The notes below the pieces were generated by a model, which saw only the letters and a list, made by a program, of their open reading frames with translations, did not search any database and had not been told where the DNA came from. Of a stretch of 64,000 bases of DNA, positions 1 to 64,000 are shown one piece after another. The DNA is taken from positions 73,991 through 137,990 of the forward strand of contig CAZSKK010000002.1 of assembly GCA_964607415.1 (NCBI GenBank), read 5' to 3'. How positions within the stretch are numbered: the first letter of the stretch is position 1; each line of letters starts with the position of its first letter. This stretch comes from an uncultured Candidatus Saccharibacteria bacterium (GTDB lineage Bacteria; Patescibacteriota; Dojkabacteria; J137). Both the position numbers and the translations under genes were made by a program.

Positions 1-1510
1 GAAAGAATTGTAGAAATAATAGATGCATAAGTTGAAGGTCTTCCTATTCCCAATTCTTCCAACTTCTTTATTAATGTAGCCTCGCTAAACCTTGCAGGTG
101 GTTTTGTAAAATGTTGTTTACACAAAATATCGCTTGCATATAGTTCCTGACCTTTTTTAAGTTCTGGAAGAATATTTTCTGCTTGTTTTTCTCTTAAAAC
201 TTTTAAGAATCCGTCAAATAACACTCTTGAACCATTTGCTCTAAACCTATACTCATCAATAACAATATCTACTTGCAATGTTTCAAATAAAGCTGAACTC
301 ATTTGAGAAGCCATTGCCCTATTTCTAATTAAATCGTAAATCTTCTTTTCGTCCGTATCCAATCCTATCGCATCAGCTGTTAACTCAACATTTACAGGTC
401 TAATACATTCATGCGCTTCTTGAGCATTTTTTGACTTTGTTTTATAAATCAATGGTCTTTCTGGAACATACTTTGAACCGTATTTAGATTCAACAAATTT
501 TCTTGTTTTTGCAACTGCTTCATCAGACATTGTTACAGAATCAGTTCTCATATAAGTGATATGCCCATTTTCATAAAGCTTTTGAGCTATTGTCATTGTT
601 CTTTTTGCAGAAAATCCCAATGTGTTAACCGCAGCCTGTTGTAACGTGCTTGTTATGAATGGAGGTTTAGCATTTCTAGCCTGATTCGATTTAGTAACTG
701 AGTCTATGATCCATTTAGAGTTTTTAATCTTACCCACAACTTCTTCACTACTTGTTTTATTTGGAAGCTCGGCCTTCTTGCCCTTTACCTCAACTAGTGA
801 AAATTTAATACCTTGCTTGTCTTTAAAGCTTATTTCTTCCTCCTCTTCGCTTACCTCCTTTTCAATATTTACAAAGTTGATTTCAATCTTTGATTTTTTT
901 TCTTCGTGTAAAAGACTATCAATGCTCCAATATTCTTTAGCATCAAAGGCTTCGCGTTCAATTTCTTTCTCAACAACTAGTCTAACCGCAGCGGATTGAA
1001 CCCTACCTGCTGAAAGACCAAAAGAAATCTTTTTCCATAGTAGCGGTGAAAGTTTATAACCTACAAGCCTATCCAGGATTCTTCGTGCTTGCTGTGAGTT
1101 AACAAGATCCATATTTAAATCTCTTGGAGAATTTATGGCTTCTTCTATAGCTTTTTTTGAAATCTCGTGGAAAACAATTCTTTCAAGCTTATTTCCTGCT
1201 TTGATTTTATTTTTTGAATCAAGTGCTCCTAATTTTTGCGCAATGTGCCACCCAATGGCTTCCCCTTCTCTATCCATATCCACAGCCAGTATAAGTTTAT
1301 CTGCATTTTTATAAGCATCCTTGAGCTTCTTTAAAGAATCCTTTTTAGTTACAACATAATTAGGTTTAAAGTTATGTTCAACATCAACCCCAATATCAGA
1401 TTTAGGAAGGTCAATAACATGACCTTTAGAAGCTATAACTTCATAGCTTTTGCCAAGGTATTTTTTTATTGTTTTTGCTTTTGATGGTGATTCTACAACA
1501 ACTAAATTCA
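1..1510 (-). CDS. topA: DNA topoisomerase I, N-terminal part; the C-terminus lies beyond the window edge
   Basis: Reverse translation from ATG at about 1508-1510 gives MNLVVVESPSKAKTIKKYLG...DMDREGEAIGWHI..., a Toprim/TopA N-terminus. The ORF runs off the window start, so it is absent from the supplied track. The dprA-topA adjacency is common. Confidence 0.8.
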
Positions 1511-1515
1511 TAAAA

Positions 1516-2667
1516 TTATGCTAATTCATAATTACCGTAAATATTTTTTCTAATTAAATCTTTTAACTCTAAAACGCTGCACACACTTGTTACTTTATCT
1601 ATAGTCCAGTTTAGCTCTAAACTCAAATCCATCTCGTTTAAGGTTTTCAAGGCTATAAAAGAGTACACGTCGGATTCATCTTTTGTCAAGCTTTCCAAAA
1701 ATTTATTATTCTTAACCTTACCCCCAATCTCATCTGTAGAATAACCTAATTCCTCTAAAATGTCATCAGCGTTTGTTACTAACTTAGCCTTTGAGTTCTT
1801 TATTAAATCATTAGAACCTTTTGCATTTTCAGTAAAAATACTTCCAGGTATACAAAAAACATCTTTATTATAGTCAAGCGCAAGATCAGCTGTAATTAAA
1901 CTTCCGCTTTTATTTGGAGCTTCAATTACTAATGTTGCCATAGAAATTCCAGCAACTAATCTATTACGCTCTGCAAACATTCCAGCAACAACATTTGTGT
2001 TAGGCAAGTATTCTGAAATTATAACTCCACCAGAATCAAGAATCTGATTATAGATTGAAATGTTACCTTTAGGCAAGCAGTTGTCTACCGATCCTGCTAA
2101 AATTGCAGCAGTATACCCACCATTATGGAATGTTGACTTGTGTGCCTCTGCATCAATACCAAATGCTAGACCACTTACAATACAAAATCCGTTTTGACTT
2201 AATTGAGAACAAATAAAATTTGCTGCTTTTTTGCCGTACTCGGTAATTTTCCTTGTCCCAACTACCGAAATTGATTTATCAAGGGTTTCTTTTTTATAAT
2301 TCCCTTTGTAAAAAATGATAATTGGTGGGTCAGGCATGTTTCTTAGCCCTGAAGGAAATCCATCTTCCCAAAAACATAAATAACTTATACATCTTCTTTC
2401 CAATTCCTTTTCCAACTTGTATATTTCAGGTTCTGAACTTATTGCATTTACAATTTTAAGTTTTACATCGTCAGAGATATCCGATTCCTTGTACTGTAGG
2501 ACTATTTGGTCCAAATCACCATAAAAATCAAAAAGAGTTTTGACTGACTTTCTTCCTAAGCCCTTCTGATTTATAAGTGCTAAAGTTAACCTTCTTTTTT
2601 GTTCTATTGATAAATTTCTCACATTAGCAATTTTAAAAGCATTCTGCTGGAAAATCGGCATTAACAC
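1516..2667 (-). CDS. dprA: DNA processing protein A (DprA/Smf)
   Basis: 383 aa. Rossmann-like DprA core with a GLAFGIDAEAH-type motif. Sits immediately upstream of topA, as in many bacteria. Confidence 0.8.
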   Translation of the reverse strand: MLMPIFQQNAFKIANVRNLSIEQKRRLTLALINQKGLGRKSVKTLFDFYGDLDQIVLQYKESDISDDVKLKIVNAISSEPEIYKLEKELERRCISYLCFWEDGFPSGLRNMPDPPIIIFYKGNYKKETLDKSISVVGTRKITEYGKKAANFICSQLSQNGFCIVSGLAFGIDAEAHKSTFHNGGYTAAILAGSVDNCLPKGNISIYNQILDSGGVIISEYLPNTNVVAGMFAERNRLVAGISMATLVIEAPNKSGSLITADLALDYNKDVFCIPGSIFTENAKGSNDLIKNSKAKLVTNADDILEELGYSTDEIGGKVKNNKFLESLTKDESDVYSFIALKTLNEMDLSLELNWTIDKVTSVCSVLELKDLIRKNIYGNYELA

Positions 2668-4435
2668 ATGCCAAATAATTTCCTAGATAAGGAGCCATGT
2701 AGTAACTACCAGGTCCAAATATAGAAAACATTACGAAGGAATAGGACTTACCTTTTTTGTCAAACGTTCCTATAATCCAACTGTTAGTTCTTGGATATGC
2801 AATTCCATCAATAATCTCGAAGGTTTCTGCCGTACCAGTTTTTACCCTTAAATTTATTGGTAAATCATTTAAAAATCCATACACAAAACTTTCTGGATTA
2901 TGCGCAGTTCCATACATTCCTGAAAGAATCAATTCTCTACTCTCCTCACTCATAGGTATGGTTTTTTGTACTGTTGGTCCGTAATTTTCGATCTTGCTTT
3001 TATCAAACTCTTCAACAGATTTGATTAGATGTGGAGTATAATAAATTCCCTGATTATTGATACTTGATGCGACCATTACCATCTGGATTGGTGTCGTAAC
3101 AACCGACCCTTGCCCAATTGTCGCATTACATGTATCTCCACTAAACCAACGCTGATTGAAAGTATTCATTTTATATTCAGGAGAATCCATATTCCCTGTA
3201 ACTTCCCCAGAAATGTTAACTCCGGTTAAACCACCAATATTAAATAGCCTTGCCGTTTCGACAAATCTATTGATTCCATAATTTTTCTCAAGTTCAAGCA
3301 TGTAATTACAAAAGAATACATTACTGGATTTATAAATAGCTCTTTCTATATTCATTTCTCCGTAAAAAAGTTTATTAAATTCGCAAAACTCACTGCCCGG
3401 GAAATAGATGCACCTATTAGAATAATAAATTGAATTCCTGTCTATAATATTGTTTTCAAGTAAAGTATAGGCAGAAATCACTTTAAAAATTGATCCAGGA
3501 GTGGCTTGTGCGCCTATTGCTTTATCCGAGAGTGGCTTTTTATAATCGTTTAACAACGATTGATAATAATTGAAATCTAGTCCTTGCGAAACTTTATTTG
3601 TATCAAAGCCTGGATAACTAGTCATTGCGATAACTTCACCTGTTTCATTATCAACAACTATTCCCGCACCTCCTGGAGTATTATATGTTTCAATGTAGTC
3701 TTTCAATACTCTATAAAAAGATCTTTGCCAGTTGCTATCAATTGTTAAAACTATATTCTTTCCTGGTTGCCCCTGCTGTTCTGTAATTACATCCCCTGTT
3801 TTTGCAACTTTTCCTTTTACGCCTTTTAATTGTTCTTCTAAATCCTTCTCAAGTTTATACTTACCAAGCTGATCGTTAATACTATAATTATTTTTTAGGT
3901 CTTCTTCACTAGCTATACCTGTATACCCAAGTATATGAGCAAATTCTTCAGGAAAAGCATACTCTCTTTTGTAGCCTGAGTTAAAATAAATGTAGCTATC
4001 TTGGCTAAAAGATTCCTTTAATTGATAGCTTTCTTCTGCAGATAGATTAAATAGCAACCTTACATCTTTTTCTTTTGTCAATTCTAAGTTAGCTCTTAGT
4101 GCAACTTTATCTACTGATAGCGTTTTTTCAATTTTTTCCACAATAGCTTCCTTGGTTTCTGAGGAGTAGTTATTCTGTTTGATAAACATATCATACTTGA
4201 TCACATTTTGTACTAATGGGATACCATTTCTATCAAAAAAAAGCCCACGTTCTGGTTGAAAATAGTTTTGAATAACATTTAGCGATTTTGCTTTGGCATC
4301 GTAGGAACTTCCATTTAAAGCCTGTATATTAAAAAGACTTACAAACAGAATTACAGCCAAAAGCGTAAAAGCAATAAATAAACCCAGAGGCTTTGAATGC
4401 ATAGCCTTAACCTTTGGACTATTTATAGTTTCCAA
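2633..4435 (-). CDS. mrdA: Penicillin-binding protein 2 family transpeptidase
   Basis: 600 aa with an N-terminal TM segment. Shows SXXK (GSIFKV), SXN (KSSN) and KTG (KTGTA) motifs. Lies directly downstream of mreB. Confidence 0.8.
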   Translation of the reverse strand: METINSPKVKAMHSKPLGLFIAFTLLAVILFVSLFNIQALNGSSYDAKAKSLNVIQNYFQPERGLFFDRNGIPLVQNVIKYDMFIKQNNYSSETKEAIVEKIEKTLSVDKVALRANLELTKEKDVRLLFNLSAEESYQLKESFSQDSYIYFNSGYKREYAFPEEFAHILGYTGIASEEDLKNNYSINDQLGKYKLEKDLEEQLKGVKGKVAKTGDVITEQQGQPGKNIVLTIDSNWQRSFYRVLKDYIETYNTPGGAGIVVDNETGEVIAMTSYPGFDTNKVSQGLDFNYYQSLLNDYKKPLSDKAIGAQATPGSIFKVISAYTLLENNIIDRNSIYYSNRCIYFPGSEFCEFNKLFYGEMNIERAIYKSSNVFFCNYMLELEKNYGINRFVETARLFNIGGLTGVNISGEVTGNMDSPEYKMNTFNQRWFSGDTCNATIGQGSVVTTPIQMVMVASSINNQGIYYTPHLIKSVEEFDKSKIENYGPTVQKTIPMSEESRELILSGMYGTAHNPESFVYGFLNDLPINLRVKTGTAETFEIIDGIAYPRTNSWIIGTFDKKGKSYSFVMFSIFGPGSYYMAPYLGNYLACVNADFPAECF

Positions 4436-4494
4436 ACTATCAATTTTAAAAACCTTTAAATTTTTAGTTATTTTTGGTCTTTATAACAACTAAA

Positions 4495-5541
4495 CTATTT
4501 AAGTATAAGATCCTTTACTTGAACTTTCTCTAACAGTTGGGGATTTTGCATTAAAACTTGTAAGCCTCTTAGCACAGAAAAATTAGGATCATTATCTAAT
4601 TTTACTGGCATTTTTAGTTTTCTCGAAAGAAATTTATCCAGATTTTTTATCTGAGCACCACCTCCCGAGAGCGTTAATCCTTCAGATAAAAGATCTGAAA
4701 CAATTTCAGGTGGGGATTTTTCAATAGCATCTCTTATTGCCATTGTGATTTCATCTACTACAGGCATCAATGCCTCACTAGCTTCTACGGTTGAAAATTC
4801 CACAGCTTTAGGCAGACCGGAAAGCATATCCTGCCCTTTTATATTCATTGTTTCAATTTTGCTTGGAAGTACATCTCCAATTTGAATCTTTGCATCTTCT
4901 GCCATTTTAATACCTATCTTCAAATTATATTTGTTTTTAATATAATCTAAAATAGACTTATCCATTTCGTCACCAGCTACATTTATTGTATTATCTACAA
5001 CAACTCCACCCAAAGACATTACTGCTATATCAGTTGTTCCACCTCCAATATCAACAATCATAGATCCGCTAGCATCTTCTATTTTAAGATCAGCCCCAAT
5101 TGCACTTGCAACAGGTTCTTCTACAATATAAACTTTTCTAGCCCCTGCTGATTTAGCTGCATCAACAACTGCATTAATCTCAACTTCTGTAATCAAAGAT
5201 GGAACTCCTACTATCACTCGTGTTATTGCCATGCTCTTAAAAAAACCATTTTTATCTTTAACTTTATTAATGAAAAATCTTATCATAGCCTCAGTTGCAT
5301 CAAAATCAGAAATTACACCATCTTTTAACGGTTGAGTTGCAACAATTGTACCTGGAGTCCTTCCAATCATTTGTCTGGCATCTACACCTACAGCAAGAAT
5401 TTGCCTTGTGATTGTATTAAAAGCAACAACAGATGGCTCTCGAATAAGGTTTTTAGAACCTTTAACAGCAACTCTAATATTAGCTGTCCCTAAATCAATA
5501 GCTATGTCTTGAAAAAGTGAATTAAACATACGAAAATCCAA
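4495..5541 (-). CDS. mreB: Rod-shape-determining actin homologue MreB
   Basis: 348 aa with DLGTANIRV..., DIGGGTTDIAV and the actin-fold phosphate loops. Confidence 0.9.
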   Translation of the reverse strand: MDFRMFNSLFQDIAIDLGTANIRVAVKGSKNLIREPSVVAFNTITRQILAVGVDARQMIGRTPGTIVATQPLKDGVISDFDATEAMIRFFINKVKDKNGFFKSMAITRVIVGVPSLITEVEINAVVDAAKSAGARKVYIVEEPVASAIGADLKIEDASGSMIVDIGGGTTDIAVMSLGGVVVDNTINVAGDEMDKSILDYIKNKYNLKIGIKMAEDAKIQIGDVLPSKIETMNIKGQDMLSGLPKAVEFSTVEASEALMPVVDEITMAIRDAIEKSPPEIVSDLLSEGLTLSGGGAQIKNLDKFLSRKLKMPVKLDNDPNFSVLRGLQVLMQNPQLLEKVQVKDLILK

Positions 5542-5637
5542 TTTTTAAATAAATCTAATTTTTAAAACTGTTTGAAAATTAAAAAATTGCAAAATTAATT
5601 AATTGTTTCTAGGTGATTATACCTTTATTTGTTGGGG

Positions 5638-5662
5638 CAAAACAGTGTAATTAAGCTGTTTT
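5638..5662 (-). terminator. Hairpin (aaaacag...ctgtttt) downstream of the tRNA cluster; possible terminator
   Basis: Inverted repeat immediately 3' of tRNA-Thr(GGT) on the minus strand, with T residues continuing past the stem. Confidence 0.3.
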
Positions 5663-5688
5663 GAAGATTTTATTCATTGGTAAGAAAA

Positions 5689-5761
5689 AGCCGCTGTGCA
5701 GGATCGAACTGCAGACCTTTCCCTTACCATGGGAATGCTCTACCAGCTGAGCTACAGCGGC
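5689..5761 (-). tRNA. tRNA-Thr (anticodon GGT)
   Basis: Minus-strand cloverleaf GCCGCTGTAGCTCAGCTGGTAGAGC...TTCCC-ATGGTAA-GGGAA...GGTCTGCAGTTCGATCCTGCA CAGCGGC. The 7-bp acceptor stem pairs fully. Confidence 0.8.
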
Positions 5762-5776
5762 GGGCAAATTTTAATT

Positions 5777-5862
5777 TTCCGGAGAGAAGGATTTGAACCT
5801 CCGTAACCCTAAGGGTGCCTGATTTACAGTCAGGTGCGATTGACCACTCCGCCATCTCCGGG
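5777..5862 (-). tRNA. tRNA-Tyr (anticodon GTA), class II with long variable arm
   Basis: Minus strand ...GGCGGAGTGGTCAATCGCACCTGA-CTGTAAA-TCAGGCACCCTTAGGGTTACGGAGGTTCAAATCCTCC..., with the long variable arm typical of bacterial tRNA-Tyr. Confidence 0.8.
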
Positions 5863-5966
5863 TAATAAGCAATAATTTAAGTATAAGTTAAGTAAATATT
5901 TATATTCTCAACAGCATAATATGCTGTTTCATACTATTGCTATCGCTTACACTATTGCTAATTCTA

Positions 5967-6039
5967 AGCCACTCGTCAGACTCGAACTGACGACCCGCTG
6001 TTTACAAAACAGCTGCTCTACCAACTGAGCTAGAGTGGC
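5967..6039 (-). tRNA. tRNA-Thr (anticodon TGT)
   Basis: Minus strand GCCACTCTAGCTCAGTTGGTAGAGCAGCTGT-TTTGTAA-ACAGCGGGTCGTCAGTTCGAGTCTGACGAGTGGCT. Order Thr(TGT)-Tyr-Thr(GGT) resembles the enterobacterial thrU-tyrU-(glyT)-thrT cluster. Confidence 0.8.
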
Positions 6040-6258
6040 GGATTTTGTTTAAATCTGTAGATTAAAATATCACAGATCTTGCTATTGCTCAACAGAAAAT
6101 ATTTAAGTATAATTGATTACTTTTAAAAGAGCACTAGAAGTATAACAAAAAATCTTTAAAAATTACAAAGCAAACTACTAGAAAAATAATTAATAGTTTG
6201 CCACAATATAGATTTTTTGTGCTAAAATAACTTCGTTTAATTTAAGAAAGAGAAAATC

Positions 6259-6513
6259 ATGGCTAAAAAATGCGACCTAACAGGAAAAAAAACAGTTTTT
6301 GGTGGAAATAGAAAGCACAGAAGAGGATCTTCAGGAGGAGGAGGTAAATGGAGATTTAAAGCCCAAAGAACTTCTAGAAAATGGGAGCCTAATTTAAGAA
6401 CTGTTAGAGTAATCGCTAACGGCGTCCCTCAGACGATCAAAGTATCCATGAAGGCTTACAAAAAAATAAAAGAATTCCCAACAAGCAAAAACGGAAGAAT
6501 CATTTTAGACTAA
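6259..6513 (+). CDS. rpmB: 50S ribosomal protein L28
   Basis: 84 aa, MAKKCDLTGKK...NLRTVRV...: the L28 signature. Confidence 0.85.
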   Translation: MAKKCDLTGKKTVFGGNRKHRRGSSGGGGKWRFKAQRTSRKWEPNLRTVRVIANGVPQTIKVSMKAYKKIKEFPTSKNGRIILD

Positions 6514-6517
6514 CTAA

Positions 6518-7234
6518 ATGATAATTTTTGGAAAAAATACAGTATTGGAGGCTTTAAGATCTGATTTTAATTCAGAAGAAGTTTTTGTGGATAACACTTC
6601 AGACAAATCCAATAAAATCCCTGAAATAATAGCTATCGCTAAAACCAAAAACGTAAAAGTAACTTTTCTTGGAAACAGGCAATTAAGTAAAATCGCGGGA
6701 ACCGAAGATCATCAAAGTGTTGCATTAAAAGTTGATTACAAGCCCTACCCTTCACTAAAAAAGTTTTCAGATAGTAATTTAATCGAAGGCTCATTTATAT
6801 ACATATATGATTCTCAACTAACACATAATATTGGTGCAATAACCAGAAGTGCCGAATGCGCTGGCTTAAAAGGTGTAATTTTACCACACAAGATCGATAT
6901 TACTCCTGCAAATGCAAAAACATCGGTTGGAAGCATTTTTAATATTCCAATTATTAACGAATCGATATTTGAAACAATTAAGACATTTAAGCATAATGGT
7001 TACAAAATATTTGCAATAGAAAGAGGTGGAGAAAATTATTTTGATCAAGACATTTCAGGCGATTGTCTATTTATAATTGGTGGTGAGGATAAGTCCCTGG
7101 GTAACAACATCCTTGAAAGATGTGATGCAGTTTTGACAATTCCACAATTTGGAAAAGTAAACTCTTTAAATATGAGTGTCGCTGCCAGTATAATAATGTA
7201 TGAGCATGTGAGACAGAGACTGACCAATTCTTAA
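6518..7234 (+). CDS. SpoU/TrmH-family RNA 2'-O-methyltransferase (RlmB-like)
   Basis: 238 aa. SPOUT fold with ...AIERGGENY..., ...FIIGGEDKSL... and ...NSLNMSVAASIIMYE... motifs. Confidence 0.75.
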   Translation: MIIFGKNTVLEALRSDFNSEEVFVDNTSDKSNKIPEIIAIAKTKNVKVTFLGNRQLSKIAGTEDHQSVALKVDYKPYPSLKKFSDSNLIEGSFIYIYDSQLTHNIGAITRSAECAGLKGVILPHKIDITPANAKTSVGSIFNIPIINESIFETIKTFKHNGYKIFAIERGGENYFDQDISGDCLFIIGGEDKSLGNNILERCDAVLTIPQFGKVNSLNMSVAASIIMYEHVRQRLTNS

Positions 7235-7330
7235 ATTTTTTAATTTTTGAAACTTAGTTCATGTTTCAAAAATTAAGTTTATTCAAAAATTCAGAAATTT
7301 TCTTAGATCTTAATTCTTAATTCAAAAATT

Positions 7331-8089
7331 GTGTTCAAAGAAGAAGGTAGAACTTGGCTATACTTCATAGGAATAATAATAATGTTTGGTATTTTAATTA
7401 CCATCAGTTCTGACGTACTAGTACCATTCATTTACGGAAGAAGATCAATAGACCTAACCCCAAATGATTTTAATGATGCACCTAACTTTACACTTGACTT
7501 AAGTAAGGATTACCTTGCAAATATTGTTACAAATTATGGAACAATAACCCTTGATTTATATGAAGATAGGGCACCTCAGAATGTGAACAACTTTGTTTAT
7601 CTTTCCAACGAAGGCTACTATTCTAGGACCAAATTCCATAGGCTTATTAGCGATTTTTTACTTCAAGGTGGAGACAGGAACACACTAGATGAAGAAGACG
7701 GAAATGATGGAAAAGGAAGACCAAACTATCTAATTAAAGATGAAATAAATTGGGATAGTCTGGATCTGAATCAGAGTATACGAAATGAGCTTTCCAGTAA
7801 AGGATATTCTTCCACTCCAGGCATCGAAACTCTTAAATTCGAGCGATTCAGTGTTGGAATGGCTAATGCTGGAGCTAATACAAACGGTTCTCAATTTTTT
7901 ATTATAATTGCAAATTTTGATGATCCTAGAATTCAAGAACTTGATGGAAGGTTTACGCCAATTGGAAAGATAATAAGCGGTGGAATTGTATTAACGGAGA
8001 TTTCACAAATTCCCACAGAAGAAAAAAATAGTCAACCTACCCCTACCAAGGATATTGTTATAGAAAGAATAGAAATCTATAACAGATAG
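7331..8089 (+). CDS. Cyclophilin-type peptidyl-prolyl cis-trans isomerase with an N-terminal membrane anchor
   Basis: Cyclophilin core HRLISDFLLQGGD...FSVGMANAGANTNGSQFFI. N-terminal hydrophobic segment. Likely GTG start at 7331. Confidence 0.8.
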   Translation: MFKEEGRTWLYFIGIIIMFGILITISSDVLVPFIYGRRSIDLTPNDFNDAPNFTLDLSKDYLANIVTNYGTITLDLYEDRAPQNVNNFVYLSNEGYYSRTKFHRLISDFLLQGGDRNTLDEEDGNDGKGRPNYLIKDEINWDSLDLNQSIRNELSSKGYSSTPGIETLKFERFSVGMANAGANTNGSQFFIIIANFDDPRIQELDGRFTPIGKIISGGIVLTEISQIPTEEKNSQPTPTKDIVIERIEIYNR

Positions 8090-8146
8090 TACATTTCCCC
8101 CCAACAAAACGATATCTCTGAGATTACTTAATTTATTAGGTTAGTC

Positions 8147-8710
8147 TTGATGAGCAAATTTTTTAGTAAACTCAGCAAAATTCTTATATGTGCACTGTTT
8201 ATAAGTTCAGTAATAGTTTTAATACTAAGTTTTTACTTCACATTTCAAAGTGATGGTAAGTTAGTTTTTACAAAAGAAGTCCCAAAAGAAAGTGCGTTGT
8301 TAAAAAACTATGCTTATATATCTGGTCAAGTTAATAATCCTGGCGTCTATGAAATAAATTCAGCTACAAGAGTCATAGATTTGATCAATCTTGCGGCCGG
8401 TTTTACCGAAAATGCTGATCCTGATTATATTAACAACGAGTTAAATTTATCACGAAAAGTTCAAAATGAAGATCATATATTTATCAATTCAAAGATCACA
8501 AACAGTTCTCAACCCTCCAAAACAAGCAATCTTATAAATTTAAATACCGCAACAATTTCTGAACTCATGCAATTACCAGGTATTGGTGAATCTACCGGGC
8601 AAAAAATCATTGAAAATAGACCTTATTTATCTATCGAGGAGTTATTAGATGTTCCAGGCATTGGAGAATCAAAATTTAATCAAGTTAAACACTTAGTTTC
8701 GCTAGAATGA
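8147..8710 (+). CDS. comEA: Competence protein ComEA (SLBB domain plus tandem helix-hairpin-helix)
   Basis: 187 aa. N-terminal TM, then ...LNTATISELMQLPGIGESTGQKIIENRPY...LLDVPGIGESKF..., a HhH DNA-binding motif. Confidence 0.8.
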   Translation: MMSKFFSKLSKILICALFISSVIVLILSFYFTFQSDGKLVFTKEVPKESALLKNYAYISGQVNNPGVYEINSATRVIDLINLAAGFTENADPDYINNELNLSRKVQNEDHIFINSKITNSSQPSKTSNLINLNTATISELMQLPGIGESTGQKIIENRPYLSIEELLDVPGIGESKFNQVKHLVSLE

Positions 8711-10119
8711 TCACATCGTTGTTTCTAAAACTTCTTATTCTAAGAAGGTATTTTAACAATCACCTGGCCTTAAATATCTCCATGGGCTTTATTATTGGAA
8801 GCTTAATTTTTCAATATCAACCCTTTGGGCTTATTTTGTTACTCTTTTGGTGCGGAATAAACTTCAGGTTATCTCTTATATTATTGGTATTTTCAGTGGT
8901 TTTTGGTTTTTACTATTCACAAATCTATATAAAAACCATCATTTTTCAAAACAAAAGCTATACAGCTTTAGATTCTGTAGAGCTTGTTGTTGCTTCTGCG
9001 CCTGTTCAAAAAGAATTCGGCACAGAGGCAATTGTAAAACTTAAAGGTGTCAAAGGAAACGCTCTTGCTATTTTTCCAAAATATAGCAAAGTTTCTATTG
9101 GAGATAATATAAAAGCTAACATTAAGTTTTTAGAAATAAACTTTGATGATAGCTACGGTAAATTTCTAATGTCACAGAAAATTTTTAATAAACTTGAAGT
9201 TAATAGATTTGAAATCACAGACAGCAAAACTAGCCTAAGCTCTATTGGATTTAGAATAAGCAAAAAATTTACTGAAAGCTCAAGCATGTATCTAAACGAA
9301 CCATACCTATCACTATTTAATGGTATAACTATTGGTAAAGACAACTTCAGCAAAGATTATAGCCAAAAAATAACTGCTTCAGGATTATCACATATATTAG
9401 CCGTTTCTGGATTCAACCTACTTCTGAGCTTTAATATTCTTTTGCGATTATCAGGGAAATTTAATCGAAAAAAACTAACTATAACCTCATGCTTATTTAT
9501 TTTTTCATATTTACTAGTTGTAGGTTTAAATAACTTGACGGCTTTACGTGCATTTATTGTAATAGTTCTGTTTTTAATAAGCTCCATTTATGGAAGAAAG
9601 TCCACACAGCAATCTATTTTAGCTTATAGCCTTGTGCTTCTTATTCTGATTTACCCGTATTATCTATCAAATATCAGCATTCAACTTTCAATTTCAGCTG
9701 CCCTTGGGATTATTTATTTTAAAGAACCGCTTAGCAGCAGGTTGCATCATCTGATAAAAAATAGTGTTTTATTAGACCTTATAGCAACATCGCTTGCAGC
9801 CTATTTTGCGACCCTACCCGTCATCCATCTTGCATTTCAAGAAAGCTCTGTAGCAGGGCTTATTACAAATATACTTGTACTACCATTAATTCCGTTTATA
9901 ACAATCTATGGGATACTGACTGAAATTTTAAGCCTTGCAGGTATTGAGCCTCTCAACAGGTTTATGTTTATAATAATCTATCCATTTATTTATTATATAG
10001 ATCTAATAATCCATGGCAGCTTTGAACTTGGATTACCAAATCTAAAGGGTTTAGGGCTCTTGCTTCCATACTTATTACTTTTTACTTACTTAATAATAGT
10101 TAAATCTAAAAATGAATAA
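8707..10119 (+). CDS. comEC: ComEC/Rec2 DNA-uptake channel: DUF4131 and competence domains only (membrane part)
   Basis: 470 aa polytopic membrane protein with the ComEC competence-domain motif ...ASGLSHILAVSGFNL... Confidence 0.8.
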   Translation: MITSLFLKLLILRRYFNNHLALNISMGFIIGSLIFQYQPFGLILLLFWCGINFRLSLILLVFSVVFGFYYSQIYIKTIIFQNKSYTALDSVELVVASAPVQKEFGTEAIVKLKGVKGNALAIFPKYSKVSIGDNIKANIKFLEINFDDSYGKFLMSQKIFNKLEVNRFEITDSKTSLSSIGFRISKKFTESSSMYLNEPYLSLFNGITIGKDNFSKDYSQKITASGLSHILAVSGFNLLLSFNILLRLSGKFNRKKLTITSCLFIFSYLLVVGLNNLTALRAFIVIVLFLISSIYGRKSTQQSILAYSLVLLILIYPYYLSNISIQLSISAALGIIYFKEPLSSRLHHLIKNSVLLDLIATSLAAYFATLPVIHLAFQESSVAGLITNILVLPLIPFITIYGILTEILSLAGIEPLNRFMFIIIYPFIYYIDLIIHGSFELGLPNLKGLGLLLPYLLLFTYLIIVKSKNE

Positions 10120-10954
10120 AATCATAATTTTGCTATCACTAATAATTTTAAACTTAATTTATGTAAGAGATCTTGGAGCTGTGATATTCTCTGATGCTAG
10201 TCAAGTAGAGATTGTGTTTATGGATGTTGGTCAAGGTGACTCCATTTTAATTAAAGATCACAAGACAATTGGTTTAATTGATGCTGGTCCTAACAACAAT
10301 ATTAGTTACCAAATCGATAAATTCATCCCCAAAAGTCGAACAACTCTCGATTTTGCAATAGCTACGCACTTGGACAAAGATCATATTGAAGGATTTTTAA
10401 GCATTCTGGATCGGTTTAAAATAAATAAGTTTTTTATAAATACATCCTCAAAGGATAACGAGTTAATAAAAGAGTTGAAGAATAAACTCGTATTAACCAA
10501 TACTACCACTTACGAACTGTTTTCTGAAAACGACTTCGAGACAGAAAATCTTTATTTTGATGTGTTATGGCCTTTAAAAGACGCATCAGAAAAGGAAAGT
10601 AATGAAAATTCCGTAGCCATTCTTATTAAATACAACAAAATCAGCATGTTTACAGCAGGAGATCTAGGTAGAATAAATGAGATGAAGTCTCTTGAAAAAT
10701 TTTTAGATGAAGATATTGATACAAATATATTAAAGATTGGGCATCACGGAAGTAAGACATCCACTTCACAAGATTTAATCAATTTCATTGAACCAGAAGT
10801 TGCAATAATACCTGTTGGCAAAGATAATTCCTATGGACATCCAGCTTTAGATACTCTGGACCTATTGGAAGCAAACAATATAAAAGTACTGCGTACAGAT
10901 CAGCTTCATAATATTAAATTAAAAACTAATGGATTTAGCTACACAATTTTGTAA
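10112..10954 (+). CDS. comEC: ComEC metallo-beta-lactamase domain encoded as a separate overlapping ORF (split comEC)
   Basis: 280 aa with VFMDVGQGDSILI...ATHLDKDHIEGF...KIGHHGSKTS..., the MBL fold usually fused to the ComEC C-terminus. It overlaps the upstream ORF by 8 nt (ATGAATAA). Confidence 0.75.
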   Translation: MNKIIILLSLIILNLIYVRDLGAVIFSDASQVEIVFMDVGQGDSILIKDHKTIGLIDAGPNNNISYQIDKFIPKSRTTLDFAIATHLDKDHIEGFLSILDRFKINKFFINTSSKDNELIKELKNKLVLTNTTTYELFSENDFETENLYFDVLWPLKDASEKESNENSVAILIKYNKISMFTAGDLGRINEMKSLEKFLDEDIDTNILKIGHHGSKTSTSQDLINFIEPEVAIIPVGKDNSYGHPALDTLDLLEANNIKVLRTDQLHNIKLKTNGFSYTIL

Positions 10955-11049
10955 AAATAGGTTATTATTCTTTGTTGAAATTAACTGGATTTACATATAT
11001 AATTACATGCCAATTAATTCCCAGAATCTAACATTAGTAAGTAAATAAT

Positions 11050-11226
11050 ATGGCCAAGAAGAACAAATCAAACGTATTTAGATTTATATATCCAGAAACT
11101 GGAGAGCATTACACTATTAGATTATCTAGAGAAGCATTTGATAAACTAGCAGATAAAAAGATAATGAAATATAGCTCTAAGCTTAAAAAACACGTTGAGT
11201 TCAAATTAACCAAGAAGGTAAAGTAG
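11050..11226 (+). CDS. rpmG: 50S ribosomal protein L33 (58 aa, below the track's size cutoff)
   Basis: Manual translation gives MAKKNKSNVFRFIYPETGEHYTIRLSREAFDKLADKKIMKYSSKLKKHVEFKLTKKVK. It sits at the canonical position upstream of tRNA-Trp-secE-nusG. Confidence 0.65.
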   Translation: MAKKNKSNVFRFIYPETGEHYTIRLSREAFDKLADKKIMKYSSKLKKHVEFKLTKKVK

Positions 11227-11266
11227 ATTGAGTAAGAGAGCTACCATTTGAAAAGATCGAAGTTTT

Positions 11267-11338
11267 AGAGTCGTGATGTCAATGGTAGCATGACGGTCTC
11301 CAAAACCGTTCGTAGAGGTTCGAATCCTCTCGACTCTG
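11267..11338 (+). tRNA. tRNA-Trp (anticodon CCA)
   Basis: AGAGTCG...ACGGT-CTCCAAA-ACCGT...GAGGTTCGAATCCTC CGACTCT. Canonical rpmG-trpT-secE arrangement. Confidence 0.85.
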
Positions 11339-11352
11339 AATTTATAAGAACT

Positions 11353-11562
11353 ATGAAATTAATAAATATATTAAATATTGTGCCAAATTTTTTAAGCAAT
11401 GTTGTAGCTGAGCTTAAAAAAGTTACATGGCTTCCAAGAAACAATTTAGTTAAGTTTAGTATTTTTGTAATTCTAGTCTTGGTTATTGGAACACTTGTAA
11501 TATTGGGTTTTGATAAAATTTTTACAGAAATTAGAGGGGTTTTAATACTACAAAACATTTAA
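11353..11562 (+). CDS. secE: Preprotein translocase subunit SecE
   Basis: 69 aa, MKLINILNIVPNFLSNVVAELKKVTWLPRNNLVKFSIFVILVLVIGTLVILGFDKIF..., single TM with the SecE motif. The track ORF 11290..11562 overlaps the tRNA, so the internal ATG was chosen as start. Confidence 0.7.
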   Translation: MKLINILNIVPNFLSNVVAELKKVTWLPRNNLVKFSIFVILVLVIGTLVILGFDKIFTEIRGVLILQNI

Positions 11563-11573
11563 AAATATTAAAA

Positions 11574-12164
11574 ATGGCAAAAAAAGAAGAAAATTTACAA
11601 GAAGAGATTAAAATGATTGAAGCACCAGTGAATTTAAAATGGTATATAGTAAGCAGCAGCTCAGGTCAGGAAAAAAAGACAGCCAAACTAATTGAACAAA
11701 GAGTAAAAGCAAATAGCCTTGAACATTTAATTACAGAAGTTGTTGTTCCAACTCAAGAGAAAGTAGTTATAAAAAGAGGTAAAAAACAAAATGTGGAGGA
11801 AAGAATTTTTCCAGGATACATTTTGGTTCATATGGCAGCTACCGATGATACTTTGCACTTGATTAGAAATACTGAAGGAGTAATTGGATTTATAGGATCA
11901 ACAAGTACAACCAAAAAGCCTACACCAATTTCAGAAAAAGAAGTTGAAAGTATTTTGGCATTTATGAAGGTTAAACAACCTGCTGTATTCCAATCTAATT
12001 TCAGTGTTGGAGATGCAGTTAAAGTTGTTGAAGGACCTTTCAAAGAATTTGTTGGTACTATTCAAGATGTTAACGAAGGAAAAGGTCAGGTTACTGTAAT
12101 TCTTTCTATGTTTGGAAGAGAAGTTCCTGTACAACTAGATTTTCTACAAGTTAACAAAATTTAA
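11574..12164 (+). CDS. nusG: Transcription termination/antitermination factor NusG
   Basis: 196 aa. NGN domain plus C-terminal KOW (GDAVKVVEGPFKEFVGTIQDV...). Confidence 0.9.
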   Translation: MAKKEENLQEEIKMIEAPVNLKWYIVSSSSGQEKKTAKLIEQRVKANSLEHLITEVVVPTQEKVVIKRGKKQNVEERIFPGYILVHMAATDDTLHLIRNTEGVIGFIGSTSTTKKPTPISEKEVESILAFMKVKQPAVFQSNFSVGDAVKVVEGPFKEFVGTIQDVNEGKGQVTVILSMFGREVPVQLDFLQVNKI

Positions 12165-12212
12165 TTAATTTATCGCTAATAGCAAAGAGCTAAAAGCTAA
12201 TCGCTAACATAT

Positions 12213-12638
12213 ATGGCAAAAGAGATAGCAAATAAATTTAGTTTGGTTATTGCAGCAGGAAAAGCTAATCCAGCCCCTCCAATTGGACCTATTTTAGGTC
12301 AGAACGGAATTAATATCCAGGAGTTTTGCAACGAGTTTAATAAAAAGACTGCGGAAATGGGAAATGATGAGCTTCCAGTAGTTGTAACAGTTTTTAAAGA
12401 TAGATCATTTGTAATGACTATCAAACAACCAACTGTAACAAGCATGTTAAAAAGAAAGCTTGGATTGCAAAAAGGTTCTGGAACTCCTAATAAGGACAAG
12501 GTTGGCAAAGTTAAAAGAAAAGATCTTGTTGATATTGCAGAAAGAAAAATGCCTGATTTAAATACAAAAAAGATTGATTCAGCAGTAAAGATAGTTGAAG
12601 GTGTTGCAAAAAGCATGGGTATCGAAGTAACCGATTAA
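12213..12638 (+). CDS. rplK: 50S ribosomal protein L11
   Basis: 141 aa, ...AAGKANPAPPIGPILGQNGINI... Confidence 0.95.
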   Translation: MAKEIANKFSLVIAAGKANPAPPIGPILGQNGINIQEFCNEFNKKTAEMGNDELPVVVTVFKDRSFVMTIKQPTVTSMLKRKLGLQKGSGTPNKDKVGKVKRKDLVDIAERKMPDLNTKKIDSAVKIVEGVAKSMGIEVTD

Positions 12639-12666
12639 TTAATTTATAAATTTAAAATTTAAAGCA

Positions 12667-13356
12667 ATGAAAAAAGAAAATAAACTTGAAGGAATCGATA
12701 CAAAACTTCCAAAGACATTGGATGAAGCAGTTGAATTGCTTCCGAAACTTTCAACTAGCAAATTTGTAGGGTCTGTAGATGTGGATGTTGTTTTAAGATT
12801 AAAAGAAAATCAGAAAAAAGAATCCGTAAGAGGAAGTGTTGAATTGCCTAACAAGTTAGGAGAAGATAAAAAAGTAATAGTATTTTGTGATGCTAAAAAT
12901 GTAAGTCTTGCATTAAATGCAGGAGCTGTTAAGGCTGGACTTGAGGATTTAGTTGAGGAAGTAGTTAATGGTTTTAGCGATTTTGATGTTGTTATTGCAA
13001 CTCCAGATGTAATGGCTAAAATTGTAAAAGCAGGCAAAATTTTAGGCCCAAAAGGATTGATGCCTAATCCTAAAAATGGCACGATCACAACAGATATAGA
13101 AAAAACTGTAAAAAGTTTTAAATCTGGAAAAATTAGTTTTAGAATGACTCAGGATCAAGGGGTAATAAGATCAAAAGTTGCAAAACTTGATATGACTCCA
13201 GAACAAATAAAAGAAAATATCATGGCATTTCTATCAGCATGTTCAATTGAAGCAAAAAAACTAAATGGAGCCAATCCATTTAAAAAGATTGTTGTTTCCC
13301 CAACAATGGGCGCTGGTCTAAAGCTTGATGTTAATGATATAATGCGAAGGATCTAA
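12667..13356 (+). CDS. rplA: 50S ribosomal protein L1
   Basis: 229 aa with canonical L1 sequence. Confidence 0.95.
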   Translation: MKKENKLEGIDTKLPKTLDEAVELLPKLSTSKFVGSVDVDVVLRLKENQKKESVRGSVELPNKLGEDKKVIVFCDAKNVSLALNAGAVKAGLEDLVEEVVNGFSDFDVVIATPDVMAKIVKAGKILGPKGLMPNPKNGTITTDIEKTVKSFKSGKISFRMTQDQGVIRSKVAKLDMTPEQIKENIMAFLSACSIEAKKLNGANPFKKIVVSPTMGAGLKLDVNDIMRRI

Positions 13357-13379
13357 CAATTTAATTAGTCAAAGAAAGC

Positions 13380-13610
13380 AGGCATTAATTAGTTTAAGTG
13401 TAAGTAGAAAGCAATAGGAATTATTTTTATTCTTTTTACATTAAACCAATTCTCTAAGCCCTACCGAGACCTATCATGTAAGATTCAAGACGAGCTTAAA
13501 CTCGTTACTTGAAGTTACACATTTAAGAGCGTCTCGAAGGAGGTGCTTTTTTTTGTTAAAGGTTATTCTTTTGACTTTTTATCTTTTACATTTAACTTTT
13601 AACACTTAAA
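13380..13610 (+). promoter_or_regulatory. Long rplJ 5' leader (candidate L10-leader autoregulatory element) ending in a T8 tract
   Basis: About 255-nt non-coding gap between rplA and rplJ with local hairpins (ACGAG-CTTAAA-CTCGT) and ...GAAGGAGGTGCTTTTTTTTG just before rplJ. Bacteria commonly carry an L10(L12)4-binding leader at this position. Confidence 0.3.
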
Positions 13611-13613
13611 TAA

Positions 13614-14150
13614 ATGGCCAAATCTAAAGATCAAAAAAAGGAGATGCTTAAAGCCTACGTTGCAAAGCTGAAGGCTTCTAAATGTATAGTTATAGTAACT
13701 CCAAAAAAATTAACTGCAAACGATGTAGTTAAATTCAAAAAAGATATCTTTGAGACTCAATCAAGTTTCAATGTTGTTAAAAATACTGTTTTTAAAATTG
13801 CTCTAAAAGAAGCTGGGCTTCCTGAGGTTGAAAATTTAACCAGTGGTGAACATGCGGTTTTGTTCAGTGGAGATGACTTTGTCTCTGCAATAAAACAGTT
13901 AAAGAAATTTATGAACGATACCAAAGTCGGTGAAGATTATAAAATTTCAGTTGTTTCAGGAATCTTAGACGGAGCAAGCTTAACAAAAGAACAGGTAGTT
14001 GAACTATCTGATCTACCTACATTTGAAGGAAGCCTTTCTCAAATTGTTGGTATTCTTAACATGGCTCTTTCAAGTGTTATTACAGTTACTGAAGATCCAG
14101 TTAGAAGCTACATGAGTATAATTGAGCAAGCATACGCAAATAAACAATAA
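13614..14150 (+). CDS. rplJ: 50S ribosomal protein L10
   Basis: 178 aa. L10 family, immediately upstream of rplL. Confidence 0.9.
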   Translation: MAKSKDQKKEMLKAYVAKLKASKCIVIVTPKKLTANDVVKFKKDIFETQSSFNVVKNTVFKIALKEAGLPEVENLTSGEHAVLFSGDDFVSAIKQLKKFMNDTKVGEDYKISVVSGILDGASLTKEQVVELSDLPTFEGSLSQIVGILNMALSSVITVTEDPVRSYMSIIEQAYANKQ

Positions 14151-14194
14151 AAGTTATTATTACATTTTTAATTATTAATTTTTAATTTATTGAT

Positions 14195-14581
14195 ATGGCA
14201 ACAAAAAAAGTAACAGAGATCGTTGATCTTATTAAAGAACTTTCAGTAGTCGAAGCTTTTGAACTAAAGAAAGCTTTAGAAGAAGAGTTCGGTGTAAGTG
14301 CAGCAGCTCCAGTTGCAATGGCAATGGCTCCAGCAGCAGGCGGTGCAGCTGAACCAGTTGAAGAAAAAACTGAGTTCAATGTTGTTCTTGCAAATGCAGG
14401 TTCAAACAAAATCGGTGTTATTAAAGTAGTTAAGAATGCAACAGGATTAGGTCTAAAAGAAGCTAAAGATCTTGTAGATGGAACTCTTCCAGTTGTTGTA
14501 AAAGAAAATGTCAAGAAAGAAGATGCTGAAACTCTAAAGAAAGAGCTTGAAGAAAACGGAGCAACAGTAGAACTTAAATAA
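14195..14581 (+). CDS. rplL: 50S ribosomal protein L7/L12
   Basis: 128 aa with an Ala/Pro-rich hinge and the conserved C-terminal domain ...[13 protein letters not shown]... Confidence 0.95.
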
Positions 14582-14654
14582 GTTATTGGGGTTGTCCCAT
14601 AAATTGGCTTATCGCTTGTAAAATTGCTTTAAGTTCATTGTATTTGTAACTCAA

Positions 14655-14705
14655 GGCAGGTTTATTATATACTGATATGTTATAATAAACCTGCCTATTT
14701 TTTTA
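14655..14705 (+). terminator. Rho-independent terminator after rplL
   Basis: Perfect 15-bp stem aggcaggtttattat...ataataaacctgcct followed by TATTTTTTTA. Confidence 0.75.
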
Positions 14706-14717
14706 CTTAAAAACATA

Positions 14718-15446
14718 ATGGATCAAATTTGGCAATTATTTTTAGACAGAGGGATTTCAGCTGAGGAATTGGAGATATTAAAGCATTCGCTTCTGCTTCT
14801 TTTAATGTTGCCTTTTGTTTCAACAGTTGTTGGAATAACAAGGCATATAATAGGAATCAGCAACATAAGTATTTATGCACCCATTGTTATAACATTTGCA
14901 CTTTATGAAATAAGTTTCGTAAGTGGACAAAATTATGTTTTTCAAGGTCTAAAATTGGGAACCATTCTGTTTTACACAGTTTTACTAACCTCCGCGCTCC
15001 TTTACTACTTTCTAATAAAGCAACTAAGGATGCACTATATTCCTAAAACAAGCTTAGTAATTACTGGAGTTAGTTTTAGTGTGGCTTTTTTATTATTCTT
15101 TAATGCTTACTTTAATAAAACAGGTTTCTTTAGTATTAATACATTTACACTTATCATGATAATTGCTTTATCCGAAGGGTTTATGTCCATTTTCCCAAAG
15201 AAAAATTTTAAGTATGCATTCATTATCAGTACTGAAACGTTTATAATTTCAGTAATTTGTTATCTTGTAATAACCTTAGAATCCTTCCAGGAAGTTTTAA
15301 AACGATATCCATATATAGTTCTTGTTACGATTTTGATAAACTTATTCGTAGGTAGGTTTACAGGCCTAAGAGTAACAGAATACTGGCGTTTTAAAGACTT
15401 ACTTCTGAAACAAGATGTCGACAATAACAACAATTCTCCAAAATAG
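14718..15446 (+). CDS. Polytopic (about 7TM) membrane protein, first gene of an ATP-grasp/protease module
   Basis: 242 aa, almost entirely hydrophobic helices. Architecture and context match the 7TM partners of alpha-L-glutamate-ligase-like ATP-grasp operons; this is inferred, not confirmed by similarity search. Confidence 0.45.
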   Translation: MDQIWQLFLDRGISAEELEILKHSLLLLLMLPFVSTVVGITRHIIGISNISIYAPIVITFALYEISFVSGQNYVFQGLKLGTILFYTVLLTSALLYYFLIKQLRMHYIPKTSLVITGVSFSVAFLLFFNAYFNKTGFFSINTFTLIMIIALSEGFMSIFPKKNFKYAFIISTETFIISVICYLVITLESFQEVLKRYPYIVLVTILINLFVGRFTGLRVTEYWRFKDLLLKQDVDNNNNSPK

Positions 15447-16851
15447 GAAAAGGGTTTTAGGTAGAAACGAGCGGTATCTAAACTTTATTAGACCTAGCAA
15501 CAAATCCCACGCTATAAAAATTGCTGACGATAAAATCCTTACAAAAAAGATTTTGAAAAAACATAATATCCCAGTAACTAAACAGCTTGGAGTAATAAAG
15601 AATAGAAGAGAATTAGAAAAATTTGATTTTGGATCTCTGCCAAAATCATTTGTAGTAAAACCAGTACGAGGTGTAAGAGGTGGTGGAGTTGAAATTTTTT
15701 ATAATAGAGACAAAGATGGCAATTGGATTAAGTCTGATGGTTCAAGGTTTACAATTGAAGATATAAAATTACTTTGCAGAGACATTCTGGATGGTAAATA
15801 TTCCTTATTCAATGAACCTGACACAGTTCTAATTGAAGAACGAATAAGAGCTCATAAGAATTTTAAATACTATGCATATAAAGGTGCCGCTGACATTAGA
15901 GTGATTGTCTACAATAAAGTCCCTGTAATGTCTTATGTCAGGCTTCCAACAAAAGAATCTCAAGGTAAAGCGAATTTAGATAAAGGGGCAATCGGCGCAG
16001 GAATTGATATGGCCGTTGGTAAAACTACTAACTCTATTATTGGAAAGTCTACAAAAATTGAATATCTACCTGAGTACAAGCTTCCTTTATCTGGTTTGAA
16101 AATTCCTTATTGGGATAGAATTTTAAGATATGCTGCAGAAGCAAGTGTGGCAACAGGGCTAGGTTTTGGTGCCATTGATTTTTTAATTGATAAAGAGCTA
16201 GGCCCGTTAATTGTTGAATTAAATGCAAGGCCAGGGCTTTCAATTCAACTCGCAAATGATGATGGGTTAAGATGGAGACTTAAAAAAACTGGAGACATTA
16301 AAGTTAATAAAATTGAAAAAGGTGTACGATTAGCAAAAGATTTATTTGGAGGTGAAATTGAAGAAGAAATTGAAGAAATCTCTGGTAAGCAGGTTATTGG
16401 GCTTATTGAAAACGTTAATATTTACGGTAAAGAAGAGAAATCTGAACTGGTGAAGGCTAAAATTGATACAGGAGCTACAATTTCTTCAATTGATGTGGAA
16501 CTTGCAAAAGAACTTGGTTTTAAAGAAGCAATCGAATATGCTCAAAGTATTTTAAGTGAAATCCCTCAAACATTTTCCTCAATTCACGAAGCAAAAGAGT
16601 ACGCAACTAAACACAACTTAAACGAAAGGCTTGAACAGCATCCAGATATTCAAAAAACTGCTATTGTCAAAGCGAGTAACGGAATTACTTATAGAATTCA
16701 GCTTCCAATGAAGCTTGAAATTTCAGACTTTCAGATAGATACTTATATTAATGTTGCAGATAGAAGCAACTTGCTTTATAAAGTCATTATAGGAAAAAGG
16801 GATCTTAAGAAATTTTTAATTGACCCTGCTAAAAGATTGAAGCTCAAATGA
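15415..16851 (+). CDS. ATP-grasp ligase (alpha-L-glutamate-ligase/RimK-related) fused to a C-terminal retropepsin-like aspartic protease domain
   Basis: 478 aa. N-terminal half carries ATP-grasp motifs (...FVVKPVRGVRGGGV..., ...GAIDFLIDKELGPLIVELNARPGLS...). C-terminal roughly 140 aa contain ...KAKIDTGATISSID..., a DTGA catalytic motif typical of the DUF785/retropepsin-like family that partners RimK. Confidence 0.6.
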   Translation: MSTITTILQNRKRVLGRNERYLNFIRPSNKSHAIKIADDKILTKKILKKHNIPVTKQLGVIKNRRELEKFDFGSLPKSFVVKPVRGVRGGGVEIFYNRDKDGNWIKSDGSRFTIEDIKLLCRDILDGKYSLFNEPDTVLIEERIRAHKNFKYYAYKGAADIRVIVYNKVPVMSYVRLPTKESQGKANLDKGAIGAGIDMAVGKTTNSIIGKSTKIEYLPEYKLPLSGLKIPYWDRILRYAAEASVATGLGFGAIDFLIDKELGPLIVELNARPGLSIQLANDDGLRWRLKKTGDIKVNKIEKGVRLAKDLFGGEIEEEIEEISGKQVIGLIENVNIYGKEEKSELVKAKIDTGATISSIDVELAKELGFKEAIEYAQSILSEIPQTFSSIHEAKEYATKHNLNERLEQHPDIQKTAIVKASNGITYRIQLPMKLEISDFQIDTYINVADRSNLLYKVIIGKRDLKKFLIDPAKRLKLK

Positions 16852-17774
16852 AAGCTCAAATAGCATTATTTTCTGAAACGGATGATAACAACTATACTGT
16901 TGAGCGCTTTAAAACTGAGGCAGACAATTTGGGCTTGGAATTGGACCACTTAAGATACTCTGATATCAACTTCTTCTTTAAAAAAGGTGAGTTAAGAGCA
17001 TGGAGAGAAAATAGTAAAGATAAAGAAATCACCAATTACTACGATTACTTTATTTTTAGATGTACTAAAGATAAACATGGGAATAATTATAAACAAACAG
17101 CGGAAGTCATTAAAAGATTTGCTTTTGATAAAGGCAAAAGAATTCTTAATTTTACAGAAGAATCCAGAAATGTTTTTGGTAATACACCCAAAGTTGAAAC
17201 TTATAGAATTCTTTCTCAAAATAAAATACCAATAATTCAAAGTTTTATTTTCCCAAATGTAGTTTGTTTAAAGAAAAGTTTACCTGGCTTTAAATTCCCT
17301 TTAATTATAAAGAAAGTTAACGAAAGCCATGGGCGAGGGATAAAACTAGTACGCTCCGAGAAAGACCTGCTAAATTTTTTCGAGAAGCATACAAAAGTAT
17401 ATGAATTCCTCATACAAGAATACATTCAATCTAACTCTACTAACAAAGAGGACATTCGGATCATAACAATAGGAAAAAAGGTTTTGGGAGCTTATAAAAA
17501 AGTAGCACCTAGAGATTCTATTATCACTAACATTGCAAGCGGAGGCAATGCCGTTCCCATAGAATTAACTTCTGATATTATTACACTTGGTGAACAAGTA
17601 GCCGAGGCCATGAAGTTTGAATTTATGGGCATAGATGCTATTTATAACCAGGATGGAGAACTTTTAGTATTAGAAGTAAATCGAGCGCCACAGTTTGAAG
17701 GATTTGAAAAAGTAACTGGGAAAAATATACCAAAAGAAGTGTTACACCACATGCTAGACTCTACCCCCGCTTAA
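16848..17774 (+). CDS. RimK-like ATP-grasp (ribosomal protein S6 / alpha-L-glutamate ligase family)
   Basis: 308 aa with ...PLIIKKVNESHGRGIKLV..., ...IQEYIQ..., ...EDIRIITIGKKVLGAYKKV... and ...GIDAIYNQDGELLVLEVNRAPQFEG..., the RimK fold. Confidence 0.7.
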   Translation: MKAQIALFSETDDNNYTVERFKTEADNLGLELDHLRYSDINFFFKKGELRAWRENSKDKEITNYYDYFIFRCTKDKHGNNYKQTAEVIKRFAFDKGKRILNFTEESRNVFGNTPKVETYRILSQNKIPIIQSFIFPNVVCLKKSLPGFKFPLIIKKVNESHGRGIKLVRSEKDLLNFFEKHTKVYEFLIQEYIQSNSTNKEDIRIITIGKKVLGAYKKVAPRDSIITNIASGGNAVPIELTSDIITLGEQVAEAMKFEFMGIDAIYNQDGELLVLEVNRAPQFEGFEKVTGKNIPKEVLHHMLDSTPA

Positions 17775-18864
17775 CACTCCTCTTAAACTGATCAATGTTA
17801 TTTAATGCTATTTCTAGGCCCCTAGCAACGCATAAAAGCGGTTCTTCCACTACATGAGCAGGAATACCTATCGAATTAGTAATTAGTTGATCCAGTCCAT
17901 CCAAAAGAGCTGTACCTCCACTTAACACCATTCCTCTATCGTAAATATCTGCAATTAACTCTGGTGGGGTTTTATCTAAAACTCGCTTTATAACATCTAT
18001 TATTTCATTTAAAACTGGCCTTATGGATTCTACAAGCTCAATATTTGTAACTACTACTGTATCTGGAAGGCCTGTTTTAATGTTTCTTCCCTTCACTTCC
18101 ATTTCTTTTTCATGTTTTGGAATTATTGCACTAGCCAGCTTAATTTTTATGTTTTCTGCAGTCTGCTCTCCGATAACCAAGCCCTTATGTGTTTTCAAAT
18201 AATTTATAATAGCGTTATTTAAAGCATCACCAGCACCCCTATAAGATGAATACGTGACAATACCATTTAGTGAAAGTACAGCAATTTCTGCGGTTCCCCC
18301 ACCAAGGTTTACAATCATATTTCCCGAAGATTCATGTATGGGCAATTTAGCACCAATGCTTGCTGCAATGGGTTCTGGGAACAAAAATATCTTTCCTGCA
18401 CCGACGGAGTTTAATGCCTGTATAACTGCTCTTTCTTCAACAGAAGTAAGCCCTGCAGGAACAGAAACTATTACTTCCGGTTTAAAAAATCTAATTTTTC
18501 CCAATGCATTGTTAAAAAAACGCTTCAACAACGCTTCAGCAAGTCGATAATTAGCAATCCCTCCATTTTTAAGTGGTCGTTTTGCTTCTAAACCTACAGG
18601 AACTTTTCCTAACATTTTTTTTGCTTCGTTACCTATTGCTACAACTTTTTTTTCCTTTGGAGATACTGCAACAACAGTAGGTTCATTAACAACTACACCT
18701 TTACCTTCTAGTATAATCACACAATTAGCAGTACCAAAATCAACTGCCATTTTGGGTTGTTTGAACATACCAGTGGTAGGTTTTGGAATTTTTATTGTTT
18801 TCAAACTCTTTTGAATAAATATTGTATAATTTGTGTGGCAATTAAATTGATTAAATTTTATCAT
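17761..18864 (-). CDS. Second MreB/Mbl-like actin homologue; the true start is probably an internal Met (MFKQPKMAVDFG...)
   Basis: 367-aa ORF with ...VDFGTANCVII... and ...NLGGGTAEIAVLSLNGIV... actin-fold motifs. The 30-aa N-terminal extension looks non-native. Confidence 0.75.
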   Translation of the reverse strand: MIKFNQFNCHTNYTIFIQKSLKTIKIPKPTTGMFKQPKMAVDFGTANCVIILEGKGVVVNEPTVVAVSPKEKKVVAIGNEAKKMLGKVPVGLEAKRPLKNGGIANYRLAEALLKRFFNNALGKIRFFKPEVIVSVPAGLTSVEERAVIQALNSVGAGKIFLFPEPIAASIGAKLPIHESSGNMIVNLGGGTAEIAVLSLNGIVTYSSYRGAGDALNNAIINYLKTHKGLVIGEQTAENIKIKLASAIIPKHEKEMEVKGRNIKTGLPDTVVVTNIELVESIRPVLNEIIDVIKRVLDKTPPELIADIYDRGMVLSGGTALLDGLDQLITNSIGIPAHVVEEPLLCVARGLEIALNNIDQFKRSVKRG

Positions 18865-18942
18865 AGTTAATAGCTATTAGCAGTTAGCTTTTAGAACTTT
18901 AGTATTTATTAACTTTTTGTAACTATAAGCTATTGACCAATT

Positions 18943-20409
18943 ATGAAGAAACCAAACAAAGATATAGTAAATCGAACTGTTTTATTAAGACTGATTTCTT
19001 TCTTTTTATTATTATCCTTTTTTATAGCTTCAGTTCTTGCAATTATTATAGCTCAAGGTAATATTATCGATTTATCTAATGGAGAAATTGTTACAACAGG
19101 TACCTTAAGAATTGAAAGCAATGTAAAAGATTACAAAGTTTTTTTTGAAGACAAAGAAGTAAGTATAAGTAACAACAGGGTTGAAGATCTGCAGCCAGGA
19201 GAGTATAAAATCAGGCTTGAAAAAGCAGGTTACTCATCATGGGAAAACCTTGTAAAAATAAGAGCTGGAATAATCTCATCAATTAACGTGCAATTATTTC
19301 CTTCTAAAATAAACATTCAACGTTTTATAGATTCAGATATTAAATTCGCCACCTATTCTGGAGATGGGAAATATATTTTCTACATTGTTTCTGATCCGAT
19401 TTCTTTTCAGAATAGCGGAATTTGGAGAAGGTCATTACAGTCTTCAATTATTTCTGTAATTGAGGACTCTAAATTAAAACTTATGGACTTAACTCCAGAA
19501 CTAGAAACCTTAATCGCTACCAATGAACTCCAGGTATTCGTGTCGCCTGATAATGAAAAACTACTTATAAAAAGTATTGACAATACATCTATACAAACTA
19601 TTTCGGCTAACAAGTTTAATGCACCAAATGATCAAGATTTGATAGAAATTCCTTATCCAGTAGGAAATTTACACTGGTTTAAAGATTCCAAACATCTAAT
19701 TGTAAATTCTGGTAATTTACTTTTCAGATACAACCTTGAAGATAAATCCACAAATTTAGTTAATGTTTTCGATAAAGATCAAATTTATAATCTCTCAAAT
19801 GATTTGGGACAAATATATTTTGTTAGAAATAATAAGCTATATAGGTTTGTCGATAGAAGTGAAGAAATCGTTCAGCTGGAAGGCGAAGATGTATTTACAG
19901 AATTAGAATACATAAAATCTATAGTTTATTCAAAAGATAACATTATTATAACCAATAACACCGATGGGCTTTATTACATTGATGTTGAAGCTGGCATCAA
20001 ACAAAACATAGGTAGCTATATCCTAATCTCTGCAAGCCCTGATAATAAGAATTTTCTTCTAGAAAAAGATGGTAATTACTTCGCTCTGGAACTTGAAAAA
20101 ATAGCTAATAACAAAAGTGTAAGCTTGAATTACCAAAAATCAGACATTACTTCACCAATTAATCAAGAAAGTATACACTGGTCAACAGATTCATCTTTTT
20201 TTACTTTTAAATATATTAATAATGCTGGGGTTATTTATGCAGCAAGTAGAAAAATAAATAATATTGTTGAACTTGTAAATTTAGAGAATACTCAAATTGG
20301 CAATAATACTTTAATTAATAAAAGCAATACCGAAATACTAATTCAAATAAACATTATTTCAGAAGAAACAGGGAAAGAAATTGCCTACATTTACAGGCTA
20401 GATATTTAA
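18943..20409 (+). CDS. Membrane-anchored PEGA-domain protein with a C-terminal beta-propeller-like region
   Basis: 488 aa. N-terminal TM, a PEGA-like stretch (...YKIRLEKAGYSSWENLVKIRAGIISSINVQLFP...), then repeated beta-rich segments (TolB-like). Divergently transcribed from the mreB paralogue. Confidence 0.45.
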   Translation: MKKPNKDIVNRTVLLRLISFFLLLSFFIASVLAIIIAQGNIIDLSNGEIVTTGTLRIESNVKDYKVFFEDKEVSISNNRVEDLQPGEYKIRLEKAGYSSWENLVKIRAGIISSINVQLFPSKINIQRFIDSDIKFATYSGDGKYIFYIVSDPISFQNSGIWRRSLQSSIISVIEDSKLKLMDLTPELETLIATNELQVFVSPDNEKLLIKSIDNTSIQTISANKFNAPNDQDLIEIPYPVGNLHWFKDSKHLIVNSGNLLFRYNLEDKSTNLVNVFDKDQIYNLSNDLGQIYFVRNNKLYRFVDRSEEIVQLEGEDVFTELEYIKSIVYSKDNIIITNNTDGLYYIDVEAGIKQNIGSYILISASPDNKNFLLEKDGNYFALELEKIANNKSVSLNYQKSDITSPINQESIHWSTDSSFFTFKYINNAGVIYAASRKINNIVELVNLENTQIGNNTLINKSNTEILIQINIISEETGKEIAYIYRLDI

Positions 20410-20455
20410 ATACCGTAGACTACAGTCAGGATAGCAATCTACGGTATTTTGTTTC
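20410..20455. terminator. Bidirectional hairpin terminator between convergent genes
   Basis: taccgtag-(19 nt)-ctacggta flanked by T/A runs, between the PEGA gene (+) and ndk (-). Confidence 0.5.
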
Positions 20456-20473
20456 TTAATTACATTTAATTTT

Positions 20474-21082
20474 CTAATTCTTTTTTTCAGATTCCCATTC
20501 CATTGAATAAAGAATTTTTTCTATTGCCAAATCATAGTCAAATATTTCTTTTTCGGTAAACCATACTTTAAGTTCTCTTTCAGCTTCATCAACGGAACTT
20601 GAAGCATGCACAAGATTTCTTGCAGCTCTATCCACCTCATCGGCAACAATATATGAATCTATGGTAAAATCTGCTCTAATTGTTCCTACGTCTGCAGACA
20701 ATGGGCTACCATGCCCTACAAGCTTCCTTACATGTTCAATTGCATGAGCTGATTCAATAACCATTGCAATTACTGGCCCAGCAGTTAAAAACCTTACTAA
20801 TTTTTCTTGCACTTTTTCCGCTAATTCAATGGGAGACTTATCTAATTCAATCCCCTTAGCTTTATAAATTTCAATTGTTCTGTTACCAGTTTTTGTTTTC
20901 TCTTCATCACTCCACCAGTAGTGTTTTCTTGCTTGTTCTTCTGTAGCCCAGACCATTTTCATTGCTGCTACTTTTAAACCTTTTTTTTCAAACCTTGATA
21001 AAATTTCGCCCATTAGCCCTCTTTGAACTGCATCGGGTTTTAGAAGAACCAAGGTTCTTTCGTGAGATTGTGTTTTAACCAT
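20474..21082 (-). CDS. ndk: Nucleoside diphosphate kinase with an internal insertion of about 45 aa
   Basis: 202 aa. ...RTLVLLKPDAVQRGLMGEILSRFEKKGLKVAAMKM... and the NLVHAS(S) active-site region. About 60 aa longer than typical Ndk, owing to an insert after the Kpn loop region. Confidence 0.8.
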   Translation of the reverse strand: MVKTQSHERTLVLLKPDAVQRGLMGEILSRFEKKGLKVAAMKMVWATEEQARKHYWWSDEEKTKTGNRTIEIYKAKGIELDKSPIELAEKVQEKLVRFLTAGPVIAMVIESAHAIEHVRKLVGHGSPLSADVGTIRADFTIDSYIVADEVDRAARNLVHASSSVDEAERELKVWFTEKEIFDYDLAIEKILYSMEWESEKKN

Positions 21083-21221
21083 AATAAAAATTTAAAAGTT
21101 AAATGTTAAATGAATAAGTTGATTGTCCTTAGCCAATAGTTATTATATTCTCAATAGCATGAATCGTGAATCACACATTCACGACGAATTTGGTCTAAGA
21201 GTTCAGTAACTTTATCTACTT

Positions 21222-21404
21222 AACAACATAAAATGTTGTTTCGGGAATGCCTTGTGATATCCCAAACAACACATTGTGTTGTTTGCAAAAATTATATACC
21301 CTTGATAGGAGTCGAACCTATTTCTTTTTTATATTCTCGACAGCATAATATGCTGTCTCGGGATTGCTCTATCCCAAAACATGACATTGTCATGTTTTGC
21401 AAAA
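21222..21404. repeat. Two tandem modules of [palindromic hairpin]-[tRNA-Arg D/anticodon-arm-like fragment]-[palindromic hairpin]-GCAAAA, plus a tRNA-Arg 3'-half-like fragment
   Basis: Module 1 (21222-21290): aacaacat-aaa-atgttgtt | tcgggaatgccttgtgatatccc | aaacaacac-att-gtgttgttt | gcaaaa. Module 2 (21339-21404): gacagcat-aat-atgctgtc | tcgggattgctctatccc | aaaacatgac-att-gtcatgtttt | gcaaaa. Between them, acccttgataggagtcgaacctat mimics the acceptor/T-arm of the adjacent tRNA-Arg. Confidence 0.6.
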
Positions 21405-21412
21405 CTAAAAAC

Positions 21413-21484
21413 TACCCTCACTAGGAATCGAACCTAGATCTAGGCGTTAGGAATGCCTTGTTCTATCCGTTGAACTATGAGGGC
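21413..21484 (-). tRNA. tRNA-Arg (anticodon CCT)
   Basis: Minus strand GCCCTCATAGTTCAACGGATAGAAC-AAGGCA-TTCCTAA-CGCCT-AGATC-TAGGTTCGATTCCTAG-TGAGGGT. There is one A-C mismatch at the base of the anticodon stem. Confidence 0.7.
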
Positions 21485-21581
21485 TTTTGTTACATCGAAT
21501 TATATAGCAGAATTCTTAACTGTGAAAGAATAAAATTAAAGAAACGAAGGCTTAAAGTAACTACCAACTTATTACTTAATC

Positions 21582-22823
21582 TTAATACGGTCTCCAGTAT
21601 GGTATATATGGCGCTGTATCAACTGCGAACCCGCCAACTTTTAAAGTCAAGTGAAGGTGAGTACCAGTGCAATTGCCTGTACACCCCATATTCAGGATCT
21701 CCTGCCCTCCATATACTGTGTCCCCTGCTCTAACCCATACATTTCCATCTCCGTGATAGTAGTATGACCTTATCCCATTACCATGATCTATTACTACAGA
21801 ATAACCTCCACCTGCAACTACTTCCCACCCTGCAACTACAACTTTACCCGCAGCAATAGCCCTGATAGGACACCCTCCTCCTTTTGCAAGGTCAACTCCA
21901 TCATGCCATCCTGAAAAGCCTCTACTCCATGAGTATCCGGCACACGAAGGATGAGACAACGGATCAACAAAGTTAAGCCCATTTAAAGCTTGAACTTGTA
22001 CATCAGTTAAAATTGAAGCACTAGTATAAGGAGCGGAAAAATATGATGATGGACCTGGTATTGGTGGAGGTGGAGCTGGTAAGCTTCCTCCAGGAATTAG
22101 AACTCTAAAATCCTGAGCTAGTGTTTTATTAGCATCATTTATCTGATTAATTTCTAAAACTTCAAATTGATCACCATTCTTAACCTGGCTTAAAATCCAA
22201 CTTATTGTGTCTCCTGATTTTGCTTTATATAAGACTCCATTAATTTCTGGAATATATAAAATGTCCCCAGGTTTAAGATTCTCTTGGTAATAATCTATCT
22301 TATCCCTATTAGAATCTTTGATTGTTTCTTTTGAAATACTATATTTTTTAGCAAGATCTTCAAGCTTATCTCCCGATTGAACGGTGTATTCGAAAATTCT
22401 AAAGTTTGAAGGAGTGGTTGAAGCTAAAACAGTTTGTATGCTTCCGCCCTGCTCCAATACGTCAATGTTACTTATAATTCCAGATCCGGATTCTATGGTT
22501 GCATTTACTTGACTACTTTCACTGATTCTTGAAGAAATTCCCGTTACTAAAATAGACACAGTTAGAATTACAAAAAGAGTATGCAAAATCTTTTTATACA
22601 AATTTCCTCTACCCCAGAATAACCTATAAACAAAGCCTGTTTTTACATTCAATGAAATTTCAAATAAAGAACCGACAATAATTGGTATTATTTGAGAAAG
22701 TTTTTTCAAAGCCATAATCAATAGTCCCAGCAAATTTACCGGTATATTAATTATGTTTTTGGCTATATTCTTTGTTTTTAAATTCTTTAAAGGTTTGACC
22801 TTTAAAGATCTTATTTTCTTCAC
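21582..22823 (-). CDS. Membrane-anchored LysM-domain M23 (LytM-type) peptidoglycan endopeptidase
   Basis: 413 aa. TM segments, two LysM motifs (YTVQSGDKLEDLAKKY..., YKAKSGDTISWIL...) and a C-terminal M23 catalytic region (...HDGVDLA..., ...GTHLHL...). Confidence 0.8.
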   Translation of the reverse strand: MKKIRSLKVKPLKNLKTKNIAKNIINIPVNLLGLLIMALKKLSQIIPIIVGSLFEISLNVKTGFVYRLFWGRGNLYKKILHTLFVILTVSILVTGISSRISESSQVNATIESGSGIISNIDVLEQGGSIQTVLASTTPSNFRIFEYTVQSGDKLEDLAKKYSISKETIKDSNRDKIDYYQENLKPGDILYIPEINGVLYKAKSGDTISWILSQVKNGDQFEVLEINQINDANKTLAQDFRVLIPGGSLPAPPPPIPGPSSYFSAPYTSASILTDVQVQALNGLNFVDPLSHPSCAGYSWSRGFSGWHDGVDLAKGGGCPIRAIAAGKVVVAGWEVVAGGGYSVVIDHGNGIRSYYYHGDGNVWVRAGDTVYGGQEILNMGCTGNCTGTHLHLTLKVGGFAVDTAPYIPYWRPY

Positions 22824-22897
22824 TTTTATTTAGTTTTAATATAAAAGATTATTAGAAACCTTCTACAATTATACCAAAAAATGCGTTTTATTTCCTC

Positions 22898-24187
22898 CTA
22901 TAAAGGCTCATGCAATGTTGCAAGAAATTCCTCATTATTTTTAGTCTTTTTTAATCTTTGAACCAAAACTTCTGTAGGATTTGAATTTGTCTCAGCTTTC
23001 AAAGTATCCAACATACGTACAACTTTCCAACTTTGAGCCAATACTTCAGGTGATAGCAATTTATCTTCATTTCTTGTATAAGATGAAGTAACATCTATTG
23101 CTGGGTAAATTCTTCTTTCTGTAAGCCTTCTATCAAGTTTAACTTCCATGTTTCCTGTACCTTTGAACTCTTCAAAAATAACATCGTCCATTTTACTTCC
23201 AGTATCAACAAGTGCCGTTGCAATAATAGTTAAACTACCACCATTTTCCATGTTTCTTGCAGCTCCAAAGAATTTCTTTGGAGGATAAACAGCAACAGGA
23301 TCAAAACCTCCCGATAGAGTTCTACCTGAAGGAGGAGCAGTTATGTTATATGCTCTAGCAAGCCTTGTAATACTATCCATTAAAATAACTACATCTTTTC
23401 CCATTTCTACAAGCCTCTTAGCTCGCTCGACCGCCATTTCAGCAATCTTTGTATGATACTCAGGTGGTTCATCAAAATTTGCTGCAATCACTTCTCCTTT
23501 AACAAATCTTCTCAAATCAGTCACTTCCTCTGGTCTTTCACCAACTAAAACCACCATTAAGTGAATTTCAGGATGGTTAGCAGCAACCCCTGCAGCAATA
23601 TCCTTAAGCAACCATGTCTTACCAGCTTTAGGAGGGGCTACGATCATGCCTCTTTGACCTTTACCTATTGGGCAAAGAACATCAATAATTCTTGTTGCTA
23701 AAGTATGCTGATCTGTTTCCAGTTTTATTTGCTCATCTGGGTAAATTGGAGTTAATTCCATAAATGAAGGTCTAGCAATTGCATATTCGGGGCTCATTCC
23801 GTTAATAGCTTCAATTTTAAGAAGGCTCAAATATCTTTCCCCTTCTTTAGGTGGCCTTGCTTGTCCTGAGATAAAATCACCTTGCCTTAAATTGAACCTT
23901 TTTATTTGTGAGCTTGAAACATATACATCATTTTCACCGGGTAACATTGAAAGGGATCTTAAAACACCGTGAGAATCTTTTACAAGTTCCAAATAACCTT
24001 CAGCAAAAATATTTCCACCTCTTTTAGTTTGCTCTGCAAGTATTTGTAAAATCAGTTCGTTTTTTTTGTAGTCCTGCAAGTTCTTTATATCAAGTTTACC
24101 TGCAAGCTTTCTAAGTTCCGCTAATGTTTTATCTTCAAGTTCTTTAAGACTTGTAGACTGAACAATATTATCTTTCTGAACAGCCAT
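22898..24187 (-). CDS. rho: Transcription termination factor Rho
   Basis: 429 aa. N-terminal OB RNA-binding domain, Walker A (...[17 protein letters not shown]...), Q and R loops. Confidence 0.9.
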
Positions 24188-24781
24188 AATAATGAAAAGT
24201 TAATAGTTAAATATATTTAATAATAAATTTACAATTTTTAATTTTTAAACAATTTTCAAGAATTTAAATCACAAATAGCTAAATCTGAACAGTTTAATGC
24301 CTTAAGTTTTAAATTTTTCTATGTTATTAATTTCAAATTAAAAATTAGAAATTGACTCCTGGGGAATTAATTGCGAGAGATCTCAGTAACAATATATATA
24401 AAAAAATAAAATGAATCAATACGTTTGTGAAATTTAATTTAAGAAGCAATTGCTATTTAATCCGAGAGTCCAGTAAGTTCAATCCCGGATTGGGAAATGA
24501 TGTACGCGAACCAGACTCTGGGACCAAATAGCAATTGTAAAAGAACGTAAATTAACGATTTCTATACCTATTATACCCTATAAATTCACTTCGTCAAGTC
24601 TTATAGTATTTTTTTTATACCGTCTTATAGTATTTTGGGGGTGCTGCAAAAATTCACAAAATTACCGCCTGATCTTTAAATACAGGTGTAATAAGATCTT
24701 AGCGAACAGATAGCCAATTTAACGGTTTCTGAAAAATTTGGGAAAAATTTGGGAAGCGATGCTGTTTTTGGGAGTCATTAA

Positions 24782-27355
24782 TTATTTTTCCATCTCAAAA
24801 CTTACTCTTTTATTTTTTAATACAGCATTAATTCTAAGCAATTCCTTCCTTTTTCTAATAACTTTAGTTTGAAGCAGGAATGTAGCAAGTCCATCTTCAA
24901 GTACCTCAGTTACTTTTCTTCTTATATTTCTCCCTCCATATTCTTTACTATAGCCATGCTCATTTATATATTTAGCTACAGAATCGGATACATTTAACAT
25001 TATGCCTTTCTCTATAAGTCTCAAGATCAGTTCGTTTACAAGATTTTTAGAAATTTGCAAACAATCATCCTTATTCAAACCCCTGAATACATTTATAGAA
25101 TCTATTCTGTTAATAAATTCTGGAGTTAACGAAAATTTTAATTCCTCAAGGATCCTTTCCCTCATCTCATCATATGCAGTCTCTACCTCTGCATCATTCT
25201 TAGATTCTATAGGGATATCAAATCCAAGTTTTGTATCTTTTGAAACTTTCTCCGCACCAATATTCGAAGTCATTATGATAATACAATTTTTAAAGCTTAC
25301 CTTAATCCCTTTAGAATCTGTAAGATTCCCCTCCTCTAAAATTTGCAAAAGTACATTTAGTGTATCAGCATGAGCCTTTTCAATTTCATCAAAAAGAATT
25401 ACAGAATATGGCTTTCTCCTCACAAAAGTCGTTAGCTGGCCGCCTTCCTGATGCCCAACGTATCCAGGAGGAGATCCAATAAGCTTAGAAACGCTGTGCA
25501 TTTCCATAAACTCACTCATATCAACTTGATACAAAAGATTACTGGAGCCAAACAGTTCTTTCGCAAGAGTTTTAGCAAGCTCTGTTTTGCCTACTCCTGT
25601 TGGACCCAGGAACAAAAATGATGCCAGAGGTCTTTTTTCATCGTTTAATCCTAAATGCGATCTTTGTATCGCAAGTGATACGTTTTCTACCACATTATCT
25701 TGCCCCACTATACTCTCTTTAAGCTTTGAGGTTAATGTCTTTAAAGTTTTATCGGATATGTCGCTGGCTGCGATTGGGATTTTTGTCCACTCAACAATAA
25801 TGCTTCGTATCAAATCTGCATCTACTTTCTGAGCAAACTTTGTTTTAGGTTTCTTCTTACCTTCAATTATATCTTCAATCTCATCTACTATAATGTCTTC
25901 TTCCTGTTTAAATTTAGAAGCGATTTCGTAATTAGAGGCATCAAGTGCTTGCTGTTTTTTATTTTGAATTTTAATTAACTTATTTCCTAAAGAGCTTAAT
26001 TCAGGTTCTATTGCTACTTCTCTACCAATTTTTACACTAGCAGCGGCTTCATCAATCAAATCGATTGCTTTATCTGGTAAATACCTATCTTGAATAAATT
26101 TAGACGACAAAACAACAGCATCATCAATTGCTTCCTTACTAATTTTAACCTTATGAAAAGATTCAAATTGAGGAACCAAGTTATATAAAATCTCTTTTGC
26201 ACTTTCCACGTTTATTTCATCAACCATAATGGGCTGAAACCGCCTTTTTAGAGCAGAATCCTCCTCGAAGTACTTGTTGTACTCATCATAGGTTGTAGCG
26301 CCTATTACGGTCAATTCTGAGCTTGTAAGATATGGTTTTAATATGTTTGCAATATCGAGCGAGTCTTTTCCTCCACTGGACCCAGCTCCAACAATCATAT
26401 GTATCTCATCAATAAACAGAATTGTTTGGCCATCTTCGATCACTTCATCTATTACTCCTTTAATCCTTTCCTCCACATCTCCCCTTAATCTTGCACCAGC
26501 TATAATAGATGAAATATCAAGGCTCATTACCCTTTTATTAATAAAAGATGCAGGCAGTTGTTTATTTACAAGCAAATTAACAAAACCTTCAACTATTGCT
26601 GTTTTACCAACACCAGCATCTCCAACTAAAATTGCATTATTCTTTGTTTTCCTTGAAAGTATATGAATTAACCTTTGTATTTCTTTATCGCGACCAGTAA
26701 TATTATGATATTTCCCCTGAGCCGCTATTTCATTCATATCTCTACAGAAATATGGCATCTGCGCTTCCTCTTCTTTGCTTCTAAGAAAATCTTTGCCAAA
26801 TGGAACTCCTAATGATGAAAATGGATCATCTTTAGTTTCAAAATTTGAATCTTTTAATGGATAACTTCCGATTGATATCAATGTTTTTCTTAGTGATTCA
26901 TAATCTATACCTATTTTCTTTACATCTTCTATAAAGTCAATTCCAGGAGTTCTAAACATTGACAGTAAAATATGTTCCGTTCCTACGTAAACATGATTTA
27001 AATCAGAAGCAACAAGGAAACTTTCGTTTAAAACATTTTTGATCTGTATAGAAAATCCTGGTTTAGTTATTACTTCTAAATTTAGTGGATTCAAATCAGA
27101 AGGACTATATTCACTTAGTTTACTTCTTACACGTTTAATTGTTGCTTCTATGTCAATTCCAAGTCTATTAAATACTTCATCAACAACACCATTTTTATCA
27201 AGCATAAGACTTAGGAAAAGATGAATAGGCATGTATTCAAAAGCTTTATTTTCTAAAGCAATCCTGTACCCTTCACCTATTATCCTTCGTGCATTTATGG
27301 TGAATCTATTTACTCCTTTTATATCTTCTTCGTTCAGAGGTATATTGCTATTCAT
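24782..27355 (-). CDS. clpC: Clp/Hsp100 family chaperone ATPase, ClpC-like (two AAA+ modules, short M-domain, LGF-type loop)
   Basis: 857 aa. N-terminal Clp_N repeats, D1 Walker A LVGDAGVGKTAI, D2 Walker A FLGPTGVGKTELAK, sensor ...LFDEIEKAH... A ...KLGFDIP... loop suggests ClpP coupling. ClpB cannot be excluded. Confidence 0.6.
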   Translation of the reverse strand: MNSNIPLNEEDIKGVNRFTINARRIIGEGYRIALENKAFEYMPIHLFLSLMLDKNGVVDEVFNRLGIDIEATIKRVRSKLSEYSPSDLNPLNLEVITKPGFSIQIKNVLNESFLVASDLNHVYVGTEHILLSMFRTPGIDFIEDVKKIGIDYESLRKTLISIGSYPLKDSNFETKDDPFSSLGVPFGKDFLRSKEEEAQMPYFCRDMNEIAAQGKYHNITGRDKEIQRLIHILSRKTKNNAILVGDAGVGKTAIVEGFVNLLVNKQLPASFINKRVMSLDISSIIAGARLRGDVEERIKGVIDEVIEDGQTILFIDEIHMIVGAGSSGGKDSLDIANILKPYLTSSELTVIGATTYDEYNKYFEEDSALKRRFQPIMVDEINVESAKEILYNLVPQFESFHKVKISKEAIDDAVVLSSKFIQDRYLPDKAIDLIDEAAASVKIGREVAIEPELSSLGNKLIKIQNKKQQALDASNYEIASKFKQEEDIIVDEIEDIIEGKKKPKTKFAQKVDADLIRSIIVEWTKIPIAASDISDKTLKTLTSKLKESIVGQDNVVENVSLAIQRSHLGLNDEKRPLASFLFLGPTGVGKTELAKTLAKELFGSSNLLYQVDMSEFMEMHSVSKLIGSPPGYVGHQEGGQLTTFVRRKPYSVILFDEIEKAHADTLNVLLQILEEGNLTDSKGIKVSFKNCIIIMTSNIGAEKVSKDTKLGFDIPIESKNDAEVETAYDEMRERILEELKFSLTPEFINRIDSINVFRGLNKDDCLQISKNLVNELILRLIEKGIMLNVSDSVAKYINEHGYSKEYGGRNIRRKVTEVLEDGLATFLLQTKVIRKRKELLRINAVLKNKRVSFEMEK

Positions 27356-27459
27356 AAAATGATTTGGTTAACTAAACAACAAATATTATATCATAGGGGT
27401 TTAGGTAATCATGCCAAGGATTTTAAGGCGAATCCTAAATGTCGTTTGGATTCTTTCAT

Positions 27460-27496
27460 TACGCAAAAGAGGCGGAAATAAATTTCCGCCTCTTTT
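27460..27496 (-). terminator. Rho-independent terminator downstream of rpsA
   Basis: aaagaggcggaaa-taaa-tttccgcctcttt on the plus strand reads as stem-loop plus U-run on the minus strand, immediately 3' of rpsA. Confidence 0.6.
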
Positions 27497-27515
27497 AAAG
27501 TCTCTAGTTTAAAAC

Positions 27516-28757
27516 CTATTCCTCTTCCTTTACATCTTCAAGAATCGCATCCAATCCCTCCATTTCTCTCGAGCTTTCTTCTACTTTTTCTGTGTCTTCT
27601 GATTCTGTTGCTTTTGATTTGGTTTTAGCAGCAAGCCTCTTTAAGCTCAAGCCTAAATGCCTGTCTTCATTTGAAATAGAAATAATCATAACCTTAACTT
27701 TATCTCCAATGTTTACTATTTGTGAAGGATCTTTAACAAGTTTGTTTGAAAGCTCAGAAATATGAATTAATCCGTTTAATCCTTCTTCGATTCTTACGAA
27801 TGCTCCATAATCTGCAAGACTTTTGATTTCTCCTTCAACAATTTGTCCAATCTTATACTTCTTAACAATGTTCTGCCATGGATCTTGAATAAGTCTTTTG
27901 ATACTGTAAGCAACTTTCTTACCGTTATCCATTAATCCAATTAATTGTACAGTAACTTTATCTCCAACTTTGAAAAGATCTGCTGGATTTGAAACTTTGT
28001 CCCATGAGATTTCTGACAAATGAACCAGTCCTTCAAGCCCTTTAGCATTTACGAATAGACCAAATGGTGCAATTCCTGTTACAACCCCATCTAATTTGTC
28101 TCCAACTTTCAAATTTTCTAAAGTTTCTTTTCTTTGATTAACATCTGTATCAGAATATGCATATCGTTCAGAAAGAATTACTCTATTTTTCTGTTTTTCA
28201 ATTTCCATTACTTTAACTTGAAGCTCCTCGCCAATCATTTCTGCCAATTTACCTTGAAGTTGTTTTGTAGCATCTTCTTTACTATTGTATGAACCTCCAG
28301 AATAAATTCTGCTATTTTTTAATTGAGAGCTTGGAACAAATCCTCTTAAGCCACCTCCTATTTCTACAATAACTCCCCCAGTATTAGCTTCAATTACTTT
28401 AACAGTAATTGCGGAATCATTTTTCTTAGCTTCATCAAGCTCATGCCATTTAAGCGCTACACCTGTCCTTCTGATTGAAAGTTCTATTAAACCTTCTTCA
28501 TTTTCAGGTTTTACTACAAAAGCGATAACTTTATCGCCAATTTTTTTTGCGATTTTTTCACCATCAAATCTAAGTTCTTTTCCTGAAATAACACCTTCTG
28601 CTCTACCTTCAACGTCAACTATAAGTTCTCCTGGTTTTACAGCGACAACACTACCCTCAATAATTTGACCTTTTTTGTATGTTTTTGGGAATTTGATTCC
28701 TTCAAGGAGTTTATCCATTTCACTGGATGATTTTGCTGCAAGAGTTTTTTTTGCCAT
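27516..28757 (-). CDS. rpsA: 30S ribosomal protein S1 (short, about 4 S1 domains)
   Basis: 413 aa with repeated S1 OB-fold motifs (...GQIIEGSVVAV..., ...GDKVTVQLIGL...) and an acidic C-terminus. Confidence 0.85.
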   Translation of the reverse strand: MAKKTLAAKSSSEMDKLLEGIKFPKTYKKGQIIEGSVVAVKPGELIVDVEGRAEGVISGKELRFDGEKIAKKIGDKVIAFVVKPENEEGLIELSIRRTGVALKWHELDEAKKNDSAITVKVIEANTGGVIVEIGGGLRGFVPSSQLKNSRIYSGGSYNSKEDATKQLQGKLAEMIGEELQVKVMEIEKQKNRVILSERYAYSDTDVNQRKETLENLKVGDKLDGVVTGIAPFGLFVNAKGLEGLVHLSEISWDKVSNPADLFKVGDKVTVQLIGLMDNGKKVAYSIKRLIQDPWQNIVKKYKIGQIVEGEIKSLADYGAFVRIEEGLNGLIHISELSNKLVKDPSQIVNIGDKVKVMIISISNEDRHLGLSLKRLAAKTKSKATESEDTEKVEESSREMEGLDAILEDVKEEE

Positions 28758-29042
28758 TTTAATTTTGTCTGGTTAAATCACCAAGACTAAAAGAGATCCA
28801 AAAATAAAAAATTTGCTCTGTCTCTTAAAGAGCGTATAGCTGATAGCATATAGCACATAGTTAACAGCTCCTCAGATATTCCAATTACGCTATTCGCTAT
28901 GTGCTATTTGCTTATTGCTAATAAAAAACCGGCGACTACCTTAGTTATTTAATTAAGTTTCTTCTGCTAAACGCAGGTAGGAGCTTTAATTAAATTGAAA
29001 AATTCTAAGAAGCGTCTGTTTGATTTTAGATTTTTAATGAAA

Positions 29043-29158
29043 AACCGGCGACTACCTATTTTCCCAGGACCCTTCGGACCAAGTATCTTCGGCTCAACTC
29101 TGTTTCACTTCTGAGTTCGAGATGGATCAGGTGGTTCCAGAGCGATACCGTCACCGGA
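29043..29158 (-). rRNA. rrf: 5S ribosomal RNA
   Basis: Minus strand TCCGGTGACGGTATCGCTCTGGAACCACCTGATCCATCTCGAACTCAGAAGTGAAACAGAGTTGAGCCGAAGATACTTGGTCCGAAGGGTCCTGGGAAAATAGGTAGTCGCCGG. Conserved helix I pairing and the CCGAACTCAGAAGTGAAAC core. Confidence 0.85.
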
Positions 29159-29354
29159 CAAATGCGTTTTACGTTTTGCATAAAGCGTTGTATGTATTAG
29201 CGCATTTGTCTGATGACAAGTACAATAAATTTTAAAAGATCACATCACGTTTAACATCATACTTCTAACGTTAAACGCTTATGAACTCTAAAAACTGAAT
29301 AGAAAAAAGTACTCCGAGCATTTGATATAAATACCAAGAAATGATTAAAAAATT

Positions 29355-32395
<3,041 letters not shown>

Positions 32396-32576
32396 ATTTT
32401 TTAATCAATTATATACCCGGTGTACTTTTTCTATTCAGTTGTTAAAGATCAAATACCACTTCCGTGGACGAAATCCGAAAATCGAATTCCGAAATTTATA
32501 TTACTTTATTTTAATACAAGATTTCGAATTTCGAATTTATATTTAGAATTTGCAATTTTGTTTATAAAATTGTTTT

Positions 32577-32649
32577 TGGAGCCTAAGGGATTCGAACCCT
32601 TGACCTCCTCATTGCAAATGAGGCGCTCTACCAACTAAGCTAAGGCCCC
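32577..32649 (-). tRNA. tRNA-Ala (anticodon TGC) in the 16S-23S spacer
   Basis: Minus strand GGGGCCTTAGCTTAGTTGGTAGAGCGCCTCA-TTTGCAA-TGAGGAGGTCAAGGGTTCGAATCCCTTAGGCTCCA, with the G3:U70 identity pair. Confidence 0.85.
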
Positions 32650-32673
32650 AAGCACTCCGTGCTAAGAATAACT

Positions 32674-32750
32674 TGGTAGGCGATCCAAGACTCGAACTTG
32701 GGACCTTTCCCTTATCAGAGGAACGCTCTAACCACCTGAGCTAATCGCCT
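32674..32750 (-). tRNA. tRNA-Ile (anticodon GAT) in the 16S-23S spacer, CCA encoded
   Basis: Minus strand AGGCGATTAGCTCAGGTGGTTAGAGCGTTCCT-CTGATAA-GGGAAAGGTCCCAAGTTCGAGTCTTGGATCGCCTACCA. Confidence 0.85.
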
Positions 32751-32928
32751 GTGATAGCGGTATAGCTCATAGTGCTTAGCTTTTAGCTAGAAACTACTTG
32801 CTATATGCTAGCAGCTAATTAAATCCTTAAAAGTGATAAGAATTCACCGTCTTTTGTTTCAACTTGAATCATGGGTTGGAAATCTGTATCCAAAACGTTA
32901 TTCGTTTTATTTGGAATAAAGCTCCTTA

Positions 32929-34446
<1,518 letters not shown>

Positions 34447-34863
34447 AAACTAAAAAAGTCCGAAGACTAGATTAGCTTGAAAAAATTTGATTATGTTCTT
34501 TTGAAAAAAGAACTAAAACTTTTTTGAGAATATTTAGATCCAAGCGAATTTACAAAAGAATTGTCGGTGATTCTTATCACTGTTAAAGTTTCAATGTGCT
34601 TCCCCTGCTGGTTTTTGACCAAGCAAACAGAACAAAAGATGCTTAAAAATTTAAGCACCTAATAATTCGGAAAATATTTTAGAGGAACCATAATCACTGC
34701 TTCCTGTGGTTAGGATTAGCAATGGACTGGTAAGAATTTTATCAAAGAAAAAAACAATTAGCAAGCAGGAAAAACCAGAATTTTTCAAATAACAATTTAA
34801 AGAATTTTCAAAAGGCTTTGCAGTTACAAATTGAAAATTTTTATAACTGTAAATTGTTAATTT

Positions 34864-35286
34864 TTAGCGTAAGTATTCATAGAAGCTATCCTTCGTTTTT
34901 CCAGTCTGTTTTACAATTCCTAACTTTTCAAGTTTATCAAAATCTCGTCGTAACGTTCTTTCATTTATATTCTTAAACTGATTTCTTATTTCTGAAGACT
35001 TAACTTTCTTTTGATTTTTAACTTCTTGAAGGATTTTTTGCTGCCTCTCGTTAAGATTTGAATGTTTTAGGGAAGGTTTTTCAAGTTTTGAAGCGATAGC
35101 TTTAACTTTAACAGGAACTTTCTTCGCAGGTTTTTGCCCTAAGATATGATCTTTTTCATCTTCAAGGATATTTCCAAAACTTTCTTTTCCAACAAAGTAT
35201 AGCCAAGCAAGGCCAATAATTCCAATCACACTAAAAAGTGCTACTAAAACTACTACGATTGTAAGAAATATTTTTAATAATCTCAT
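34864..35286 (-). CDS. Small membrane-anchored protein with a C-terminal winged-helix (DeoR-like HTH) domain
   Basis: 140 aa. N-terminal TM (LKIFLTIVVVLVALFSVIGIIGLAWLYF) and a C-terminal ...ERQQKILQEVKNQKKVKSSEIRNQFKNINERTLRRDFDKLEKLGIVKQ... HTH. Confidence 0.4.
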   Translation of the reverse strand: MRLLKIFLTIVVVLVALFSVIGIIGLAWLYFVGKESFGNILEDEKDHILGQKPAKKVPVKVKAIASKLEKPSLKHSNLNERQQKILQEVKNQKKVKSSEIRNQFKNINERTLRRDFDKLEKLGIVKQTGKTKDSFYEYLR

Positions 35287-35297
35287 GGCATTTTTTA

Positions 35298-35392
35298 TTT
35301 CCTCTCCTTTTAGGAGAGGTCGATCCTGAAAGGATCGGGTGAGGTTATCAACCCCTCACCTTAGTCCTCTCCCAGTGGGAGAGGAAATTAGT
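35298..35392. repeat. Multi-hairpin repeat element (cctctcc-N6-ggagagg / tcgatcc-N5-ggatcgg / ggtgagg-N9-cctcacc / cctctcc-N6-gagagg) downstream of polA
   Basis: Four consecutive perfect short hairpins. The same element family recurs at 61874-62254. Confidence 0.55.
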
Positions 35393-38007
35393 TAAGTAAG
35401 TTTCTCCATCTTTCCCCAACTTTTTCCAACCGACGCATCAACTTTGTATACAACTTCTAATGTTAAAGAATTAGTCATCGCAACTTTAATTTCCTCTATA
35501 AATTTATTAAATTGTATATCTTTTTTATAGTCAATTCCACCCAATTCGTATTCAAACAAGAATTCATCGTGGATCTGAGCTATCATATTAGCTTTATACT
35601 TTTTAAGAGTCTTTTTTATCTTAGTCATTGCAACCTTCATGATATCTGCAGCCGTTCCCTGGATTACAAAGTTAATAAGTTCACGTTCTGCAGCCATTTT
35701 TAGATTTCTATTATTGGCATTGATCATTTCATTAATTCTTCTTCTACCATAAAAAGTTTCTGAATATCCACGCTCTTTTATTTCCTCAACTATATTATCA
35801 AAATATTTTTTAACATTTGGATAAGTTTCAAAATACCTTTTTATAAACTCTGATGCAGTTGCTCTATCAATATCCATCCTATCACTCAGCCCAAAGGAAG
35901 AAATCCCATAAACCAAGCTGAAATTTAAAGTTTTTCCTACATTTCTTTGCATGTCGGTAACTTCATCTAAAGGAACATTGAACATTTCGCTTGCAGTAAC
36001 TTTATGAATATCAACTCCAGAGTTAAAACTGTCAATCATATTTTGTTCTTTTGAAAGACTAGCTAAAATTCTTAACTCTTGCTGAGAAAAGTCAAAAGAA
36101 ACTAAAATATTTCCTTCGCTTGCCACAAATCCTTCTCGCATATTTACACCTTGGGTTTCGCCTTTTGGAATATTTTGAATATTTGGATTTTTAGAAGAAA
36201 ATCTTCCAGATACTGCACCCATTTGGTCAAAAAAGCCATGAACTCTCCCTGTAACAGAATTAATGTAAGTCGGTAACGTCTCTGCATAGGTTGATAAAAG
36301 CTTGTCAACTTCTCTAAAATTTAAAATTTCTGCAACAATTGGATCTGCTGCTTTTAATTTTCTTAAAATTCGTTCGTTTGTACTAAATTTCCCAGTTTTT
36401 GTTTTCACAGCTCCTGGAAGCTGTTTTTCATTAAATAAAACCTCTGATACTTGCTGTGGAGAATTAATATTAAATTCATGTCCCGCATATTTAAAGATAT
36501 TTTGCCTAATAAGATCAAGTTTATTTCTTAAGGTTTCTTCTATTTCATTAAACTTTTTAATATCAATCTTAATCCCTTTTCTTTCCATATCAATTACGAG
36601 CGGCAGAACCTCTTCTTCAAGTTTTACAACTTTTAGAAGCTCTGGATCTGAACCTGAAAGACCAGTGTAAATTTGCTTACAACTTATAATGTTTTTGTAA
36701 AATTCGTCTTCAAAATCCTTACCCCAAAAATTCATTGCGTTTTTTAAGTTTGCAACAGTTTTGCCACAAGATAAAATCACAGAATAAAATCCAAGATCGC
36801 AAAAGTTATTGGATAAAATATCAATCCCAATATTTAAGAAAGCATGTACCAAAAATTTATAATTGAAAGTGACAATTTTTTTGTCTTTAATTATTTCTAC
36901 AAACGAATGAATATTTTCTTCATCAACCCAATAGCAATTATCATTATTATAAAAGAAGATTTCCTTTATCCTTAAATCTACTGGACTGACAGTATCAGAG
37001 TGATATGTTGAAAGTAAAATTGCCTCATTTGAACTAATAGTGCTACCATCCCACTTTAGCAATTTCAAGTTTTCTACTTCTCCATTTTTTTCAACTTGTA
37101 AGAAATTTAGATCATTGATTTGATAAGCTTCAGCCAATTTTTTTAGCTTTGGAATAATCGATCTAAATCCTAATTCTTCGAAAAGTGCAGATGAGGCCTC
37201 TAAGTTCAACTTTTCCTGAAAATGTGATTCAGTAAAGTCAAATGAGATTGGAACGTCCTTGTCAATTGTTGCCAAAGACTTCGAAAGCAGGGCAATGTCA
37301 TGACTATCAATTAATTTTTGAGCATAACGTTTTTCAACTCTATCAATATTTTGATAAATTAAATCTAGTGTTCCAAAATCTTTAATTAAACTTGCAGCGC
37401 CAATTTTTCCAATACCTTTAACACCTGGGATGTTGTCTGACTGATCCCCAGCAATTGCCTTGTAATCCGGAACTTGAGTAGGAGTAATACCAAGTTTTTC
37501 GAAAACGCCATCTGAGTTGTAAAGTTTAGACTCAGAAAATTTTCTACCAGCCAGGTACACATTTGTATTTTCATCTACCAATTGAAAGATATCCTGATCA
37601 CCAGTTACAATAATTACTTTGTCTACTTCCTTTGCATGTTTATTATCAATAGTTCCAATAATATCGTCAGCTTCAATTCCCCTTAGTTTTAAAGTTGGAA
37701 TTCCTAACGATGCAAGAACTTCCTGTACTCTAGGGATCTGTGCAATAAAAGCATCATCAGTTTTTTCCCTATTAGCTTTATACTGTGTAAAGTTTGACTG
37801 CCTTATCGTTGGTCCTTCCGAATCCATTACTGCAATTACGTTTGTTGGTTGAAATTTATTAATTACATCAACTAAAAGCGATGTAAATCCATACACTGCG
37901 TTTATCTGCTCACCATTTTTTGTTGTTAAAGTTGGTGGCATTGCATAGTAGGCTCTGTAAATTAATGCGTGCGAATCAATTATTAGAAGAATTTTTTCTT
38001 TAGACAT
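35392..38007 (-). CDS. polA: DNA polymerase I
   Basis: 871 aa. N-terminal 5'-3' exonuclease/FEN domain (...GDQSDNIPGVKGIGKI...) and C-terminal family A polymerase motifs (...RRINEMINA...KMAAERE..., ...QIHDEFLFE...). Confidence 0.9.
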   Translation of the reverse strand: MSKEKILLIIDSHALIYRAYYAMPPTLTTKNGEQINAVYGFTSLLVDVINKFQPTNVIAVMDSEGPTIRQSNFTQYKANREKTDDAFIAQIPRVQEVLASLGIPTLKLRGIEADDIIGTIDNKHAKEVDKVIIVTGDQDIFQLVDENTNVYLAGRKFSESKLYNSDGVFEKLGITPTQVPDYKAIAGDQSDNIPGVKGIGKIGAASLIKDFGTLDLIYQNIDRVEKRYAQKLIDSHDIALLSKSLATIDKDVPISFDFTESHFQEKLNLEASSALFEELGFRSIIPKLKKLAEAYQINDLNFLQVEKNGEVENLKLLKWDGSTISSNEAILLSTYHSDTVSPVDLRIKEIFFYNNDNCYWVDEENIHSFVEIIKDKKIVTFNYKFLVHAFLNIGIDILSNNFCDLGFYSVILSCGKTVANLKNAMNFWGKDFEDEFYKNIISCKQIYTGLSGSDPELLKVVKLEEEVLPLVIDMERKGIKIDIKKFNEIEETLRNKLDLIRQNIFKYAGHEFNINSPQQVSEVLFNEKQLPGAVKTKTGKFSTNERILRKLKAADPIVAEILNFREVDKLLSTYAETLPTYINSVTGRVHGFFDQMGAVSGRFSSKNPNIQNIPKGETQGVNMREGFVASEGNILVSFDFSQQELRILASLSKEQNMIDSFNSGVDIHKVTASEMFNVPLDEVTDMQRNVGKTLNFSLVYGISSFGLSDRMDIDRATASEFIKRYFETYPNVKKYFDNIVEEIKERGYSETFYGRRRINEMINANNRNLKMAAERELINFVIQGTAADIMKVAMTKIKKTLKKYKANMIAQIHDEFLFEYELGGIDYKKDIQFNKFIEEIKVAMTNSLTLEVVYKVDASVGKSWGKMEKLT

Positions 38008-38058
38008 GATTTGATTTTAGCATGACGTTAAAATCAAAGGTACATAGAAGCAAAATAG

Positions 38059-38832
38059 CTACAACCAACATTCCTGCACATACTCTCTTATTTTTGCCAT
38101 TAACCGAGACTTTTTCTGATCGATGTTATCAACAGAAATATCTACATTAAATTCTTGTTTTATTAAAAACTGGATATCTTTAGAACTGCAATTTTGAAAG
38201 ACACGGAATTTCAGTATAAAAACATCGATAAAATCTATTCCGTATTCATTCTCAAGTGCTTTAATCATAAGTTCCATGTCAATTTTAAAATCTACATCAC
38301 CATATACTGATTGCGCGTTGGGATTAATCCATTCATCAACCGGGCCGGAGTTTTCTTCATTGCTAACATCTGAAAACACAACTTCTTGGTTATTAAATGT
38401 TCTTAATTTATCGCGAATTTTATTAACAAAGCATGTACCTAAATATGCGATTGGGGGAGCTTTTTCACAGTTAATTATTCCTGATTTATATTTTTGAAGT
38501 CCTTGCCTTATTCCTAACCTAGCCTCTTGCATAAGATCATCAGGATCTTCATACCAATCTATTTTAGACTGCGTAGAAAAAATATAACCTCTAACAGAAG
38601 GCGTAAAGATCTCGTAAATTTCTTCTTCTAAATCTTTTAGCTCCTCAAGATTATTTGTATAAACATATGCCCCGACTAAAGACTCGATAGTTTTTTCAAG
38701 AATTTCTTGTTCCATAATAAAACTAAGGGCTAATAAAATACGGGATTTTATCATCTCTTTCAGATTATTTACAAGAAAGAAATTGGAAGTTGTGATTTGG
38801 AATTTATATCTTGCGTCTGGTAAATTCTCCAA
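38059..38832 (-). CDS. Sigma-70-family-like protein (region 2 and region 4-like segments); the true start is probably an internal Met
   Basis: ...DLMQEARLGIRQGLQKYKSG...PIAYLGTCFVNKIRDKL... resembles sigma region 2.1-2.3. The C-terminal ...KKSRLMAKIREYV... is region 4-like. The 5' 29 nt overlap the upstream gene. Confidence 0.45.
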   Translation of the reverse strand: MENLPDARYKFQITTSNFFLVNNLKEMIKSRILLALSFIMEQEILEKTIESLVGAYVYTNNLEELKDLEEEIYEIFTPSVRGYIFSTQSKIDWYEDPDDLMQEARLGIRQGLQKYKSGIINCEKAPPIAYLGTCFVNKIRDKLRTFNNQEVVFSDVSNEENSGPVDEWINPNAQSVYGDVDFKIDMELMIKALENEYGIDFIDVFILKFRVFQNCSSKDIQFLIKQEFNVDISVDNIDQKKSRLMAKIREYVQECWL

Positions 38833-39703
38833 TCATATGTACGCCTTGTTTTACTCTCGCATTAATTCTTAAACCAAGATTGTGTTGTTTTTGAAGACTA
38901 AAGCCGTGTTTTGAAAGTATGTTAACCCAATCTTCCCAAGTTCTATATTGCATGCTCCACTGCATATGAGGATTATTTACGTTAATTATCCAATCGTTGA
39001 TTATTATAAACTCCCACTTTTCTAGATCGGATAAATTATTAAATTCCTGCGTCAAATCAAAATCAGTTTGAATATTAAGTCTTTGATTTGACGCAACAAG
39101 TTCTTTTATATCAGTAAGATTTTCAAAAGTTTCTTCCCATAAAACCAATTTTCCTCCAGTCTTTAGAGCTTTAAAAGCATTTGTTAGTATGCTCGTAATA
39201 ACTTCTAAAGATTCAACGTGATGAAGTACAAATTGGATATTAATCAAATCAACAGATTCTGGCTTTATGGTCCAATTCTCATTTGAAGTTACCTGCAAAT
39301 ATTGACTCTTAGATGGCTCTAAGAAAGGTCTTGATTGTGGAATTACATCAATTGCGATTAGCTTTTCAACATTAGTATAGCGAGTTGCAACTTTATTTAG
39401 TGCATCTAGTTTATTTGCGCCGTAATCTAAAAATGTTTTAACATCTGCAAAATCTATCAGTTCTATTGGATCCAATTCTTTAGTTTGCGAAGTTTTTAAG
39501 TCTCTTGCGTTATTAAATAACTTATTAATTTCTTCTCGAAGTGCTTCAGAAGTTGAATTATCCCTACCATCATAAAAAGTTTTGATAATATTTTGGCCGT
39601 AAGAATAACCAATTCCAGCTTTCTGAAAATTTTTAGAATAGAAATTTAATAATAGATTTTTAACATTTGGAGAATTGTAAGTAGAAAGGTCTGGGTGGTT
39701 CAT
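38804..39703 (-). CDS. Hypothetical protein, possibly a SAM-dependent methyltransferase
   Basis: 299 aa. A ...FLDYGANKLDALNKVA... glycine-rich, motif-I-like stretch and ...GGKLVLWEE... support this only weakly. Confidence 0.35.
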   Translation of the reverse strand: MNHPDLSTYNSPNVKNLLLNFYSKNFQKAGIGYSYGQNIIKTFYDGRDNSTSEALREEINKLFNNARDLKTSQTKELDPIELIDFADVKTFLDYGANKLDALNKVATRYTNVEKLIAIDVIPQSRPFLEPSKSQYLQVTSNENWTIKPESVDLINIQFVLHHVESLEVITSILTNAFKALKTGGKLVLWEETFENLTDIKELVASNQRLNIQTDFDLTQEFNNLSDLEKWEFIIINDWIINVNNPHMQWSMQYRTWEDWVNILSKHGFSLQKQHNLGLRINARVKQGVHMIGEFTRRKI

Positions 39704-39752
39704 ACATTAAAAATGCGTAGATCTGAGGCATGCCTGAAATCTACGCATTTTA

Positions 39753-42179
39753 TTAATCGAATAATTTATCAAATTCTTCTTTATCAATAACCTCTTTTTC
39801 TAGAAGCAATAGAGCAAGTTTATCTAATTTAGCTCTATGTTCAACAATAATCTTCTTTGCTTCGTCATAGGCTTTTGTGACTGCCACTCTTACTTCATCA
39901 TCTATTATCTCAGCTGTTTTTTCTGAATAATCTTTACTATCTGCATAATCATACCCAAGAAAATCTGAATCTGCGTGATCACCGTACTCAACTAAGCCTA
40001 GTTTATCATTCATACCAAATTGCTGGATCATTTTTCTTACTGTTCTAGTTGCTTGTTTTATGTCATTTGAAGCTCCCGTTGAGATATCTCCTAGAACAAC
40101 TTCTTCGGCAGCGCGACCTCCAAGACTAACTGTAACATCAGCCATAAGTTTTGACTTAGAAATGATATTTTCATCTTTTTCTGGTAAGAACATTGTAACT
40201 CCGCCTGTTCCACCTCGGGACACAATTGAAATTTTATCTACAGGCGTAGCTTTTGGCGTAAATTTAGCAACTATAGCATGTCCAGCTTCGTGATACGCAA
40301 CAAGTTTAAGTTCATCGTCAGTTCTTTTTCTGGATCTTTTAGCGGGACCTAAAACAACTTTGGAAACAGCTTCTTCAATATCATGCATTCCTATTGTTTT
40401 TTTGCCAGCTCCTGCGGCAATAATAGCTGCTTCATTCATAATATTTTCAAGATCTGCTCCTGTAAATCCTACTGTTCTTTTTGCAATTCTTTCTAAATCA
40501 ACAGTCGAATCTAATTTTTTATTAGATCCGTGAATAGCTAGTATTTGTTTTCTACCTTCCACATCCGGAACCTCTATTCTTACTTGCCTATCAAACCTAC
40601 CTGGCCTTAGAATAGCTGGGTCAAGCACATCAGGTCTATTAGTTGCTGCAATTACTATTACGTTTGTATTAGTTTCAAAGCCATCCATTTCAACCAGAAT
40701 CTGGTTTAGTGTTTGTTCGGTACTTCCAGATTGAATTCTTGTTCCTCTTTTTCTTGCAACTGCATCAATTTCATCAATAAAAATCAATGAAGGCGCTGCC
40801 TTTTTAGCTTTTGCAAAAAGGTCTCTAACTCTAGATGCTCCTGCCCCAACCAACATCTCTTCAAATTCAGACCCAGAAGTATGAAAAAATGGAACTGCCG
40901 CTTCACCTGCAATTGCTCTTGCTAGTAAAGTTTTTCCTGTGCCTGGAGGACCAAACATTAAAATACCTTTTGGAATTCTAGCTCCTATACTTGTATATTT
41001 CCCTGGATTTCTTAAGAAGTCTACAATTTCATTAAGCTCATCTCTTGCCTCATCAATTCCTGCAACATCCTTAAAGCTTGTATTTGTTTTTGAGCCAAAA
41101 TACATTTTTGCTTTTGACTGTCCAAATTGCATCAATCCCATCCCTGAAGATTGAGCACCTCTAAAAATTATAATTCCTAAAACTACAAACCCAATTAAAG
41201 TTAAGATAGTCAAAATGTCATCAAGACTGATTCCTGCCGGAACATTTACAGATATTATCTGGAAATCTTCTGAGCTCAGGGAAATGCCCTCGTTTTGCAG
41301 GATTTCTGTAAAGCTGTTTATATTTGGAGTCCAATCTATGTAGACTTTTTCAACATAATCATTGTTTATTTCCCCGACTACAATATTATCTAATTGATAA
41401 ATCCTCGAGAACTGTTGTGACTCTAGTCTTGATGAGAACGAATCTTCTTCTACTTTTTTACCAAACACACTCAATTTTCTTACCTCTATTTGTAAATCAC
41501 TTAAGTTGATATTGCTTTCTTCAAGCTTTTCTGTAAAAGCTTGCTCATTGACATTTTCAAGGAGAATATCTTTTGCCGTTCCACCTGTAATACCAAGAAT
41601 AAAATTATCACCCACTATTATCTTTTCAACATTCTGATTACCTGAATTTAAAAAGGTTCTTAGTTCATTTACTAAGCCCTCAGGTTTTAGATAATTGACA
41701 AATTCAGTAAACTCAACCTTTCTTATACTTGTATCAAATCTTAGCACCTTAGTGTCGTTAGTTGATTTAACGTTATCTCCAATACTTCCTTCATAAAAAA
41801 CGTAATATTTGCCATTAGCTACAATCTTTCCATCATCTTGCACTAAAAGTTGAGAAAATTCGTTTGAATTTAGCCCTTTTATCAAATTGTCTAAAGTTGT
41901 TTTATCTAGAAAGAACTGCCTATTAAGAAGACTAAAAATTACAAAAATTCCAAGAAGAACGGTCACAATAATAATAAAAGGGTTTACCTTAATCGATAAA
42001 GTTCTTTTATTATTCTTTGTTTTTTTGCTTGGAGTATTAATTTGAGAAAGTTTTTGTGTAAGCTCTTGAGAGAACTTCTCAATTTCTTCTTGTGTTAGAT
42101 CTTTTTCTGAATTTTTGGTTTGTTTTTCTTTTTTTGCCATATCAATAGTAATTATACCAGCTTGAAGGTGAGAAGGCAT
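39753..42179 (-). CDS. ftsH: ATP-dependent zinc metalloprotease FtsH with an unusually long (about 240 aa) extracytoplasmic domain between TM1 and TM2
   Basis: 808 aa. AAA+ Walker [22 protein letters not shown], the HEAGHAIV zinc motif, and two TM helices separated by a large domain. Confidence 0.9.
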
Positions 42180-42404
42180 ATTATCTCTTCAAGAATTATT
42201 AAGTTTAAATAAGCTACCAGTTTCCTTATTGTCTTTTAGTATTATTCTCCTTTCTAAATTCTGACCATTCTTCTTAGTTTTAATTCGTAAGAATGTAGAA
42301 TAAAGGTTAGGATATGAATGAAATAGTTTAAGTGAAAGTTAAATTTTTATTCTCAACAGCATATTATGCTGTTTCGTGCTTTCACTTACACTATTGCTTT
42401 CTCA

Positions 42405-42478
42405 TAGTGAGAGCTAGGGATCGAACTCGCGACCTCAGGTTTACCTGCCTGACAAATTACAAACTCTAGTTTCAAATT
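42405..42478 (-). pseudogene. Degenerate partial copy (anticodon-stem 3' strand through T-arm) of the adjacent tRNA-Met
   Basis: ...cctgaggtcgcgagttcgatccctagctctc... versus the intact ...cctgaggtcgagggttcgatcccctcccttggt. The T-stem is no longer complementary. Confidence 0.5.
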
Positions 42479-42552
42479 TACCAAGGGAGGGGATCGAACC
42501 CTCGACCTCAGGTTTATGAATCCTGTGCTCTAGCCAACTGAGCTACCTTGGT
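42479..42552 (-). tRNA. tRNA with CAT anticodon (elongator Met, or Ile2 if lysidinylated)
   Basis: Minus strand ACCAAGGTAGCTCAGTTGGCTAGAGCA-CAGGA-TTCATAA-ACCTG-AGGTC-GAGGGTTCGATCCCCTC-CCTTGGTA. A1:U72 pair, so not an initiator. Confidence 0.7.
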
Positions 42553-42565
42553 TAAGTGGCTTTGT

Positions 42566-42600
42566 ACTTTGTGGGCAGATGAATCCTGTGCTCCTTGCCA
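42566..42600 (-). pseudogene. Partial copy of the tRNA-Met D/anticodon region
   Basis: ...gcagatgaatcctgtgctccttgcc... matches ...gaatcctgtgctctagcc... of the intact gene. Confidence 0.4.
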
Positions 42601-42863
42601 ATATGCCAAGCATTTTGGCAGTTCGGAACTCTTTCCCTAAAATACCAGATGATTGATATAAAGTGCTTTTGTATTTTAACACGAGACAACACCATGTGTT
42701 GCCGAGAATAAAACTTTTATTTATTTAGAAACGGTCCCACTAACATGCGGGACCGTAGAGACATTATACGGGTTACTGGAAAAATTGTCTACGAGTTATG
42801 CTGGGGAAAGAGTTGAAGTTCAAGTACCAAGCTATTGTTATTTACTTAAACTATTGCTTTATT

Positions 42864-42935
<72 letters not shown>

Positions 42936-42966
42936 ATATTTTGTGCAAACAATGATAACACTTATT

Positions 42967-43419
42967 TTAAAAATTAATCAAGTTTAACCACCAGTCCAAA
43001 AAATTATCTTTAGACTTTAAATCCAGATATTCCTTATTCTCTGAAATATAGTAAGTAATTGGTTCTTTTGTTCTAAAAAGTGTTTCGTTGGCTCCAGCAT
43101 ATCCAAAGCCATTTCTTAAAGCTAATTCCCTAAATTCATCTGAAGAATAGTATGAATAATCATCCAATAAATCCCTATTTTTTTCTTCCAGCTCAGATAA
43201 GCTTTCCTTTTCATAAAGATAGGTATCGTAGTTAAATTTACCTCTATTAAGAGTACTAATTATATTAAAAATTAATATAACCGACAGAAAGGATAGCAAA
43301 AAAGTTAAACTAACTCCCTCGAAAATAATGTGGCTGGTATAGTGTTTCAATCTTAAAATTAAAACATTTTTTTTAGAAAAGAATCTGTTTTTTAACATAA
43401 AAAATTTTATTTGACCCAA
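42967..43419 (-). CDS. Hypothetical small membrane protein
   Basis: 150 aa with one TM segment, no recognisable domain, and a basic N-terminus. Confidence 0.35.
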   Translation of the reverse strand: MGQIKFFMLKNRFFSKKNVLILRLKHYTSHIIFEGVSLTFLLSFLSVILIFNIISTLNRGKFNYDTYLYEKESLSELEEKNRDLLDDYSYYSSDEFRELALRNGFGYAGANETLFRTKEPITYYISENKEYLDLKSKDNFLDWWLNLINF

Positions 43420-43486
43420 AAACTAAAGCTATGATAACATTCGCAAGGTAAGCGTCCTATAATATTATACATTAGATCCTTTATAA

Positions 43487-44356
43487 ATGCAGACTTCTCA
43501 AGAACTGATAGAAAATTTCGTACAATACTTGCGAAGAAAAAATAAGTCTCATTCAACTATTATTGCATACAAAAAAGATCTTGAGCAACTCGCAAGTTTA
43601 AATGTCAGAAAAAATCTAACTGAGTACACTGTTGATGATATAAAAAATGGGCTAAATTACCTAAGAACAGACAAGGGACTAACTTTAAAGACTGTTTCAA
43701 GAAAATTAAATAGTATTAGAACTTTTTATAAATATTTAGAAGCTAAGAACTTAATAAAAGATAATCCCAGCAAGAATGTTACTCACCCAAAGTTTCCACT
43801 AAAAAAACAAAGAGTTCTGTCAGAGATGGAGTGTCTTGCGCTTAAGGAAGTAAGCAGAGATAATGCAAGACTTTACGCAATGATTGAACTACTACTACAA
43901 ACCGGAATTAGAATAAGTGAATTATCGAATCTAAATTTGAAAGATGTGCAAAACAAAATTGGTGAACATTACCTTCACGTTGAAAAATATTCAAACAACC
44001 CTGAAAGAAGAGTTCCTTTAAACGATAAAATAAATAAAATCTTAGCTTCTTACATTGATTCTTTACCTAGAAAAACTCAAACTAGCCCACTATTCCCTAC
44101 ACGTAGTGGCAAAAATATGGAAATTAGAAACATTAGGAGCTCAATTGATAGGGCAATAATTAAAGCTAAGGTTAAAAATGCATGTGTAAACGATATTAGA
44201 AATACTTTTATCGTAAGGCAATTGGAAAATGGGATGTCTATTTCAAAATTAGCTGAAATTGTTGGCCACAGAAATATTCTTACAACGCAAAAATATATCC
44301 GTCTTCTTTCAAAAAAATACAAACCTACTGGAATAGATAAAGTGTGCGAGTTATAA
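43487..44356 (+). CDS. Tyrosine site-specific recombinase (XerC/XerD or phage-integrase family)
   Basis: 289 aa. N-terminal SAM-like core-binding domain. The catalytic domain has ...LLQTGIRISELSNLNLKDV... (box I R), ...DIRNTF..., and ...GHRNILTTQKYIRL (catalytic Y). It sits directly beside tRNA genes and tRNA fragments. Confidence 0.8.
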   Translation: MQTSQELIENFVQYLRRKNKSHSTIIAYKKDLEQLASLNVRKNLTEYTVDDIKNGLNYLRTDKGLTLKTVSRKLNSIRTFYKYLEAKNLIKDNPSKNVTHPKFPLKKQRVLSEMECLALKEVSRDNARLYAMIELLLQTGIRISELSNLNLKDVQNKIGEHYLHVEKYSNNPERRVPLNDKINKILASYIDSLPRKTQTSPLFPTRSGKNMEIRNIRSSIDRAIIKAKVKNACVNDIRNTFIVRQLENGMSISKLAEIVGHRNILTTQKYIRLLSKKYKPTGIDKVCEL

Positions 44357-44383
44357 TACTGAAGTTAATAATTCAGTACAGAT

Positions 44384-44402
44384 TTCTAGCTCAGCTGGTT
44401 AC
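44384..44402 (+). pseudogene. 5' tRNA fragment (acceptor plus D-arm-like: TTCTAGCTCAGCTGGTTA)
   Basis: Resembles the 5' end of the tRNA at 44473 but lacks the remainder of the cloverleaf. Confidence 0.4.
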
Positions 44403-44472
44403 TTGCCTTGCCGAAATGCATGGCATGCAGGCAGGTAGCACGGGTTCTTTAAAGAAGTTAGGTATTAAAAAT

Positions 44473-44546
44473 AGACCTGTAGCTCAGTTGGTTAGAGCAC
44501 GGTTCTTATAAAGCCGGGGTCCGTGGTTCGAGTCCACGCAGGTCTA
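44473..44546 (+). tRNA. tRNA-Ile (anticodon TAT; AUA-decoding)
   Basis: AGACCTG-TA-GCTC-AGTTGGTTA-GAGC-A-CGGTT-CTTATAA-AGCCG-GGGTC-CGTGG-TTCGAGT-CCACG-CAGGTCT-A. All stems pair and the anticodon is UAU. Confidence 0.6.
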
Positions 44547-44594
44547 TTTTTAATATCTTTACTTTAGAATTAAAGCTCGGGAACTCATTCGACA

Positions 44595-44645
44595 TGATAA
44601 TATCATGTCTCACGTGGTTCGAGTCCAAGTGGCCTACTTTGAATA
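44595..44645 (+). pseudogene. Palindromic hairpin (gacatgataatatcatgtc) followed by a 3'-half copy of the neighbouring tRNA T-arm/acceptor (att-like remnant)
   Basis: ...cacgtggttcgagtccaagtggcct... versus ...ccgtggttcgagtccacgcaggtct in the intact tRNA 50 nt upstream. Confidence 0.45.
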
Positions 44646-44650
44646 ACTTT

Positions 44651-47092
44651 TTAGAATCCAAATGAAGGCATTCCGAAAGGATTTGATTTTTCTTTCTCCT
44701 CTTCTTTTATAAATGTACCTCTTAGCTTAACTTCATTTTCAATAATATTTCTATCCTTGCCGTATTTGAGTCTTGAAATCTGTTTAATTATATCTGAAAG
44801 CTCTGGATTTGGTGATGTAATCATACCAAATGGAGATTGATCATACATTGAAGTAATGGAGAATGGTGGTGTTGGCTTACCATCCACAAGCATTTTTATA
44901 AATGCATTTCTGTTTTCTACTTGAATTAAATCATTTCTCGTAAATGCCCCTTCAAACTCCTTTTCTAAAAATTCTGCATCATCAACCCCAACTCTGAATA
45001 CAGCCTTATTACCAACGTTTCCAAAAATAGCATCTCTAATTTTTGTATCCCCTCCAGTTCTTGTCAGCTGTCCTATAAACTGATGGCCTATCGTTAAAGA
45101 TAATTTGTACTTTCTAGCTTCCGACAAAATAATCATAATTCCATCAGTCAAGAAGTTTTGGAACTCATCTATGTACAAAAAGAACGGTTTTCTTTGACTT
45201 TCAGAAACACTTTCACGGCCAAGACCTGCAACCAGTAACTTACCTATTAAAATCATACCCAATAGATTTGCATTGAAGTCTCCAATTTTACCCTTTGAAA
45301 GCTTAGCCAAAAGAATTTTCCCATCATCCATAATATTTCTGAAATTTACTGTAGAATTTTGTTGAGCCACTATTGGTCTTACATAGGCATTTGACAAGAA
45401 ACTTGCAAGTTTTGAAGTAATGTATGGCGTCATATTCTTAAGTGATGCTTCTCCTCCTGCTTTTTCAGCCTGTTTTTTCCAGAAGTCAATAACTTCCTGG
45501 TCATCACACTTGGAAAGTTTATAAGCTCTATAGCCATCATCTGCAAAAATTTTAGGTATTTCTAGAAGTGTTGAGCCCGATTCTTTATCGGCGGTTAAAA
45601 GTAAGATTCCGTATCTCATATACTGCTCAAAAATAGGACCTCCAGTTTTTTTCAAATCGTATAGTGTATCAAAAATATTTAGCATTTCGTTAATTACAAG
45701 AGTTTTTTCTGCTTCAGTGTTGAATTCGAGCATGTTCAGGCCAATTGGTCTTTCAAGATCCGCTGGGTCAAAAACAACAACATCTTCGACTCTCTCTGGT
45801 GGTATTTGTTCCATTATCCTTTCTACATCAGTACCATGTGGGTCAATATAGGCACACCCATGCCCCATTTTTATATCCCTGATCATCATGCTGCTCATAA
45901 AATATGATTTACCAGAACCTGTCTGCCCAATAATGTACATATGCCTCAACCTATCATCAGGCTTAATAAAGATTTCCTTGGTTTTTCCTCTAAAAATGTT
46001 TCTCCCCATATACATGTAATCCTGTTGATATGCAGTTGTTACAAAATCCGCAGCTGGCATTTTGCTAGATAAAAGCCATTGTATGTGGGGAGTTGTTATT
46101 AGCTTGTTAGGGAAATGAAAAAGTGTCGCAAGCTCCGATGAGTTTAAAATCATAGACTCCCTTGGCAATCTGTACACAAAATCCTTTGTTATTTTCTTTA
46201 ATTTCTTTTTATCGACTTTCTTAAATCTATTGCCCCCTTCTTTTGTAAACTGATCAAAAGTACTAAGAATATTAGAAAGATGAGTGTTTGCTGACCCTTC
46301 CATATCGGAAACCACCACTACGCGCACGTCTGTTTGAAACCCAGATTTGCTTGCTTTCACATCGATCATTTCAAGAGTGTCTTCATTCACCTTGACCTTA
46401 CCCTTGTTATCGGGGTCACTCATCTTTTCTTTTATTTTTCTGATATAGTCTTTTGAATCATTTCGCCAGCTTGACCCTGCCGGGGTTATTACAACCTGAT
46501 ATGCGGCAGCTTCGTTTGATTGAAGCTTACTGAAAGCATCTAAAAGTGTAGCAAGAGGATCTACAGGAAGCTCTTCGTAATTTCTGACCGGTAATCTTGA
46601 TTCTTTATCTAATGTAAGTGCAGCAAAAGCAACAGATGCATCATCAGGGAATAAATTGTACTCTTTTACTCTATTAATTTCTGCCTCAGGATAATTACCA
46701 TTAATTTGCCTATCAACAAGATTCGCAATTTTTTCAGGGCAAACCACAAAAAACCTTATATTATCTTTGAACGCAACAATTTCAAAACTTACGAAAGTTT
46801 GGGCATCTAAATATTTTTGAAGTCTTTTTAATTTCTTCCCGATTCCAGTTAATCCTGTAAACATTTGGTCGGCAGCCTTAATCTCAATTTCATTATCTTG
46901 TGGTAATTTAACTTCAAAGTAAGCAAGGCCCAAAGATTTTTTCAAAGAAGACTTTTCTTTTATATTCTTTAGAAACTCCTTAAAAAGTCTTATTGCTAAA
47001 ATTGATATACCTGCAAGTACGACAACAACAGCTAGGATTGTTATCAAAAAACTTGCTATTGCATTTGTATCTACTGAAGGAGCATCGATCAT
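44651..47092 (-). CDS. Membrane-anchored FtsK/HerA-superfamily ATPase of type-IV-secretion type (VirD4/TraG-like, or a VirB3-VirB4-like fusion)
   Basis: 813 aa. N-terminal TM, Walker A IIGQTGSGKSY followed by IDPHGTD, Walker B FFLYIDEFQNF, then ...EARKYKLSLTIGHQFIGQL...AIFGNVGNKAVFRV..., the DEF/R-K-Y-G/HQ..QL motif series of conjugative coupling/transfer ATPases. Confidence 0.6.
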   Translation of the reverse strand: MIDAPSVDTNAIASFLITILAVVVVLAGISILAIRLFKEFLKNIKEKSSLKKSLGLAYFEVKLPQDNEIEIKAADQMFTGLTGIGKKLKRLQKYLDAQTFVSFEIVAFKDNIRFFVVCPEKIANLVDRQINGNYPEAEINRVKEYNLFPDDASVAFAALTLDKESRLPVRNYEELPVDPLATLLDAFSKLQSNEAAAYQVVITPAGSSWRNDSKDYIRKIKEKMSDPDNKGKVKVNEDTLEMIDVKASKSGFQTDVRVVVVSDMEGSANTHLSNILSTFDQFTKEGGNRFKKVDKKKLKKITKDFVYRLPRESMILNSSELATLFHFPNKLITTPHIQWLLSSKMPAADFVTTAYQQDYMYMGRNIFRGKTKEIFIKPDDRLRHMYIIGQTGSGKSYFMSSMMIRDIKMGHGCAYIDPHGTDVERIMEQIPPERVEDVVVFDPADLERPIGLNMLEFNTEAEKTLVINEMLNIFDTLYDLKKTGGPIFEQYMRYGILLLTADKESGSTLLEIPKIFADDGYRAYKLSKCDDQEVIDFWKKQAEKAGGEASLKNMTPYITSKLASFLSNAYVRPIVAQQNSTVNFRNIMDDGKILLAKLSKGKIGDFNANLLGMILIGKLLVAGLGRESVSESQRKPFFLYIDEFQNFLTDGIMIILSEARKYKLSLTIGHQFIGQLTRTGGDTKIRDAIFGNVGNKAVFRVGVDDAEFLEKEFEGAFTRNDLIQVENRNAFIKMLVDGKPTPPFSITSMYDQSPFGMITSPNPELSDIIKQISRLKYGKDRNIIENEVKLRGTFIKEEEKEKSNPFGMPSFGF

Positions 47093-47140
47093 TATTTAGA
47101 ATTAAGATTCATTAATTAACAATAGTTTCAACTAAGGCCG

Positions 47141-47689
47141 CTAGAGCTTTCCTGCCTTCATTTCATTTAAAAACTTTTCGAATTGAATAGCAAGCCACTT
47201 ATTTGATGCTGTATCTGATTGTTTTTTATTTTGCTCTATAAAGTTTAGGGTCTGGGCAATATCTGTAGGATCAAAATTTTTAGGTTTAAATCCATCGCCA
47301 TAAGGCAAAGGCTTTGGCTTTACTATTACAGGTGCAGGAACAGTGCCTTGCACGGCTTGGGTTTGCTGCTGAGACTGATTTTGCTGAGATTCAATGTTCG
47401 ATTCAGGTTTTTTAATATCAAGGCTATGCTCCAAGGTCGACTCCAAAGATTTTTCAGGAGTAGATTGTGGCATTTGTGGTACAGATTCTATTGATCCAGA
47501 AGAGCTACTACTTACCTTTGTTTGCTCAATTTGATTTTTAACAAAGTTATAAGCAACATCTAAAGGTACAACCTGTCCATTAGGTGCATAAACCAAGGGT
47601 GCTCCATTTTCATCATTGCCAAAATAATTAAACCCGAATTGAGACAGTGTTTTTAGAATTTCTTGTATATTTGGATTTTGCGGATTCAT
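47141..47689 (-). CDS. Hypothetical protein with a low-complexity Ser/Gln/Pro-rich centre
   Basis: 182 aa with no recognisable domain. Sits between smpB and the ATPase. Confidence 0.3.
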   Translation of the reverse strand: MNPQNPNIQEILKTLSQFGFNYFGNDENGAPLVYAPNGQVVPLDVAYNFVKNQIEQTKVSSSSSGSIESVPQMPQSTPEKSLESTLEHSLDIKKPESNIESQQNQSQQQTQAVQGTVPAPVIVKPKPLPYGDGFKPKNFDPTDIAQTLNFIEQNKKQSDTASNKWLAIQFEKFLNEMKAGKL

Positions 47690-47766
47690 TTATTAACTTA
47701 TTTAGTTATAAAAGTTTTTAATATTCCAACGTTAAAAAGTTAAATCCTTTTAACTTTTAAACTTTC

Positions 47767-48222
47767 TTATATTCCGTATTTCTTTCTATCCATATCAATA
47801 TTTCTTTTAATATCACGTTCCTTTAGCTTTGCTCTCTTATCAAATTTTTTTAAACCTTTTGCAATTCCAACTTCGACTTTGATTAGATTATTATCTTTTA
47901 TATAAACCATTAGTGGAACTACTGTTAGCCCAGGCACCTTAATTGCTTCACGAATTTTTGCCATTTCTTTTCTTTTTAGCAGTAATTTTCTATCTCTCTT
48001 TACTTCAGCTAAAGTCTTTTCCCCAGCAAATCTTAACGGATTAACTTGAGAACCAAGAAGAAAAATTTCTTCTTTTTTTTCTTTTATATAGCTACTTTTA
48101 AGATTAATTCGGGATTCTTTTATAGATTTAACTTCCCACCCTTGAAGTACAATTCCAGCCTCAAATTTATCTAATATTTCAAAACTAGCATAAGCTTTTT
48201 TATTATTTGCAACTATTTTCAT
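47767..48222 (-). CDS. smpB: SsrA-binding protein SmpB
   Basis: 151 aa, ...[27 protein letters not shown]...[28 protein letters not shown].... Confidence 0.9.
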   Translation of the reverse strand: [151 protein letters not shown]

Positions 48223-48225
48223 TAC

Positions 48226-50712
48226 TTAAAAATCTAATCTGATAACCTTCGTTCCATCTAATACATATATCTTTCTTGAAGCTTCATTAATTACTACTTC
48301 TTCAAGGCTAGAGAACATGTTTTCAGACCCTTTGTAAACAAACTGCTTAACAAATTTCATAGACTTCTGTTCGTTATCTTGAATCTCAAATAATAAGACC
48401 CTTTTATTTTTACCATCAGCAACAACCATAAAATTCTCAGACACATCAAAACTGGTAGCAGAATTCATTGCAGTATAATCTGAGCTAACAAGACCACTAA
48501 AGGTGTCTTGGGTAATAGTATTATCGCCTCCCCCAAGGTATCTTCTAATACCTTTTCCTGAAATCAAAACGTATATTTCGTAAGGTGTTGCAATATCTAT
48601 AGCATTCGCAAGTTCAGGATCTGTTTTCCAATTAGGTGGATTTGTTGCGACATACAGAACACCTCCGCCAACAAACTCATTACCATTCCTATCTCTTTTG
48701 AAAATTTGTTGATGATTTTGATGAATTTCGTAAATTGCTTGGTTGCCTTCAAATACTGAGGCTTCAACAACTTTTCCAATAATTGCCTGAGCCGTACCAT
48801 TAATTCGAGTAAGCGAGTTCGATTGACCTTCTTTAAACCTACCTACTGATGCCGTTTGATCATTATCAAAAACTAGAATATCATTTGAAGGCTCCCTCAC
48901 TAGGAACATTGGTTGGCTTAAGCCTGTAATGTGTTCTTGTGCAGTTGAACCTAAATTTACACCTGTTTTGTATACAACATTTCTGGTTTTATCAGATATG
49001 AATAGGTTACCGTTAGAATATTCTAGATCCGAAAGACTTGCATTAGGAAATACTTTTCCAACATCAACAATTATCTGAGGTTCGGTAATACCATCAACTA
49101 AAAGTAGCTCATCTTTTTCTGTGCCTACCCGTCCGATTATCGTATCTAGCCTATCAGTAAATAAATCTTCTTTCTTTTGAGTTTCAGCACTAGATGCTAG
49201 ATTATTCAAACTTGCAAGAACAAGATTTTTTCTTTGTTCACCTTCATTTTTAGCAGTATCAACTTGTTGAGAAAGACTTTGCAATTGAAGTTCTAAGTTG
49301 GAAACTGCATTTTCAGCTTCATTAACTCTCCTCTTTTCTGCCCTATCACTTTGAGCTTTCCTGATACCAAAAAATAAAACTATAACTAAAATTACGGTTA
49401 CAATAATTAATAATCTTCTATTTCTTTTTAACTTGGAGCCTCGCAAATAGATATCTCTTCTATCACCCGTTCCTACAATTTGGGTCTTAAAAAAAGAGTA
49501 AATCTTGTTTGCTACTAAAGATATTTTGGCAGAAATGATGTTAATAATATGTGCATAAGTTTTCTTGTTATTTTTGAAATGAGCTTTTACTTTTCCATTC
49601 CAAACACCAGAGACCCCGGACGCGGCCTTCTTTGAAAAAATTTCAATTTTACCTGTAGATTCGCGTCCATATACATTATCTTCCAACAACGCTTCATCAT
49701 TTTCATACAAATCTTCCTTTTTGGACATTCTTGGAAGATCATCATCATATTCAAATTCATCATCATCTTCTTCTTCACGGTTTCTGAAGCTTTTGGCTTT
49801 ATCGATAAGGTTAGATGATTTTATTTTTACAGTAGCTTTTAAAGTTCGTAACTTTGAAGTCCATTTGGATTTCAGCGAAATATCCTGAGCATCCTCATCT
49901 ACTTCTAATGCCTCTTCATCTTCAATTACATCTAGTTGTTCTGCATCATTTTTGTCTATTTCAACTGAAGAATGATCAAAACTGTTTGCAATATTTTTTT
50001 CTAAATCATCGTCGTGTTCTATGTCATCGCTTCTTACATCTTCGAGCTCTTGTACAAAAGGCATTTCCCATGACTGCTCTTCATCGCCAATCATTAAAAA
50101 CGCCCATCCGATCTTTGCTTTAATTTCATCCAGCGAGATCAAATTTTTATCATTCATTACTTTTTCAACAAGACTACTTCCGTCTTGCGCCACTTTTGAA
50201 GTTGCCAATGCAACAAGATCTGTTGATTCCAATTCTAGGCTTCCACTTTTCATAAAGCCGCTTTGCGCAGCATCAATCAAAACTTTTGATATTTCAATTG
50301 TTTTTTCACCACGCTTTACGTAAATCTTACTTTCTCCAATTACCAGTGCATACATAATATTTCCTACTATAACGCACACCGCCATTTCTAAATCTAATCC
50401 TTCTTTCAAAATATCTTCCTCTCGAGATAAGACAAAGTCCATTTTAGACTTCATTGACCAAACAGCATTTTCAAGCCTAGCAAGAATCTCGCTTTCCTCT
50501 GAAGAATCATAGTAAGCATTTTGAAGCTCATCAACCATTATTTTAGCAACAGGCTCTACATTTACGTCTTTGGCTGTTGTTTTTAAACGTGTTACAGCAA
50601 AAATGTCCCCAAGTCTTTCATGGATTTCAAGCTCCTTAGGGATATAACCGTAAATGCCAGCCCAGTCATAACCCAGTAATTTTCCAAATGTAAATTCAGT
50701 TCGTAAGTTCAT
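48226..50712 (-). CDS. Large bitopic membrane protein with an N-terminal cytoplasmic domain, acidic linker, TM, coiled coil and a C-terminal beta-propeller-like extracytoplasmic domain
   Basis: 828 aa. Has a DE-rich stretch (...EDEEALEVDEDAQD..., ...EEEDDDEFEYDDD...), the TM LLIIVTVILVIVLFFGI, a coiled coil (...NLELQLQSLSQQVDTAKNEGEQ...), and then beta-rich repeats. Confidence 0.4.
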   Translation of the reverse strand: MNLRTEFTFGKLLGYDWAGIYGYIPKELEIHERLGDIFAVTRLKTTAKDVNVEPVAKIMVDELQNAYYDSSEESEILARLENAVWSMKSKMDFVLSREEDILKEGLDLEMAVCVIVGNIMYALVIGESKIYVKRGEKTIEISKVLIDAAQSGFMKSGSLELESTDLVALATSKVAQDGSSLVEKVMNDKNLISLDEIKAKIGWAFLMIGDEEQSWEMPFVQELEDVRSDDIEHDDDLEKNIANSFDHSSVEIDKNDAEQLDVIEDEEALEVDEDAQDISLKSKWTSKLRTLKATVKIKSSNLIDKAKSFRNREEEDDDEFEYDDDLPRMSKKEDLYENDEALLEDNVYGRESTGKIEIFSKKAASGVSGVWNGKVKAHFKNNKKTYAHIINIISAKISLVANKIYSFFKTQIVGTGDRRDIYLRGSKLKRNRRLLIIVTVILVIVLFFGIRKAQSDRAEKRRVNEAENAVSNLELQLQSLSQQVDTAKNEGEQRKNLVLASLNNLASSAETQKKEDLFTDRLDTIIGRVGTEKDELLLVDGITEPQIIVDVGKVFPNASLSDLEYSNGNLFISDKTRNVVYKTGVNLGSTAQEHITGLSQPMFLVREPSNDILVFDNDQTASVGRFKEGQSNSLTRINGTAQAIIGKVVEASVFEGNQAIYEIHQNHQQIFKRDRNGNEFVGGGVLYVATNPPNWKTDPELANAIDIATPYEIYVLISGKGIRRYLGGGDNTITQDTFSGLVSSDYTAMNSATSFDVSENFMVVADGKNKRVLLFEIQDNEQKSMKFVKQFVYKGSENMFSSLEEVVINEASRKIYVLDGTKVIRLDF

Positions 50713-50841
50713 AAGATATAAAGTTACAGATTTTAGATTTATTGGCGAAGGTCAATAGCTAATAGTCCATGAAAGACTTAAGTAATTAGGATAAACTATC
50801 GACTATTCACACTAACTTAGTATATCAAAAATTTTGGTGTT

Positions 50842-51057
50842 TTAGGCTAAAATGAATATCGCCAGAATAATTGTCAACACAACTATATAAAAATTTGTGA
50901 AGAATGTGAAGAAGAAAGAATTCTTAGTTCTTAGCTCGCGATTCATCTTTGTCATATCAAGGTATAGTTTAAAACCTAAAAGCAAATGCCCTAAAGCGAA
51001 AATTATCGCTCCAATCTTAACTAATTCTAAAACTTCAGGTAATACAAGATTTTCCAT
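50842..51057 (-). CDS. Small 2-TM membrane protein
   Basis: 71 aa, two hydrophobic helices. Its start overlaps the stop of the upstream gene by 1 nt, suggesting translational coupling. Confidence 0.3.
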   Translation of the reverse strand: MENLVLPEVLELVKIGAIIFALGHLLLGFKLYLDMTKMNRELRTKNSFFFTFFTNFYIVVLTIILAIFILA

Positions 51058-51806
51058 TATTGAATTTTTCTAACAATATTTCTTAAGTCCAAAATTGTAT
51101 CTCTAATTTGAGTCGGCTTTGGAACGGATTTAAACATAACTTGACCTGTCCTGGATGCCGTTAGAATTCGAATATCCCCATAATTAAATATCGACTGAAA
51201 GATTCCACTTGCACCAGTTTCTTTGACATCTTCAATATTTTCTAGGGCTGCTTCCGTAACTGTATAGGAGAAAAAGGGCTTAAACTCATAACTTAGCATT
51301 CTTTCGTTTGTAACTATATAAGGATCAAAATACCAATCAAAAAATTCTTTTACCAGATTGGTAAATATTACTGAATAGAAAGCTAAAAGTATTAAAAAAA
51401 TACCTTTAGGTGTAAATACTTCATTAAACTCAATATTTAATAAGTTCAATATAAAAATAAAGATTGGTGGAACCAAACTATAGCCTAAATTTCTAATTAT
51501 CCAGCTTATATTTGTAATCCAATGCCTTCTAACTAGAACATAAACTTTTTCTCCTTTATTCTGTGTTGCAAATCGAACATGTGAAGGTCTGTATTCTACA
51601 CTTCCCCAAGAAGATCCTTTATGTTGCGGAACAGCTCTGTTAATCTCTCTAAGGCCTATGGTTTTACTTGAATTAGGCAACATCTGTGGTGCAGGTATTC
51701 CTCCAGGAGATGATACTGGAATTGGCGCATAAGAAGGATATGGTTGATTTATTCTGGGTTGAACTGGTTGTGGTTGAATATTAGGATTGTAAGGTTGATT
51801 ATTCAT
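51057..51806 (-). CDS. Membrane protein with a Pro/Gln-rich N-terminus, two TM helices and a C-terminal soluble domain
   Basis: 249 aa. MNNQPYNPNIQPQPVQPRINQPYPSYAPIP..., then the TM pair, then a PH-like beta-rich C-terminus. Confidence 0.35.
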   Translation of the reverse strand: MNNQPYNPNIQPQPVQPRINQPYPSYAPIPVSSPGGIPAPQMLPNSSKTIGLREINRAVPQHKGSSWGSVEYRPSHVRFATQNKGEKVYVLVRRHWITNISWIIRNLGYSLVPPIFIFILNLLNIEFNEVFTPKGIFLILLAFYSVIFTNLVKEFFDWYFDPYIVTNERMLSYEFKPFFSYTVTEAALENIEDVKETGASGIFQSIFNYGDIRILTASRTGQVMFKSVPKPTQIRDTILDLRNIVRKIQ

Positions 51807-51950
51807 TTAGGTTGAGTGTTTTTATCTGTTCGAATTTTAGCACATTTAGCTTCACCCTGTCCTGAGACAACATACTATGTTGTCGAATGGAGCTGATTAA
51901 TACTCGATAGGATAATATCCTATCTCGGGGTGGCTGCAGGCCGGGTGAGG

Positions 51951-53711
51951 CTAATGCACGCTAATATAAAACGTCTGGCTGTAAATATAATCTAGTCTTC
52001 CTGTATCGTACGACCATGAATTCCAAATGTTTTTAAACCACCATCCTCCAATTGATCTAGTTTGACCTGTGCTACCAGTTAACCAAACTCTTTTTACCCT
52101 TTGCGACGCGTCTCTTTCAAATCCAACACCTGTAACGTTACCAATAGCACTCTTAAGACTTCCTGCTTCGTTACTTACATTGGGTGCATATGGCCCAGAT
52201 GGGTTTGCTGCGTAATTAAGCATTTCGTCAATATGAGTAAAATTATAGTTACCTGTATTGTAGTGCCAATTTGTCCACTGAGTGTATGCCGCGTAAGCAT
52301 TATCATTAACTGCTCTCAAATATCCGACAGGAGTACCATAACCGGAAAAGTTTTGCCATATTGTATCGTTATCTGCTGTCCCATTTCCTTGATTGTTATC
52401 AGAAGAATATAGCGCATCAATCACTTGCCCTGCGTATGTAATTACTTGCCCTCTTGTTTCATCTGCGGCCCATCTAGTATATTGCCCACCATTGTACACT
52501 TGAGACCTTGCATCACTATACAACCACCCTCTGCTAATACCATACGTTCTGAAGGCAATAACTTGTGCTTTTATAGCCTCTTCCGGCCAACAGTCCCAAG
52601 GAGTTGAAGTATTATCTACTACATACTTATCAGGTCTTGCATCTCTTTGTTCTTGTGTTCCGCAAGCTCTTCCAGGAACTTCGCCTTGACCTGCAACATA
52701 ATTCTCCACATTAATAACCCCATAACCATCAACCGTTACAGAAGCATTTTCATATCCTGTAGCGATCGCAACATTTGTATAATAAAAATTAATAATATTC
52801 TGAGCAGTAAATCCATGGCTTAAGGCCATTCCATAAGCCCCCCATTGGCTCATACCGACTCCATGTCCTTGATATAAATCTCTTCCAACTCCAAAAAAGT
52901 TTAACTGTGTTCCTTCGTTTATGGTTCCGCCATTCCCATTTTCCTGCTCTAAAATCCATTTTTCTCTTTCGTATGCAGATTTTTGTTCATCTAAAAGATT
53001 ATTTATTTGTTTTTGTATGTTCTGCGACTGGTTTTGTAATGTACTTACTTGCCCGTATGTACTTGCAGCAAGTGAGTTTAAATAAGCAACTCTAGCCTCA
53101 AGTTCCTTTTTTTTGTTTTCCAAGTCAGCATTAATCTGTTCTAGTTTTTTAAGCTGTTCTTGATAATCAGAAATTTGCCCATCTAAATCCCGAAGGTCAT
53201 CAATTATTAAGTTGATATCAATATTATCGTCTTTAAGAACAGTAGCATTGTACTGCTCTGTTTTATTAAAATCATATTGAGTTTTAGCAATAGAATTTGC
53301 AATTGGATTATTAGTTCTCCAATCCATGTAAGAATTTCGAAGTGATAGTGATTGTCTTGCCAGTCTTTCTTCTTTTTCTAGCTCCTTAAGTTTTTGCTCA
53401 GAAATAACTATTTCCAGTAACGTTTCGTTATATTTTTTTTCAGCAGTAAGTTTTTCTATTTCAGCCAAGATTGTTGCAAGTTCACCTTGAGCGCCATTTA
53501 GGTCTGTAACTTTTGCGTTAAGATCTTGTTGTGCTTTTTCAAGATCCTGTTTAGTTTTATTTAATGTTGCGTTTTGAGCATCAATCTCTGCTTGAATTTC
53601 TGCAGATGACCGAGCCTGTACAAGAGAAATGAAACTAAAGCTAGAAATAGCCAGGATTAGTATTACAGTTATTATTTCCGTAAGTTTATTTTTTATCATG
53701 TTAAAAAACAA
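51951..53711 (-). CDS. Secreted or membrane-anchored coiled-coil protein with a C-terminal SpoIID/LytB-like domain (peptidoglycan-remodelling)
   Basis: 586 aa. Signal/TM, about 250 aa of coiled coil, then ...GHGVGMSQWGAYGMA..., the SpoIID/LytB signature. Confidence 0.55.
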   Translation of the reverse strand: MFFNMIKNKLTEIITVILILAISSFSFISLVQARSSAEIQAEIDAQNATLNKTKQDLEKAQQDLNAKVTDLNGAQGELATILAEIEKLTAEKKYNETLLEIVISEQKLKELEKEERLARQSLSLRNSYMDWRTNNPIANSIAKTQYDFNKTEQYNATVLKDDNIDINLIIDDLRDLDGQISDYQEQLKKLEQINADLENKKKELEARVAYLNSLAASTYGQVSTLQNQSQNIQKQINNLLDEQKSAYEREKWILEQENGNGGTINEGTQLNFFGVGRDLYQGHGVGMSQWGAYGMALSHGFTAQNIINFYYTNVAIATGYENASVTVDGYGVINVENYVAGQGEVPGRACGTQEQRDARPDKYVVDNTSTPWDCWPEEAIKAQVIAFRTYGISRGWLYSDARSQVYNGGQYTRWAADETRGQVITYAGQVIDALYSSDNNQGNGTADNDTIWQNFSGYGTPVGYLRAVNDNAYAAYTQWTNWHYNTGNYNFTHIDEMLNYAANPSGPYAPNVSNEAGSLKSAIGNVTGVGFERDASQRVKRVWLTGSTGQTRSIGGWWFKNIWNSWSYDTGRLDYIYSQTFYISVH

Positions 53712-53773
53712 GTAATAAAGTTGTAATACATAGTAATGCGATTGTATTTCAATTTATTACCAAGTATTACTTG

Positions 53774-55108
53774 CTATTCTTTTACATAAAACACCTGTCC
53801 CACCACATTATTTTCTTTAAGGAACTCTTTAATTTGCTGTACCAATTGAGTTTGAGTGCCGCCGTTACTAACTACAAAAAGCGGCATAACTTCATTATAA
53901 ACATTACTAGTATTACTGGCAAACCCTGTTGACGAAAAATCAGTAGGTGCTAGGTTTTTAAGCCGCTCTTTTAAAGCTGTATACTCTTCTCTACTCATAG
54001 AATTTAGAGCAGTTGTAATTATTGCCGCATTCATCTTTGCAAGTTCTTTACTTTTATTATCTAACTCTACTCTAAAGTCATTATAAGTTCTATTATGTAA
54101 AATATTTAAAATGCTAGACTGAAGTTTTTGAAGTTCGGTTTCCAGAGCTTTTGCCCAAGCCGATTTTACAAAAACAGCATTTCTCGATTCGTGAATGTCG
54201 GTAGGATTTGGCTCAACTTCTGGCTCTTTGTTATAAAATTGTAAATCAACTGGGGATTCCAATAAATTGAGTAATATTAAGTTTAATATTTGAAGAAACA
54301 AACCAAATAAACCTACTATTATAACCGTTTTAGAAAAAGATCCGAAATAAAGGCTTACTGTTATTAGAAATTGCAAAATAATAAGAATCAATAACCCCTT
54401 TGCTCTGAAGGCAAAATCATCTTCATCTTTACGGACAAGGAAATTTGCAAAAGAATTTGTAAGTTGTAGTTTTTGCTCTCCGAAAAGTCTTTCTGCTTTA
54501 AGCTCACTAATATTTTTTCCCGCAAGATCACGATTTACTTCCTGCTTATAAAATGAAAGGTCATCTTTAATTGCATTTTGAATTATCATGTAATCCTGAA
54601 TTTCAATGCTAAGCTTTTGCATGTTATCTACCTCTTGCTCTTTTTCTTGGGCTTTTATCTCTGTTTTTACTACAAAATCCATTTTCTGCTCGTAGTCCTT
54701 AATTTTTTGAAAGTCGGATTTTAAGCTATTTGTAGATTCTTTGAGTTTAATATTTTTTTGTTCAAGAAGAGTTTTAAAATCCTCAATTGAAACTGCACTC
54801 TCAATGTTTATTATCCTTGAGTTCAGATTTTCTTGTGTAAATTCTTGATTTGTGATTTTTGAAATATATTCAAAAAAATTTTCGAAGGTATGATTTCCAT
54901 CTATATATAAATCCAGCGTGCCTTTTGAATAATCCTTTTTTAATTTGAGCTTTTGTCCTGAAAAGTCAAAATCTATTTCAATAAGTTCTTTAGTAAAATT
55001 TGCAAAACCATAAAGATCAGCAAGTTCTCTAAAAACTTTTTGAGGCAAATTTTTAGAAAGATCTACTGCTGAGTTATCGATTTTGACAGATATTAATGAA
55101 ATACTCAT
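53774..55108 (-). CDS. Hypothetical membrane protein with a central TM hairpin
   Basis: 444 aa. Predicted helical soluble halves flank LLILIILQFLITVSLYFGSF...IIVGLFGLFLQILNLILLNLL. Confidence 0.35.
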   Translation of the reverse strand: MSISLISVKIDNSAVDLSKNLPQKVFRELADLYGFANFTKELIEIDFDFSGQKLKLKKDYSKGTLDLYIDGNHTFENFFEYISKITNQEFTQENLNSRIINIESAVSIEDFKTLLEQKNIKLKESTNSLKSDFQKIKDYEQKMDFVVKTEIKAQEKEQEVDNMQKLSIEIQDYMIIQNAIKDDLSFYKQEVNRDLAGKNISELKAERLFGEQKLQLTNSFANFLVRKDEDDFAFRAKGLLILIILQFLITVSLYFGSFSKTVIIVGLFGLFLQILNLILLNLLESPVDLQFYNKEPEVEPNPTDIHESRNAVFVKSAWAKALETELQKLQSSILNILHNRTYNDFRVELDNKSKELAKMNAAIITTALNSMSREEYTALKERLKNLAPTDFSSTGFASNTSNVYNEVMPLFVVSNGGTQTQLVQQIKEFLKENNVVGQVFYVKE

Positions 55109-55191
55109 TAATATATACTAGCAGAAATAAACTTCAAAATAAAAAACTTGAGAAGCAAGTTTTAATAAAACCCATCCCCAAAAAAGCTAGA

Positions 55192-55932
55192 TTAATACCT
55201 AATCCAAACACCCCCACTACATTCATATGTATCAAAAGCAGGCACTGCACCGCCTCCAACTTGATTGCATGTATGTGTCTGCCCTTCTGGAGCACATGCG
55301 TATCCTGAAGCATCGGGTTGAGAAAAATTACATGGATCTCCAACCATCAAGCCCTTAGGATCTGTACAAAGTTCAGGGAAGAAAAATTGAAATCTTGGTA
55401 AAGTGTCGAATTGGTAACACTTAACATCTCCATTTAACCCCAAAACTCTAAAAAAGGTAGTCAAAATAGGGATAGCTGTAAATACTAGAATAAAGCCTAA
55501 AACATAATTTATTATTCTTTGCCTTATTGCAGTAATTTTTGTTACATCACCTCGAGTAATTGTATATTGATAACCAAGATAGACTAACATTAAAAATGAG
55601 AATGATCCCACCAAACCCCATACGATATATACTACCCTTACAAACCAAACTTCTGCCTGTTGTAGTTTAGGAGGTCTTAAAAGTGCTTTCTCTGTAGATA
55701 TTATTGCGCCTGATCCATCTTTATACAAACATTGGCAAAGTTGTTTTGAAGAATCATATATTAATTGCGACGAACCGCCGCTCACGTCTCTACATTGATA
55801 ACTACTGCAACTTGAGCTATTAGCTGAAAAATCAAAATCCTGAAACTGTGCAGAAGCATTTCTTATAAGTGAAAGAAATGAGAAAGATGCTACAAATACG
55901 AATAATGTAGCTATAAATGCCCTGCTACCCAT
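55192..55932 (-). CDS. Signal-peptide, Cys-rich membrane protein
   Basis: 246 aa. Signal peptide, Cys-containing mature N-terminal region, two TM helices, Cys-rich C-terminal tail. Confidence 0.4.
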   Translation of the reverse strand: MGSRAFIATLFVFVASFSFLSLIRNASAQFQDFDFSANSSSCSSYQCRDVSGGSSQLIYDSSKQLCQCLYKDGSGAIISTEKALLRPPKLQQAEVWFVRVVYIVWGLVGSFSFLMLVYLGYQYTITRGDVTKITAIRQRIINYVLGFILVFTAIPILTTFFRVLGLNGDVKCYQFDTLPRFQFFFPELCTDPKGLMVGDPCNFSQPDASGYACAPEGQTHTCNQVGGGAVPAFDTYECSGGVWIRY

Positions 55933-55944
55933 AATGTTTTTGAA

Positions 55945-56418
55945 TTAAATTGGTAAATCAATTCCAAAACCATCATCAGGTCTATCAACTTCATCTTGGC
56001 TCAAGCCACCTGTAGCATTGAAGAACGCAATTACAACCACAATCCCTATAATTCCTATAAATAATGCTGCAATTCCAATAAATACACTCTTTATTGCTTT
56101 TTGTGCTTCTTGAATTTTATCAGCATCTCCTTCACTTCTAATATACTTAACAGCAGCCTTAATGATAATGTAAATTGAAACAACAATAATTCCAACAAAT
56201 ACTAGTGATAGCCCGAATTGGACAAGTCCTGCAGTTGTATCCACTGCGTCTTGGGCACCTGTTGTTTCACCAGTACATAAAGAATCGCTTAAAAAAGATA
56301 CATTCTTTAAAAATGGGAATATATCGTCACAGATTACGTTTTGTGCATGTACATTTGGTGTATAAATAGAGAAAAATGAAACTACTAATAAAAGAACACT
56401 TAAAACTTTTCTTTTCAT
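55945..56418 (-). CDS. VirB2/TrbC-like pilin paralogue 1
   Basis: 157 aa. Signal peptide, Cys-containing N-domain, TM, charged loop KAAVKYIRSEGDADKIQEAQKAIKSV, TM. Confidence 0.5.
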   Translation of the reverse strand: MKRKVLSVLLLVVSFFSIYTPNVHAQNVICDDIFPFLKNVSFLSDSLCTGETTGAQDAVDTTAGLVQFGLSLVFVGIIVVSIYIIIKAAVKYIRSEGDADKIQEAQKAIKSVFIGIAALFIGIIGIVVVIAFFNATGGLSQDEVDRPDDGFGIDLPI

Positions 56419-56470
56419 TTTTTTTGTTTGATTTAAAAGATAAGTAACGAATTAAGTATAATTTACAATA

Positions 56471-56995
56471 TTAATCTACAAATGGCAAGTTTGAGCCAGG
56501 GTCTGGGGATTCCAAATCAGGCGAAAATATTCCAGAACCACTAAATAACCCAACCACTACTATCAAACCTATTAATCCTATAAATATAACAGCGATCCCT
56601 ATCATTACTGCTTTTATTCCAGCAAATCCTTCCTGAACCTTTTCTGCATTTGATTCAGCTCTGATTATTGTAAGGCTGGCCTTGATAACTAAAAAGATTC
56701 CATAAATAATTATTAAAACAAAAATTATACTTAGCCCAAAACTTACATATTCTTCTATAGTATTATTTACAGCATCTTCGGAGGACCCTTGATCTGGATT
56801 TAATGGACCAGGACAAGGAAATATATCGCAGAAGGTAAAGCTGTCTGCACTTGAAGCCTGGACGGTGTTTCTGCCTAGAAATGGAGATATTGTAAACACA
56901 GTAAATGCAAATAGCCCTAAGGACATAGCGTATAGCGTATAGCGTATAGCTTGTTGTCTTTTCATTTTCCATTTTTCATTTTTCATTTCTTTCAT
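56471..56995 (-). CDS. VirB2/TrbC-like pilin paralogue 2, with 5' heptanucleotide repeats
   Basis: 174 aa. Same topology, loop ...KASLTIIRAESNAEKVQEGFAGIKAV... The 5' end contains (ATGAAAA)n-like and (CGCTATA)x3 repeats. Confidence 0.5.
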   Translation of the reverse strand: MKEMKNEKWKMKRQQAIRYTLYAMSLGLFAFTVFTISPFLGRNTVQASSADSFTFCDIFPCPGPLNPDQGSSEDAVNNTIEEYVSFGLSIIFVLIIIYGIFLVIKASLTIIRAESNAEKVQEGFAGIKAVMIGIAVIFIGLIGLIVVVGLFSGSGIFSPDLESPDPGSNLPFVD

Positions 56996-57086
56996 ATTAA
57001 TTGCTTATGGGTTAGAGATTTACGTGTTTGCGCTATGCTGAAAGAACTTTTGAACTCATTAACTCGCTAACACAAAAACACACAAA

Positions 57087-57668
57087 CTATTGTATAAAAC
57101 ATACACTATCCGCTTCTTCTTTTGAGTCAAGCAACCCAAATGCCTGATAATAGTATTGTACTTCTTTACCATCAATAGTAGTATTGCATTCTCTAAAAGC
57201 TAAAGGCCAATTCCACACTGCTCCAAGTCCCAAGAAAGCACCAACGACTACAATAATTATTGGGAAAACGAAGGTAAGTGCTGCACCTTCTAGAACCGCT
57301 CTAACTTTTTTTACTGCCTCTTGCAACCCTTCTTGGTTTGACGCATTTTTCATGGCTTTTATTCCTGTCATTACAATTTTTATAATCCAAAATATCACAA
57401 TCGCTAATAAAACTACGTTAAAGCCAAAAGATATATATGACATTGTTGTGCTGTATTTAGTATCAAGTGCAAGCTGGGGGAAAAATGGAACTTTTATTTG
57501 CTCCAATCCTACGTTGTCATCAATATTAAAATCTTCATTAAAGTCTACGGATTGCCCCACAACATTTGTAGACAGAAACGTAAAGCTCAAGATTAGGCAT
57601 ATACCGACTAGCGAATAGCTTATAGCGTATAGCGTATTATTGTTTTGCTTGTTCAATTTGAATCCCAT
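57087..57668 (-). CDS. VirB2/TrbC-like pilin paralogue 3, with 5' heptanucleotide repeats
   Basis: 193 aa. Same topology, loop ...MTGIKAMKNASNQEGLQEAVKKVRAV.... The N-terminus is encoded by ACGCTAT-ACGCTAT-AAGCTAT-TCGCTAG heptads. Confidence 0.5.
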   Translation of the reverse strand: MGFKLNKQNNNTLYAISYSLVGICLILSFTFLSTNVVGQSVDFNEDFNIDDNVGLEQIKVPFFPQLALDTKYSTTMSYISFGFNVVLLAIVIFWIIKIVMTGIKAMKNASNQEGLQEAVKKVRAVLEGAALTFVFPIIIVVVGAFLGLGAVWNWPLAFRECNTTIDGKEVQYYYQAFGLLDSKEEADSVCFIQ

Positions 57669-57744
57669 TTATTTAGATTAATACTCGTTTAAAGTTATAA
57701 GGTTAGAATGTTTTAACGTTGAAACATTACAACATTTTAACCAG

Positions 57745-58383
57745 TTACGTTATAGTTATTACTGTTCCTGGATCTGGATCACCCAGAATTATTAACTGAT
57801 TTAAACTACCCAACCCTAGTGCGCTGAATACCAATTGTACTATTATAATCACCATCCATAAAAGTATAAACCCAGGAATTATCGCCTTCAAAATTTCATT
57901 ATATATAGCTTGTATTTCTTCTGGATTTTCAGTATTCGCTCTTTTTACTGCTCCAAGATAAACTCCTCTGCCTAATGCATATAGCGAACCTGCGCCTAAA
58001 GTTGTAGTAATCAAGACATTAATTAATGCTACAAGCTTTCTATTTGATTTGACATAAAATCTAGTACCAAAAGCGTCAACTTCGTCAAAAACTTCAGGCT
58101 CTGTAATACTGCTTGATGAGCCTCTGCACTTATTATTACAACAAATGGTTGTAGGATTTAATATCTTTGCATTTACGCACTGGAAATCTGGTTCGTAACA
58201 GTCCGTATCCTCGCTATTTTCACACGCCCTTGGACATGAAACAGGTGTACCAAGTGGAGGTAGACAATCAGAAGTACCTTTAACCTTCTGACTTTCTGGT
58301 ACTGTTAACGCTACTAAAAATATGAAAACAGCAGAAAATAATATAATAAAAAATTTTAGTCGATTTAGTTGAGACATAGTCAA
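57745..58383 (-). CDS. VirB2/TrbC-like pilin paralogue 4, Cys-rich N-domain
   Basis: 212 aa. Signal peptide, Cys-rich domain with about 11 Cys, TM, loop ...LGAVKRANTENPEEIQAIYNEILKAI..., TM. Confidence 0.45.
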   Translation of the reverse strand: MTMSQLNRLKFFIILFSAVFIFLVALTVPESQKVKGTSDCLPPLGTPVSCPRACENSEDTDCYEPDFQCVNAKILNPTTICCNNKCRGSSSSITEPEVFDEVDAFGTRFYVKSNRKLVALINVLITTTLGAGSLYALGRGVYLGAVKRANTENPEEIQAIYNEILKAIIPGFILLWMVIIIVQLVFSALGLGSLNQLIILGDPDPGTVITIT

Positions 58384-58412
58384 TAATTAAGAATAGGAAT
58401 CAAACAAGGCTT

Positions 58413-58892
58413 CTAAATTGTAAAAAGTTGATCTGTTCCCAACAATCCAGCAACTGCGTTTACAATTGTTGGTGCTAAAACTGCTATAGCAAATCCTGTT
58501 GCCGCTGCAATTATAATCTTTGTACTGCTTGCAATTTTCTCTGCATCTGTTTTGGCAGTTAATCTAACCCACCCTCCATATAAAACCATTGCTCCAAATG
58601 TTAAGATAAAAATAGGTCTGATTAAAGAAGTGGCTACATTGATTAGTTCTTCTAGACTATCGTATTTTGAAGGATTTGGAATTGTGTAATCAAACTCCTG
58701 AGCAGAAACTCCAAAGAGTTTTCCTGCAAAAGCAAGTACAAAAAGAAATGATGTAATTGTTAAGAACAGCTGTTTTGATTTTTTCATGCATACTTGTGTC
58801 ATCCCGAGGGAAATCGAGGGATGAATTATATAAACGTATGTCATGGTTCGATTTCCCTCACCATGACAACTGACCTTAATATACTTTCGCAT
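58413..58892 (-). CDS. VirB2/TrbC-like pilin paralogue 5; the true start is likely the internal MKKSKQLF...
   Basis: 159 aa. Signal peptide, short N-domain, TM, loop ...VRLTAKTDAEKIASSTKIIIAA..., TM. The annotated N-terminal 36 aa overlap the upstream clp-like gene and a hairpin region. Confidence 0.45.
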   Translation of the reverse strand: MRKYIKVSCHGEGNRTMTYVYIIHPSISLGMTQVCMKKSKQLFLTITSFLFVLAFAGKLFGVSAQEFDYTIPNPSKYDSLEELINVATSLIRPIFILTFGAMVLYGGWVRLTAKTDAEKIASSTKIIIAAATGFAIAVLAPTIVNAVAGLLGTDQLFTI

Positions 58893-61461
58893 CTAACCCA
58901 TCAAATTCAACACCTTTTCCACTAACCAATTCGCGACTAATAATCAAATCTGCTAGTTTGTCTTCAATTGTGTCTTGCACTATTCTTCTTAGTTCTCTTG
59001 CACCGTAAACAATGTTATACCCAAGTTTAGTTAATTCATTAAGTGTTTCCTGATTCCACTTTAGGTCCATTCCTTTGTCGTTCAATCTTTTGTCTATATC
59101 ATTTAACATTATTTCGCAAATTTGTTCAACTTCTGATTTATTTAGTGGCTTAAACATTACGATTTTATCAAATCTATTTAAAAACTCGATTCTATAAATT
59201 TTTCTAAGTTCTGGTAAAGTTTGGGTTTGTATATCTTCGTATTTAATATTTTTTGCTGTCAATTCTGCAATTTCTTTCGATGCGGCATTACTCGTTGCAA
59301 TAATAATTGTATTAGAGAAATCAATAACTCTACCAGCCCCATCAGTAATCCTTCCATCGTCCAATATCTGAAGAAATAAATCAAGAACTTTTGGATTTGC
59401 TTTTTCTAATTCGTCAAGAAGGATTAAACTGAATGGTCTTGATTTAACAGCTTCTGTTAGAAGCCCGCCCAAATAGTTTCCGTTAGAATCTGAATATCCG
59501 ATCAATCTATTCAAATTCTTATCCTCGTGAAATTCTGACATATCAAGCCTAATCATCAACTTCTCGTCACCATAATAAAGCCCCGCCAGTGTCTTTGCTA
59601 CTTCCGTTTTCCCTACTCCTGTAGGGCCATAGAACAAAAAAGAAGCCACAGGCCTTCTGCCACTTGCTAAACCTGACCTTGATCTTCTTAAAGCACTTGC
59701 TACCGATCTTATTGCCTGATCTTGTCCTATTACTCTTTTATGCATTTCTTGTTCGAGGCTTTGAAGTAGTTTCGATTCTTCATCAGAAATACTCCCAACA
59801 TTTACACCTGTTTTTTTCTTTAATAATTCATCTACAGTATTTTCATCAACAAATTTTAAGCCTAAATTTTTTGCTGTTATAAAAGATTCTTCCAAAAGTG
59901 CTATCCCCTTGTCTGGCATTGATCTTTCGTATTCAAATTTTGGGGCAAATTCTACAATTCTTTTTATTGCTTTAAATCTTATTGGTATTTGATATTTTGA
60001 CTCAAGTGGTTTTACTTCATCCAAAAGTATTTGCAATGAAAGATTACTTGCAGGTTCGTTCAAAAATACTGTTGAAAATAAACTTGCCAGATTTTTAAGT
60101 GGCTTAACACCCTGGTTGTAATACTCGTTTGTGGTTGTAGCAATCACTTTAATATTGCTTTGACTAATCATATTTACAATCAAATTAATTACTTCCAATC
60201 GACCTTCAGTTCTAATTGTTAAAACTTGAGAGAAATCCTCTAAAACCAAAACAATATTTCCAGATGAAACTATTTCTTCCAGAATTTTTTGTAAGTTCAT
60301 CTTAAAATTATCGATTGAAGAAGATTTTGTAAAAACTTTATTTAGATCAATAACAACCATTCTGTAATCTTTTAAAGAATCAGGAACATCTTCAACAACC
60401 ATTTTTGTTGCTATGCTTCGCAGAAAATGAGTTTTTCCAACTCCCGGCTCTCCAATTAAAAGGCATGCCGCACCATTTTTTCGCTCTAAAATTCTGAATA
60501 AATCTGTAGTTTCAGATTCTCTGCCAATCATTACTTCAAAGTTATTAGTAGCCGCCTGAGTTGTAAAGTCAGATCCAAATGTATCCAAAGTTGGAGTAGC
60601 TTTAGAAGTGTATGCCCTGTTAATTGCACCCTTTGGTTTTAATTTAGATAAACGTTGCCAGATTGTAAAGTACTGAGATTTTGTTCTTTCATTCTTAATC
60701 CACATCCTTAAGCCTTGAATTTCAAGCTCGCCAATATCTAAATCTTTTAAAGGTTGATTCCAGTAAAATCTTGCCAATGTTGTTAATAAAACCACTTCAT
60801 CGATTTTATTAGCCTCAAGAGTTAAAGCTTCATTAAATACGCGTAAAAATAGATCCTTAAAATTTGTATCAAAGCTTGTATCTTTTGTTTTAAAGTATTC
60901 AATAATTCTTTGTCTAATGATTGATTGCTCTGCACCTAGTCTACTTAGAACAATCTTGGAAATTTCAGGATTTTGTAAAATATTGTCGGATAATGCAAGA
61001 AGAAATTGCGAATCGTATTTAAAATAGATTTTATCTATCAAATTAAAAACCGAATCTGAAAGATAATTATCTATTTCTACATTGTGTAATTTGCCATCCG
61101 CCTTTATTTTCTTTTTAACGTGAGTAAGCTCCAAATCTTCCCAGTTTTCGCCAAATTGATTTTTATTTCGATTTAGAAATAAAGAATAAAGAATGAAAAA
61201 TATTGAAAAATAAGGAATCAAAAACAGAGTTTTGGTCGGGGAAAAAACTTCTTTCACTTCAAAACTTCCGTTTAGGATTATAAGCAAATATGGAATTATT
61301 AATATAAATAGCCCTAAAAACAGAACGAATTTTGCAGCATTTTTTTCAATTGCGTCTTTGGATTCATGTTCACCATGGAACCTAAATAAATCATCAAAAT
61401 CTATAACCAGATTTAGATTTGAAAGGGTTCCTATTTGTGTTTTGCCTTTATAGATTTTCAT
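58876..61461 (-). CDS. Membrane-anchored double-AAA+ ATPase of the Clp/Hsp100 (ClpA/ClpB-like) family
   Basis: 861 aa. N-terminal TM helices, D1 Walker A LLIGEPGVGKTHF, D2 Walker A FYGPTGVGKTEVAKTLAG, ...LILLDELEKANPKVLDLFLQILDDGRITD... and sensor-2 ...GARELRR... motifs. No Clp_N domain. Confidence 0.7.
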   Translation of the reverse strand: MKIYKGKTQIGTLSNLNLVIDFDDLFRFHGEHESKDAIEKNAAKFVLFLGLFILIIPYLLIILNGSFEVKEVFSPTKTLFLIPYFSIFFILYSLFLNRNKNQFGENWEDLELTHVKKKIKADGKLHNVEIDNYLSDSVFNLIDKIYFKYDSQFLLALSDNILQNPEISKIVLSRLGAEQSIIRQRIIEYFKTKDTSFDTNFKDLFLRVFNEALTLEANKIDEVVLLTTLARFYWNQPLKDLDIGELEIQGLRMWIKNERTKSQYFTIWQRLSKLKPKGAINRAYTSKATPTLDTFGSDFTTQAATNNFEVMIGRESETTDLFRILERKNGAACLLIGEPGVGKTHFLRSIATKMVVEDVPDSLKDYRMVVIDLNKVFTKSSSIDNFKMNLQKILEEIVSSGNIVLVLEDFSQVLTIRTEGRLEVINLIVNMISQSNIKVIATTTNEYYNQGVKPLKNLASLFSTVFLNEPASNLSLQILLDEVKPLESKYQIPIRFKAIKRIVEFAPKFEYERSMPDKGIALLEESFITAKNLGLKFVDENTVDELLKKKTGVNVGSISDEESKLLQSLEQEMHKRVIGQDQAIRSVASALRRSRSGLASGRRPVASFLFYGPTGVGKTEVAKTLAGLYYGDEKLMIRLDMSEFHEDKNLNRLIGYSDSNGNYLGGLLTEAVKSRPFSLILLDELEKANPKVLDLFLQILDDGRITDGAGRVIDFSNTIIIATSNAASKEIAELTAKNIKYEDIQTQTLPELRKIYRIEFLNRFDKIVMFKPLNKSEVEQICEIMLNDIDKRLNDKGMDLKWNQETLNELTKLGYNIVYGARELRRIVQDTIEDKLADLIISRELVSGKGVEFDGLDAKVY

Positions 61462-61536
61462 AAAGTTCGAATAACCCCATTCTTCTTATTCTCGAATACA
61501 CAATGTGTATTCTCGCCCTTTAATTAAAGGTAGGGG

Positions 61537-61854
61537 TCACAATATCATTCTTGCCACCTGCACCAACGGCAGAAATGGCAACACAATTAAAATTAATAAC
61601 GCCAAGAAATAAGGCATAATCATTATTACTGAAAACAAAGTACCAAATCCAATCCACCAAAATCTAATAAATACACCAATGAATTTACCAGCGCCTGTGT
61701 TATCTCCAAACATTGGTACAAACAAATTTTTAGCCATGGGTAGTGTATTTGTAAGGTTTAGTAAAAACACAAACCTGTACAAAGTGAGCCTAAAAAAGCT
61801 CCTAACTTTAACAAGATAGTACCAGTAGAAGAAGTTTATAAAGTATTCATTCAT
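61537..61854 (-). CDS. Small polytopic membrane protein
   Basis: 105 aa, 3 hydrophobic helices. A hairpin repeat element lies immediately upstream. Confidence 0.35.
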   Translation of the reverse strand: MNEYFINFFYWYYLVKVRSFFRLTLYRFVFLLNLTNTLPMAKNLFVPMFGDNTGAGKFIGVFIRFWWIGFGTLFSVIMIMPYFLALLILIVLPFLPLVQVARMIL

Positions 61855-61873
61855 ATATTAAGCATATTCTACT

Positions 61874-62254
61874 TACTTCTCCTTAAGGAGAAGTCGATTT
61901 TGCCTTTGTGCAAAATCGGATGAGGTTTTTAAATTAACTCTTAAAGATATTGTATATGAAGTAGCGAAAGAGGAAAAGAGCAAATTAGGTACAAGATTTA
62001 GAGGTAAAGAGCAAAAGAGCTAAACAGGTTAGAGGTATGAGGTTAGTGGTTAGAGGAATAGAGCAAGAGAGGCTTGAGGTAAAGGGCGAAAGAGGTAGAG
62101 AGGTGAAAAGGTTTAGAGCAATAGAGAGCAAATGGTTGGATTTCCTCTCCCTCTGGGAGAGGACTTAGGTGAGGGTGTGATCAGAAAGCTTTAGGCTCAC
62201 CTCACCCGTACTCACTGCGTTCGTACGACCTCTCCTCAAAAGGAGAGGAAATTA
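61874..62254. repeat. Second locus of the multi-hairpin element family, split by a ~210-bp GAGG-rich degenerate tandem-repeat tract
   Basis: 61874-61930 reads cttctcc-ttaag-gagaag / tcgattttgc-N-gcaaaatcga / tgagg. 62141-62254 reads cctctcc-ctctgg-gagagg ... ggtgagg...cctcacc ... cctctcc-tcaaaa-ggagagg-aaatta. Compare 35298-35392. The intervening 61931-62140 holds about 15 GAGG/AGAGG motifs. Confidence 0.55.
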
Positions 62255-62405
62255 AAAACGAAATTTTACTTTTGTTCTAGCTATGTGCTATGCGCTATAT
62301 GCTTACCTTAACTCGTTTCTTAAATTTGGAATTTTGGAATTTGGAGTTTATTTTGATCTTTGAAGCTTTGATCTTGTACTTCGCCAAACGTCATACTTCC
62401 TACGT

Positions 62406-63923
62406 CTAACGCTGAACCAGGTTTCCATTTCTATCATAACTCTGCCCTGCCCATTTGCTGAGTTTATCTTCCACAACAAGCCTTGGCTGGGCGTAAGTTT
62501 TTCGGGACATATCTTTTATTTGATTTTTAAGGCCAAAATTTTCAAACTTTGCTGGCAGCGAAATTGCAGTAAACGGTTTGGTTTGTGTTCCGTCAATAGT
62601 CATTTTTAGAACAATTCTAAATCGCTCAAGGTTTACCAAATCTTCTCCTGTTAAATAAGGTGAATACTCTTTTTCCAATCGATTTGCGTCTTTTGGTCCA
62701 ACAACAAAGTTAATCATTGTTCCAACATTTCCAAAGATTGCATCTTGAATATTTCTATCAAGTTGATCAATATATTGATGTGCTACAACTAAATTTAGAC
62801 CATATTTTCTGGCTTCAGATAGGATTTTTACAAAAGTTTCTGTAGAAAAGTTTTGAAATTCATCAACGTATAAATAAAAATCTCGTCTTTCATTTTCAGG
62901 CATTTTGGCCCGCTGCATTGCATTTGTGTAAAGCCTTGTAATTAACATTCCACCTAAAAGCATGCTATTCTCCTCTCCAATTTTTCCTTGAGATAGATTA
63001 ATCAAAATGATTTTTCCTGAGTTCATTGCTTCCTGCAAATCAACAGTAGATTTAACTTGGCCAATCATATTTCTAATCATTGAAGAGCTTAAAAATCTTC
63101 CCACTTTATTTTGAATTGGCGATAGTGTATCCGAAAGCAATTTTTGATTTTTCGCCATTTCGGCAAATTCAACATTCCAGAATTTTAGTAAAAACGGATC
63201 TTTTACTTGTTTTAATAAAAATCTTCTATAATTCTCGTCAGTTAAAATCCTTTGCACAGCAACTAAAGAAACATTTTGGCAATTTAGCAAAGTTAAAATT
63301 GTTGTAGTTAAAATATATTGAAGCCTTGGTCCCCACGATTCGCCAAAAAGCCTTTTGAAAGCTGTAACAATTCCATCTGCCAGAAGTTCCTTTGACTCAC
63401 CTTCTTTTAAGTCCAGCATGTTTAGTGCTACAGGAAAGTCGGTATCCGATGGATCAATATAAATTACGTCTTTCATTCTGTGTTCTGGAATATAGTTTAG
63501 AAGTTCTTCAACCGCATCCCCATGTGGATCAATAAATGCAAGTCCTTCACCGCTCAAAATATCACCGTAAATCATATTTTTTAACATTACAGATTTTCCA
63601 GCTCCTGTTTTTCCAACAACATACATATGCCTTCGTCTATCTTCTTTTTTAATTCCAAAAGGTGTATGTATGCTTCTAAAATCGGTTACGGCAAAAAGTC
63701 TTGCGTTTTCAGTTGGTAGGTCCAAAGGCATCTCAAGCTTACGGGAGTTTGCCCAATTGATTTTTGGCGTTTGTACAGATTCGTTTGGAAGGTGATAAAT
63801 TGATGCAACTTCTTCAATATTTAAAATTCCTGTTTCAAATTCGTTTAAAAATCTTTCGGAAAATTTGTGCTTTAAATCTAGTTTTTGATTTTGCCTTTGA
63901 CCTTTAATGCTATCTTTAATCAT
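62406..63923 (-). CDS. Second, soluble FtsK/HerA-superfamily type-IV-secretion-type ATPase, paralogous to the C-terminal half of the 44651..47092 protein
   Basis: 505 aa. Walker A VVGKTGAGKSV followed by IDPHGDAV, ...YIDPSD...ALNML..., Walker B FYLYVDEFQNF, and ...EARKYGLNLVVAHQYIDQL...AIFGNVGTMINFVVGP.... Confidence 0.6.
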   Translation of the reverse strand: MIKDSIKGQRQNQKLDLKHKFSERFLNEFETGILNIEEVASIYHLPNESVQTPKINWANSRKLEMPLDLPTENARLFAVTDFRSIHTPFGIKKEDRRRHMYVVGKTGAGKSVMLKNMIYGDILSGEGLAFIDPHGDAVEELLNYIPEHRMKDVIYIDPSDTDFPVALNMLDLKEGESKELLADGIVTAFKRLFGESWGPRLQYILTTTILTLLNCQNVSLVAVQRILTDENYRRFLLKQVKDPFLLKFWNVEFAEMAKNQKLLSDTLSPIQNKVGRFLSSSMIRNMIGQVKSTVDLQEAMNSGKIILINLSQGKIGEENSMLLGGMLITRLYTNAMQRAKMPENERRDFYLYVDEFQNFSTETFVKILSEARKYGLNLVVAHQYIDQLDRNIQDAIFGNVGTMINFVVGPKDANRLEKEYSPYLTGEDLVNLERFRIVLKMTIDGTQTKPFTAISLPAKFENFGLKNQIKDMSRKTYAQPRLVVEDKLSKWAGQSYDRNGNLVQR

Positions 63924-64000
63924 ATTTGATTTTAACTTTGTACTTCTTTGCGAAAACGAATTTAGTTCAACCGCATCAAACTGTTTTAAAGACGCCAGGC

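Follow-up and report, generated by a model that had tools for sequence, protein, structure and literature searches.

The window (the whole 64 kb stretch of DNA that was analysed) carries three overlapping open reading frames (ORFs) on the + strand at positions 14718-17774, downstream of rplL, the last gene of a secE-nusG-rplKAJL block. The ORFs lie exactly where the earlier note had described a three-gene same-strand module, and are listed here with the rplL gene, given as context outside of the module, and the element that follows it.

14195-14581, + strand: rplL (L7/L12), from the ORF list
14654-14704, + strand: element resembling an intrinsic terminator, downstream of rplL, made up of a 43-nt hairpin (14654-14696), A, and T7
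14718-15446, + strand: g1, 242 aa, 7TM_transglut membrane protein
15415-16851, + strand: g2, 478 aa, ATP-grasp ligase fused to a retropepsin
16848-17774, + strand: g3, 308 aa, RimK-family alpha-L-amino-acid ligase

The identical rplL gene in locus L001 matches Pfam Ribosomal_L12. Within the module, g1 and g2 overlap by 32 nt, as they also do in locus L003, g2 and g3 overlap by 4 nt (ATGA), and the 3' end of g3 shares 14 nt with the convergent mreB. No precursor-peptide ORF was found inside the module. Judged by gene arrangement, the overlaps and the pairing of the 7TM and fusion genes in 76/80 loci argue for an operon.

A strong terminator had been proposed after rplL, and the hairpin with its T7 run is indeed present. 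Folded alone, the hairpin (14654-14696) reaches -22.8 kcal/mol, and the rplL-g1 intergenic region has a folding z of -3.68 relative to shuffles; a simple consensus terminator scan missed the element. Most of the Dojkabacteria loci inspected have a similar hairpin and T-run 3' of rplL. The reported absence of rpoBC likewise holds throughout the window, as no RNA polymerase subunit was found among the six 808-871-aa ORFs and the 505-, 586-, and 600-aa ORFs scanned, and a search of all six frames of the 64 kb yielded no RpoB or RpoC signature motifs.

In order to place the module in a wider context, 80 species-level loci were examined; the genome loci that encode a relative number at least 551. 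The full ligase-retropepsin fusion is present in 80/80, full-length g2 homologs (54-98% identity) fall into >120 clusters, and wherever a locus has an informative title, this names a Patescibacteria lineage. The fusion, which had been called unusual, can thus hardly be regarded as such within its lineage, and RimBK, a different kind of ligase-retropepsin hybrid, has already been published (PMC11957791). A survey of gene neighbourhoods in relatives showed that the pairing of 7TM and fusion genes is steady, the former lying directly upstream of the latter in 76/80 loci regardless of what else surrounds them, and that adjacency to rplL is limited by lineage. The module follows rplL in 24/80 loci, all of them from closer relatives (Dojkabacteria; ATP-grasp identity 58-70%), and no rplL was found upstream in 45 more distant loci (Moranbacteria, Parcubacteria, Doudnabacteria) that keep the pair. 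The position beside ribosomal-protein genes therefore reflects lineage synteny rather than an unusual arrangement, and the description of the module as "inserted" is misleading, since its base composition is that of its flanks and its arrangement is conserved across the class. In our best reading, the module is its own transcription unit, and it stands after rplL through inherited synteny, with no functional link to the ribosome.

The conservation of this arrangement also bears on the quality of the assembly. A misassembled contig, frameshift, or gene-calling error as the source of a spurious fusion and a spurious rplL junction can practically be dismissed; nothing was found in favour of such an artefact, and it is refuted by independent assemblies. 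An independent assembly, from SRR22443709, has the identical locus together with its rplL-7TM junction, and a second run (SRR7051042) contains an identical g2-g3-mreB-PEGA-ndk stretch. Three genomes of 0.86-1.14 Mb and another 21 species have the same rplL-7TM order, and the full-length fusions described above, in all of the loci examined, speak against the artefact as well.

The earlier note had likened the module to triads of an alpha-L-glutamate-ligase-like protein, a 7TM protein, and a DUF785 protease. This likeness proved to be homology to the triad now named rloABC, a recently described stress-tolerance system of Pseudomonas aeruginosa consisting of a secreted retropepsin (RloA), an inactive transglutaminase joined to a 7TM domain (RloB), and an ATP-grasp protein (RloC) (Lormand et al., mBio 2025, PMC12239564). 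A Pfam-type domain check placed PF14402 in g1, PF14397 and PF05618 in g2, and the RimK family in g3, bearing out the domain identities first suspected. The g1 protein matches PF14402 (7TM_transglut) with E 7e-15, and its match to the RloB model (42.9 bits, cutoff 900) covers only the C-terminal 7TM part, positions 313-506 of 508. No transglutaminase domain is present in g1 or in its relatives of 224-247 aa. Hydropathy, the positive-inside rule, and conservation in 77 homologs predict an N-out / C-in topology, with a cytoplasmic tail whose motif N208..G212..G216-L-R218-x-x-E221-Y-x-R224-F225 is 95-100% conserved in 77 homologs.

The second protein, g2, has neither a signal peptide nor a TM segment and is thus predicted to be cytoplasmic. 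Its parts are as follows.

15445-16293, + strand: ATP-grasp domain of g2 (residues 11-293), of the RloC / TIGR02291 / ATPgrasp_ST type
16339-16401, + strand: acidic linker DLFGGEIEEEIEEISGKQVIG (residues 309-329), lying between ATP-grasp and retropepsin domains
16381-16836, + strand: retropepsin-like aspartic peptidase domain of g2 (residues 323-474)
16465-16473, + strand: catalytic D351-T-G, within the retropepsin domain

Residues 11-293 match PF14397 with E 4.5e-60, well above the cutoff. The best NCBIfam match is TIGR02291 (E 1.4e-71; 241 bits, under the cutoff of 314), which is presumably the family of Pseudomonas RloC; the protein scores only 12 bits against the RimK equivalog NF007764 (cutoff 331), and its match to the TTL family PF03133 has E 0.0085. 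An alignment of 26 homologs shows K82, the G86/G89/G91 loop, E141, D255, E268, and R272 to be invariant, with N270 conserved in at least 90% of the aligned homologs, and these residues are presumably the ATP/Mg-binding positions of ATP-grasp enzymes. The full-length model (pLDDT 82) has cyanophycin synthetase as its top Foldseek match and also retrieves RimK, ArgX/LysX, and Ddl, so that membership in the ATP-grasp enzymes is supported by Pfam, by the Foldseek fold, and by the conserved candidate ATP/Mg residues. Across 26 homologs, the linker DLFGGEIEEEIEEISGKQVIG is either fully invariant or conserved to at least 90%. It is predicted to be flexible, with pLDDT <50 at residues 313-329, and DSSP assigns a helix to residues 314-323.

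Residues 323-474 match PF05618 (E 1.4e-7) and the RloA3 model (E 2e-8), with KIDTGATISSID at residues 349-360; g2 also matches the RloA1 and RloA2 models. All 26 g2 homologs share K349, D351, R427, and R450, which align with RloA K46, D48, R114, and R137, the spacing of the arginines being identical (D+66 and D+89 in the 9g58 chain). In RloA, these K/R residues bind polyglutamate, and the R114A and R137A substitutions hit polyglutamate cleavage in vitro hardest, and neither variant complemented the mutant (PMC12239564). The g2 family profile matches the RloA/RloA2 structures 9g58/9g59 with E 7e-7, and the model of the domain (pLDDT 94.5) has RloA2 (9g59), RloA (9g58), and Lpg0085 as its best Foldseek matches, with the Ddi1, HTLV, and HIV proteases lower down. 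The predicted fold, together with the DTG, is that of the clan AA single-lobe beta-barrel type. TM-scores to RloA are only ~0.5-0.6, and the domain model has a helical insert of ~50 aa after the DTG loop; in our reading of the model, this insert lies about where the flap of other retropepsins sits, and the channel for the substrate may have a different shape. The RloA models fit the domain better than the RimB model does (NF052261; 14.9 bits, cutoff 200), and the scores of the domain are far under the equivalog cutoffs. As both the TIGR02291 and the retropepsin scores fall below their cutoffs, the specificity of g2 could differ from that of the known proteins.

The conserved linker raises the question of self-processing, which would be an addition to the Rlo-type model favoured below and which we consider quite doubtful. 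In such a polyprotein the retropepsin would cut the linker GGEIEEEIEE in cis or in trans, releasing a free protease and a Glu-tailed ligase in the manner of retroviral Gag-Pol maturation, or else the linker would serve as an autoinhibitory pseudosubstrate. Near-invariance in a segment predicted to be disordered is consistent with this proposal, as is the absence of the acidic linker from stand-alone RloC-like proteins; it also decays in distant fusions. Fusions with an intact D(T/S)G have a more acidic linker (mean 3.7 vs 2.4 acidic residues per 8, n=46 vs 30; Mann-Whitney p = 8e-4), a comparison that is confounded by phylogeny, and several distant fusions with an intact DTG have non-acidic linkers. 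RimB and RloA do cut internal polyglutamate stretches, but RloA requires at least 8 consecutive Glu and is blocked by bulky substitutions (PMC12239564), whereas two positions of the linker are occupied by Ile. The i/i+4 spacing of these Ile residues and the DSSP helix would fit a plain amphipathic helix.

The third protein, g3, belongs to the RimK family by its scores against TIGR00768 rimK_fam (148.2 bits, cutoff 143.4) and PF08443 (E 4.6e-29), and its sequence matches in the PDB are ArgX, Pseudomonas RimK, and LysX (E 1e-15 to 1e-10). It reaches only 55 bits against the RimK equivalog NF007764, for which the cutoff is 331. In 49/80 loci the gene immediately downstream of the fusion encodes an ATP-grasp paralog, and all of the paralogs sampled (5/5) have a PF08443 RimK-like domain; no g3-like gene was found in loci L003/L031, L007, and L087. 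The RimK-like gene is an optional, accessory part of the module.

Partial scores of g3 against MptN (106 bits), CofF (74 bits), and LysX (111 bits) could suggest a different kind of product, a soluble small molecule, cofactor, or storage polymer, with the ATP-grasp enzymes glutamylating a metabolite in the manner of MptN and CofF or making a cyanophycin-like polymer, and the 7TM protein a transporter that is merely co-located. The cyanophycin synthetase match of g2 and the ability of RimK to produce free poly-alpha-glutamate point the same way. However, these g3 scores are all far under the equivalog cutoffs, and no ~1 Mb CPR genome is known to make methanopterin, F420, or lysine via LysW. The ligase is moreover fused to an endopeptidase domain with conserved putative peptide-binding residues, and the strict pairing with the 7TM gene, with translational overlap, suggests a complex of g1 and g2. 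We regard soluble synthesis as distinctly unlikely.

The same RimK-family assignment, taken together with the genomic position, could instead indicate ribosome modification of the RimK/RimB kind, with glutamates added at the C-terminus of S6, or of a neighbour such as L7/L12 or S1, and trimmed by the fused retropepsin. This would account for the position beside rplKAJL, found in the 24 loci noted above, and the protease is predicted to be cytoplasmic like RimB, for which RimB-RimK hybrids are known. An S1-like protein encoded in the window ends in KEEE, the only window protein to end in EEE, although this tail is not conserved (EENK in L003), and L12 ends in VELK. The adjacency is confined to closer relatives and is not seen in the 45 distant loci that retain the 7TM and fusion pair, a terminator-like hairpin stands between rplL and the module, and the steady partner is a membrane protein rather than a ribosomal one. 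The low score of g3 against the RimK equivalog, and its lack in several relatives, also leave the S6 glutamylation hinted at in the earlier note unsupported; rpsF lies neither in the window nor in the fetched loci, and no link between the module and S6 was found in either. Modification of the ribosome is thus quite improbable as an explanation, and the module is probably not a ribosome-modifying device.

The account that we favour, with somewhat better than even confidence, is that the module is a Patescibacterial (CPR) variant of Rlo, a membrane-associated system that would both build peptide chains by ligation and cut them back. It draws on the domain identities, the predicted folds, the conservation of catalytic and substrate-binding residues, the gene pairing, and the distribution. 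While docked on g1, probably through the cytoplasmic GLRxxEYxRF tail of the latter, the RloC-type ATP-grasp domain of g2 would spend ATP on joining acidic residues in alpha linkage, glutamate being the likeliest, to either an acceptor or free glutamate. The retropepsin domain would dimerise and cleave polyglutamate-type chains, limiting their length or releasing them, an antagonism of ligase and peptidase that would resemble that of RimB for RimK and of RloA for RloBC. Where present, g3 would act as an optional second RimK-family ligase, e.g., dividing initiation from elongation or adding a second residue. Neither the module's ORFs nor the C-terminal tails of the window proteins yielded an acceptor, which is possibly related to the cell envelope.

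A sister Dojkabacterium locus, L087, shows that the peptidase on this ligase can vary. Its gene order is secE-nusG-rplKAJL-7TM-fusion-mreB-PEGA, and its fusion protein (P0122) joins the ATP-grasp domain to a degenerate retropepsin (DTS) and a MATCAP-type metallocarboxypeptidase domain with HExxxH and EEG motifs; the HExxxH is kept in 46/51 long fusions (740-930 aa). Enzymes of the MATCAP/TMCP family trim Tyr or Glu from C-termini and deglutamylate (PMC10499314). Two unrelated acidic-tail peptidases on the same ligase point to glutamyl-tail chemistry. A more specific proposal, which we consider unlikely, is a self-contained and reversible system for the addition and removal of C-terminal glutamates at the membrane of ultra-small CPR bacteria, in which one polypeptide docked on the 7TM protein would unite the ligase with an antagonistic and interchangeable peptidase (retropepsin here, a MATCAP/TMCP-type deglutamylase in L087) and the target would lie in the cell envelope or the cell-shape machinery. 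In a sub-variant of this proposal the fusion would mature by retrovirus-like self-cleavage at the acidic linker. If true, reversible glutamylation here would be a prokaryotic counterpart, possibly a relative, of the eukaryotic modification cycle of tubulin tails. In that cycle TTL/TTLL ATP-grasp ligases add to acidic C-terminal tails and MATCAP/TMCP and CCP carboxypeptidases remove residues from them (PMC10499314), and L087 and the long fusions join a ligase of the module's type to a MATCAP-family domain. In contrast, g2 in the window has a retropepsin and no MATCAP domain, its ligase lies outside of the TTL family, and the MreB encoded alongside lacks an acidic tail; as it stands, the likeness is a functional analogy only.

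Among bacterial systems, the Rlo-type module that we favour shares with RimK/RimB a cytoplasmic ATP-grasp glutamate ligase, as predicted for g2, paired with a cytoplasmic retropepsin-like polyglutamate endopeptidase, in addition to a RimK-family member in g3. RimB cleaves polyglutamate and also stimulates its synthesis by RimK, and in the RimBK hybrid of Desulfotalea psychrophila the protease is N-terminal, its half is active, and the ligase is RimK proper (PMC11957791). The order in g2 is reversed (ligase 11-293, peptidase 323-474) and its ligase is of the RloC/ATPgrasp_ST subfamily rather than RimK, so the fusion is independent of RimBK. The module also differs in its constant 7TM partner and in the low scores of g3 and of the peptidase against the RimK and RimB equivalogs. 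The resemblance to Rlo, in which deletions of rloB and rloC suppress a triple rloA mutant, extends to the same three protein families in one putative operon, with g1 corresponding to the 7TM part of RloB, the g2 peptidase nearest to RloA and RloA2 in both profile and fold, and the catalytic Asp and putative polyglutamate-binding K/R residues conserved at the sequence level. The module departs from Rlo in its host, Patescibacteria, RloB being reported as 96% proteobacterial, in the frequent presence of an extra RimK-family ligase, and in the ~50-aa helical insert. Unlike periplasmic RloA, the g2 protease is fused C-terminal to the ligase, lacks a signal peptide, and is predicted to be cytoplasmic, and g1 lacks the transglutaminase domain that RloB has. 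If CPR cells have no periplasm, as we assume, the move of the protease to the cytoplasm and the missing transglutaminase fit such a cell. The module thus looks like a compact, all-cytoplasmic version of Rlo, with no secreted protease and no transglutaminase domain, adapted to a monoderm.

The rplL gene of the window closes a canonically ordered ribosomal-protein block and is followed on the same strand by the three overlapping genes of the module, the last of which overlaps the convergent mreB at its 3' end, with a PEGA-domain gene and ndk beyond. GC content is about 33% throughout the window, whose nearest relatives at the protein level bear the names Candidatus Dojkabacteria or WS6 (Patescibacteria/CPR), and no evident Shine-Dalgarno sequence was found before g1, g2 or g3.

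Features of the module and its upstream flank, in window coordinates
ending at 14581, + strand: tRNA-Trp, secE, nusG, rplK, rplA, rplJ and rplL, in canonical order
14654-14696: terminator-like hairpin, 43 nt, -22.8 kcal/mol, followed by A and T7
14718-15446, + strand: g1, the 7TM protein
15415-16851, + strand: g2, the ATP-grasp and retropepsin fusion (478 aa), overlapping g1 by 32 nt
16848-17774, + strand: g3, the RimK-family ligase, overlapping g2 by 4 nt

The rplL-g1 spacer spans 136 nt, and its hairpin was missed by a consensus terminator scan and recovered by folding the region directly. The folding energy of the spacer beats all 200 shuffles (z = -3.7), g1 begins 13 bases past the T-run, and the majority of the Dojkabacteria loci checked have a hairpin with a T-run 3' of rplL. 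The window has six ORFs of 808-871 aa, none of which encodes RpoB or RpoC, and the RpoB/RpoC signature motifs NADFDGD and G[RK]HGNKG are absent from all six frames of the window and from 86 loci. The earlier note was therefore correct in reporting three same-strand genes after an rplL terminator and no rpoBC in the window. No rpoBC was found within 8-10 kb of the module at any locus, and these genes appear to have been relocated elsewhere across the whole lineage. A perfect extended -10 element (TGTTATAAT) was also observed at 14678-14686, inside the 3' arm of the hairpin and about 30 nt 5' of the g1 ATG. Transcription beginning just past this element would yield an RNA that lacks the 5' arm and so escapes termination; a match of this kind could also arise by chance in DNA of 33% GC.

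Several features elsewhere in the window were recorded alongside the module. A tRNA-Ile with a UAU anticodon lies at 44472-44547 (+), near two tRNA-Met(CAU)-type genes (42479-42552 and 42863-42936); AUA is generally read in bacteria through a lysidine-modified CAU tRNA, which makes an Ile tRNA of the UAU type uncommon. An rRNA operon, complete with 16S, tRNA-Ile, tRNA-Ala, 23S and 5S, occupies 29043-34448 (-), and its 23S match of 3060 nt against a 2925-position model may reflect an insertion of about 135 nt. The Rfam whalefall-1 sRNA model matches 61873-61927 (+) just above its gathering score (39.6 versus 37 bits). A HerA/DUF87-like ATPase and a homolog of TrwB/TraG-type coupling proteins, at 44651-47092 (-) and 62406-63923 (-), point to an apparatus for type IV secretion or DNA transfer. 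No Pfam model matches the 828-aa ORF at 48226-50712 (-), which carries an EEEDDDE run. ComEC is apparently split at 8707-10954 (+) into a Competence/DUF4131 part and a metallo-beta-lactamase part encoded by overlapping genes, and the same split occurs in related genomes.

Residues 11-293 of g2 form an ATPgrasp_ST / alpha-L-glutamate-ligase-like ATP-grasp domain (PF14397, E 4.5e-60), which also matches TIGR02291 (E 1.4e-71) at 241 bits, under the cutoff of 314. In an alignment of 26 homologs, K82, the G86/G89/G91 loop, E141, D255, E268 and R272 are invariant and N270 is at least 90% conserved; from general knowledge of the superfamily, we take these to be the ATP- and Mg-binding positions. In Foldseek, the AlphaFold model of full-length g2 (pLDDT 82) returned only ATP-grasp matches (cyanophycin synthetase, RimK, ArgX/LysX and Ddl), and the C-terminal domain was therefore modelled separately. 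The 21-residue linker of g2 (DLFGGEIEEEIExxSGKxVIG) is almost invariant, yet predicted to be disordered, and is absent from stand-alone proteins resembling RloC, the ATP-grasp protein of the Pseudomonas Rlo system.

The C-terminal residues 323-474 match PF05618, once called "Zn_protease" or DUF785 and now RimB-like, as well as the RloA1-3 models. Single-sequence PDB searches gave E values of about 0.1 at best with the protease domain and no match with full-length g2, and a profile of the 26 family sequences was required to find the RloA crystal structures 9g58 (E 7e-7) and 9g59 (E 3e-6). With the separate domain model (pLDDT 94.5), the best structural matches were RloA2, RloA and Lpg0085, followed by the Ddi1, HTLV and HIV proteases; the model also contains a helical insert of about 50 residues past the DTG loop. 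In RloA, polyglutamate is bound by K46, R114 and R137, beside the catalytic D48 (PMC12239564). The corresponding g2 residues K349, R427, R450 and D351 are all invariant in the 26-sequence alignment and are spaced as in the 9g58 chain, where the arginines lie at D+66 and D+89. The protease has no signal peptide and lies C-terminal to a cytoplasmic ligase, and being fused in this way the two activities share one compartment. Retrovirus-like self-cleavage at the acidic linker would be an attractive addition to these assignments: proteins with an intact D(T/S)G have more acidic residues in the linker than the others (3.7 versus 2.4 of 8, p = 8e-4). The correlation is confounded by phylogeny, the spacing of isoleucines in the linker fits a plain amphipathic helix too, and self-cleavage is a low-confidence idea.

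g1 belongs to the 7TM_transglut family (PF14402, E 7e-15) and matches the NCBIfam RloB model in its C-terminal 7TM portion only (positions 313-506 of 508), the transglutaminase domain being absent both from g1 and from its relatives of 224-247 aa. Hydropathy gives seven TM segments, predicted by the positive-inside rule to be oriented N-out/C-in, and conservation across 77 homologs is highest in the tail on the cytoplasmic side, N208..G212..G216-L-R218-x-x-E221-Y-x-R224-F225. g3 scores above the cutoff of TIGR00768, the RimK-family model (148 versus 143 bits), is far from the RimK, LysX, MptN and CofF equivalogs, and has its best PDB sequence matches in ArgX, Pseudomonas RimK and LysX.

Full-length homologs of g2, at 54-98% identity, fall in more than 120 protein clusters, and at least 551 loci encoding a relative emerged when a single genome of each GTDB species was scanned. 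The fusion is present in all of the best 80 of these loci. Where their titles are informative, they name Dojkabacteria/WS6, Moranbacteria, Parcubacteria, Doudnabacteria or Patescibacteria group; for many others the label is generic or doubtful (Saccharibacteria, Bdellovibrionales, Gammaproteobacteria, one Bathyarchaeia and one Fimivivens). A 7TM gene lies directly 5' of the fusion in 76 of these best 80, and the core of the module is the 7TM protein with the fusion. An ATP-grasp paralog stands directly 3' in 49 of the same 80, with a RimK-like domain (PF08443) in all five of the downstream paralogs sampled; no RimK-like gene was found at loci L003/L031, L007 or L087 (the last from a sister Dojkabacterium), and this gene is an accessory. 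The spread of the module through genomes of about 1 Mb suggests that its function matters.

The same locus, including the rplL-7TM junction, was independently assembled from another sequencing run with identical sequence, and the same gene order occurs in genomes of 0.86-1.14 Mb. A misassembled contig, which the earlier note had named in stating what would refute it, is excluded, as is a gene-calling artefact. The site after rplL is an old synteny shared with relatives, and the module was not "inserted" there. Upstream rplL genes were found in only 24 of the best 80 of the 551 or more loci, all closer relatives (ATP-grasp identity 58-70%), and lie less than 500 nt from the 7TM gene in 21 of those 24; no rplL was found upstream in 45 of the 80 with enough upstream sequence. 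The ribosomal-protein neighbourhood, to which the earlier note gave weight, appears coincidental. Modification of ribosomal proteins by the module is disfavoured, as the adjacency is lineage-restricted, a terminator separates rplL from the module, the constant partner is a membrane protein, and g3 is dispensable and not RimK-orthologous. At many of the loci without rplL (among L033-L086; Moranbacteria, Parcubacteria and others), YebC-like and RuvC-like genes lie upstream of the 7TM-fusion pair and at least one RimK-like ligase immediately downstream, with a gene for a PBP1A-like protein (about 850 aa) further downstream, all names being read from cluster sequences. The downstream neighbours in Dojkabacteria are mreB and the PEGA-domain gene. 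Cell-wall or cell-shape genes adjoin the module in both lineages, an echo of the Rlo phenotypes that synteny alone may explain.

An exhaustive representative search found the same ligase fused to several other modules. The most frequent of the long forms, at about 780-816 aa, joins to the ligase a retropepsin-like region whose active-site motif is degenerate (DTS, DPG, NTT and others) and then a MATCAP domain (PF08014, with E values as low as 5e-39). HExxxH is kept in 46 of 51 long fusions of 740-930 aa, and the architecture was seen in about 46 representative clusters. One such protein, P0122 of the sister Dojkabacterium (L087:4794-7864), combines the ligase, a retropepsin-like region degenerate at its motif (DTS) and a MATCAP domain (PF08014, E 5e-39) that bears both HExxxH and EEG. 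It occupies the same site as the window module, in the order secE-nusG-rplKAJL-7TM-fusion-mreB-PEGA, and a RimK gene is absent there. The eukaryotic MATCAP/TMCP carboxypeptidases, in which HExxxH and EEG are also present, take C-terminal Tyr or Glu off acidic tubulin tails and remove polyglutamylation as well (PMC10499314), and RloA enzymes cleave runs of at least eight glutamates (PMC12239564). Since the characterised relatives of both peptidases act on Glu-rich tails, the occurrence of two unrelated peptidases, retropepsin and MATCAP, on one ligase and at one locus is the best comparative evidence found for the building and trimming of glutamyl-type chains, and the replacement at a conserved locus lends independent comparative support to glutamyl-tail chemistry. 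Judged from sequence, bacteria pair ATP-grasp ligases with enzymes of the MATCAP family, an intriguing combination for which our literature search found no paper covering both MATCAP/DUF1704 and ATP-grasp.

In order to identify candidate acceptors, the 136-nt gap 5' of g1 was inspected and no precursor small ORF was found, nor was any rpsF found with E. coli S6 in the window or the loci. A 413-aa protein at 27516-28757 (-) ends in ...EDVKEEE; it is called S1-like here because its position is conserved and it resembles the S1 gene that Pfam annotates in L003. It is the only window ORF ending in EEE, and no other ORF of at least 50 aa was flagged for acidity at the C-terminus or ends in EE; this tail is not conserved, the L003 homolog ending in ...LLEENK. 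MreB was considered as a target and rejected as unsupported, as it ends in ...KRSVKRG and its adjacency is lineage-specific.

The comparisons above establish homology, predicted folds, residue conservation, the pairing of the genes and their distribution; beyond this, a working scheme can be proposed. g2 would dock on the cytoplasmic face of g1 and polymerise acidic residues with ATP, onto an acceptor or free glutamate; its retropepsin, dimerising via ligase oligomers, would trim or release the chains, and g3 would supply a second ligase activity. The absence of a periplasmic transglutaminase domain and of protease secretion would fit a cell that presumably lacks a periplasm. The module may instead serve a soluble metabolite or polymer pathway, although this would leave the conserved peptide-binding protease and the 7TM pairing without explanation. 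In Pseudomonas, the Rlo system influences how well cells tolerate osmotic stress, form biofilms and withstand beta-lactams, and also their shape; losing all three RloA paralogs leads to hypo-osmotic lethality, biofilm and cell-shape defects and sensitivity to cell-wall antibiotics, and deletion of rloB or rloC suppresses the osmotic defect fully and the others partly (PMC12239564). Because of these phenotypes and the recurrent, lineage-specific neighbours (mreB/PEGA and the PBP1A-like gene), an envelope role is weakly suggested.

Finally, a soluble polypeptide that contains both ligase and protease, and whose 7TM partner is small, should be convenient for reconstitution and structural work, and the module offers a simple handle on the Rlo product. 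The P. aeruginosa operon encodes a secreted retropepsin (rloA), an inactive transglutaminase fused to a 7TM region (rloB) and an ATP-grasp protein (rloC) (PMC12239564). In the cytoplasm, the RimK/RimB pair puts glutamates onto ribosomal protein S6 and then trims them, RimB stimulates polyglutamate synthesis by RimK, and a RimB-RimK hybrid is known in which the protease is N-terminal and its half is active (PMC11957791). Domain and fold matches uphold the resemblance to a ligase/7TM/DUF785-protease triad proposed in the earlier note, this triad being the now-named rloABC. That note also called the fusion unusual, a description that does not hold, ligase-retropepsin fusions and the triad being already in the literature and domain databases; of its interpretation, the triad and domain identities stand, and the unusual fusion and the ribosomal position do not. 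The protease of the module is cytoplasmic with its ligase, as in Rim, whereas that of Rlo is secreted; the 7TM protein lacks the transglutaminase domain that RloB retains in inactive form; and a RimK-family ligase has been added. This variant separates the core (7TM protein, ligase and acid-tail peptidase) from the Gram-negative add-ons of a transglutaminase domain and secretion. The module is real and conserved, is not a new kind of system, and fits best among ligase-peptidase systems of the Rlo/Rim kind, as a new variant that is compact and all-cytoplasmic.

Follow-up and report, generated by a model that had tools for sequence, protein, structure and literature searches.

What occupies the short stretch of DNA behind an intact tRNA-Arg gene, where perfect palindromes alternate with pieces that resemble the tRNA itself? 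The locus lies in a 64,000-nt stretch of bacterial DNA, referred to here as the window, which has a GC content of ~33%, contains an rRNA operon and ten tRNA genes, and is intergenic over 13.7% of its length. Homologues of the NDK encoded beside the array carry the source labels Candidatus Dojkabacteria or Patescibacteria. An initial annotation described two modules of hairpin, tRNA-like piece and second hairpin, with a fragment resembling a tRNA 3' half between them, and offered two explanations, namely repeated partial tRNA duplication as at integrase att sites combined with insertion of a small palindromic element, or a family of tRNA-derived structured small RNAs. All of the elements that it described are present at the coordinates reported below, and the array sequence is identical across four independent Logan assemblies, which establishes that it is real and not an assembly artefact.

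Architecture of the tandem array

The modules are situated between a gene for an M23/LysM peptidase (21582-22823, minus strand) and the NDK gene ndk (20474-21082, minus strand). The intact tRNA-Arg(CCU) gene, whose sequence is here called the resident allele, occupies 21413-21484 on the minus strand and was identified by ARAGORN, with a score of 62.2 bits against the Rfam tRNA model. On the strand of the tRNA the modules are 3' of the tRNA and 5' of ndk; their earlier description as downstream of tRNA-Arg is correct for this minus strand, but not for the plus strand. A promoter-like site for the tRNA (21499-21526, minus strand; TTCACA, 16-nt spacer, TATAAT) agrees with the consensus at 11/12 positions and is conserved in a sister species. 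The corresponding site for ndk (21142-21184, minus strand; TTCACG, 17-nt spacer, TATAAT) overlaps a hairpin at 21164-21184 and includes a half-copy of the palindrome-plus-box motif (ATGCTATTGAGAATATAAT) that is treated further below.

Read along the minus strand, the intact tRNA is followed by GTTTTTAGTTTTGC and then by palindrome 2b (21375-21399), an A-tract, stem and T-tract with the sequence CAAAACATGACA-A-TGTCATGTTTTG (12-bp arms, 1-nt centre) that starts 13 nt past the tRNA 3' end. The centre of module 2 comes next (21358-21375, minus strand; GGGATAGAGCAATCCCGA) and corresponds to the D-loop, the D-stem 3' strand and the anticodon-stem 5' strand. It is followed by palindrome 2a (21339-21357; GACAGCATA-T-TATGCTGTC; 9-bp arms, 1-nt centre), which has GA on both flanks, an AT-rich box (21322-21338, minus strand; GAGAATATAAAAAAGAA) and an orphan T-arm plus acceptor 3' fragment (21297-21321, minus strand; ATAGGTTCGACTCCTATCAAGGGTA). 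This fragment, separated from the intact gene by 91 nt, is the 3'-half-like sequence that had been noticed between the modules. The order then continues with TATAATTTTTGC, palindrome 3b (21263-21285; CAAACAACACA-A-TGTGTTGTTTG; 11-bp arms, 1-nt centre), which stands behind TTTTGC and begins 12 nt past the orphan fragment, the centre of module 3 (21241-21263, minus strand; GGGATATCACAAGGCATTCCCGA), which holds positions 24-35 of the resident tRNA-Arg, palindrome 3a (21222-21240; AACAACAT-TTT-ATGTTGTT; 8-bp arms, 3-nt loop) and AAGTAGATAAAG. The sole exact matches to TCGGGAWTGC in the window are TCGGGAATGC at 21241-21250 and TCGGGATTGC at 21358-21367, and GCAAAA stands directly after both b-palindromes when these are read in the direction of the initial annotation.

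Arranged in this way, the sequence contains twice a unit of ~116 nt, consisting of a T-arm/acceptor end, a spacer ending in TTTTGC, palindrome b, a GGGATA..TCCCGA piece, palindrome a and an AT-rich box. Copy A starts within the intact gene, the T-arm and acceptor end of the resident tRNA-Arg forming its beginning; copy B opens with the orphan fragment and has lost its own end. A repeat search found the modules in register, with a start-to-start spacing of 113-117 nt in three repeat families, and a MAFFT alignment of 21441-21297 with 21321-21186 gave 80 identical positions among the 108 aligned (74%) up to the AT-rich box, beyond which the similarity of the two units stops. The regular spacing and this alignment identify the modules plus the fragment as two copies of one ~116-nt tandem unit. 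This call rests on the repeat search and the MAFFT alignment, as Tandem Repeats Finder, with the thresholds it applies, reported no repeat here at an identity of 74%. Uniqueness to this locus, which the initial annotation had named as evidence against its reading, was found in the window for the whole modules but not for the palindromes, which recur elsewhere on their own.

Origin of the tRNA-Arg pieces

Two other Dojkabacteria lineages, with NDK sequences ~80% identical to that of the window, served as reference for tRNA-Arg(CCU). The 16-mer GGATAGAGCAATCCCG in the centre of module 2 is identical at 16/16 positions to the intact tRNA-Arg(CCU) of L084 (beginning with GTCCTTGTAGCTCAATGGATAGAGCAATCCCGTCCTAAGGG), L085 and L089 (GCCCTTGTAGCTCAACTGGATAGAGCAATCCCGTCCTAAGGGAGAGGTTGGAGGTTCGATTCCCCCCAAGGGTA), and spans the D-loop, the D-stem 3' strand and the anticodon-stem 5' strand of this family-typical allele. 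It occurs once in the window, where 0.01 occurrences would be expected even with two mismatches allowed. The close match to the adjacent tRNA-Arg that had been reported for both modules holds for module 3, whose centre shares the exact 12-mer ACAAGGCATTCC with positions 24-35 of the resident gene and agrees with it at 17/19 positions overall, but module 2 is nearer to the tRNA-Arg of other Dojkabacteria. Over 29 nt the orphan fragment shares 79% identity with the resident 3' end; it closes with CAAGGGTA, the same acceptor 3' strand as in L089, and its T-loop region (AGGTTCGACTCC) agrees fully with the T-arm region of L086. These matches place the origin of the central pieces in tRNA-Arg.

The agreement extends beyond the individual pieces. 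A 116-nt segment, unit 2 (21297-21412, minus strand), was aligned to the tRNA-Arg(CCU) of relatives, and in semi-global alignments to those of L084, L086 and L089 it scored z = 6.7-7.1, with 0/300 shuffles as high; the alignment is colinear over the whole 116 nt. Against the tRNA-Arg of the window itself unit 2 scored z = 4.3, and the centre of module 3 scored z = 2.4 against the resident allele. In tRNA order, unit 2 begins with a possible 5' remnant (GTTTTTAGTT, a weak match), followed by palindrome b, the D-loop/anticodon-stem 5' piece and palindrome a, and then by the AT-rich box, the positions of the 3' anticodon stem and variable loop, the T-arm and the acceptor 3' strand. The colinear alignment, together with the family-typical matches, identifies unit 2 as a former tRNA-Arg gene that keeps ancestral-type sequence. 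Its D-loop position is occupied by one palindrome, and the other, with the AT-rich box, takes the place of the anticodon loop, the 3' anticodon stem and the variable loop, so that unit 2 cannot make a tRNA. Unit 3, which contains module 3, is a second, truncated copy with a centre that resembles the resident gene and may have come to do so through exchange.

Searches for a tRNA or other RNA gene in the modules gave a concordant picture. At normal thresholds ARAGORN found no tRNA in unit 2, in unit 3 or in a concatenation of the two, whether the four palindromes were retained or removed; with introns allowed it found none in the units, and the -ps80 setting gave spurious calls only. On inspection, the module sequences lack an anticodon, a 3' anticodon stem and any 5' acceptor strand that could pair with CAAGGGT. 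Since the ARAGORN runs with introns allowed were empty and removal of the palindromes in silico restores no tRNA, an intron-containing, split or permuted tRNA was rejected. Rfam searches, at the gathering threshold and at E up to 10, matched the intact tRNA and no module, on which ground a known RNA family was likewise rejected; a cloverleaf according to the tRNA model (RF00005) is found at 21413-21484 alone (62.2 bits) and in no module.

None of the four stems of the resident tRNA-Arg itself agrees fully with the family-typical allele, and its anticodon stem is completely replaced. At acceptor pairs 6-67 and 7-66 the sister species and L098 form graded steps between the family-typical state and that of the window, a series that fits evolution of the resident gene in situ. 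Because the anticodon stem is wholly replaced, it is also possible that the resident tRNA-Arg is an imported gene that took the place of an older one, rather than the outcome of a duplication.

Relatives and strains were compared at the same locus. In the sister species (NDK 92% identical), the gene order Rho-M23-tRNA-Arg-NDK-PEGA and the tRNA promoter are the same, and the tRNA is followed by TATAGAGCAATCTCGAATATA only. Palindromes, a 3' fragment and a second module are all missing from this locus, which after GGGTA retains only TATAGAGCAATCTCGAATATATTAAAATCG, a 14-nt remnant of the module-2 centre that agrees with the family-typical tRNA at 13/14 positions. A sister-species contig, L083, which derives from SRR29333043, opens with GAATATAAATTGC fused directly to a T-arm/acceptor fragment, at a site where other sister-species strains have a plain tRNA, and a unit-2-like arrangement thus segregates in the sister species too. 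The pseudo-copy is older than the split of the two species. L098 has a resident-type tRNA allele, and its ndk begins 40 nt behind the tRNA. Within the species of the window, a 63-nt segment (21206-21268) that is present in the window and in L099-L102 is missing in L002 and L004. The deletion takes half of palindrome 3b, the centre of module 3 and palindrome 3a, and is imprecise, with TG microhomology only at the junction. Such variation marks the array as unstable and dispensable.

Wider searches yielded few further relatives. A metagenome scan with a 24-mer from the T-arm/acceptor region returned mostly unrelated organisms, with L098 as the single relative, and the best match in a GTDB scan with NDK was 60% identical, which is too distant for a comparison of spacers. 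No strain variation was seen at the locus of the recombinase and tRNA-Ile, and the sister-species contigs of the MreB-tRNA cluster end within tRNA-Tyr or tRNA-Thr, short of the palindrome in the Thr-Tyr spacer. Debris similar to that behind tRNA-Arg was observed around tRNA-Met and tRNA-Ile(UAU) in the window.

We propose, with a probability of about 0.6, that the array consists of decaying tandem pseudo-tRNA-Arg(CCU) copies, placed head to tail behind the intact gene and accompanied by lineage-specific palindromes. An ancestral tRNA-Arg(CCU) region would have been duplicated, after which one copy would have stayed functional and diverged, and the other would have decayed through indels with patches of its ancestral sequence kept. 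A later tandem duplication of ~116 nt would have given rise to module 3, and exchange between the array copies and the resident gene may have followed. We infer that the array as such has no function. The part of the initial annotation that saw the modules as repeated partial copies of tRNA-Arg combined with small palindromes belonging to a wider family in the genome is supported by the sequence matches.

A family of perfect palindromes

The four palindromes of the array belong to a family of 11 in the 64-kb window, all intergenic and distributed over seven separate spacers (5910-5928, 21222-21240, 21263-21285, 21339-21357, 21375-21399, 42355-42373, 42680-42698, the latter with one mismatch, 44591-44609, 51866-51884, 51906-51924 and 61494-61512). 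Most members lie ~10-45 nt after the end of a tRNA, the 3' end of a tRNA fragment or a stop codon, and at 44591 the palindrome separates two convergent 3' ends. The copies follow the pattern R-A-N-A-N-N-A-T/C-A, central base, then complement, in which the variable positions pair in every case; by direct reading, 10/11 copies are symmetric up to the central base. Copies of the a-type carry GA on both sides in 8/9 cases, and four copies have CGAG..CGAG. The box GAGAATAWAA follows five palindromes, comprising the module-2 box and four others, and a half-copy is present in the ndk promoter region.

Comparison of the two modules indicates how the palindromes change. Their arms differ by four substitutions and a 1-nt indel, all of them mirrored on the partner arm, and the sole unmirrored difference is one loop-adjacent base. 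In a simple simulation of unconstrained divergence, the probability that both palindromes are perfect with at least two compensated pairs each was ~1e-7. The two palindromes of module 3 are 83% complementary to each other. Homologous hairpins after tRNA-Thr(GGU), degenerate in the window and with one mismatch in the sister species, show that at least some sites are old and positionally conserved. The family exists, is lineage-specific and has maintained its perfect pairing. A second hairpin family (TGCC..GGCA) was observed in the D-loops of pseudo-5' halves upstream of tRNA-Met and tRNA-Ile(UAU).

As RNA, palindrome 2b is predicted to form a hairpin of -12.9 kcal/mol (z = -5.3) and palindrome 2a one of -10.9 kcal/mol, and the predicted folds allow three adjacent hairpins per module. 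The array region as a whole folds better than 100/100 shuffles on both strands (z = -5.2 and -7.9). A sigma-70 consensus scan of four loci called the promoters of tRNA-Arg and ndk and no cassette of palindrome plus GAGAATAWAA. A sigma-70 promoter has -35 and -10 hexamers 16-18 nt apart. The cassette offers a -10-like TATAAA only, its GAGAATAWAA box standing without a -35 partner, and the reading of palindrome plus box as a promoter was rejected on these scans. Neither palindrome type passed a consensus terminator scan at the same four loci, and a consensus terminator was rejected in turn; canonical GC-rich terminators are present in the genome, for example at 27465-27496. With neither a terminator call nor a -35 partner, the positive support for a function of the hairpins is that of position.

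The palindromes most probably form, or once formed, hairpins in RNA or DNA where transcripts end, and as weak terminators or insulators would separate tRNA-Arg from ndk; any such specific function is put forward with less confidence than the pseudo-tRNA origin of the array. Symmetry up to the central base is not needed by an RNA hairpin and thus points to a cause at the DNA level. Perfection up to the dyad centre might partly reflect templated correction of quasi-palindromes in the DNA, or a dimeric binding protein.

Alternative origins and related systems

One alternative is that the array represents the scars of an att site. A tyrosine-integrase element would have entered the T-arm/anticodon region of tRNA-Arg, duplicated part of it and later been almost wholly deleted, and the palindromes and the GAGAATATAAA box would be the element's end sequences left between displaced tRNA pieces. 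General precedent exists, in that a passage of van der Gulik et al. 2023 (PMC9897764) describes tRNA gene fragments and pseudo-tRNAs by intact tRNAs as partial duplications from integrating elements or gene duplication, and presents such duplication by integrating elements, with reference to Williams 2002 and Reiter 1989, as the standard way in which tRNA gene fragments arise. The site is polymorphic in L083, where the box GAATATAAATTGC abuts the fragment too, and the contigs L002 and L004 both break off precisely within the anticodon loop. An Xer-like tyrosine recombinase (43487-44356) also lies between two other tRNAs that are flanked by their own fragments; it is, however, 22 kb away and resembles Xer proteins. 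An att-site fragment repeats the tRNA 3' segment directly, in identical or nearly identical form, and bounds an integrated element that usually carries an integrase gene beside the tRNA. The positions of a supposed 'attL' and 'attR' are separated by 91 nt of non-coding DNA that contain no integrase or other element gene, the repeat (29 nt, in direct orientation) is 79% identical and not identical, and the neighbouring genes, M23 peptidase and NDK, are housekeeping genes whose order is conserved in the sister species. On these grounds the att-site origin suggested in the initial annotation stands unproven. The D-loop/anticodon-stem piece is, moreover, colinear with the 3' piece, which means that a whole second gene is present and not merely a displaced 3' end, and a colinear whole-gene remnant is at odds with such scars. 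Scans of viral contigs for the palindrome cassette and for the resident and family-typical tRNA alleles found nothing, which led us to reject a phage origin, and we regard att-site scars in general as unlikely.

It is similarly doubtful that the palindromes are REP/MITE-like selfish repeats that insert at GA, with a preference for intergenic DNA and for exposed loops in redundant tRNA copies, and that broke up the surplus tRNA-Arg genes in this way. Their 11 intergenic copies in 64 kb, their location where the pseudo-tRNA would have its D-loop and anticodon loop, the central remnant of the sister species without either palindrome, and the TGCC..GGCA hairpins in the D-loops of the pseudo-5' halves by tRNA-Met and tRNA-Ile(UAU) all accord with such mobility. 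The GA on both flanks of 8/9 a-type copies, extended to CGAG..CGAG in four, resembles either the duplicated target site of an insertion or a portion of a recognition motif. MITEs are marked by terminal inverted repeats, duplicated target sites and empty sites in related genomes. A check for target-site duplications found no precise empty site, the sister sequence not being that of the window minus a palindrome and one GA, and the copies are not near-identical with random decay, as they differ by compensated changes. The sole polymorphism within the species is the imprecise 63-nt deletion, and no transposase or RAYT-like gene was seen among the scanned part of the ORFs of the window. Insertion of a small palindromic element, as first suggested, is correct in so far as the palindromes belong to a wider family, but their flanks are common to both modules, which implies that they were duplicated with the unit and not independently inserted. 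An element of 19 nt would also fall below the size of every mobile element known to us. A bolder version holds that the palindromes of 19-25 nt are DNA palindromes of a novel and exceptionally small class in Dojkabacteria (CPR), able to propagate or correct themselves; this is improbable in our judgement, and so is its corollary that these colonise intergenic DNA and the D- and anticodon-loops of redundant tRNA copies and thereby kill or remodel tRNA genes.

Less probable still, and disfavoured in all comparative and model-based tests, is a functional structured RNA, whether a tRNA-derived small RNA, a tRNA-like regulator of ndk or an intron-containing, split or permuted tRNA. The strong folding on both strands, the three adjacent hairpins possible per module, the stems kept by compensated changes and the position of the modules on the tRNA strand between the tRNA promoter and ndk would all be in keeping with it. 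Yet neither the sister species nor L098 has the modules, L002 and L004 have lost part of them, no Rfam family matches them, and whole modules occur nowhere else in the window, findings that speak against the small-RNA family considered in the initial annotation. No tRNA emerges after hairpin removal or with introns allowed, and the anticodon, the 3' anticodon stem and the 5' acceptor strand complementary to CAAGGGT are lacking. The array is dispensable genomic debris rather than a new RNA gene.

The closest known kind of locus is the ordinary tRNA gene fragment or pseudo-tRNA beside an intact tRNA, for which the work of Williams from 2002 is said to be a source. Like these, the array consists of diverged partial copies on the same strand as the intact gene, includes a T-arm/acceptor 3' fragment and forms no cloverleaf. 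Unlike them, it has no element or integrase between the copies, retains a colinear D-loop/anticodon-stem piece of an older allele, and holds its pieces in a 116-nt tandem repeat with perfect palindromes between them. Archaeal intron-containing, split or permuted tRNAs share the interruptions at the D-loop and anticodon-loop and a 3' piece upstream of the D/anticodon piece, but the host is bacterial, the anticodon, 3' anticodon stem and matching 5' acceptor strand are missing, and no bulge-helix-bulge motif was found by eye in the array.

For the palindromes themselves, the nearest systems are REP-like extragenic palindromes and weak bidirectional terminators, and they lack the GTAG head of the first and the consensus signal of the second. 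REP, BIME and REPIN sequences are short, multi-copy intergenic palindromes, often paired and often just behind genes; REPs and REPINs have a conserved GTAG head, an imperfect palindrome and a cognate RAYT (Y1 HUH) transposase. The present family is likewise short, intergenic and multi-copy (11 copies in 64 kb), and the pair of module 3 is 83% complementary as in a REPIN doublet. In place of a GTAG head, however, there are GA..GA flanks, the palindromes are perfect and 19-25 nt long, their sequence varies with pairing kept, and no RAYT was seen among the ORFs scanned. Intrinsic terminators, often bidirectional, consist of a G+C-rich stem-loop and a U-tract just behind a gene. They share with the family a position ~10-45 nt after tRNA 3' ends or stop codons, once between convergent genes, and, for the b-type, the succession of A-tract, stem and T-tract. 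They differ in that the palindromes have AT-rich stems and 1-nt centres, the a-type has no T-tract, the T-tract of the b-type forms part of the stem, and none passes the consensus scan. CRISPR arrays, dif/Xer sites and CRESS-type origin hairpins were also weighed and dropped, because the family is at odds with them in copy number, spacing and loop sequence.

Understood as decaying tandem pseudo-tRNA-Arg(CCU) copies, the locus records a turnover of tRNA-Arg(CCU), with an ancestral-type copy in decay next to one whose four stems have all diverged. For the annotation of reduced CPR genomes, it teaches that tRNA-like debris should not be called a small-RNA gene or an att site without comparative evidence. 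It is striking that 11 short palindromes have been kept perfect through compensated changes in a genome otherwise poor in non-coding DNA. The cause of this upkeep, be it a 3'-end hairpin, a binding protein or templated repair, would inform our understanding of genome maintenance in these bacteria.

Diverged tRNA fragments beside tRNA-Met(CAT) and tRNA-Ile(TAT)

The intact minus-strand gene for tRNA-Met(CAT) (42479-42552) is accompanied on both sides by diverged pieces of itself, on the same strand within the regions 42417-42443, 42579-42593 and 42553-42650. The upstream fragment, preceded by the hairpin TGCCAAAATGCTTGGCATATTGGCA, corresponds to tRNA positions 23-37 and the downstream fragment to positions 37-63, such that anticodon-loop position 37 is both the end of the 5' fragment and the start of the 3' fragment. 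Short inverted repeats (CTGCC..GGCAGG) end the DNA between the two fragments, with the intact gene inside.

Similar pieces flank the plus-strand tRNA-Ile(TAT) gene (44472-44547), whose anticodon is unusual in bacteria. Upstream (44376-44471) lies a pseudo-5' half, AGATTTCTAGCTCAGCTGGTTA..TAGCACGGGTTC, carrying a 34-nt hairpin within its D-loop, and downstream (44613-44640) a T-arm fragment, both also on the plus strand. The elements upstream of tRNA-Ile(TAT) and tRNA-Met have a core of ~41 nt in common, TGCCRAAATGCWTGGCATnnnGGCARGKAGCACRGG.

Between these two tRNA genes a Xer-like tyrosine recombinase of 289 aa is encoded on the plus strand (43487-44356). It scored 143 bits against the NCBIfam XerC model, below the cut-off of 335, and its closest non-self homologue is ~60% identical. 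The adjoining 813-aa ORF (44651-47092, minus strand) weakly matches coupling-protein domains of the TraD/VirD4 type, and the two genes may be remnants of a mobile element.

Further palindromes and structured RNAs

Additional copies of the perfect-palindrome family found behind tRNA-Arg(CCU) occur at 5910-5928, 42355-42373, 42680-42698, 44591-44609, 51866-51884, 51906-51924 and 61494-61512, all of them intergenic. Their layout is GA, a 19-nt palindrome and GA, followed in several cases by the AT-rich box GAGAATAWAA. Longer imperfect inverted repeats (AGCAATAGTGTAAG..) surround the family palindrome in 5880-5960 and 42320-42400. The GC-richer spacer between two minus-strand ORFs at 51830-51950 holds two members in opposite orientation, flanked by complementary-looking GCCTCACCC..GGGTGAAGC segments; a search of this spacer against Rfam gave no match at E-values up to 1.

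A second palindrome family, CCTCTCC..GGAGAGG, is present at 35301, 35366, 62144 and 62229 (regions 35301-35385 and 61870-62250). The latter region includes a CT-rich repetitive stretch (~61950-62130) and an Rfam match to whalefall-1 RNA (61873-61927), whose 39.6 bits exceed the gathering score of 37. The 23S rRNA match (29344-32403) spans 3060 nt compared with 2925 nt for the model, and ~135 nt of extra sequence must therefore lie somewhere in the gene. rRNA genes carrying insertions have precedents among CPR bacteria.

tRNA rearrangements in other contigs

In an unrelated organism (metagenome contig Ga0102926_1094337), a tRNA that shares its T-arm and acceptor end with tRNA-Arg has ~40 nt inserted after the anticodon-loop region (..GGCCTTCTTCTATACTTTTGAAAAACAGAGTACAGGAGAAGCCGAGG..); this may be an intron-containing tRNA. 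Within the sister species, one Logan contig (L083, SRR29333043; positions 1-40) starts with GAATATAAATTGC fused directly to a tRNA-Arg T-arm/acceptor fragment with a window-type acceptor strand (TGAGGGTA). In other strains of this species a plain intact tRNA-Arg occupies the site, and the L083 junction is a rearrangement segregating at that tRNA-Arg site.

What the first reader, a model, noticed from the sequence alone, without database searches (positions are those of the whole stretch)
44651..64000. Divergent type-IV-secretion/conjugative-pilus-like cluster next to a tRNA/recombinase hotspot
A contiguous minus-strand block of about 19 kb continues past the window end. It encodes two paralogous FtsK/HerA-type ATPases (44651..47092, 62406..63923) with the DPHG / DEFQNF / R-K-Y-G / HQ..QL motif series of VirD4/VirB4-class ATPases. 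It also has five tandem VirB2/TrbC-like pilin paralogues, a membrane-anchored double-AAA+ Clp/Hsp100-like ATPase, a coiled-coil SpoIID/LytB-domain wall-remodelling protein, and at least seven further membrane proteins. It begins immediately after a tyrosine recombinase and a tRNA-Ile(TAT) surrounded by partial tRNA copies. No recognisable VirB11, VirB9/10 secretin-like or relaxase gene is present, and the housekeeping smpB sits inside the block, so it is not a standard conjugative element. It may be a lineage-specific cell-surface secretion or DNA-transfer apparatus, perhaps used for cell-cell interaction or DNA uptake together with the comEA/comEC genes found elsewhere in the window.
Basis: partly seen in the sequence, partly recalled or inferred. 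Interest (0 to 1): 0.85.

Follow-up and report, generated by a model that had tools for sequence, protein, structure and literature searches.

The report
Dojkabacteria chromosomal pilin-array locus
This stretch is a conserved piece of the chromosome of an ultra-small Candidatus Dojkabacteria (CPR/Patescibacteria) bacterium: it carries the six-gene conjugative-type pilin array recently described for this phylum, with lineage-specific helper genes and two phylum-wide secretion-type ATPases nearby, and it is not a mobile DNA-transfer element.

Summary
There are two corrections. There are six pilin-like genes, not five. The '505-aa' ATPase is cut by the window end; its orthologues are about 800 aa.

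The organism is a Candidatus Dojkabacteria. Gene order from polA to the membrane-anchored Clp (35392..61854) is the same in other Dojkabacteria, including the recombinase, tRNA-Ile(TAT) and smpB. It is therefore chromosomal backbone, not an island.

The unit that stays linked is a small membrane protein, a membrane-anchored Hsp100 lacking the M-domain and the ClpP loop, and six VirB2-type (PF18895) pilins with one-to-one orthologues. In the closer relatives a coiled-coil membrane protein, a SpoIID/LytB enzyme, a bPH protein and a beta-propeller protein follow.

Pilin arrays of this kind, relaxase-less and essential in Saccharibacteria, were published in 2023-2025. This is a lineage variant of a known system. 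The Hsp100-pilin linkage and the ATPase N-domain fold were not found in the literature searched.

The parts
62406..64000 (-). ATPase B: the C-terminal ~530 codons of a ~800-aa membrane-anchored VirB4-N-domain/T4CP-like ATPase, cut by the window end
   Evidence: Frame is open to base 64000. Orthologues are ~800 aa with a homologous N-domain. TrwB E 1e-8 by sequence. Pfam TrwB_AAD_bind, DUF87 and TraG-D_C are above cut-off. 40-68% identical across the 80 best Patescibacteria loci kept, of 596 confirmed.
61537..61854 (-). Small membrane protein (105 aa) that precedes the membrane-anchored Clp
   Evidence: Hydrophobic segments. 45-50% identical orthologues sit directly upstream of, and overlap, the Clp gene in L083 and L086; a 111-aa gene does the same in L092. 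No Pfam or NCBIfam hit.
58876..61461 (-). Membrane-anchored Hsp100 (TM-Clp): N-terminal TM hairpin plus two AAA+ modules; lacks the M-domain and the ClpP-docking loop; D1 looks degenerate
   Evidence: AAA_2, ClpB_D2-small and AAA hits. ClpB, ClpA and ClpV models all score below their curated cut-offs. Alignment with the window's own ClpC shows a ~60-aa M-domain deletion, a 14-aa deletion of the LGF loop, D1 Walker B DE->ED and a degenerate D1 pore loop. Full-length homologues are found only in Dojkabacteria.
58413..58892 (-). Pilin 1 (VirB2/TrbC-type, PF18895); likely true start at 58787
   Evidence: PF18895 36 bits against a cut-off of 26.6. Orthologues 52-62% identical at the same array position. 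Alignment A4.
57745..58383 (-). Pilin 2, with a Cys-rich (8 Cys) ectodomain
   Evidence: Signal peptide plus two TM segments. hhalign to pilin 1, 3 and 6 profiles gives 87% probability. Positional orthologues 39-48% identical.
57087..57668 (-). Pilin 3
   Evidence: phmmer to pilins 4 and 5 gives E 1e-11 to 1e-14. hhalign 98% to pilins 4 and 5, 81% to pilin 1. Orthologues 31-47% identical.
56471..56995 (-). Pilin 4
   Evidence: hhalign 92.7% to pilin 1, 99.7% to pilin 5. Orthologues 40-42% identical.
55945..56418 (-). Pilin 5
   Evidence: 46% identical to pilin 4. Orthologues 49-56% identical. Weak PF18895 match, E 0.14.
55192..55932 (-). Pilin 6 (PF18895), with Cys-rich N- and C-terminal ectodomains (10 Cys)
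   Evidence: PF18895 31.5 bits against a cut-off of 26.6. Orthologues 42-57% identical.
53774..55108 (-). Fast-evolving membrane protein (444 aa) with flanking helical regions
   Evidence: Hydrophobic segments at 231-285. Positional orthologues of 486-518 aa are only 20-22% identical. No family hit.
51951..53711 (-). Signal-anchored coiled-coil SpoIID/LytB peptidoglycan-remodelling enzyme; candidate VirB1 analogue
   Evidence: TIGR02669 102 bits against a cut-off of 83.3; Pfam SpoIID. Orthologues 44-51% identical at the same position. Also present in L093.
51057..51806 (-). Membrane protein with a bacterial PH (bPH_2) domain
   Evidence: PF03703 23.2 bits against a cut-off of 22. Orthologues 44-54% identical.
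50842..51057 (-). 71-aa two-TM protein; its start overlaps the bPH gene stop
   Evidence: Weak DUF5657 match, E 0.022.
48226..50712 (-). Large bitopic protein (828 aa): cytoplasmic N-domain, acidic linker, one TM, coiled coil, C-terminal (inferred extracellular) NHL/PknD-type beta-propeller
   Evidence: Profile against PDB: Pizza/PknD propeller, E 2.5e-10. TM at 428-455. 748 representatives of the family; every one that carries a name is from Dojkabacteria. Orthologues at the same position in L087 and L088.
47767..48222 (-). smpB (housekeeping; inside the block but not part of the apparatus)
   Evidence: PF01668 E 5e-46. Same position in L087 and L088.
47141..47689 (-). 182-aa protein of unknown function directly upstream of ATPase A
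   Evidence: Orthologues 40-41% identical at the same position. No family hit.
44651..47092 (-). ATPase A (813 aa): one TM helix, a VirB4-N-terminal-domain-like DUF8128 domain, and a T4CP-like nucleotide-binding domain with a helical insert
43487..44547 (+). Flanking backbone, not part of the apparatus: Xer-type tyrosine recombinase (43487-44356) and tRNA-Ile(TAT) (44472-44547)
   Evidence: Both are present in the same gene order in L087 and L088, although the tRNA-Ile is inverted in the window.

Best explanation
WHAT IT IS
The block is a collinear piece of a Candidatus Dojkabacteria chromosome. It brings together three things.

1. A Dojkabacteria-specific operon-like module (48226..61854). 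It encodes a small membrane protein, a membrane-anchored ClpP-independent Hsp100 unfoldase, six anciently diverged VirB2/TrbC-type pilins, a membrane coiled-coil protein, a SpoIID/LytB peptidoglycan-remodelling enzyme, a bPH membrane protein, and a bitopic protein with a C-terminal NHL beta-propeller that is probably extracellular.
2. The housekeeping gene smpB.
3. The two members of a Patescibacteria-wide pair of membrane-anchored ATPases. They combine a VirB4-type N-domain with a coupling-protein-like motor domain.

This is the Dojkabacteria version of the relaxase-less, pilin-array-bearing 'Patescibacteria T4SS'.

HOW IT PROBABLY WORKS (all inferred)
- The six pilins are inserted into the membrane through Sec, and their signal peptides are removed.
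- They form a pool of two-helix hairpins with variable ectodomains, some of them disulfide-rich.
- An ATPase extracts them and assembles them into a heteromeric VirB2-type filament or stalk. The six conserved positions suggest one major subunit plus specialised minor or tip subunits, rather than antigenic variants.
- The SpoIID/LytB enzyme opens the cell wall locally, in the way VirB1 does.
- The propeller protein and the other membrane proteins form the envelope scaffold or a contact sensor.
- The energy source is the co-located membrane-anchored Hsp100, a VirB4-like ATPase, or both. The VirB4-like candidates are the DUF8128 pair and the canonical VirB4/TrsD expected elsewhere in the genome.
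- The structure most likely serves contact with, or transfer to or from, a host cell in an epibiotic lifestyle. It is unlikely to serve conjugation.
For: SHOWN HERE
- Organism. The best relatives of ATPase B are Dojkabacteria MAGs at 53-68% identity.
- Pilins. PF18895, the marker used for VirB2 in the published census, is above cut-off for pilins 1 and 6. All six share the topology of a signal peptide plus two TM segments.
- Pilin homology. Profile-profile links are 81-99.7% probability. Controls against other membrane proteins give 0.1-0.3%.
- Pilin orthology. Each pilin has a positional orthologue in three other genomes. Each pilin's best match in every other genome is its positional counterpart (31-62% identity, E 1e-23 to 1e-94), well ahead of any non-positional pilin there; only pilin 4 against pilin 5 comes close. 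Within the window the paralogues are 22-46% identical.
- Module synteny. The order small TM protein (a separate gene in two of these three), TM-Clp, six pilins, coiled-coil protein, SpoIID and bPH is conserved in L083, L084 and L086; a ~800-855-aa gene follows in each, and its homology to the window's propeller protein was tested in L087/L088, which overlap L086/L084.
- TM-Clp stays with a pilin array in 7 of 7 Dojkabacteria genomes, including two deep lineages. In the window the GroESL side of TM-Clp has been rearranged away while the pilin side is kept.
- TM-Clp lacks the M-domain and the ClpP loop.
- Backbone. The order propeller protein, smpB, small protein, ATPase A, tRNA-Ile, Xer, tRNA-Met x2, FtsH, PolA is conserved. 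G+C is uniform.

FROM THE LITERATURE
- Patescibacteria carry VirB2 arrays of 2-11 genes. Relaxases are nearly absent. 5,713 T4CP homologues were counted, mostly far from virB4 (PMC12102498).
- The two Dojkabacteria genomes whose Table S1 rows were read are scored VirB4-positive.
- The S. epibionticum T4SS locus has six divergent VirB2-like pilins and is essential for epibiotic growth (PMC10633639; PMC12857230).
Against: - No canonical VirB4/TrsD, VirB3/PrgI, VirB6 or VirB8 was detected in the block's ORFs or in the ten largest ORFs elsewhere in the window; about 20 smaller ORFs outside the block were not scanned. The hallmark of a T4SS is therefore missing locally, and its presence elsewhere in this genome is only inferred.
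- Conserved gene order in these compact genomes also covers plainly unrelated genes (smpB, FtsH, PolA, GroESL). Synteny alone does not prove that TM-Clp, SpoIID, the bPH protein, the propeller protein or ATPase A work with the pilins.
- In relatives TM-Clp is also adjacent to GroES/GroEL, and to ClpP in L084. That would fit a general chaperone role.
- Pilins 2-5 do not reach the Pfam cut-off on their own. The pilin profile finds no solved pilin by sequence.
- The promoter and terminator scan gave no operon information: counts were below the shuffle expectation.
- No filament has been shown for any Patescibacteria T4SS.
Confidence: 0.72

Rival explanations
1. Neighbourhood by coincidence. Only the six pilin genes are T4SS-related. 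TM-Clp is a general membrane-protein quality-control chaperone that belongs with the GroESL/ClpP neighbourhood. SpoIID/LytB, the bPH protein and the propeller protein are ordinary envelope or division genes. The two ATPases do an unrelated core job. Gene order is simply frozen in a small genome.
For: - Housekeeping smpB lies 3 nt after the propeller gene.
- Synteny extends to FtsH and PolA.
- In 5 relatives TM-Clp (with its small TM gene where present) follows GroES-GroEL directly; in the sixth, L084, a ClpP gene lies between GroEL and TM-Clp.
- ATPase B is not syntenic with the module in any relative. Phylum-wide it sits beside secDF, alaS and mnmA.
- In L092 the pilin array is not followed by SpoIID.
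Against: - TM-Clp stays with the pilin array, not with GroESL, across the rearrangement seen in the window.
- The window already has a canonical ClpC with Clp_N, an M-domain and the ClpP loop. TM-Clp is therefore an extra, specialised, ClpP-independent paralogue restricted to the lineage that has this array layout.
- A wall-lytic enzyme next to T4SS genes is a recurrent theme. Peptidase and lysozyme genes next to virB4 are essential in S. epibionticum.
Confidence: 0.25
2. Integrated conjugative or mobilisable element. On this reading the block is a horizontally acquired island inserted at tRNA-Ile by the adjacent tyrosine recombinase.
For: - A recombinase and a tRNA lie at one end.
- There are partial tRNA copies: a 15-nt T-arm repeat at 44613-44627 and a 27-nt tRNA-Met fragment at 42417-42443.
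- T4SS-type genes are present.
Against: - The recombinase, tRNA-Ile(TAT), both tRNA-Met genes and the flanking FtsH and PolA are in the same order in other Dojkabacteria 50-67% identical at protein level.
- There is no G+C shift.
- No relaxase was found, and smpB lies inside the block.
- The partial tRNA repeats lie only 73-91 nt from their tRNAs and enclose nothing.
Confidence: 0.03
3. DNA-import apparatus. The VirB2-type filament and the VirB4/T4CP-like ATPases import DNA, like the archaeal Ced/Ted systems, and feed ComEC/DprA for nucleotide scavenging or transformation.
For: - ComEC (8707-10119) and DprA (1516-2667) are in the window.
- Both ATPases give weak hits to the NCBIfam model for the archaeal DNA-translocating ATPase CedD (E 2.5e-5 and 1.2e-6, far below cut-off).
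- The ATPase motor domain resembles DNA-coupling proteins.
- In the ABY1 class, T4SS loci co-localise with comF, recG and radA.
Against: - The competence genes are more than 34 kb away and are not syntenic with the module.
- In Saccharibacteria competence depends on type IV pili and ComEC. A comEC deletion is viable whereas the T4SS is essential, so the essential T4SS role is not ComEC-linked.
- No DNA-processing gene lies in the block.
Confidence: 0.1
4. The two DUF8128 ATPases are not secretion motors at all. They are core membrane-anchored translocases, for example an FtsK-like chromosome or Xer-associated function, or export of some housekeeping substrate.
For: - The pair is near-universal and unusually conserved: 40-56% identity outside the three closest MAGs, among the 80 best loci kept.
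- It sits in a housekeeping neighbourhood.
- ATPase A lies close to the Xer-type recombinase in three Dojkabacteria genomes.
- The T4CP homologue of S. epibionticum is reported as non-essential for epibiotic growth, and exaptation has been suggested.
Against: - The Pfam FtsK_SpoIIIE model scores below cut-off (19-21 bits against 24).
- No FtsK appears among the top 50 fold matches. Those are VirB4, T4CPs, HerA and DndH.
- The N-domain is specifically VirB4-like, and in VirB4 that domain docks the ATPase to the T4SS membrane complex (established knowledge).
Confidence: 0.15

Closest known systems
Patescibacteria-type T4SS with a VirB2-like pilin array (S. epibionticum SEML1_0006-0019, Wang et al. 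2023; census by Quinonero-Coronel et al. 2025)
   Same: Chromosomal and relaxase-less, in a monoderm CPR bacterium. A tandem array of divergent PF18895/VirB2-like pilins, six both here and in S. epibionticum. A cell-wall hydrolase nearby. T4CP-type ATPases encoded apart from virB4.
   Different: No VirB4/TrsD, PrgI/VirB3 or VirB6 was detected next to the array or among the window ORFs scanned. The array is instead flanked by a membrane-anchored Hsp100, a SpoIID/LytB enzyme (rather than the peptidase and lysozyme of S. epibionticum), a bPH protein and an NHL-propeller protein. The Hsp100 and the propeller protein appear restricted to Dojkabacteria; the others were not surveyed outside the class. 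The 2025 census paper does not mention Clp, AAA+ or SpoIID.
VirB4 (TrwK of R388; PDB 7O42, 8RTD)
   Different: Sequence models do not recognise it as VirB4: TIGR00929 scores 14.6 bits against a cut-off of 643 for ATPase B, and the ATPase A profile does not hit TrwK at E<=1. It has its own N-terminal TM helix. There is no adjacent VirB3, VirB6 or VirB8. It comes as a phylum-wide paralogue pair among housekeeping genes.
Type IV coupling proteins (TrwB/VirD4, TraD, DotL, Cagbeta)
   Same: These are the best sequence matches for the motor domain (TrwB 1e-8, DotL 1e-5, TraD-type NCBIfam models). Pfam TrwB_AAD_bind and TraG-D_C are above cut-off. Fold TM-score is 0.57-0.70 over the whole soluble TrwB, DotL or Cagbeta chain.
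   Different: A ~300-aa VirB4-like domain lies between the membrane anchor and the motor domain, which no classical T4CP has. No relaxase or DNA-processing partner is present. All NCBIfam T4CP models score far below their cut-offs.
Hsp100/Clp unfoldases (ClpC, ClpB, ClpA, ClpV)
   Same: Two AAA+ modules, a ClpB_D2-small domain, and an intact D2 Walker A, Walker B and pore-loop tyrosine.
   Different: N-terminal TM hairpin. No M-domain. No ClpP-docking loop. D1 Walker B is DE->ED and the D1 pore loop is degenerate. It scores below every curated equivalog cut-off and is found only in Dojkabacteria. Like ClpV it would act without a protease on a dedicated structural substrate; that comparison is an analogy only.
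MPF-FATA conjugative T4SS of monoderms (pCF10, pIP501, pGO1) and VirB1-type wall hydrolases
   Same: Monoderm envelope, no outer-membrane core complex, and a dedicated peptidoglycan hydrolase.
   Different: Those systems lack VirB2 pilins and carry a relaxase and oriT. Here pilins are present and no relaxase was found. The hydrolase is of the SpoIID/LytB type, not SLT/CHAP.
Archaeal Ced/Ted DNA-import systems
   Same: VirB2-like pilins and a VirB4/HerA-class ATPase used for something other than conjugative export. Both ATPases give weak CedD-model hits.
   Different: No homology was detected beyond these weak hits, and there is no evidence of DNA import here.

Membership tests
VirB2/TrbC-type T4SS pilin (Pfam PF18895) | Score above the Pfam gathering cut-off (26.6 bits) | tested here: met
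   Pilin 1 scores 36.0 bits and pilin 6 scores 31.5 bits. Pilins 2-5 do not reach it on their own (best E 0.14). They are linked to pilins 1 and 6 by hhalign at 81-93% probability and to one another at 98-99.7%, with controls at 0.1-0.3%.
VirB2/TrbC-type T4SS pilin (Pfam PF18895) | Signal peptide followed by a hairpin of two hydrophobic helices joined by a short polar loop | tested here: met
   The hydrophobicity scan shows an N-terminal segment plus two TM segments in all six.
VirB2/TrbC-type T4SS pilin (Pfam PF18895) | Polymerises into an extracellular filament | not testable with these tools
   Needs microscopy or biochemistry. It has not yet been shown for any Patescibacteria T4SS.
Patescibacteria-clade T4SS as defined in the 2025 census | VirB4 of the Patescibacteria clade, usually with TrsD, PrgI/VirB3 and VirB6 within 20 genes | tested here: not met
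   No hit to VirB4, TrsD (PF11130), VirB3/PrgI, VirB6 or VirB8 models in the block's ORFs or in the ten large ORFs scanned elsewhere in the window. The census reports pilin genes away from virB4 in about 40% of assemblies. It scores the two Dojkabacteria genomes checked as VirB4-positive, so the gene is probably elsewhere in this genome.
VirB4 ATPase | N-terminal domain with the VirB4 fold plus a C-terminal P-loop domain | tested here: met
VirB4 ATPase | Recognition by curated VirB4 sequence models | tested here: not met
   For ATPase B, TIGR00929 gives E 0.007 and 14.6 bits against a cut-off of 643.1, and NF045975 gives E 0.0011. ATPase A gets no VirB4-model hit at all, and its family profile does not hit TrwK in the PDB at E<=1.
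Type IV coupling protein (VirD4/TraG/TrwB) | Motor domain with an all-alpha insert, recognised by T4CP domain models | tested here: met
   TrwB_AAD_bind scores 25-35 bits against a cut-off of 20.5. TraG-D_C scores 25-27 bits against 22. Fold TM-score to TrwB is 0.63-0.70.
Type IV coupling protein (VirD4/TraG/TrwB) | N-terminal transmembrane domain leading directly into the motor domain; works with a relaxase | tested here: not met
   There is one TM helix followed by a ~300-aa VirB4-like domain. No relaxase is in the block. Full-length NCBIfam T4CP models score 40-45 bits against cut-offs of 250 or more.
Integrative conjugative element / genomic island | Variable presence among relatives, compositional shift, boundary repeats enclosing the element, relaxase | tested here: not met
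   The gene order, including the recombinase and tRNAs, is conserved in L087 and L088. G+C is 0.31-0.37 throughout. The repeats are 73-91 nt from their tRNAs. No relaxase hit.
ClpB/ClpC/ClpA/ClpV Hsp100 | Two AAA+ modules | tested here: met
   AAA (two stretches), AAA_2, AAA_lid_9 and ClpB_D2-small.
ClpB/ClpC/ClpA/ClpV Hsp100 | Equivalog-level score; an M-domain (ClpB/ClpC) or a ClpP-docking loop (ClpA/ClpC) | tested here: not met
   ClpB scores 470 against 1232, ClpA 398 against 993, ClpV 384 against 885. The M-domain and the LGF loop are deleted relative to the window's own ClpC.
SpoIID/LytB domain protein | TIGR02669 above its cut-off | tested here: met
   102 bits against 83.3. Pfam SpoIID scores 32.9 against 23. 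Catalytic residues were not examined.
   19.0 and 20.8 bits against a cut-off of 24. No FtsK is among the top 50 Foldseek hits.

The most novel reading that the evidence does not exclude
In Dojkabacteria the VirB2-type pilin array is driven by its own membrane-anchored, protease-independent Hsp100 unfoldase. This enzyme would extract pilins from the membrane or disassemble the filament, which would make it a new kind of pilus motor. In addition, the phylum-wide 'coupling-protein' pair would really be membrane-tethered VirB4-architecture ATPases, a third lineage beside VirB4 and VirD4. They would then be candidates for the missing dislocases of pilin arrays encoded far from virB4.
Probability: 0.15. 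Interest if true: 0.8.

Novelty: new variant of a known kind. Interest (0 to 1): 0.5.

Why it matters
Patescibacteria make up a large share of uncultured bacterial diversity. Their T4SS-like system with a pilin array is the only T4SS known to be essential for its bearer (S. epibionticum), yet its mechanism and substrate are unknown.

This locus adds three things that can be tested.

1. The six-pilin array is ancient and fixed in order, with one-to-one orthologues across Dojkabacteria, and S. epibionticum has the same number of pilins. That argues for six structural roles rather than antigenic variation.
2. In one class the array is stably linked to a specialised membrane-anchored Hsp100 and a SpoIID-type wall enzyme. 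Both are concrete candidates for assembly factors.
3. The abundant 'T4CP homologues' of the phylum carry a VirB4-type N-domain. That changes what they should be tested for, and it bears on how VirB4 and VirD4 diverged.

None of this is a new kind of system. It refines a recently described one.

Tried and rejected
- Exact look-up of the source contig, to read beyond 64 kb. The truncated ATPase is not on record. The exact TM-Clp and ATPase A proteins returned only short Logan contigs of 2.7-14 kb, although a 445-kb NCBI contig is listed. The far boundary could not be read.
- tblastn and phmmer of all block proteins against 80 loci around ATPase B orthologues. No other block gene was found there apart from FtsH in two loci, weak Xer-type hits in seven and one ClpC-like hit. 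This rejected the idea that the ATPases and the pilin module form one conserved cluster.
- Promoter and terminator consensus scan. Counts were below the shuffle expectation, so it gave no information.
- Pilin-1 profile against PDB sequences. No hit at E<=10.
- Pfam at E<=10 for the small membrane proteins and the coiled-coil protein. Only sub-threshold noise.
- Pfam on nine members of the propeller-protein family. Nothing significant; T2SSM at E 0.05 in 3 of 9 members.
- Rfam on six relatives' loci. The whalefall-1 hit is not conserved.
- Literature search for DUF8128. No papers.
- Considered and rejected: a mobile island (conserved synteny), FtsK proper, a phage terminase, ClpP-dependent proteolysis by TM-Clp (docking loop deleted), and pilins as fast-switching variants (orthologues are more similar than paralogues).
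- Not attempted for lack of jobs: structure predictions of the propeller protein, the coiled-coil protein, TM-Clp or pilin oligomers.

Full report
**1. What is in the sequence**

The region 44651..64000 is a run of minus-strand ORFs. Gaps are -1 to 144 nt, apart from one 551-nt non-coding gap at 61855-62405. G+C is 0.31-0.37, as in the rest of the window outside the rRNA operon.

- Two paralogous P-loop ATPases, with DUF87, TrwB_AAD_bind and TraG-D_C above the Pfam cut-offs.
- SmpB (E 5e-46).
- A bPH_2 membrane protein.
- A coiled-coil SpoIID/LytB protein (TIGR02669 102 bits against a cut-off of 83.3).
- Two PF18895 'T4SS_pilin' proteins.
- A double-AAA+ Clp protein with an N-terminal hydrophobic hairpin.
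- Just outside the block: a tyrosine recombinase, tRNA-Ile(TAT) and FtsH.

No VirB4, TrsD, VirB3/PrgI, VirB6, VirB8, VirB9/10, VirB11 or relaxase model hits any ORF of the block or the ten large ORFs scanned elsewhere in the window. Those large ORFs are housekeeping: a canonical ClpC, PolA, a PBP, ComEC, Rho, S1 and DprA, alongside an rRNA operon.

**2. Corrections to the observation**

*Six pilins, not five.* There are six tandem small genes between 55192 and 58892. All six have an N-terminal signal-like segment plus two hydrophobic helices. The first and last pass the PF18895 cut-off. The middle three are clear mutual paralogues (phmmer E 1e-11 to 1e-27). Profiles built from four genomes link pilins 1, 2, 3, 4 and 6 at 81-93% hhalign probability and pilins 3, 4 and 5 at 98-99.7%. 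Two other membrane proteins of the locus score 0.1-0.3% as negative controls.

*The '505-aa' ATPase is truncated.* The ATPase listed at 62406..63923 is cut by the window end. Its frame is open up to base 64000. In all related loci the orthologue extends about 250-300 codons further upstream, with a domain homologous to the N-domain of the 813-aa paralogue.

*Start of pilin 1.* It probably starts at the internal Met (58787), by comparison with its 102-122-aa orthologues.

**3. Organism and genomic status**

The closest relatives of ATPase B are Candidatus Dojkabacteria MAGs at 53-68% identity.

Looking up homologues of the membrane-anchored Clp and of ATPase A in other Dojkabacteria gave loci with the following gene order:

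small TM protein, TM-Clp, six small genes (first and/or last flagged PF18895), a ~490-520-aa protein, a SpoIID protein of ~590 aa, a ~225-265-aa protein, a ~800-855-aa protein, [one extra gene in one genome], SmpB, a ~190-aa protein, the DUF8128 ATPase, [one or two small genes], tRNA-Ile(TAT), tyrosine recombinase on the opposite strand, a ~140-aa protein, two tRNA-Met genes, FtsH, PolA.

That is the order found in the window from 61854 down to 35392, apart from the optional extra genes and an inverted tRNA-Ile. The recombinase and the tRNAs are therefore part of a conserved chromosomal backbone.

The partial tRNA copies are real. There is a 15-nt T-arm repeat 91 nt downstream of tRNA-Ile and a 27-nt tRNA-Met fragment 73 nt from its tRNA. 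They enclose nothing. The island or 'hotspot' reading is rejected.

**4. Which genes belong together**

*The pilins.* Each of the six has a one-to-one positional orthologue in three other genomes. In every one of them its best match is the positional counterpart (31-62% identity, E 1e-23 to 1e-94), well ahead of any non-positional pilin; pilin 4 against pilin 5 is the only near tie. Paralogues within the window are 22-46% identical. The array is therefore old and fixed in order.

*TM-Clp.* It is next to a PF18895-led array in all seven Dojkabacteria genomes seen. These include two deep lineages in which TM-Clp is only 40-43% identical. In the relatives its other neighbour is GroES-GroEL, with ClpP in one genome. 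In the window that side has been rearranged: ATPase B and the 551-nt gap replace GroESL, while the pilin side is intact. This is the best available argument that the small TM protein, TM-Clp and the pilins form the tighter unit.

*Lineage restriction.* Full-length TM-Clp homologues are confined to Dojkabacteria, and every member of the large bitopic protein's family that carries a name is from Dojkabacteria.

*Limits of synteny.* smpB lies 3 nt after the bitopic gene. That shows that tight packing alone does not prove shared function.

*ATPase B.* It is not adjacent to the module in any relative, including the closest one, L001. Clustering the neighbours of its orthologues in 80 Patescibacteria loci gives a sigma-70-region-4-like HTH protein (39 loci), SecD/SecF (28), MnmA, AlaRS, RluD, MurC-type ligases and DnaB. 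No pilins appear.

*ATPase A.* It keeps its position four genes (five in L087) after the module in the two other genomes examined, L087 and L088.

**5. The ATPases**

A and B are 37% identical over 479 aa. In several classes they are tandem, with one small gene between them (L018). This matches the pattern of 'T4CP' genes 83 and 85 in Table S3 of the 2025 census. In other lineages B is split into an N-domain gene and an ATPase gene (L011).

*By sequence.* The motor domain is nearest to coupling proteins. TrwB matches B at E 1e-8. DotL matches the A-family profile at 1e-5. TraD-type NCBIfam models give E 1e-10 to 1e-12, far below their cut-offs. TrwK/VirB4 is not hit at E<=1.

*Database annotation.* Homologues carry PF26449 (DUF8128). 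NCBI names them 'TraM recognition domain-containing' or 'type IV secretion system DNA-binding domain-containing' protein.

*By structure.* An AlphaFold2 model of A (pLDDT 88) matches full-length TrwK/VirB4 best by Foldseek E-value (5e-14). It matches Cagbeta, DotL and TrwB best by TM-score (0.57-0.70 over the target).

*Conclusion.* The proteins consist of one TM helix, a VirB4-type N-domain and a coupling-protein-like motor. They do not fall into FtsK proper or terminases. They also fail the full membership tests of both VirB4 and T4CP. I found no paper mentioning DUF8128. That the census scored these proteins as T4CP is my inference.

**6. The membrane-anchored Clp**

Aligned with the window's own canonical ClpC, TM-Clp shows:
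- an N-terminal TM hairpin;
- an alignable N-domain;
- an intact D1 Walker A, but Walker B changed from DE to ED, and a degenerate D1 pore loop;
- a ~60-residue deletion of the M-domain;
- an intact D2, including the pore-loop tyrosine;
- a 14-residue deletion that removes the LGF ClpP-docking loop.

It is therefore a protease-independent unfoldase tethered to the membrane with its rings in the cytoplasm. It scores below all ClpB, ClpA and ClpV equivalog cut-offs.

**7. Other module genes**

- The SpoIID/LytB protein has a signal anchor and a ~250-residue coiled coil ahead of the catalytic domain.
- The 828-aa protein has a cytoplasmic N-domain, an acidic linker, one TM helix and a coiled coil. 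Its C-terminal domain matches NHL/PknD-type six-bladed propellers (E 2.5e-10 to the PknD-derived 'Pizza' proteins).
- The 444-aa membrane protein evolves fast: 20-22% identity among orthologues.
- None of these shows detectable homology to VirB3, VirB6 or VirB8.

**8. Comparison with what is known**

- Wang et al. 2023 (PMC10633639) found an essential T4SS cluster with essential pilins in the saccharibacterium S. epibionticum, with no recognisable coupling protein or relaxase.
- Quinonero-Coronel et al. 2025 (PMC12102498) surveyed 3,035 Patescibacteria genomes.
  - They found VirB4 in 2,417 genomes; the two Dojkabacteria genomes whose Table S1 rows were read are among them.
  - VirB2-like pilins (PF18895 among the markers) lay near virB4 in only 1,135 of 1,948 assemblies.
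  - They counted 441 pilin arrays of 2-11 genes, averaging 25% identity within an array.
  - They counted 5,713 T4CP homologues, of which only 148 were near virB4, and almost no relaxases.
- The 2025 FEMS review (PMC12857230) notes that the S. epibionticum array has six divergent VirB2-like pilins. It also notes that comEC is dispensable while the T4SS is not.

The present locus is a member of this recently described kind. Three points were not found in the papers searched:
- the stable link of the array to a membrane-anchored Hsp100 and a SpoIID-type enzyme in Dojkabacteria (the census text mentions neither Clp nor AAA+ nor SpoIID);
- the one-to-one orthology of all six pilins;
- the VirB4-like N-domain of the 'T4CP' pair.

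**9. Most likely mechanism (inferred)**

1. The pilins are inserted through Sec and processed.
2. An ATPase extracts them from the membrane pool and assembles them into a heteromeric VirB2-type filament or stalk.
3. The SpoIID/LytB enzyme opens the wall locally.
4. The propeller protein and the other membrane proteins scaffold or sense at the envelope.
5. Energy comes from TM-Clp, from a VirB4-type ATPase, or from both.
6. The role is host-cell contact or transfer, not conjugation.

Shown here: homology, architecture and conserved linkage. Inferred: assembly into a filament, the energy source and the biological role.

**10. Verdict**

The region is a chromosomal, lineage-specific variant of a known system, not a mobile element and not categorically new. 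Interest is moderate at 0.5. The system is hot and mechanistically open, and the locus yields specific hypotheses, but a specialist would recognise it at once.

Noticed in passing
window 61873-61927 (+), within the non-coding gap 61855-62405: Rfam whalefall-1 RNA (RF01762) hit just above the gathering score (39.6 bits against 37, E 7e-7). It lies on the strand opposite to the flanking genes. A terminator-like hairpin on the minus strand (61918-61895) overlaps it. The rest of the gap (about 61950-62140) is an odd purine-rich AG tract.
   Followed up: partly
window 44384-44635: tRNA-Ile(TAT) (44472-44547) is flanked by a 20-nt, 95% inverted repeat (44460-44479 / 44539-44558). It is inverted relative to the same gene in the two Dojkabacteria relatives L087 and L088. 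A tRNA-like 5' half lies at about 44384-44450, and a 15-nt copy of the T-arm at 44613-44627. This may be a local inversion or duplication remnant.
   Followed up: partly
window 42417-42443 and 42479-42552: A 27-nt, 93% identical copy of the 3' part of tRNA-Met(CAT) lies 73 nt from the intact gene. A second tRNA-Met(CAT) is at 42863-42936.
   Followed up: no
window 44472-44547; L087 13815-13890; L088 13338-13413: A tRNA-Ile with a UAU anticodon is conserved in three Dojkabacteria genomes. From general knowledge this suggests AUA decoding without lysidine modification. Not examined further.
   Followed up: no
window 24782-27355 (-): A canonical ClpC with Clp_N, M-domain and LGF ClpP-docking loop is encoded 31 kb away. 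The membrane-anchored Clp is therefore an additional, specialised paralogue.
   Followed up: yes
L011 8837-10231 and 10234-11928; similar in about 40 other loci: In many non-Dojkabacteria Patescibacteria the orthologue of ATPase B is split into a separate N-domain (DUF8128) gene and an ATPase gene. This parallels the TrsD + VirB4 split reported for the canonical Patescibacteria VirB4.
   Followed up: partly
L009, L011, L013-L017, L020, L022, L024, L028, L029 and others (39 of 80 loci): A ~360-aa protein resembling sigma-70 region 4 / HTH lies directly upstream of the ATPase B orthologue, often preceded by secD/secF. This is a conserved neighbourhood of unknown meaning.
   Followed up: no
window 62406..63923 in the ORF list: The ORF tool lists this ORF as complete from an internal ATG, although its frame is open to the window end. 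The listed length of 505 aa is therefore an artefact.
   Followed up: yes
L084 9104-9703: In one Dojkabacteria relative a ClpP gene sits directly upstream of the membrane-anchored Clp, even though that Clp lacks the ClpP-docking loop.
   Followed up: no

Follow-up and report, generated by a model that had tools for sequence, protein, structure and literature searches.

RESULTS

Two paralogous ATPase genes, one of them cut by the window edge

Two ATPase genes, here called A and B, lie in the window, the whole 64,000-nt stretch of DNA that was analyzed, and the features of their locus are collected in Table 1. The database protein identical to A (P0001) carries precomputed matches to PF26449, PF10412, PF01935, and PF12696, and the assignment of PF26449 (DUF8128) to A is taken from this annotation. 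Comparison of A with the visible ORF of B by BLASTP gave 37% identity over 479 aa (E 6e-98), bearing out the claim of the initial annotation that the two ATPases are paralogous. The ordered motif set described for both was recovered in the same order for HMYxxGxTGxGKS, IDPHG, LYxDEFQNF, EARKYxL, HQxxxQL, and AIFGNVG, the exception being YIDPxD, whose position in A reads VFDPAD. Most of the listed motifs, the catalytic ones included, are invariant in an alignment of 43 homologues.

Table 1. Features of the ATPase locus, with positions given in the window
Feature	Coordinates	Strand	Description and basis
ATPase A	44651..47092	-	813 aa, complete gene; ORF and translation; exact match to P0001
N-terminal TM helix of A, residues ~11-37	46982..47062	-	Hydropathy scan; long model helix 9-52
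DUF8128 N-domain of A, residues 38-330	46103..46981	-	Alpha/beta; domain model, Foldseek
ATPase domain of A, residues ~355-795	44708..46030	-	Pfam above cut-off, invariant motifs, Foldseek
Walker A of A (GQTGSGKS)	45905-45928	-	
Walker B of A (D642-E643)	45164-45169	-	
182-aa low-complexity protein	47141..47689	-	48 nt upstream of A, same strand
Six small secreted two-TM proteins (246, 157, 174, 193, 212, 159 aa)	55192..58892	-	Array between A and B
ATPase B	62406..64000	-	C-terminal ~531 codons visible; gene runs past window end

B had been described as a short and soluble protein, but this shortness is an artifact of the window edge. The ORF behind that description (62406..63923, minus strand, 505 aa from an ATG at 63923) belongs to B, and upstream of its ATG the frame continues without a stop as far as base 64000, reading LASLKQFDAVELNSFSQRSTKLKSN-MIKD. 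This stretch aligns with residues ~250-280 of P0121, a protein of 785 aa that is 97% identical to the visible part of B and has the same N-terminal helix and DUF8128 as A; over the full length, N-terminal region included, A and P0121 share 30.5% identity (793 aa). The open frame and the 785-aa length of P0121 therefore indicate that gene B continues beyond the window, and from these sequences the full protein is expected to be ~785 aa long, the part outside the window containing its own TM helix and DUF8128. An exact-sequence look-up of the 505-aa ORF returned no database protein, in agreement with the absence of a real 505-aa protein. Of the 120 homologues listed, nearly all have 745-880 aa and PF26449/DUF8128, and the few shorter ones come mostly from short contigs or are annotated as partial. 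An ORF that touches the edge of a window should be read as a short protein only with caution.

A membrane anchor and a VirB4-like N-terminal domain

The initial annotation gave A an extra N-terminal region of ~380 aa with TM segments; the extra region is there, but it consists of one TM helix and, after it, a globular domain of ~290 aa. The AlphaFold2 (AF2) model of A has a pLDDT of 88.7. Because the basic stretch KEFLKNIKEKSSLKK follows the TM helix, the rest of the protein would be cytoplasmic according to the positive-inside rule. A second hydrophobic stretch (residues 606-624) is not a TM segment but a helix buried inside the ATPase fold. Between Walker A and Walker B lies a helical block (~460-590) at the position of the TrwB all-alpha domain, as judged from the AF2 model and whole-chain comparison.

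The domain model of DUF8128 in A reached a pLDDT of 89.5, and a Foldseek search of the PDB with it returned TrwK/VirB4 of R388 as all of the top 14 matches (E 8.5e-8 to 2e-5, TMq about 0.5), suggesting a fold like that of the VirB4 N-domain. A profile search with DUF8128 found 4,869 cluster representatives, and in the 150 of these that were listed its start lies no more than ~140 residues from the N-terminus. No paper was found in a literature search for "DUF8128".

The motor domain matches coupling proteins

As had been annotated, both proteins are secretion-type ATPases, here of the type IV kind; they are members of the FtsK/HerA superfamily and pass the Pfam cut-offs for TrwB_AAD_bind (25.0 and 35.1 bits for A and B; cut-off 20.5) and TraG-D_C (25.3 and 26.8 bits; cut-off 22). 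B matches TrwB_AAD_bind at 9.3e-9, and among PDB sequences it finds TrwB (E 1e-8). Of the HerA features, the generic central domain DUF87, but no N-terminal HAS-barrel, passes in A as in B (31 bits). The best NCBIfam matches of the pair are TraD/VirD4-type models, and both fall far under the cut-offs of the full-length equivalog models TraD, TraG, and CD1115. Searching the PDB with the family profile retrieved TrwB (3.6e-6) and also DotL, whose sequences match at about 1e-3 to 1.6e-4, and in Foldseek the motor domain of A superposes on TrwB (TMt 0.6-0.7) and Cag-beta (TMt 0.59). Identity of A and B to the reference motors is 10-15%. No VirB4 chain appeared at E <= 1 in the family-profile search of the PDB, and TrwK/VirB4 entries are present in the fold-searched copy. 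The VirB4 model TIGR00929, whose cut-off is 643 bits, scored 13.8 and 14.6, AAA_10 stayed under its Pfam cut-off, and CagE_TrbE_VirB gave no match. By sequence comparison, the motor of A and B matches coupling proteins such as TrwB and DotL, not VirB4.

Type IV coupling proteins (T4CPs; TrwB, VirD4, TraD/TraG, DotL, Cag-beta) are thus the closest in sequence, with TrwB_AAD_bind and TraG-D_C in common, and they share with A and B the order Walker A, DE Walker B, RK, and Q..QL and a membrane anchor at the N-terminus; the helical insertion between the Walker motifs may be a further common trait. However, coupling proteins have a two-TM anchor directly before the ATPase domain, where A has one helix and an additional, VirB4-like domain of ~290 aa. 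A and B also differ in being chromosomal, with apparently vertical inheritance and as two paralogues, and in adjoining no relaxase or T4SS core genes in the window. With VirB4/TrwK/TraC they share overall length and a two-domain plan, and the N-domain of these proteins is the only consistent PDB match for DUF8128; they differ in having their own TM helix and no significant match to VirB4 models, and related genomes encode a distinct VirB4.

The initial annotation suggested that the long protein might be a VirB4-like energizer and the short, soluble one a VirD4-like coupling protein. The ~800-aa two-domain plan agrees with such a division, as does the VirB4-like N-domain fold (TrwK is the best Foldseek match of full-length A, E 8e-14), but the short protein is artifactual, both proteins have the same architecture, and in both the T4CP models pass while the VirB4 models remain far under cut-off. 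In a survey of Patescibacteria (PMC12102498), a separate VirB4 is reported for most of these bacteria, including at least two Dojkabacteria genomes in its Table S1. In S. epibionticum, the reported VirB4 is SEML1_0008. With about two T4CP homologues reported per Patescibacteria genome plus a separate VirB4, the division of A and B into VirB4 and VirD4 is therefore unsupported, and we consider it very improbable. It had also been argued that the DEF-type Walker B prevents a clean assignment; DEF does not discriminate between the two classes, although the blur is real and comes from the VirB4-like fold of the N-domain.

Models of other superfamily members were likewise under threshold, with FtsK_SpoIIIE (PF01580) at 19.0 and 20.8 bits (cut-off 24), no gamma or 4TM domain in either protein, and HerA (NF040819) at 24 bits against 970; the best fold match of the N-domain is VirB4, not HerA. 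The initial annotation had allowed for both proteins falling into a single known orthologous group unrelated to secretion, and they do belong to one family, but a secretion-related one. A and B are the A-type and B-type paralogues of the DUF8128 ATPases, a Patescibacteria-wide family with a TM helix, a predicted cytoplasmic DUF8128 of ~290 aa, and a VirD4/TrwB-type ATPase domain. Most genomes of these ultra-small bacteria encode such a pair. The family is already known but uncharacterized, and A and B are ordinary members of it.

Relatives on plasmids and probable relatives in S. epibionticum

A protein from a small Bacillus plasmid (WP_345805471.1, NZ_CP154917.1, annotated as "DUF87 domain-containing protein") matches A over residues 98-783 (25% identity, E 2e-37), so that homology extends from the N-domain through the end of the motor. 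Unlike A, it is plasmid-borne and present as a single copy, and its gene opens a conjugation operon, beside a Replic_Relax relaxase. Other products of the operon are a separate VirB4 (AAA_10), a lytic transglycosylase, and a VirB6-like protein. Because the gene lies beside the relaxase in an operon with its own VirB4, the protein occupies the coupling-protein position. The pLS20 system was considered as a counterpart and rejected, as there a canonical VirD4 with two TM helices serves as coupling protein. Haloarchaeal plasmids carry related TraG-like ATPases; on pNATPE01 of Natrinema, for example, WP_049804888.1 and the 382-aa protein encoded upstream together match A with ~26% identity over 85% of its length, in both the N-domain and the motor, and their cluster includes a pilin gene. 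Here, unlike in A, the two parts are split into adjacent genes, with the N-domain in the 382-aa ORF, and WP_049804888.1 (994 aa) has a long C-terminal extension.

In the Tn-seq data of S. epibionticum ML1 (PMC10633639 Table S1), SEML1_0142 and the upstream SEML1_0141 are essential and SEML1_0293 is non-essential. Like A and B, SEML1_0142 and SEML1_0293 are Patescibacteria-enriched ATPases of similar annotation, with an ATPase domain from residue ~380-400, although at 1019 and 921 aa they exceed A and B in length. Both are encoded away from the T4SS cluster, and SEML1_0142, like A, has a co-oriented upstream gene (139 aa). Their annotation, Pfam-hit patterns, and the small upstream gene suggest that SEML1_0142 is probably the counterpart of A and SEML1_0293 that of B; membership of the two in the family was likewise assigned from annotation and Pfam-hit patterns only. 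Wang et al. recognized no coupling protein in the T4SS cluster of S. epibionticum.

Distribution and gene neighborhoods

At least 597 loci of the family were found in GTDB genomes, and the best 80 are all A-type, since the ranking was made against A and the returned loci are therefore A-type only. Dojka-, Levy-, Woese-, Davies-, Uhr-, Falkow-, Moran-, and Paceibacteria are among the lineages of these 80. Named relatives of the B-type were traced only in Dojkabacteria, plus one labeled Doudnabacteria, and three Dojkabacteria assemblies have A-type and B-type genes on the same contigs.

The 182-aa gene upstream of A is conserved in other Dojkabacteria, and at 64 of 77 loci the A-type ATPase gene has a small gene of the same orientation ahead of it; 26 of these 64 fall into two BLAST clusters. 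The 182-aa protein has no Pfam match and ends in a Trp-containing amphipathic helix (…SNKWLAIQFEKFLNEMKAGKL); we consider it a candidate partner of A. B is neighbored by a ClpB-like gene, and its neighborhood is not conserved.

Among the six small proteins encoded between A and B, those of 246 and 159 aa match PF18895 (T4SS_pilin), and those of 157 and 174 aa are paralogous to each other. They are candidate VirB2-like pilins, and their association with A and B is uncertain. VirB4, VirB3, and relaxase genes were not found in the 64-kb window. The proximity of this array and the VirB4-like N-domain could mean that A works as a VirB4-like ATPase of pilus biogenesis that extracts and assembles the adjacent pilins, and a block of pilin, SpoIID, membrane protein, and A-type genes is kept in another Dojkabacteria genome. 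Nonetheless, we find this improbable, as the motor is coupling-protein-like, linkage to pilin genes was seen only in Dojkabacteria loci among the neighborhoods compared, and VirB4 is reported for at least the two Dojkabacteria genomes cited above from the survey. In S. epibionticum, moreover, the essential pilin array sits with VirB4, not with SEML1_0142 or SEML1_0293.

In 16 of the 77 neighborhoods, the A-type gene and a gene for a Xer-type recombinase converge, and together with membership in the FtsK/HerA superfamily this raised the idea of a septal DNA pump that substitutes for FtsK and activates the neighboring Xer for chromosome dimer resolution. We regard this as extremely improbable: the FtsK_SpoIIIE score and the missing gamma domain are against it, the two genes are convergent and not co-transcribed, and the other genes of their block are unrelated housekeeping genes. 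The idea was rejected since a canonical FtsK (alpha, motor, and gamma), itself essential, is encoded by S. epibionticum besides both ATPases.

DISCUSSION

We favor, with a probability of roughly 0.65, the interpretation that A and B are full-length (~800 aa), paralogous, membrane-anchored motors of the coupling-protein lineage that serve a chromosomal T4SS. On the membrane's inner face, each ATPase would form a ring, hydrolyze ATP, and recruit and push a substrate, either protein or DNA, into a T4SS of the chromosomal monoderm type, which comprises VirB4, VirB3/VirB6-like proteins, and VirB2-like pilins. Docking on this machine would be through the VirB4-like N-domain. The two paralogues would be non-redundant, with the A-type working together with the small protein encoded upstream; the A-type is probably the counterpart of the ATPase essential for epibiotic growth of S. 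epibionticum, and the B-type that of the dispensable one. Against this interpretation stand the lack of VirB4, VirB3, and relaxase genes next to A or B in the window, an N-terminus unlike that of canonical coupling proteins, the variable neighborhood of B, and the observation of Wang et al. on the T4SS cluster.

The survey also counts 5,713 T4CP homologues in 2,918 genomes of Patescibacteria, against 2,474 VirB4 proteins in 2,417 genomes, about 500 genomes fewer, and places only 148 of the 5,713 genes near virB4. These figures make a T4SS-independent role possible, and the survey authors themselves bring up exaptation (PMC12102498). The motors, although descended from coupling proteins, would then be stand-alone membrane translocases with a small upstream partner that act, for example, in moving DNA or protein out of or into the cell or in envelope biogenesis. 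That relaxases are almost absent from Patescibacteria agrees with this explanation, as do the housekeeping block SmpB-A-Xer-FtsH found around A-type genes in several lineages and the distance of the essential S. epibionticum member from the T4SS cluster. However, the survey notes that coupling-protein genes often lie far from virB4 in ordinary systems, and the extra genomes without VirB4 may be incomplete assemblies. In Dojkabacteria the A-type gene ends a block with pilin-like and envelope genes, and the Bacillus and haloarchaeal plasmid homologues belong to T4SS or conjugation clusters, so we consider a complete departure from the T4SS unlikely, though deserving of attention.

A broader and more speculative proposal, which we put forward tentatively, is that the DUF8128 ATPases are a third lineage of T4SS motors, combining a VirB4-type N-domain with a coupling-protein-type motor and fixed in Patescibacteria chromosomes as two non-redundant paralogues. 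Such a lineage, which is also seen on Bacillus, actinobacterial, and archaeal plasmids, could have been retained from before or near the VirB4/VirD4 split. One paralogue, with its small upstream partner, could be essential for the epibiotic lifestyle, and the family could represent the missing substrate gate of a relaxase-less T4SS or have an essential function independent of the T4SS.

Patescibacteria need host bacteria, and no T4SS before theirs had been shown to be essential to its own bearer. The family of A and B is an obvious candidate for the substrate-selecting motor of this system, while published work has treated it only as "T4CP homologues, possibly exapted". For the genetics of Saccharibacteria, the points to take up are the VirB4-like N-domain, the conserved upstream partner of the A-type, and the one ATPase that is essential in the sole Tn-seq set.

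Results

The rRNA operon, the housekeeping genes (PolA, FtsH, ClpB, Rho, MreB, PBP2 and SmpB) and the relatives of ATPase A (813 aa), an exact match to a database protein whose nearest named relatives come from Candidatus Dojkabacteria, show that the window (~33% G+C) is a stretch of a Patescibacteria (CPR) chromosome and not a plasmid.

As the initial annotation held, A (44651..47092, minus strand) and the second ATPase, B, are paralogous and carry the same motifs in identical order (37% identity across 479 aa with the visible B ORF, 62406..63923, minus strand; E 6e-98). In 43 aligned homologues, Walker A residues G389, G392, G394 and K395 and Walker B residues D642 and E643 are invariant, as are R660/K661, Q671/Q675 and the FGN motif, and judging from these motifs both proteins look catalytically competent. 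The same annotation contrasted a long, membrane-anchored protein with a short, soluble one, a distinction that disappears at the window edge. The frame of B is stop-free from the ATG at 63923 through base 64000, its 25 extra codons align to residues ~250-280 of P0121 (a 785-aa homologue, 97% identical to visible B), and nearly all of the 120 B homologues listed are 745-880 aa long with an N-terminal DUF8128 domain (PF26449) as in A, most of the few shorter ones coming from short contigs or being labeled partial. The alignment of A with the whole of P0121 spans 793 residues (30.5% identity). Therefore, B is cut by the window edge, and A and B are full-length paralogues; proteins of the A and B classes (A-type and B-type) alike have one N-terminal hydrophobic helix.

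On the minus strand, B is followed by a gap, a 105-aa ORF, a ClpB-like AAA+ protein, six small secreted proteins with two TM segments, a 444-aa membrane protein, a SpoIID-domain protein, a bPH_2 membrane protein, a 71-aa protein, an 828-aa single-pass protein, SmpB, a 182-aa protein and A, and past A come tRNA-Ile, the recombinase and FtsH (coordinates in the table). The gap, ~550 nt and ORF-free, holds a whalefall-1 RNA motif oriented oppositely to the flanking genes. Reading AUA by a UAU tRNA-Ile is uncommon among bacteria. Each of the six small proteins has two hydrophobic helices flanking a basic loop, two of them reach the Pfam T4SS_pilin model, and the 157-aa and 174-aa members are 46% identical. 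This array resembles the six-gene VirB2-like pilin array of Southlakia epibionticum, reported as essential, but lacks an adjacent VirB4; accounting for all ORFs of at least 550 aa revealed no VirB4 candidate in the window. A pilus-assembly role for the ATPases is unlikely. The 861-aa ClpB-like protein has hydrophobic helices in its first ~300 residues in place of Clp_N. The 828-aa protein has no Pfam match; its N-terminal half is cytoplasmic and is joined by a very acidic linker to the TM helix and a large extracellular C-terminal domain. In Dojkabacteria its gene is kept upstream of A, with the bPH_2 membrane protein on one side and SmpB on the other.

Features in the window and in one plasmid relative of the ATPases
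Feature	Coordinates	Strand	Remarks
Canonical ClpB	24782-27355		
Bacterial rRNA operon	29043-34448		
tRNA genes, CAU anticodon (n=2)	42479-42552, 42863-42936		
Xer-type tyrosine recombinase	43487-44356	+	convergent to A
tRNA-Ile, UAU anticodon	44472-44547	+	between A and recombinase
182-aa protein	47141-47689	-	small upstream gene of A
828-aa protein	48226-50712	-	one TM helix
Six-gene array, small secreted proteins	55192-58892	-	246, 157, 174, 193, 212, 159 aa
Second ClpB-like double-AAA+ protein, 861 aa	58876-61461	-	overlaps last pilin-like gene, directly downstream of it
whalefall-1 RNA motif (Rfam RF01762)	61873-61927	+	39.6 bits vs gathering score 37, E 7e-7
Natrinema pellirubrum pNATPE01 (L088)	11764-15931 (plasmid)		genes of 382 aa and 994 aa; TIR-domain and ComEC genes nearby

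A and B both score above the Pfam thresholds of TrwB_AAD_bind, TraG-D_C and the generic DUF87 domain, and sequence searches of the PDB connect B with TrwB (1e-8) and both proteins with DotL. With a profile of the 43 family sequences, TrwB (3.6e-6), DotL (1.6e-4) and, weakly, HerA proteins were matched, and no VirB4 or FtsK chain appeared at E <= 1. By sequence, these matches assign the motor to the FtsK/HerA superfamily, in its coupling-protein (VirD4/TraG/TrwB) branch. The VirB4-type models AAA_10 and TIGR00929 and the FtsK model stayed below threshold for A and B. A VirB4-like and VirD4-like pair, as first suggested, is an unlikely division of labor, and a role as FtsK substitute is also unlikely.

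In a confident AlphaFold2 model of A (pLDDT 88.7), a long helix at the N-terminus leads into an alpha/beta domain (~55-325); the P-loop domain contains a block of helices at ~460-590, in the interval from Walker A to Walker B. Foldseek against the PDB gave the best E-values for full-length TrwK, the VirB4 of R388 (8e-14, ~900 aligned columns), with full-length TM-scores that are low owing to differing domain orientations, while the motor domain was matched by Cag-beta, DotL and TrwB (TMt 0.59-0.70). When the N-domain was modeled alone (residues 38-330, pLDDT 89.5), TrwK/VirB4 chains took the top 14 places among the PDB matches (E 8.5e-8 to 2e-5, TMq ~0.5), and a different fold class entered only at 1e-4. 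In these models, DUF8128 is a predicted VirB4-N-domain-like module fused to a coupling-protein-like motor, a mixed make-up that would leave neither a VirB4 nor a VirD4 label clean. The difficulty of assignment had been ascribed to the DEF-type Walker B in both proteins, a motif that is not diagnostic.

The DUF8128 profile takes in 4,869 cluster representatives, and the domain begins within ~140 residues of the N-terminus in all 150 listed. In a scan of GTDB species genomes (at least 597 loci), the best 80 were all nearer A than B, with record titles covering Dojka-, Levy-, Woese-, Davies-, Curtiss-, Roizman-, Uhr-, Falkow-, Moran- and Paceibacteria. Several loci (L010, L013, L018, L054 and others) have gene content and synteny typical of Patescibacteria but bear names like 'uncultured Gammaproteobacteria', 'Bdellovibrionales' or 'Bathyarchaeia archaeon' in their titles; they probably come from mislabeled or mis-binned assemblies, and their title taxa are untrustworthy. 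A-type and B-type genes share a contig in at least three Dojkabacteria assemblies (862,240, 1,140,724 and 313,186 bp), a distribution consistent with a survey of 3,035 Patescibacteria genomes that counted 5,713 VirD4-type "T4CP homologues", spread over 2,918 genomes at roughly two apiece (PMC12102498).

The block that runs from the pilin-like genes up to A is found again in the complete Dojkabacteria genome AP024679.1, as is the gene order A-Xer-FtsH, and parts of the block recur in other lineages. In AP024679.1, B is surrounded by unrelated housekeeping genes, so its closeness to A in the window is not conserved. A convergent Xer-type recombinase, often followed by FtsH, was found in 16 of the 77 A-type neighborhoods analyzed (including L018, L025, L038, L039, L043-L045, L050, L054 and L080), which is more suggestive of conserved synteny among housekeeping genes than of a functional link.

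The gene directly upstream of the A-type ATPase is co-oriented in 64/77 analyzable loci from several Patescibacteria lineages (L007-L086). Its product is usually a low-complexity protein of 110-190 aa whose C-terminal helix is conserved. Of these loci, 26 fall into two BLAST clusters, and the C-terminal motifs form at least three classes (…GVxHAVKVARxLxDxYxLDxFHD…, …WLKxIPGVNKFFLEQEAKIKTD… and …WLAxxxx[KR]…). Judged by eye, the helix is amphipathic and Trp-containing in many of the proteins from Microgenomatia and Dojkabacteria, the 182-aa protein of the window among them.

Among plasmids, tblastn matched 311 records. Bacillus plasmids of 27 kb encode an 885-aa protein annotated "DUF87" that aligns to A residues 98-783 (25% identity, E 2e-37). 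Its gene opens a conjugation operon and is directly followed by a Replic_Relax relaxase; a genuine VirB4 (AAA_10, E 8e-116), a large membrane protein and a lytic transglycosylase/peptidase are encoded further along, and the gene thus occupies the coupling-protein position. On haloarchaeal plasmids, in a cluster that includes a pilin gene, the N-domain and motor parts of A match two neighboring genes, so the N-domain may be a separable module.

Discussion

Published Tn-seq data for S. epibionticum ML1 (PMC10633639, Tables S1 and S2) list two similarly annotated ATPases alongside SEML1_0008, the VirB4 within the essential T4SS cluster, and SEML1_0096, an essential canonical FtsK. [quoted passage not shown] SEML1_0293 ("T4SS DNA-binding domain-containing protein", PF10412 at 402-719), in contrast, was non-essential (82 input insertions versus 87-120 later). 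The statement that the t4cp homologue is dispensable (PMC12102498) therefore fits SEML1_0293 and not SEML1_0142. The NCBI names (mostly "TraM recognition domain-containing" for A-type; "T4SS DNA-binding", "conjugative DNA transfer" or "DUF87" for B-type), the long and strong TrwB_AAD_bind match of B-type proteins and the small upstream gene of A-type suggest, with somewhat better than even odds, that A is the counterpart of SEML1_0142 and B of SEML1_0293. Like the 182-aa gene of A, SEML1_0141 is small, co-oriented and upstream of its ATPase.

Most likely, each paralogue would form an ATPase ring tethered to the membrane on its cytoplasmic side; the VirB4-like N-domain would dock with VirB4 itself or with the inner-membrane platform of the T4SS while ATP hydrolysis drives the substrate into the channel, and the A-type would act together with its small partner protein. 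Because Patescibacteria have almost no relaxases, the likelier substrate is protein, or else DNA in non-conjugative handling. The main alternative is that the family was exapted to a T4SS-independent role. Only 148 of the 5,713 T4CP homologues lie near virB4, and a separate VirB4 is present in 2,417 genomes, at least two Dojkabacteria entries of Table S1 among them (PMC12102498); this rare linkage, and the presence of the family in ~500 more genomes than VirB4, favor exaptation, which we nevertheless consider improbable next to a T4SS-docked ATPase.

The family is already known from Pfam (DUF8128 and T4CP domains), the published survey count and the published Tn-seq screen, and A and B are ordinary new members of it. 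Apparently unreported are the VirB4-like fold predicted for DUF8128, the conserved small gene upstream of A-type ATPases and the essential/dispensable split of the two S. epibionticum ATPases, which are leads rather than surprises.
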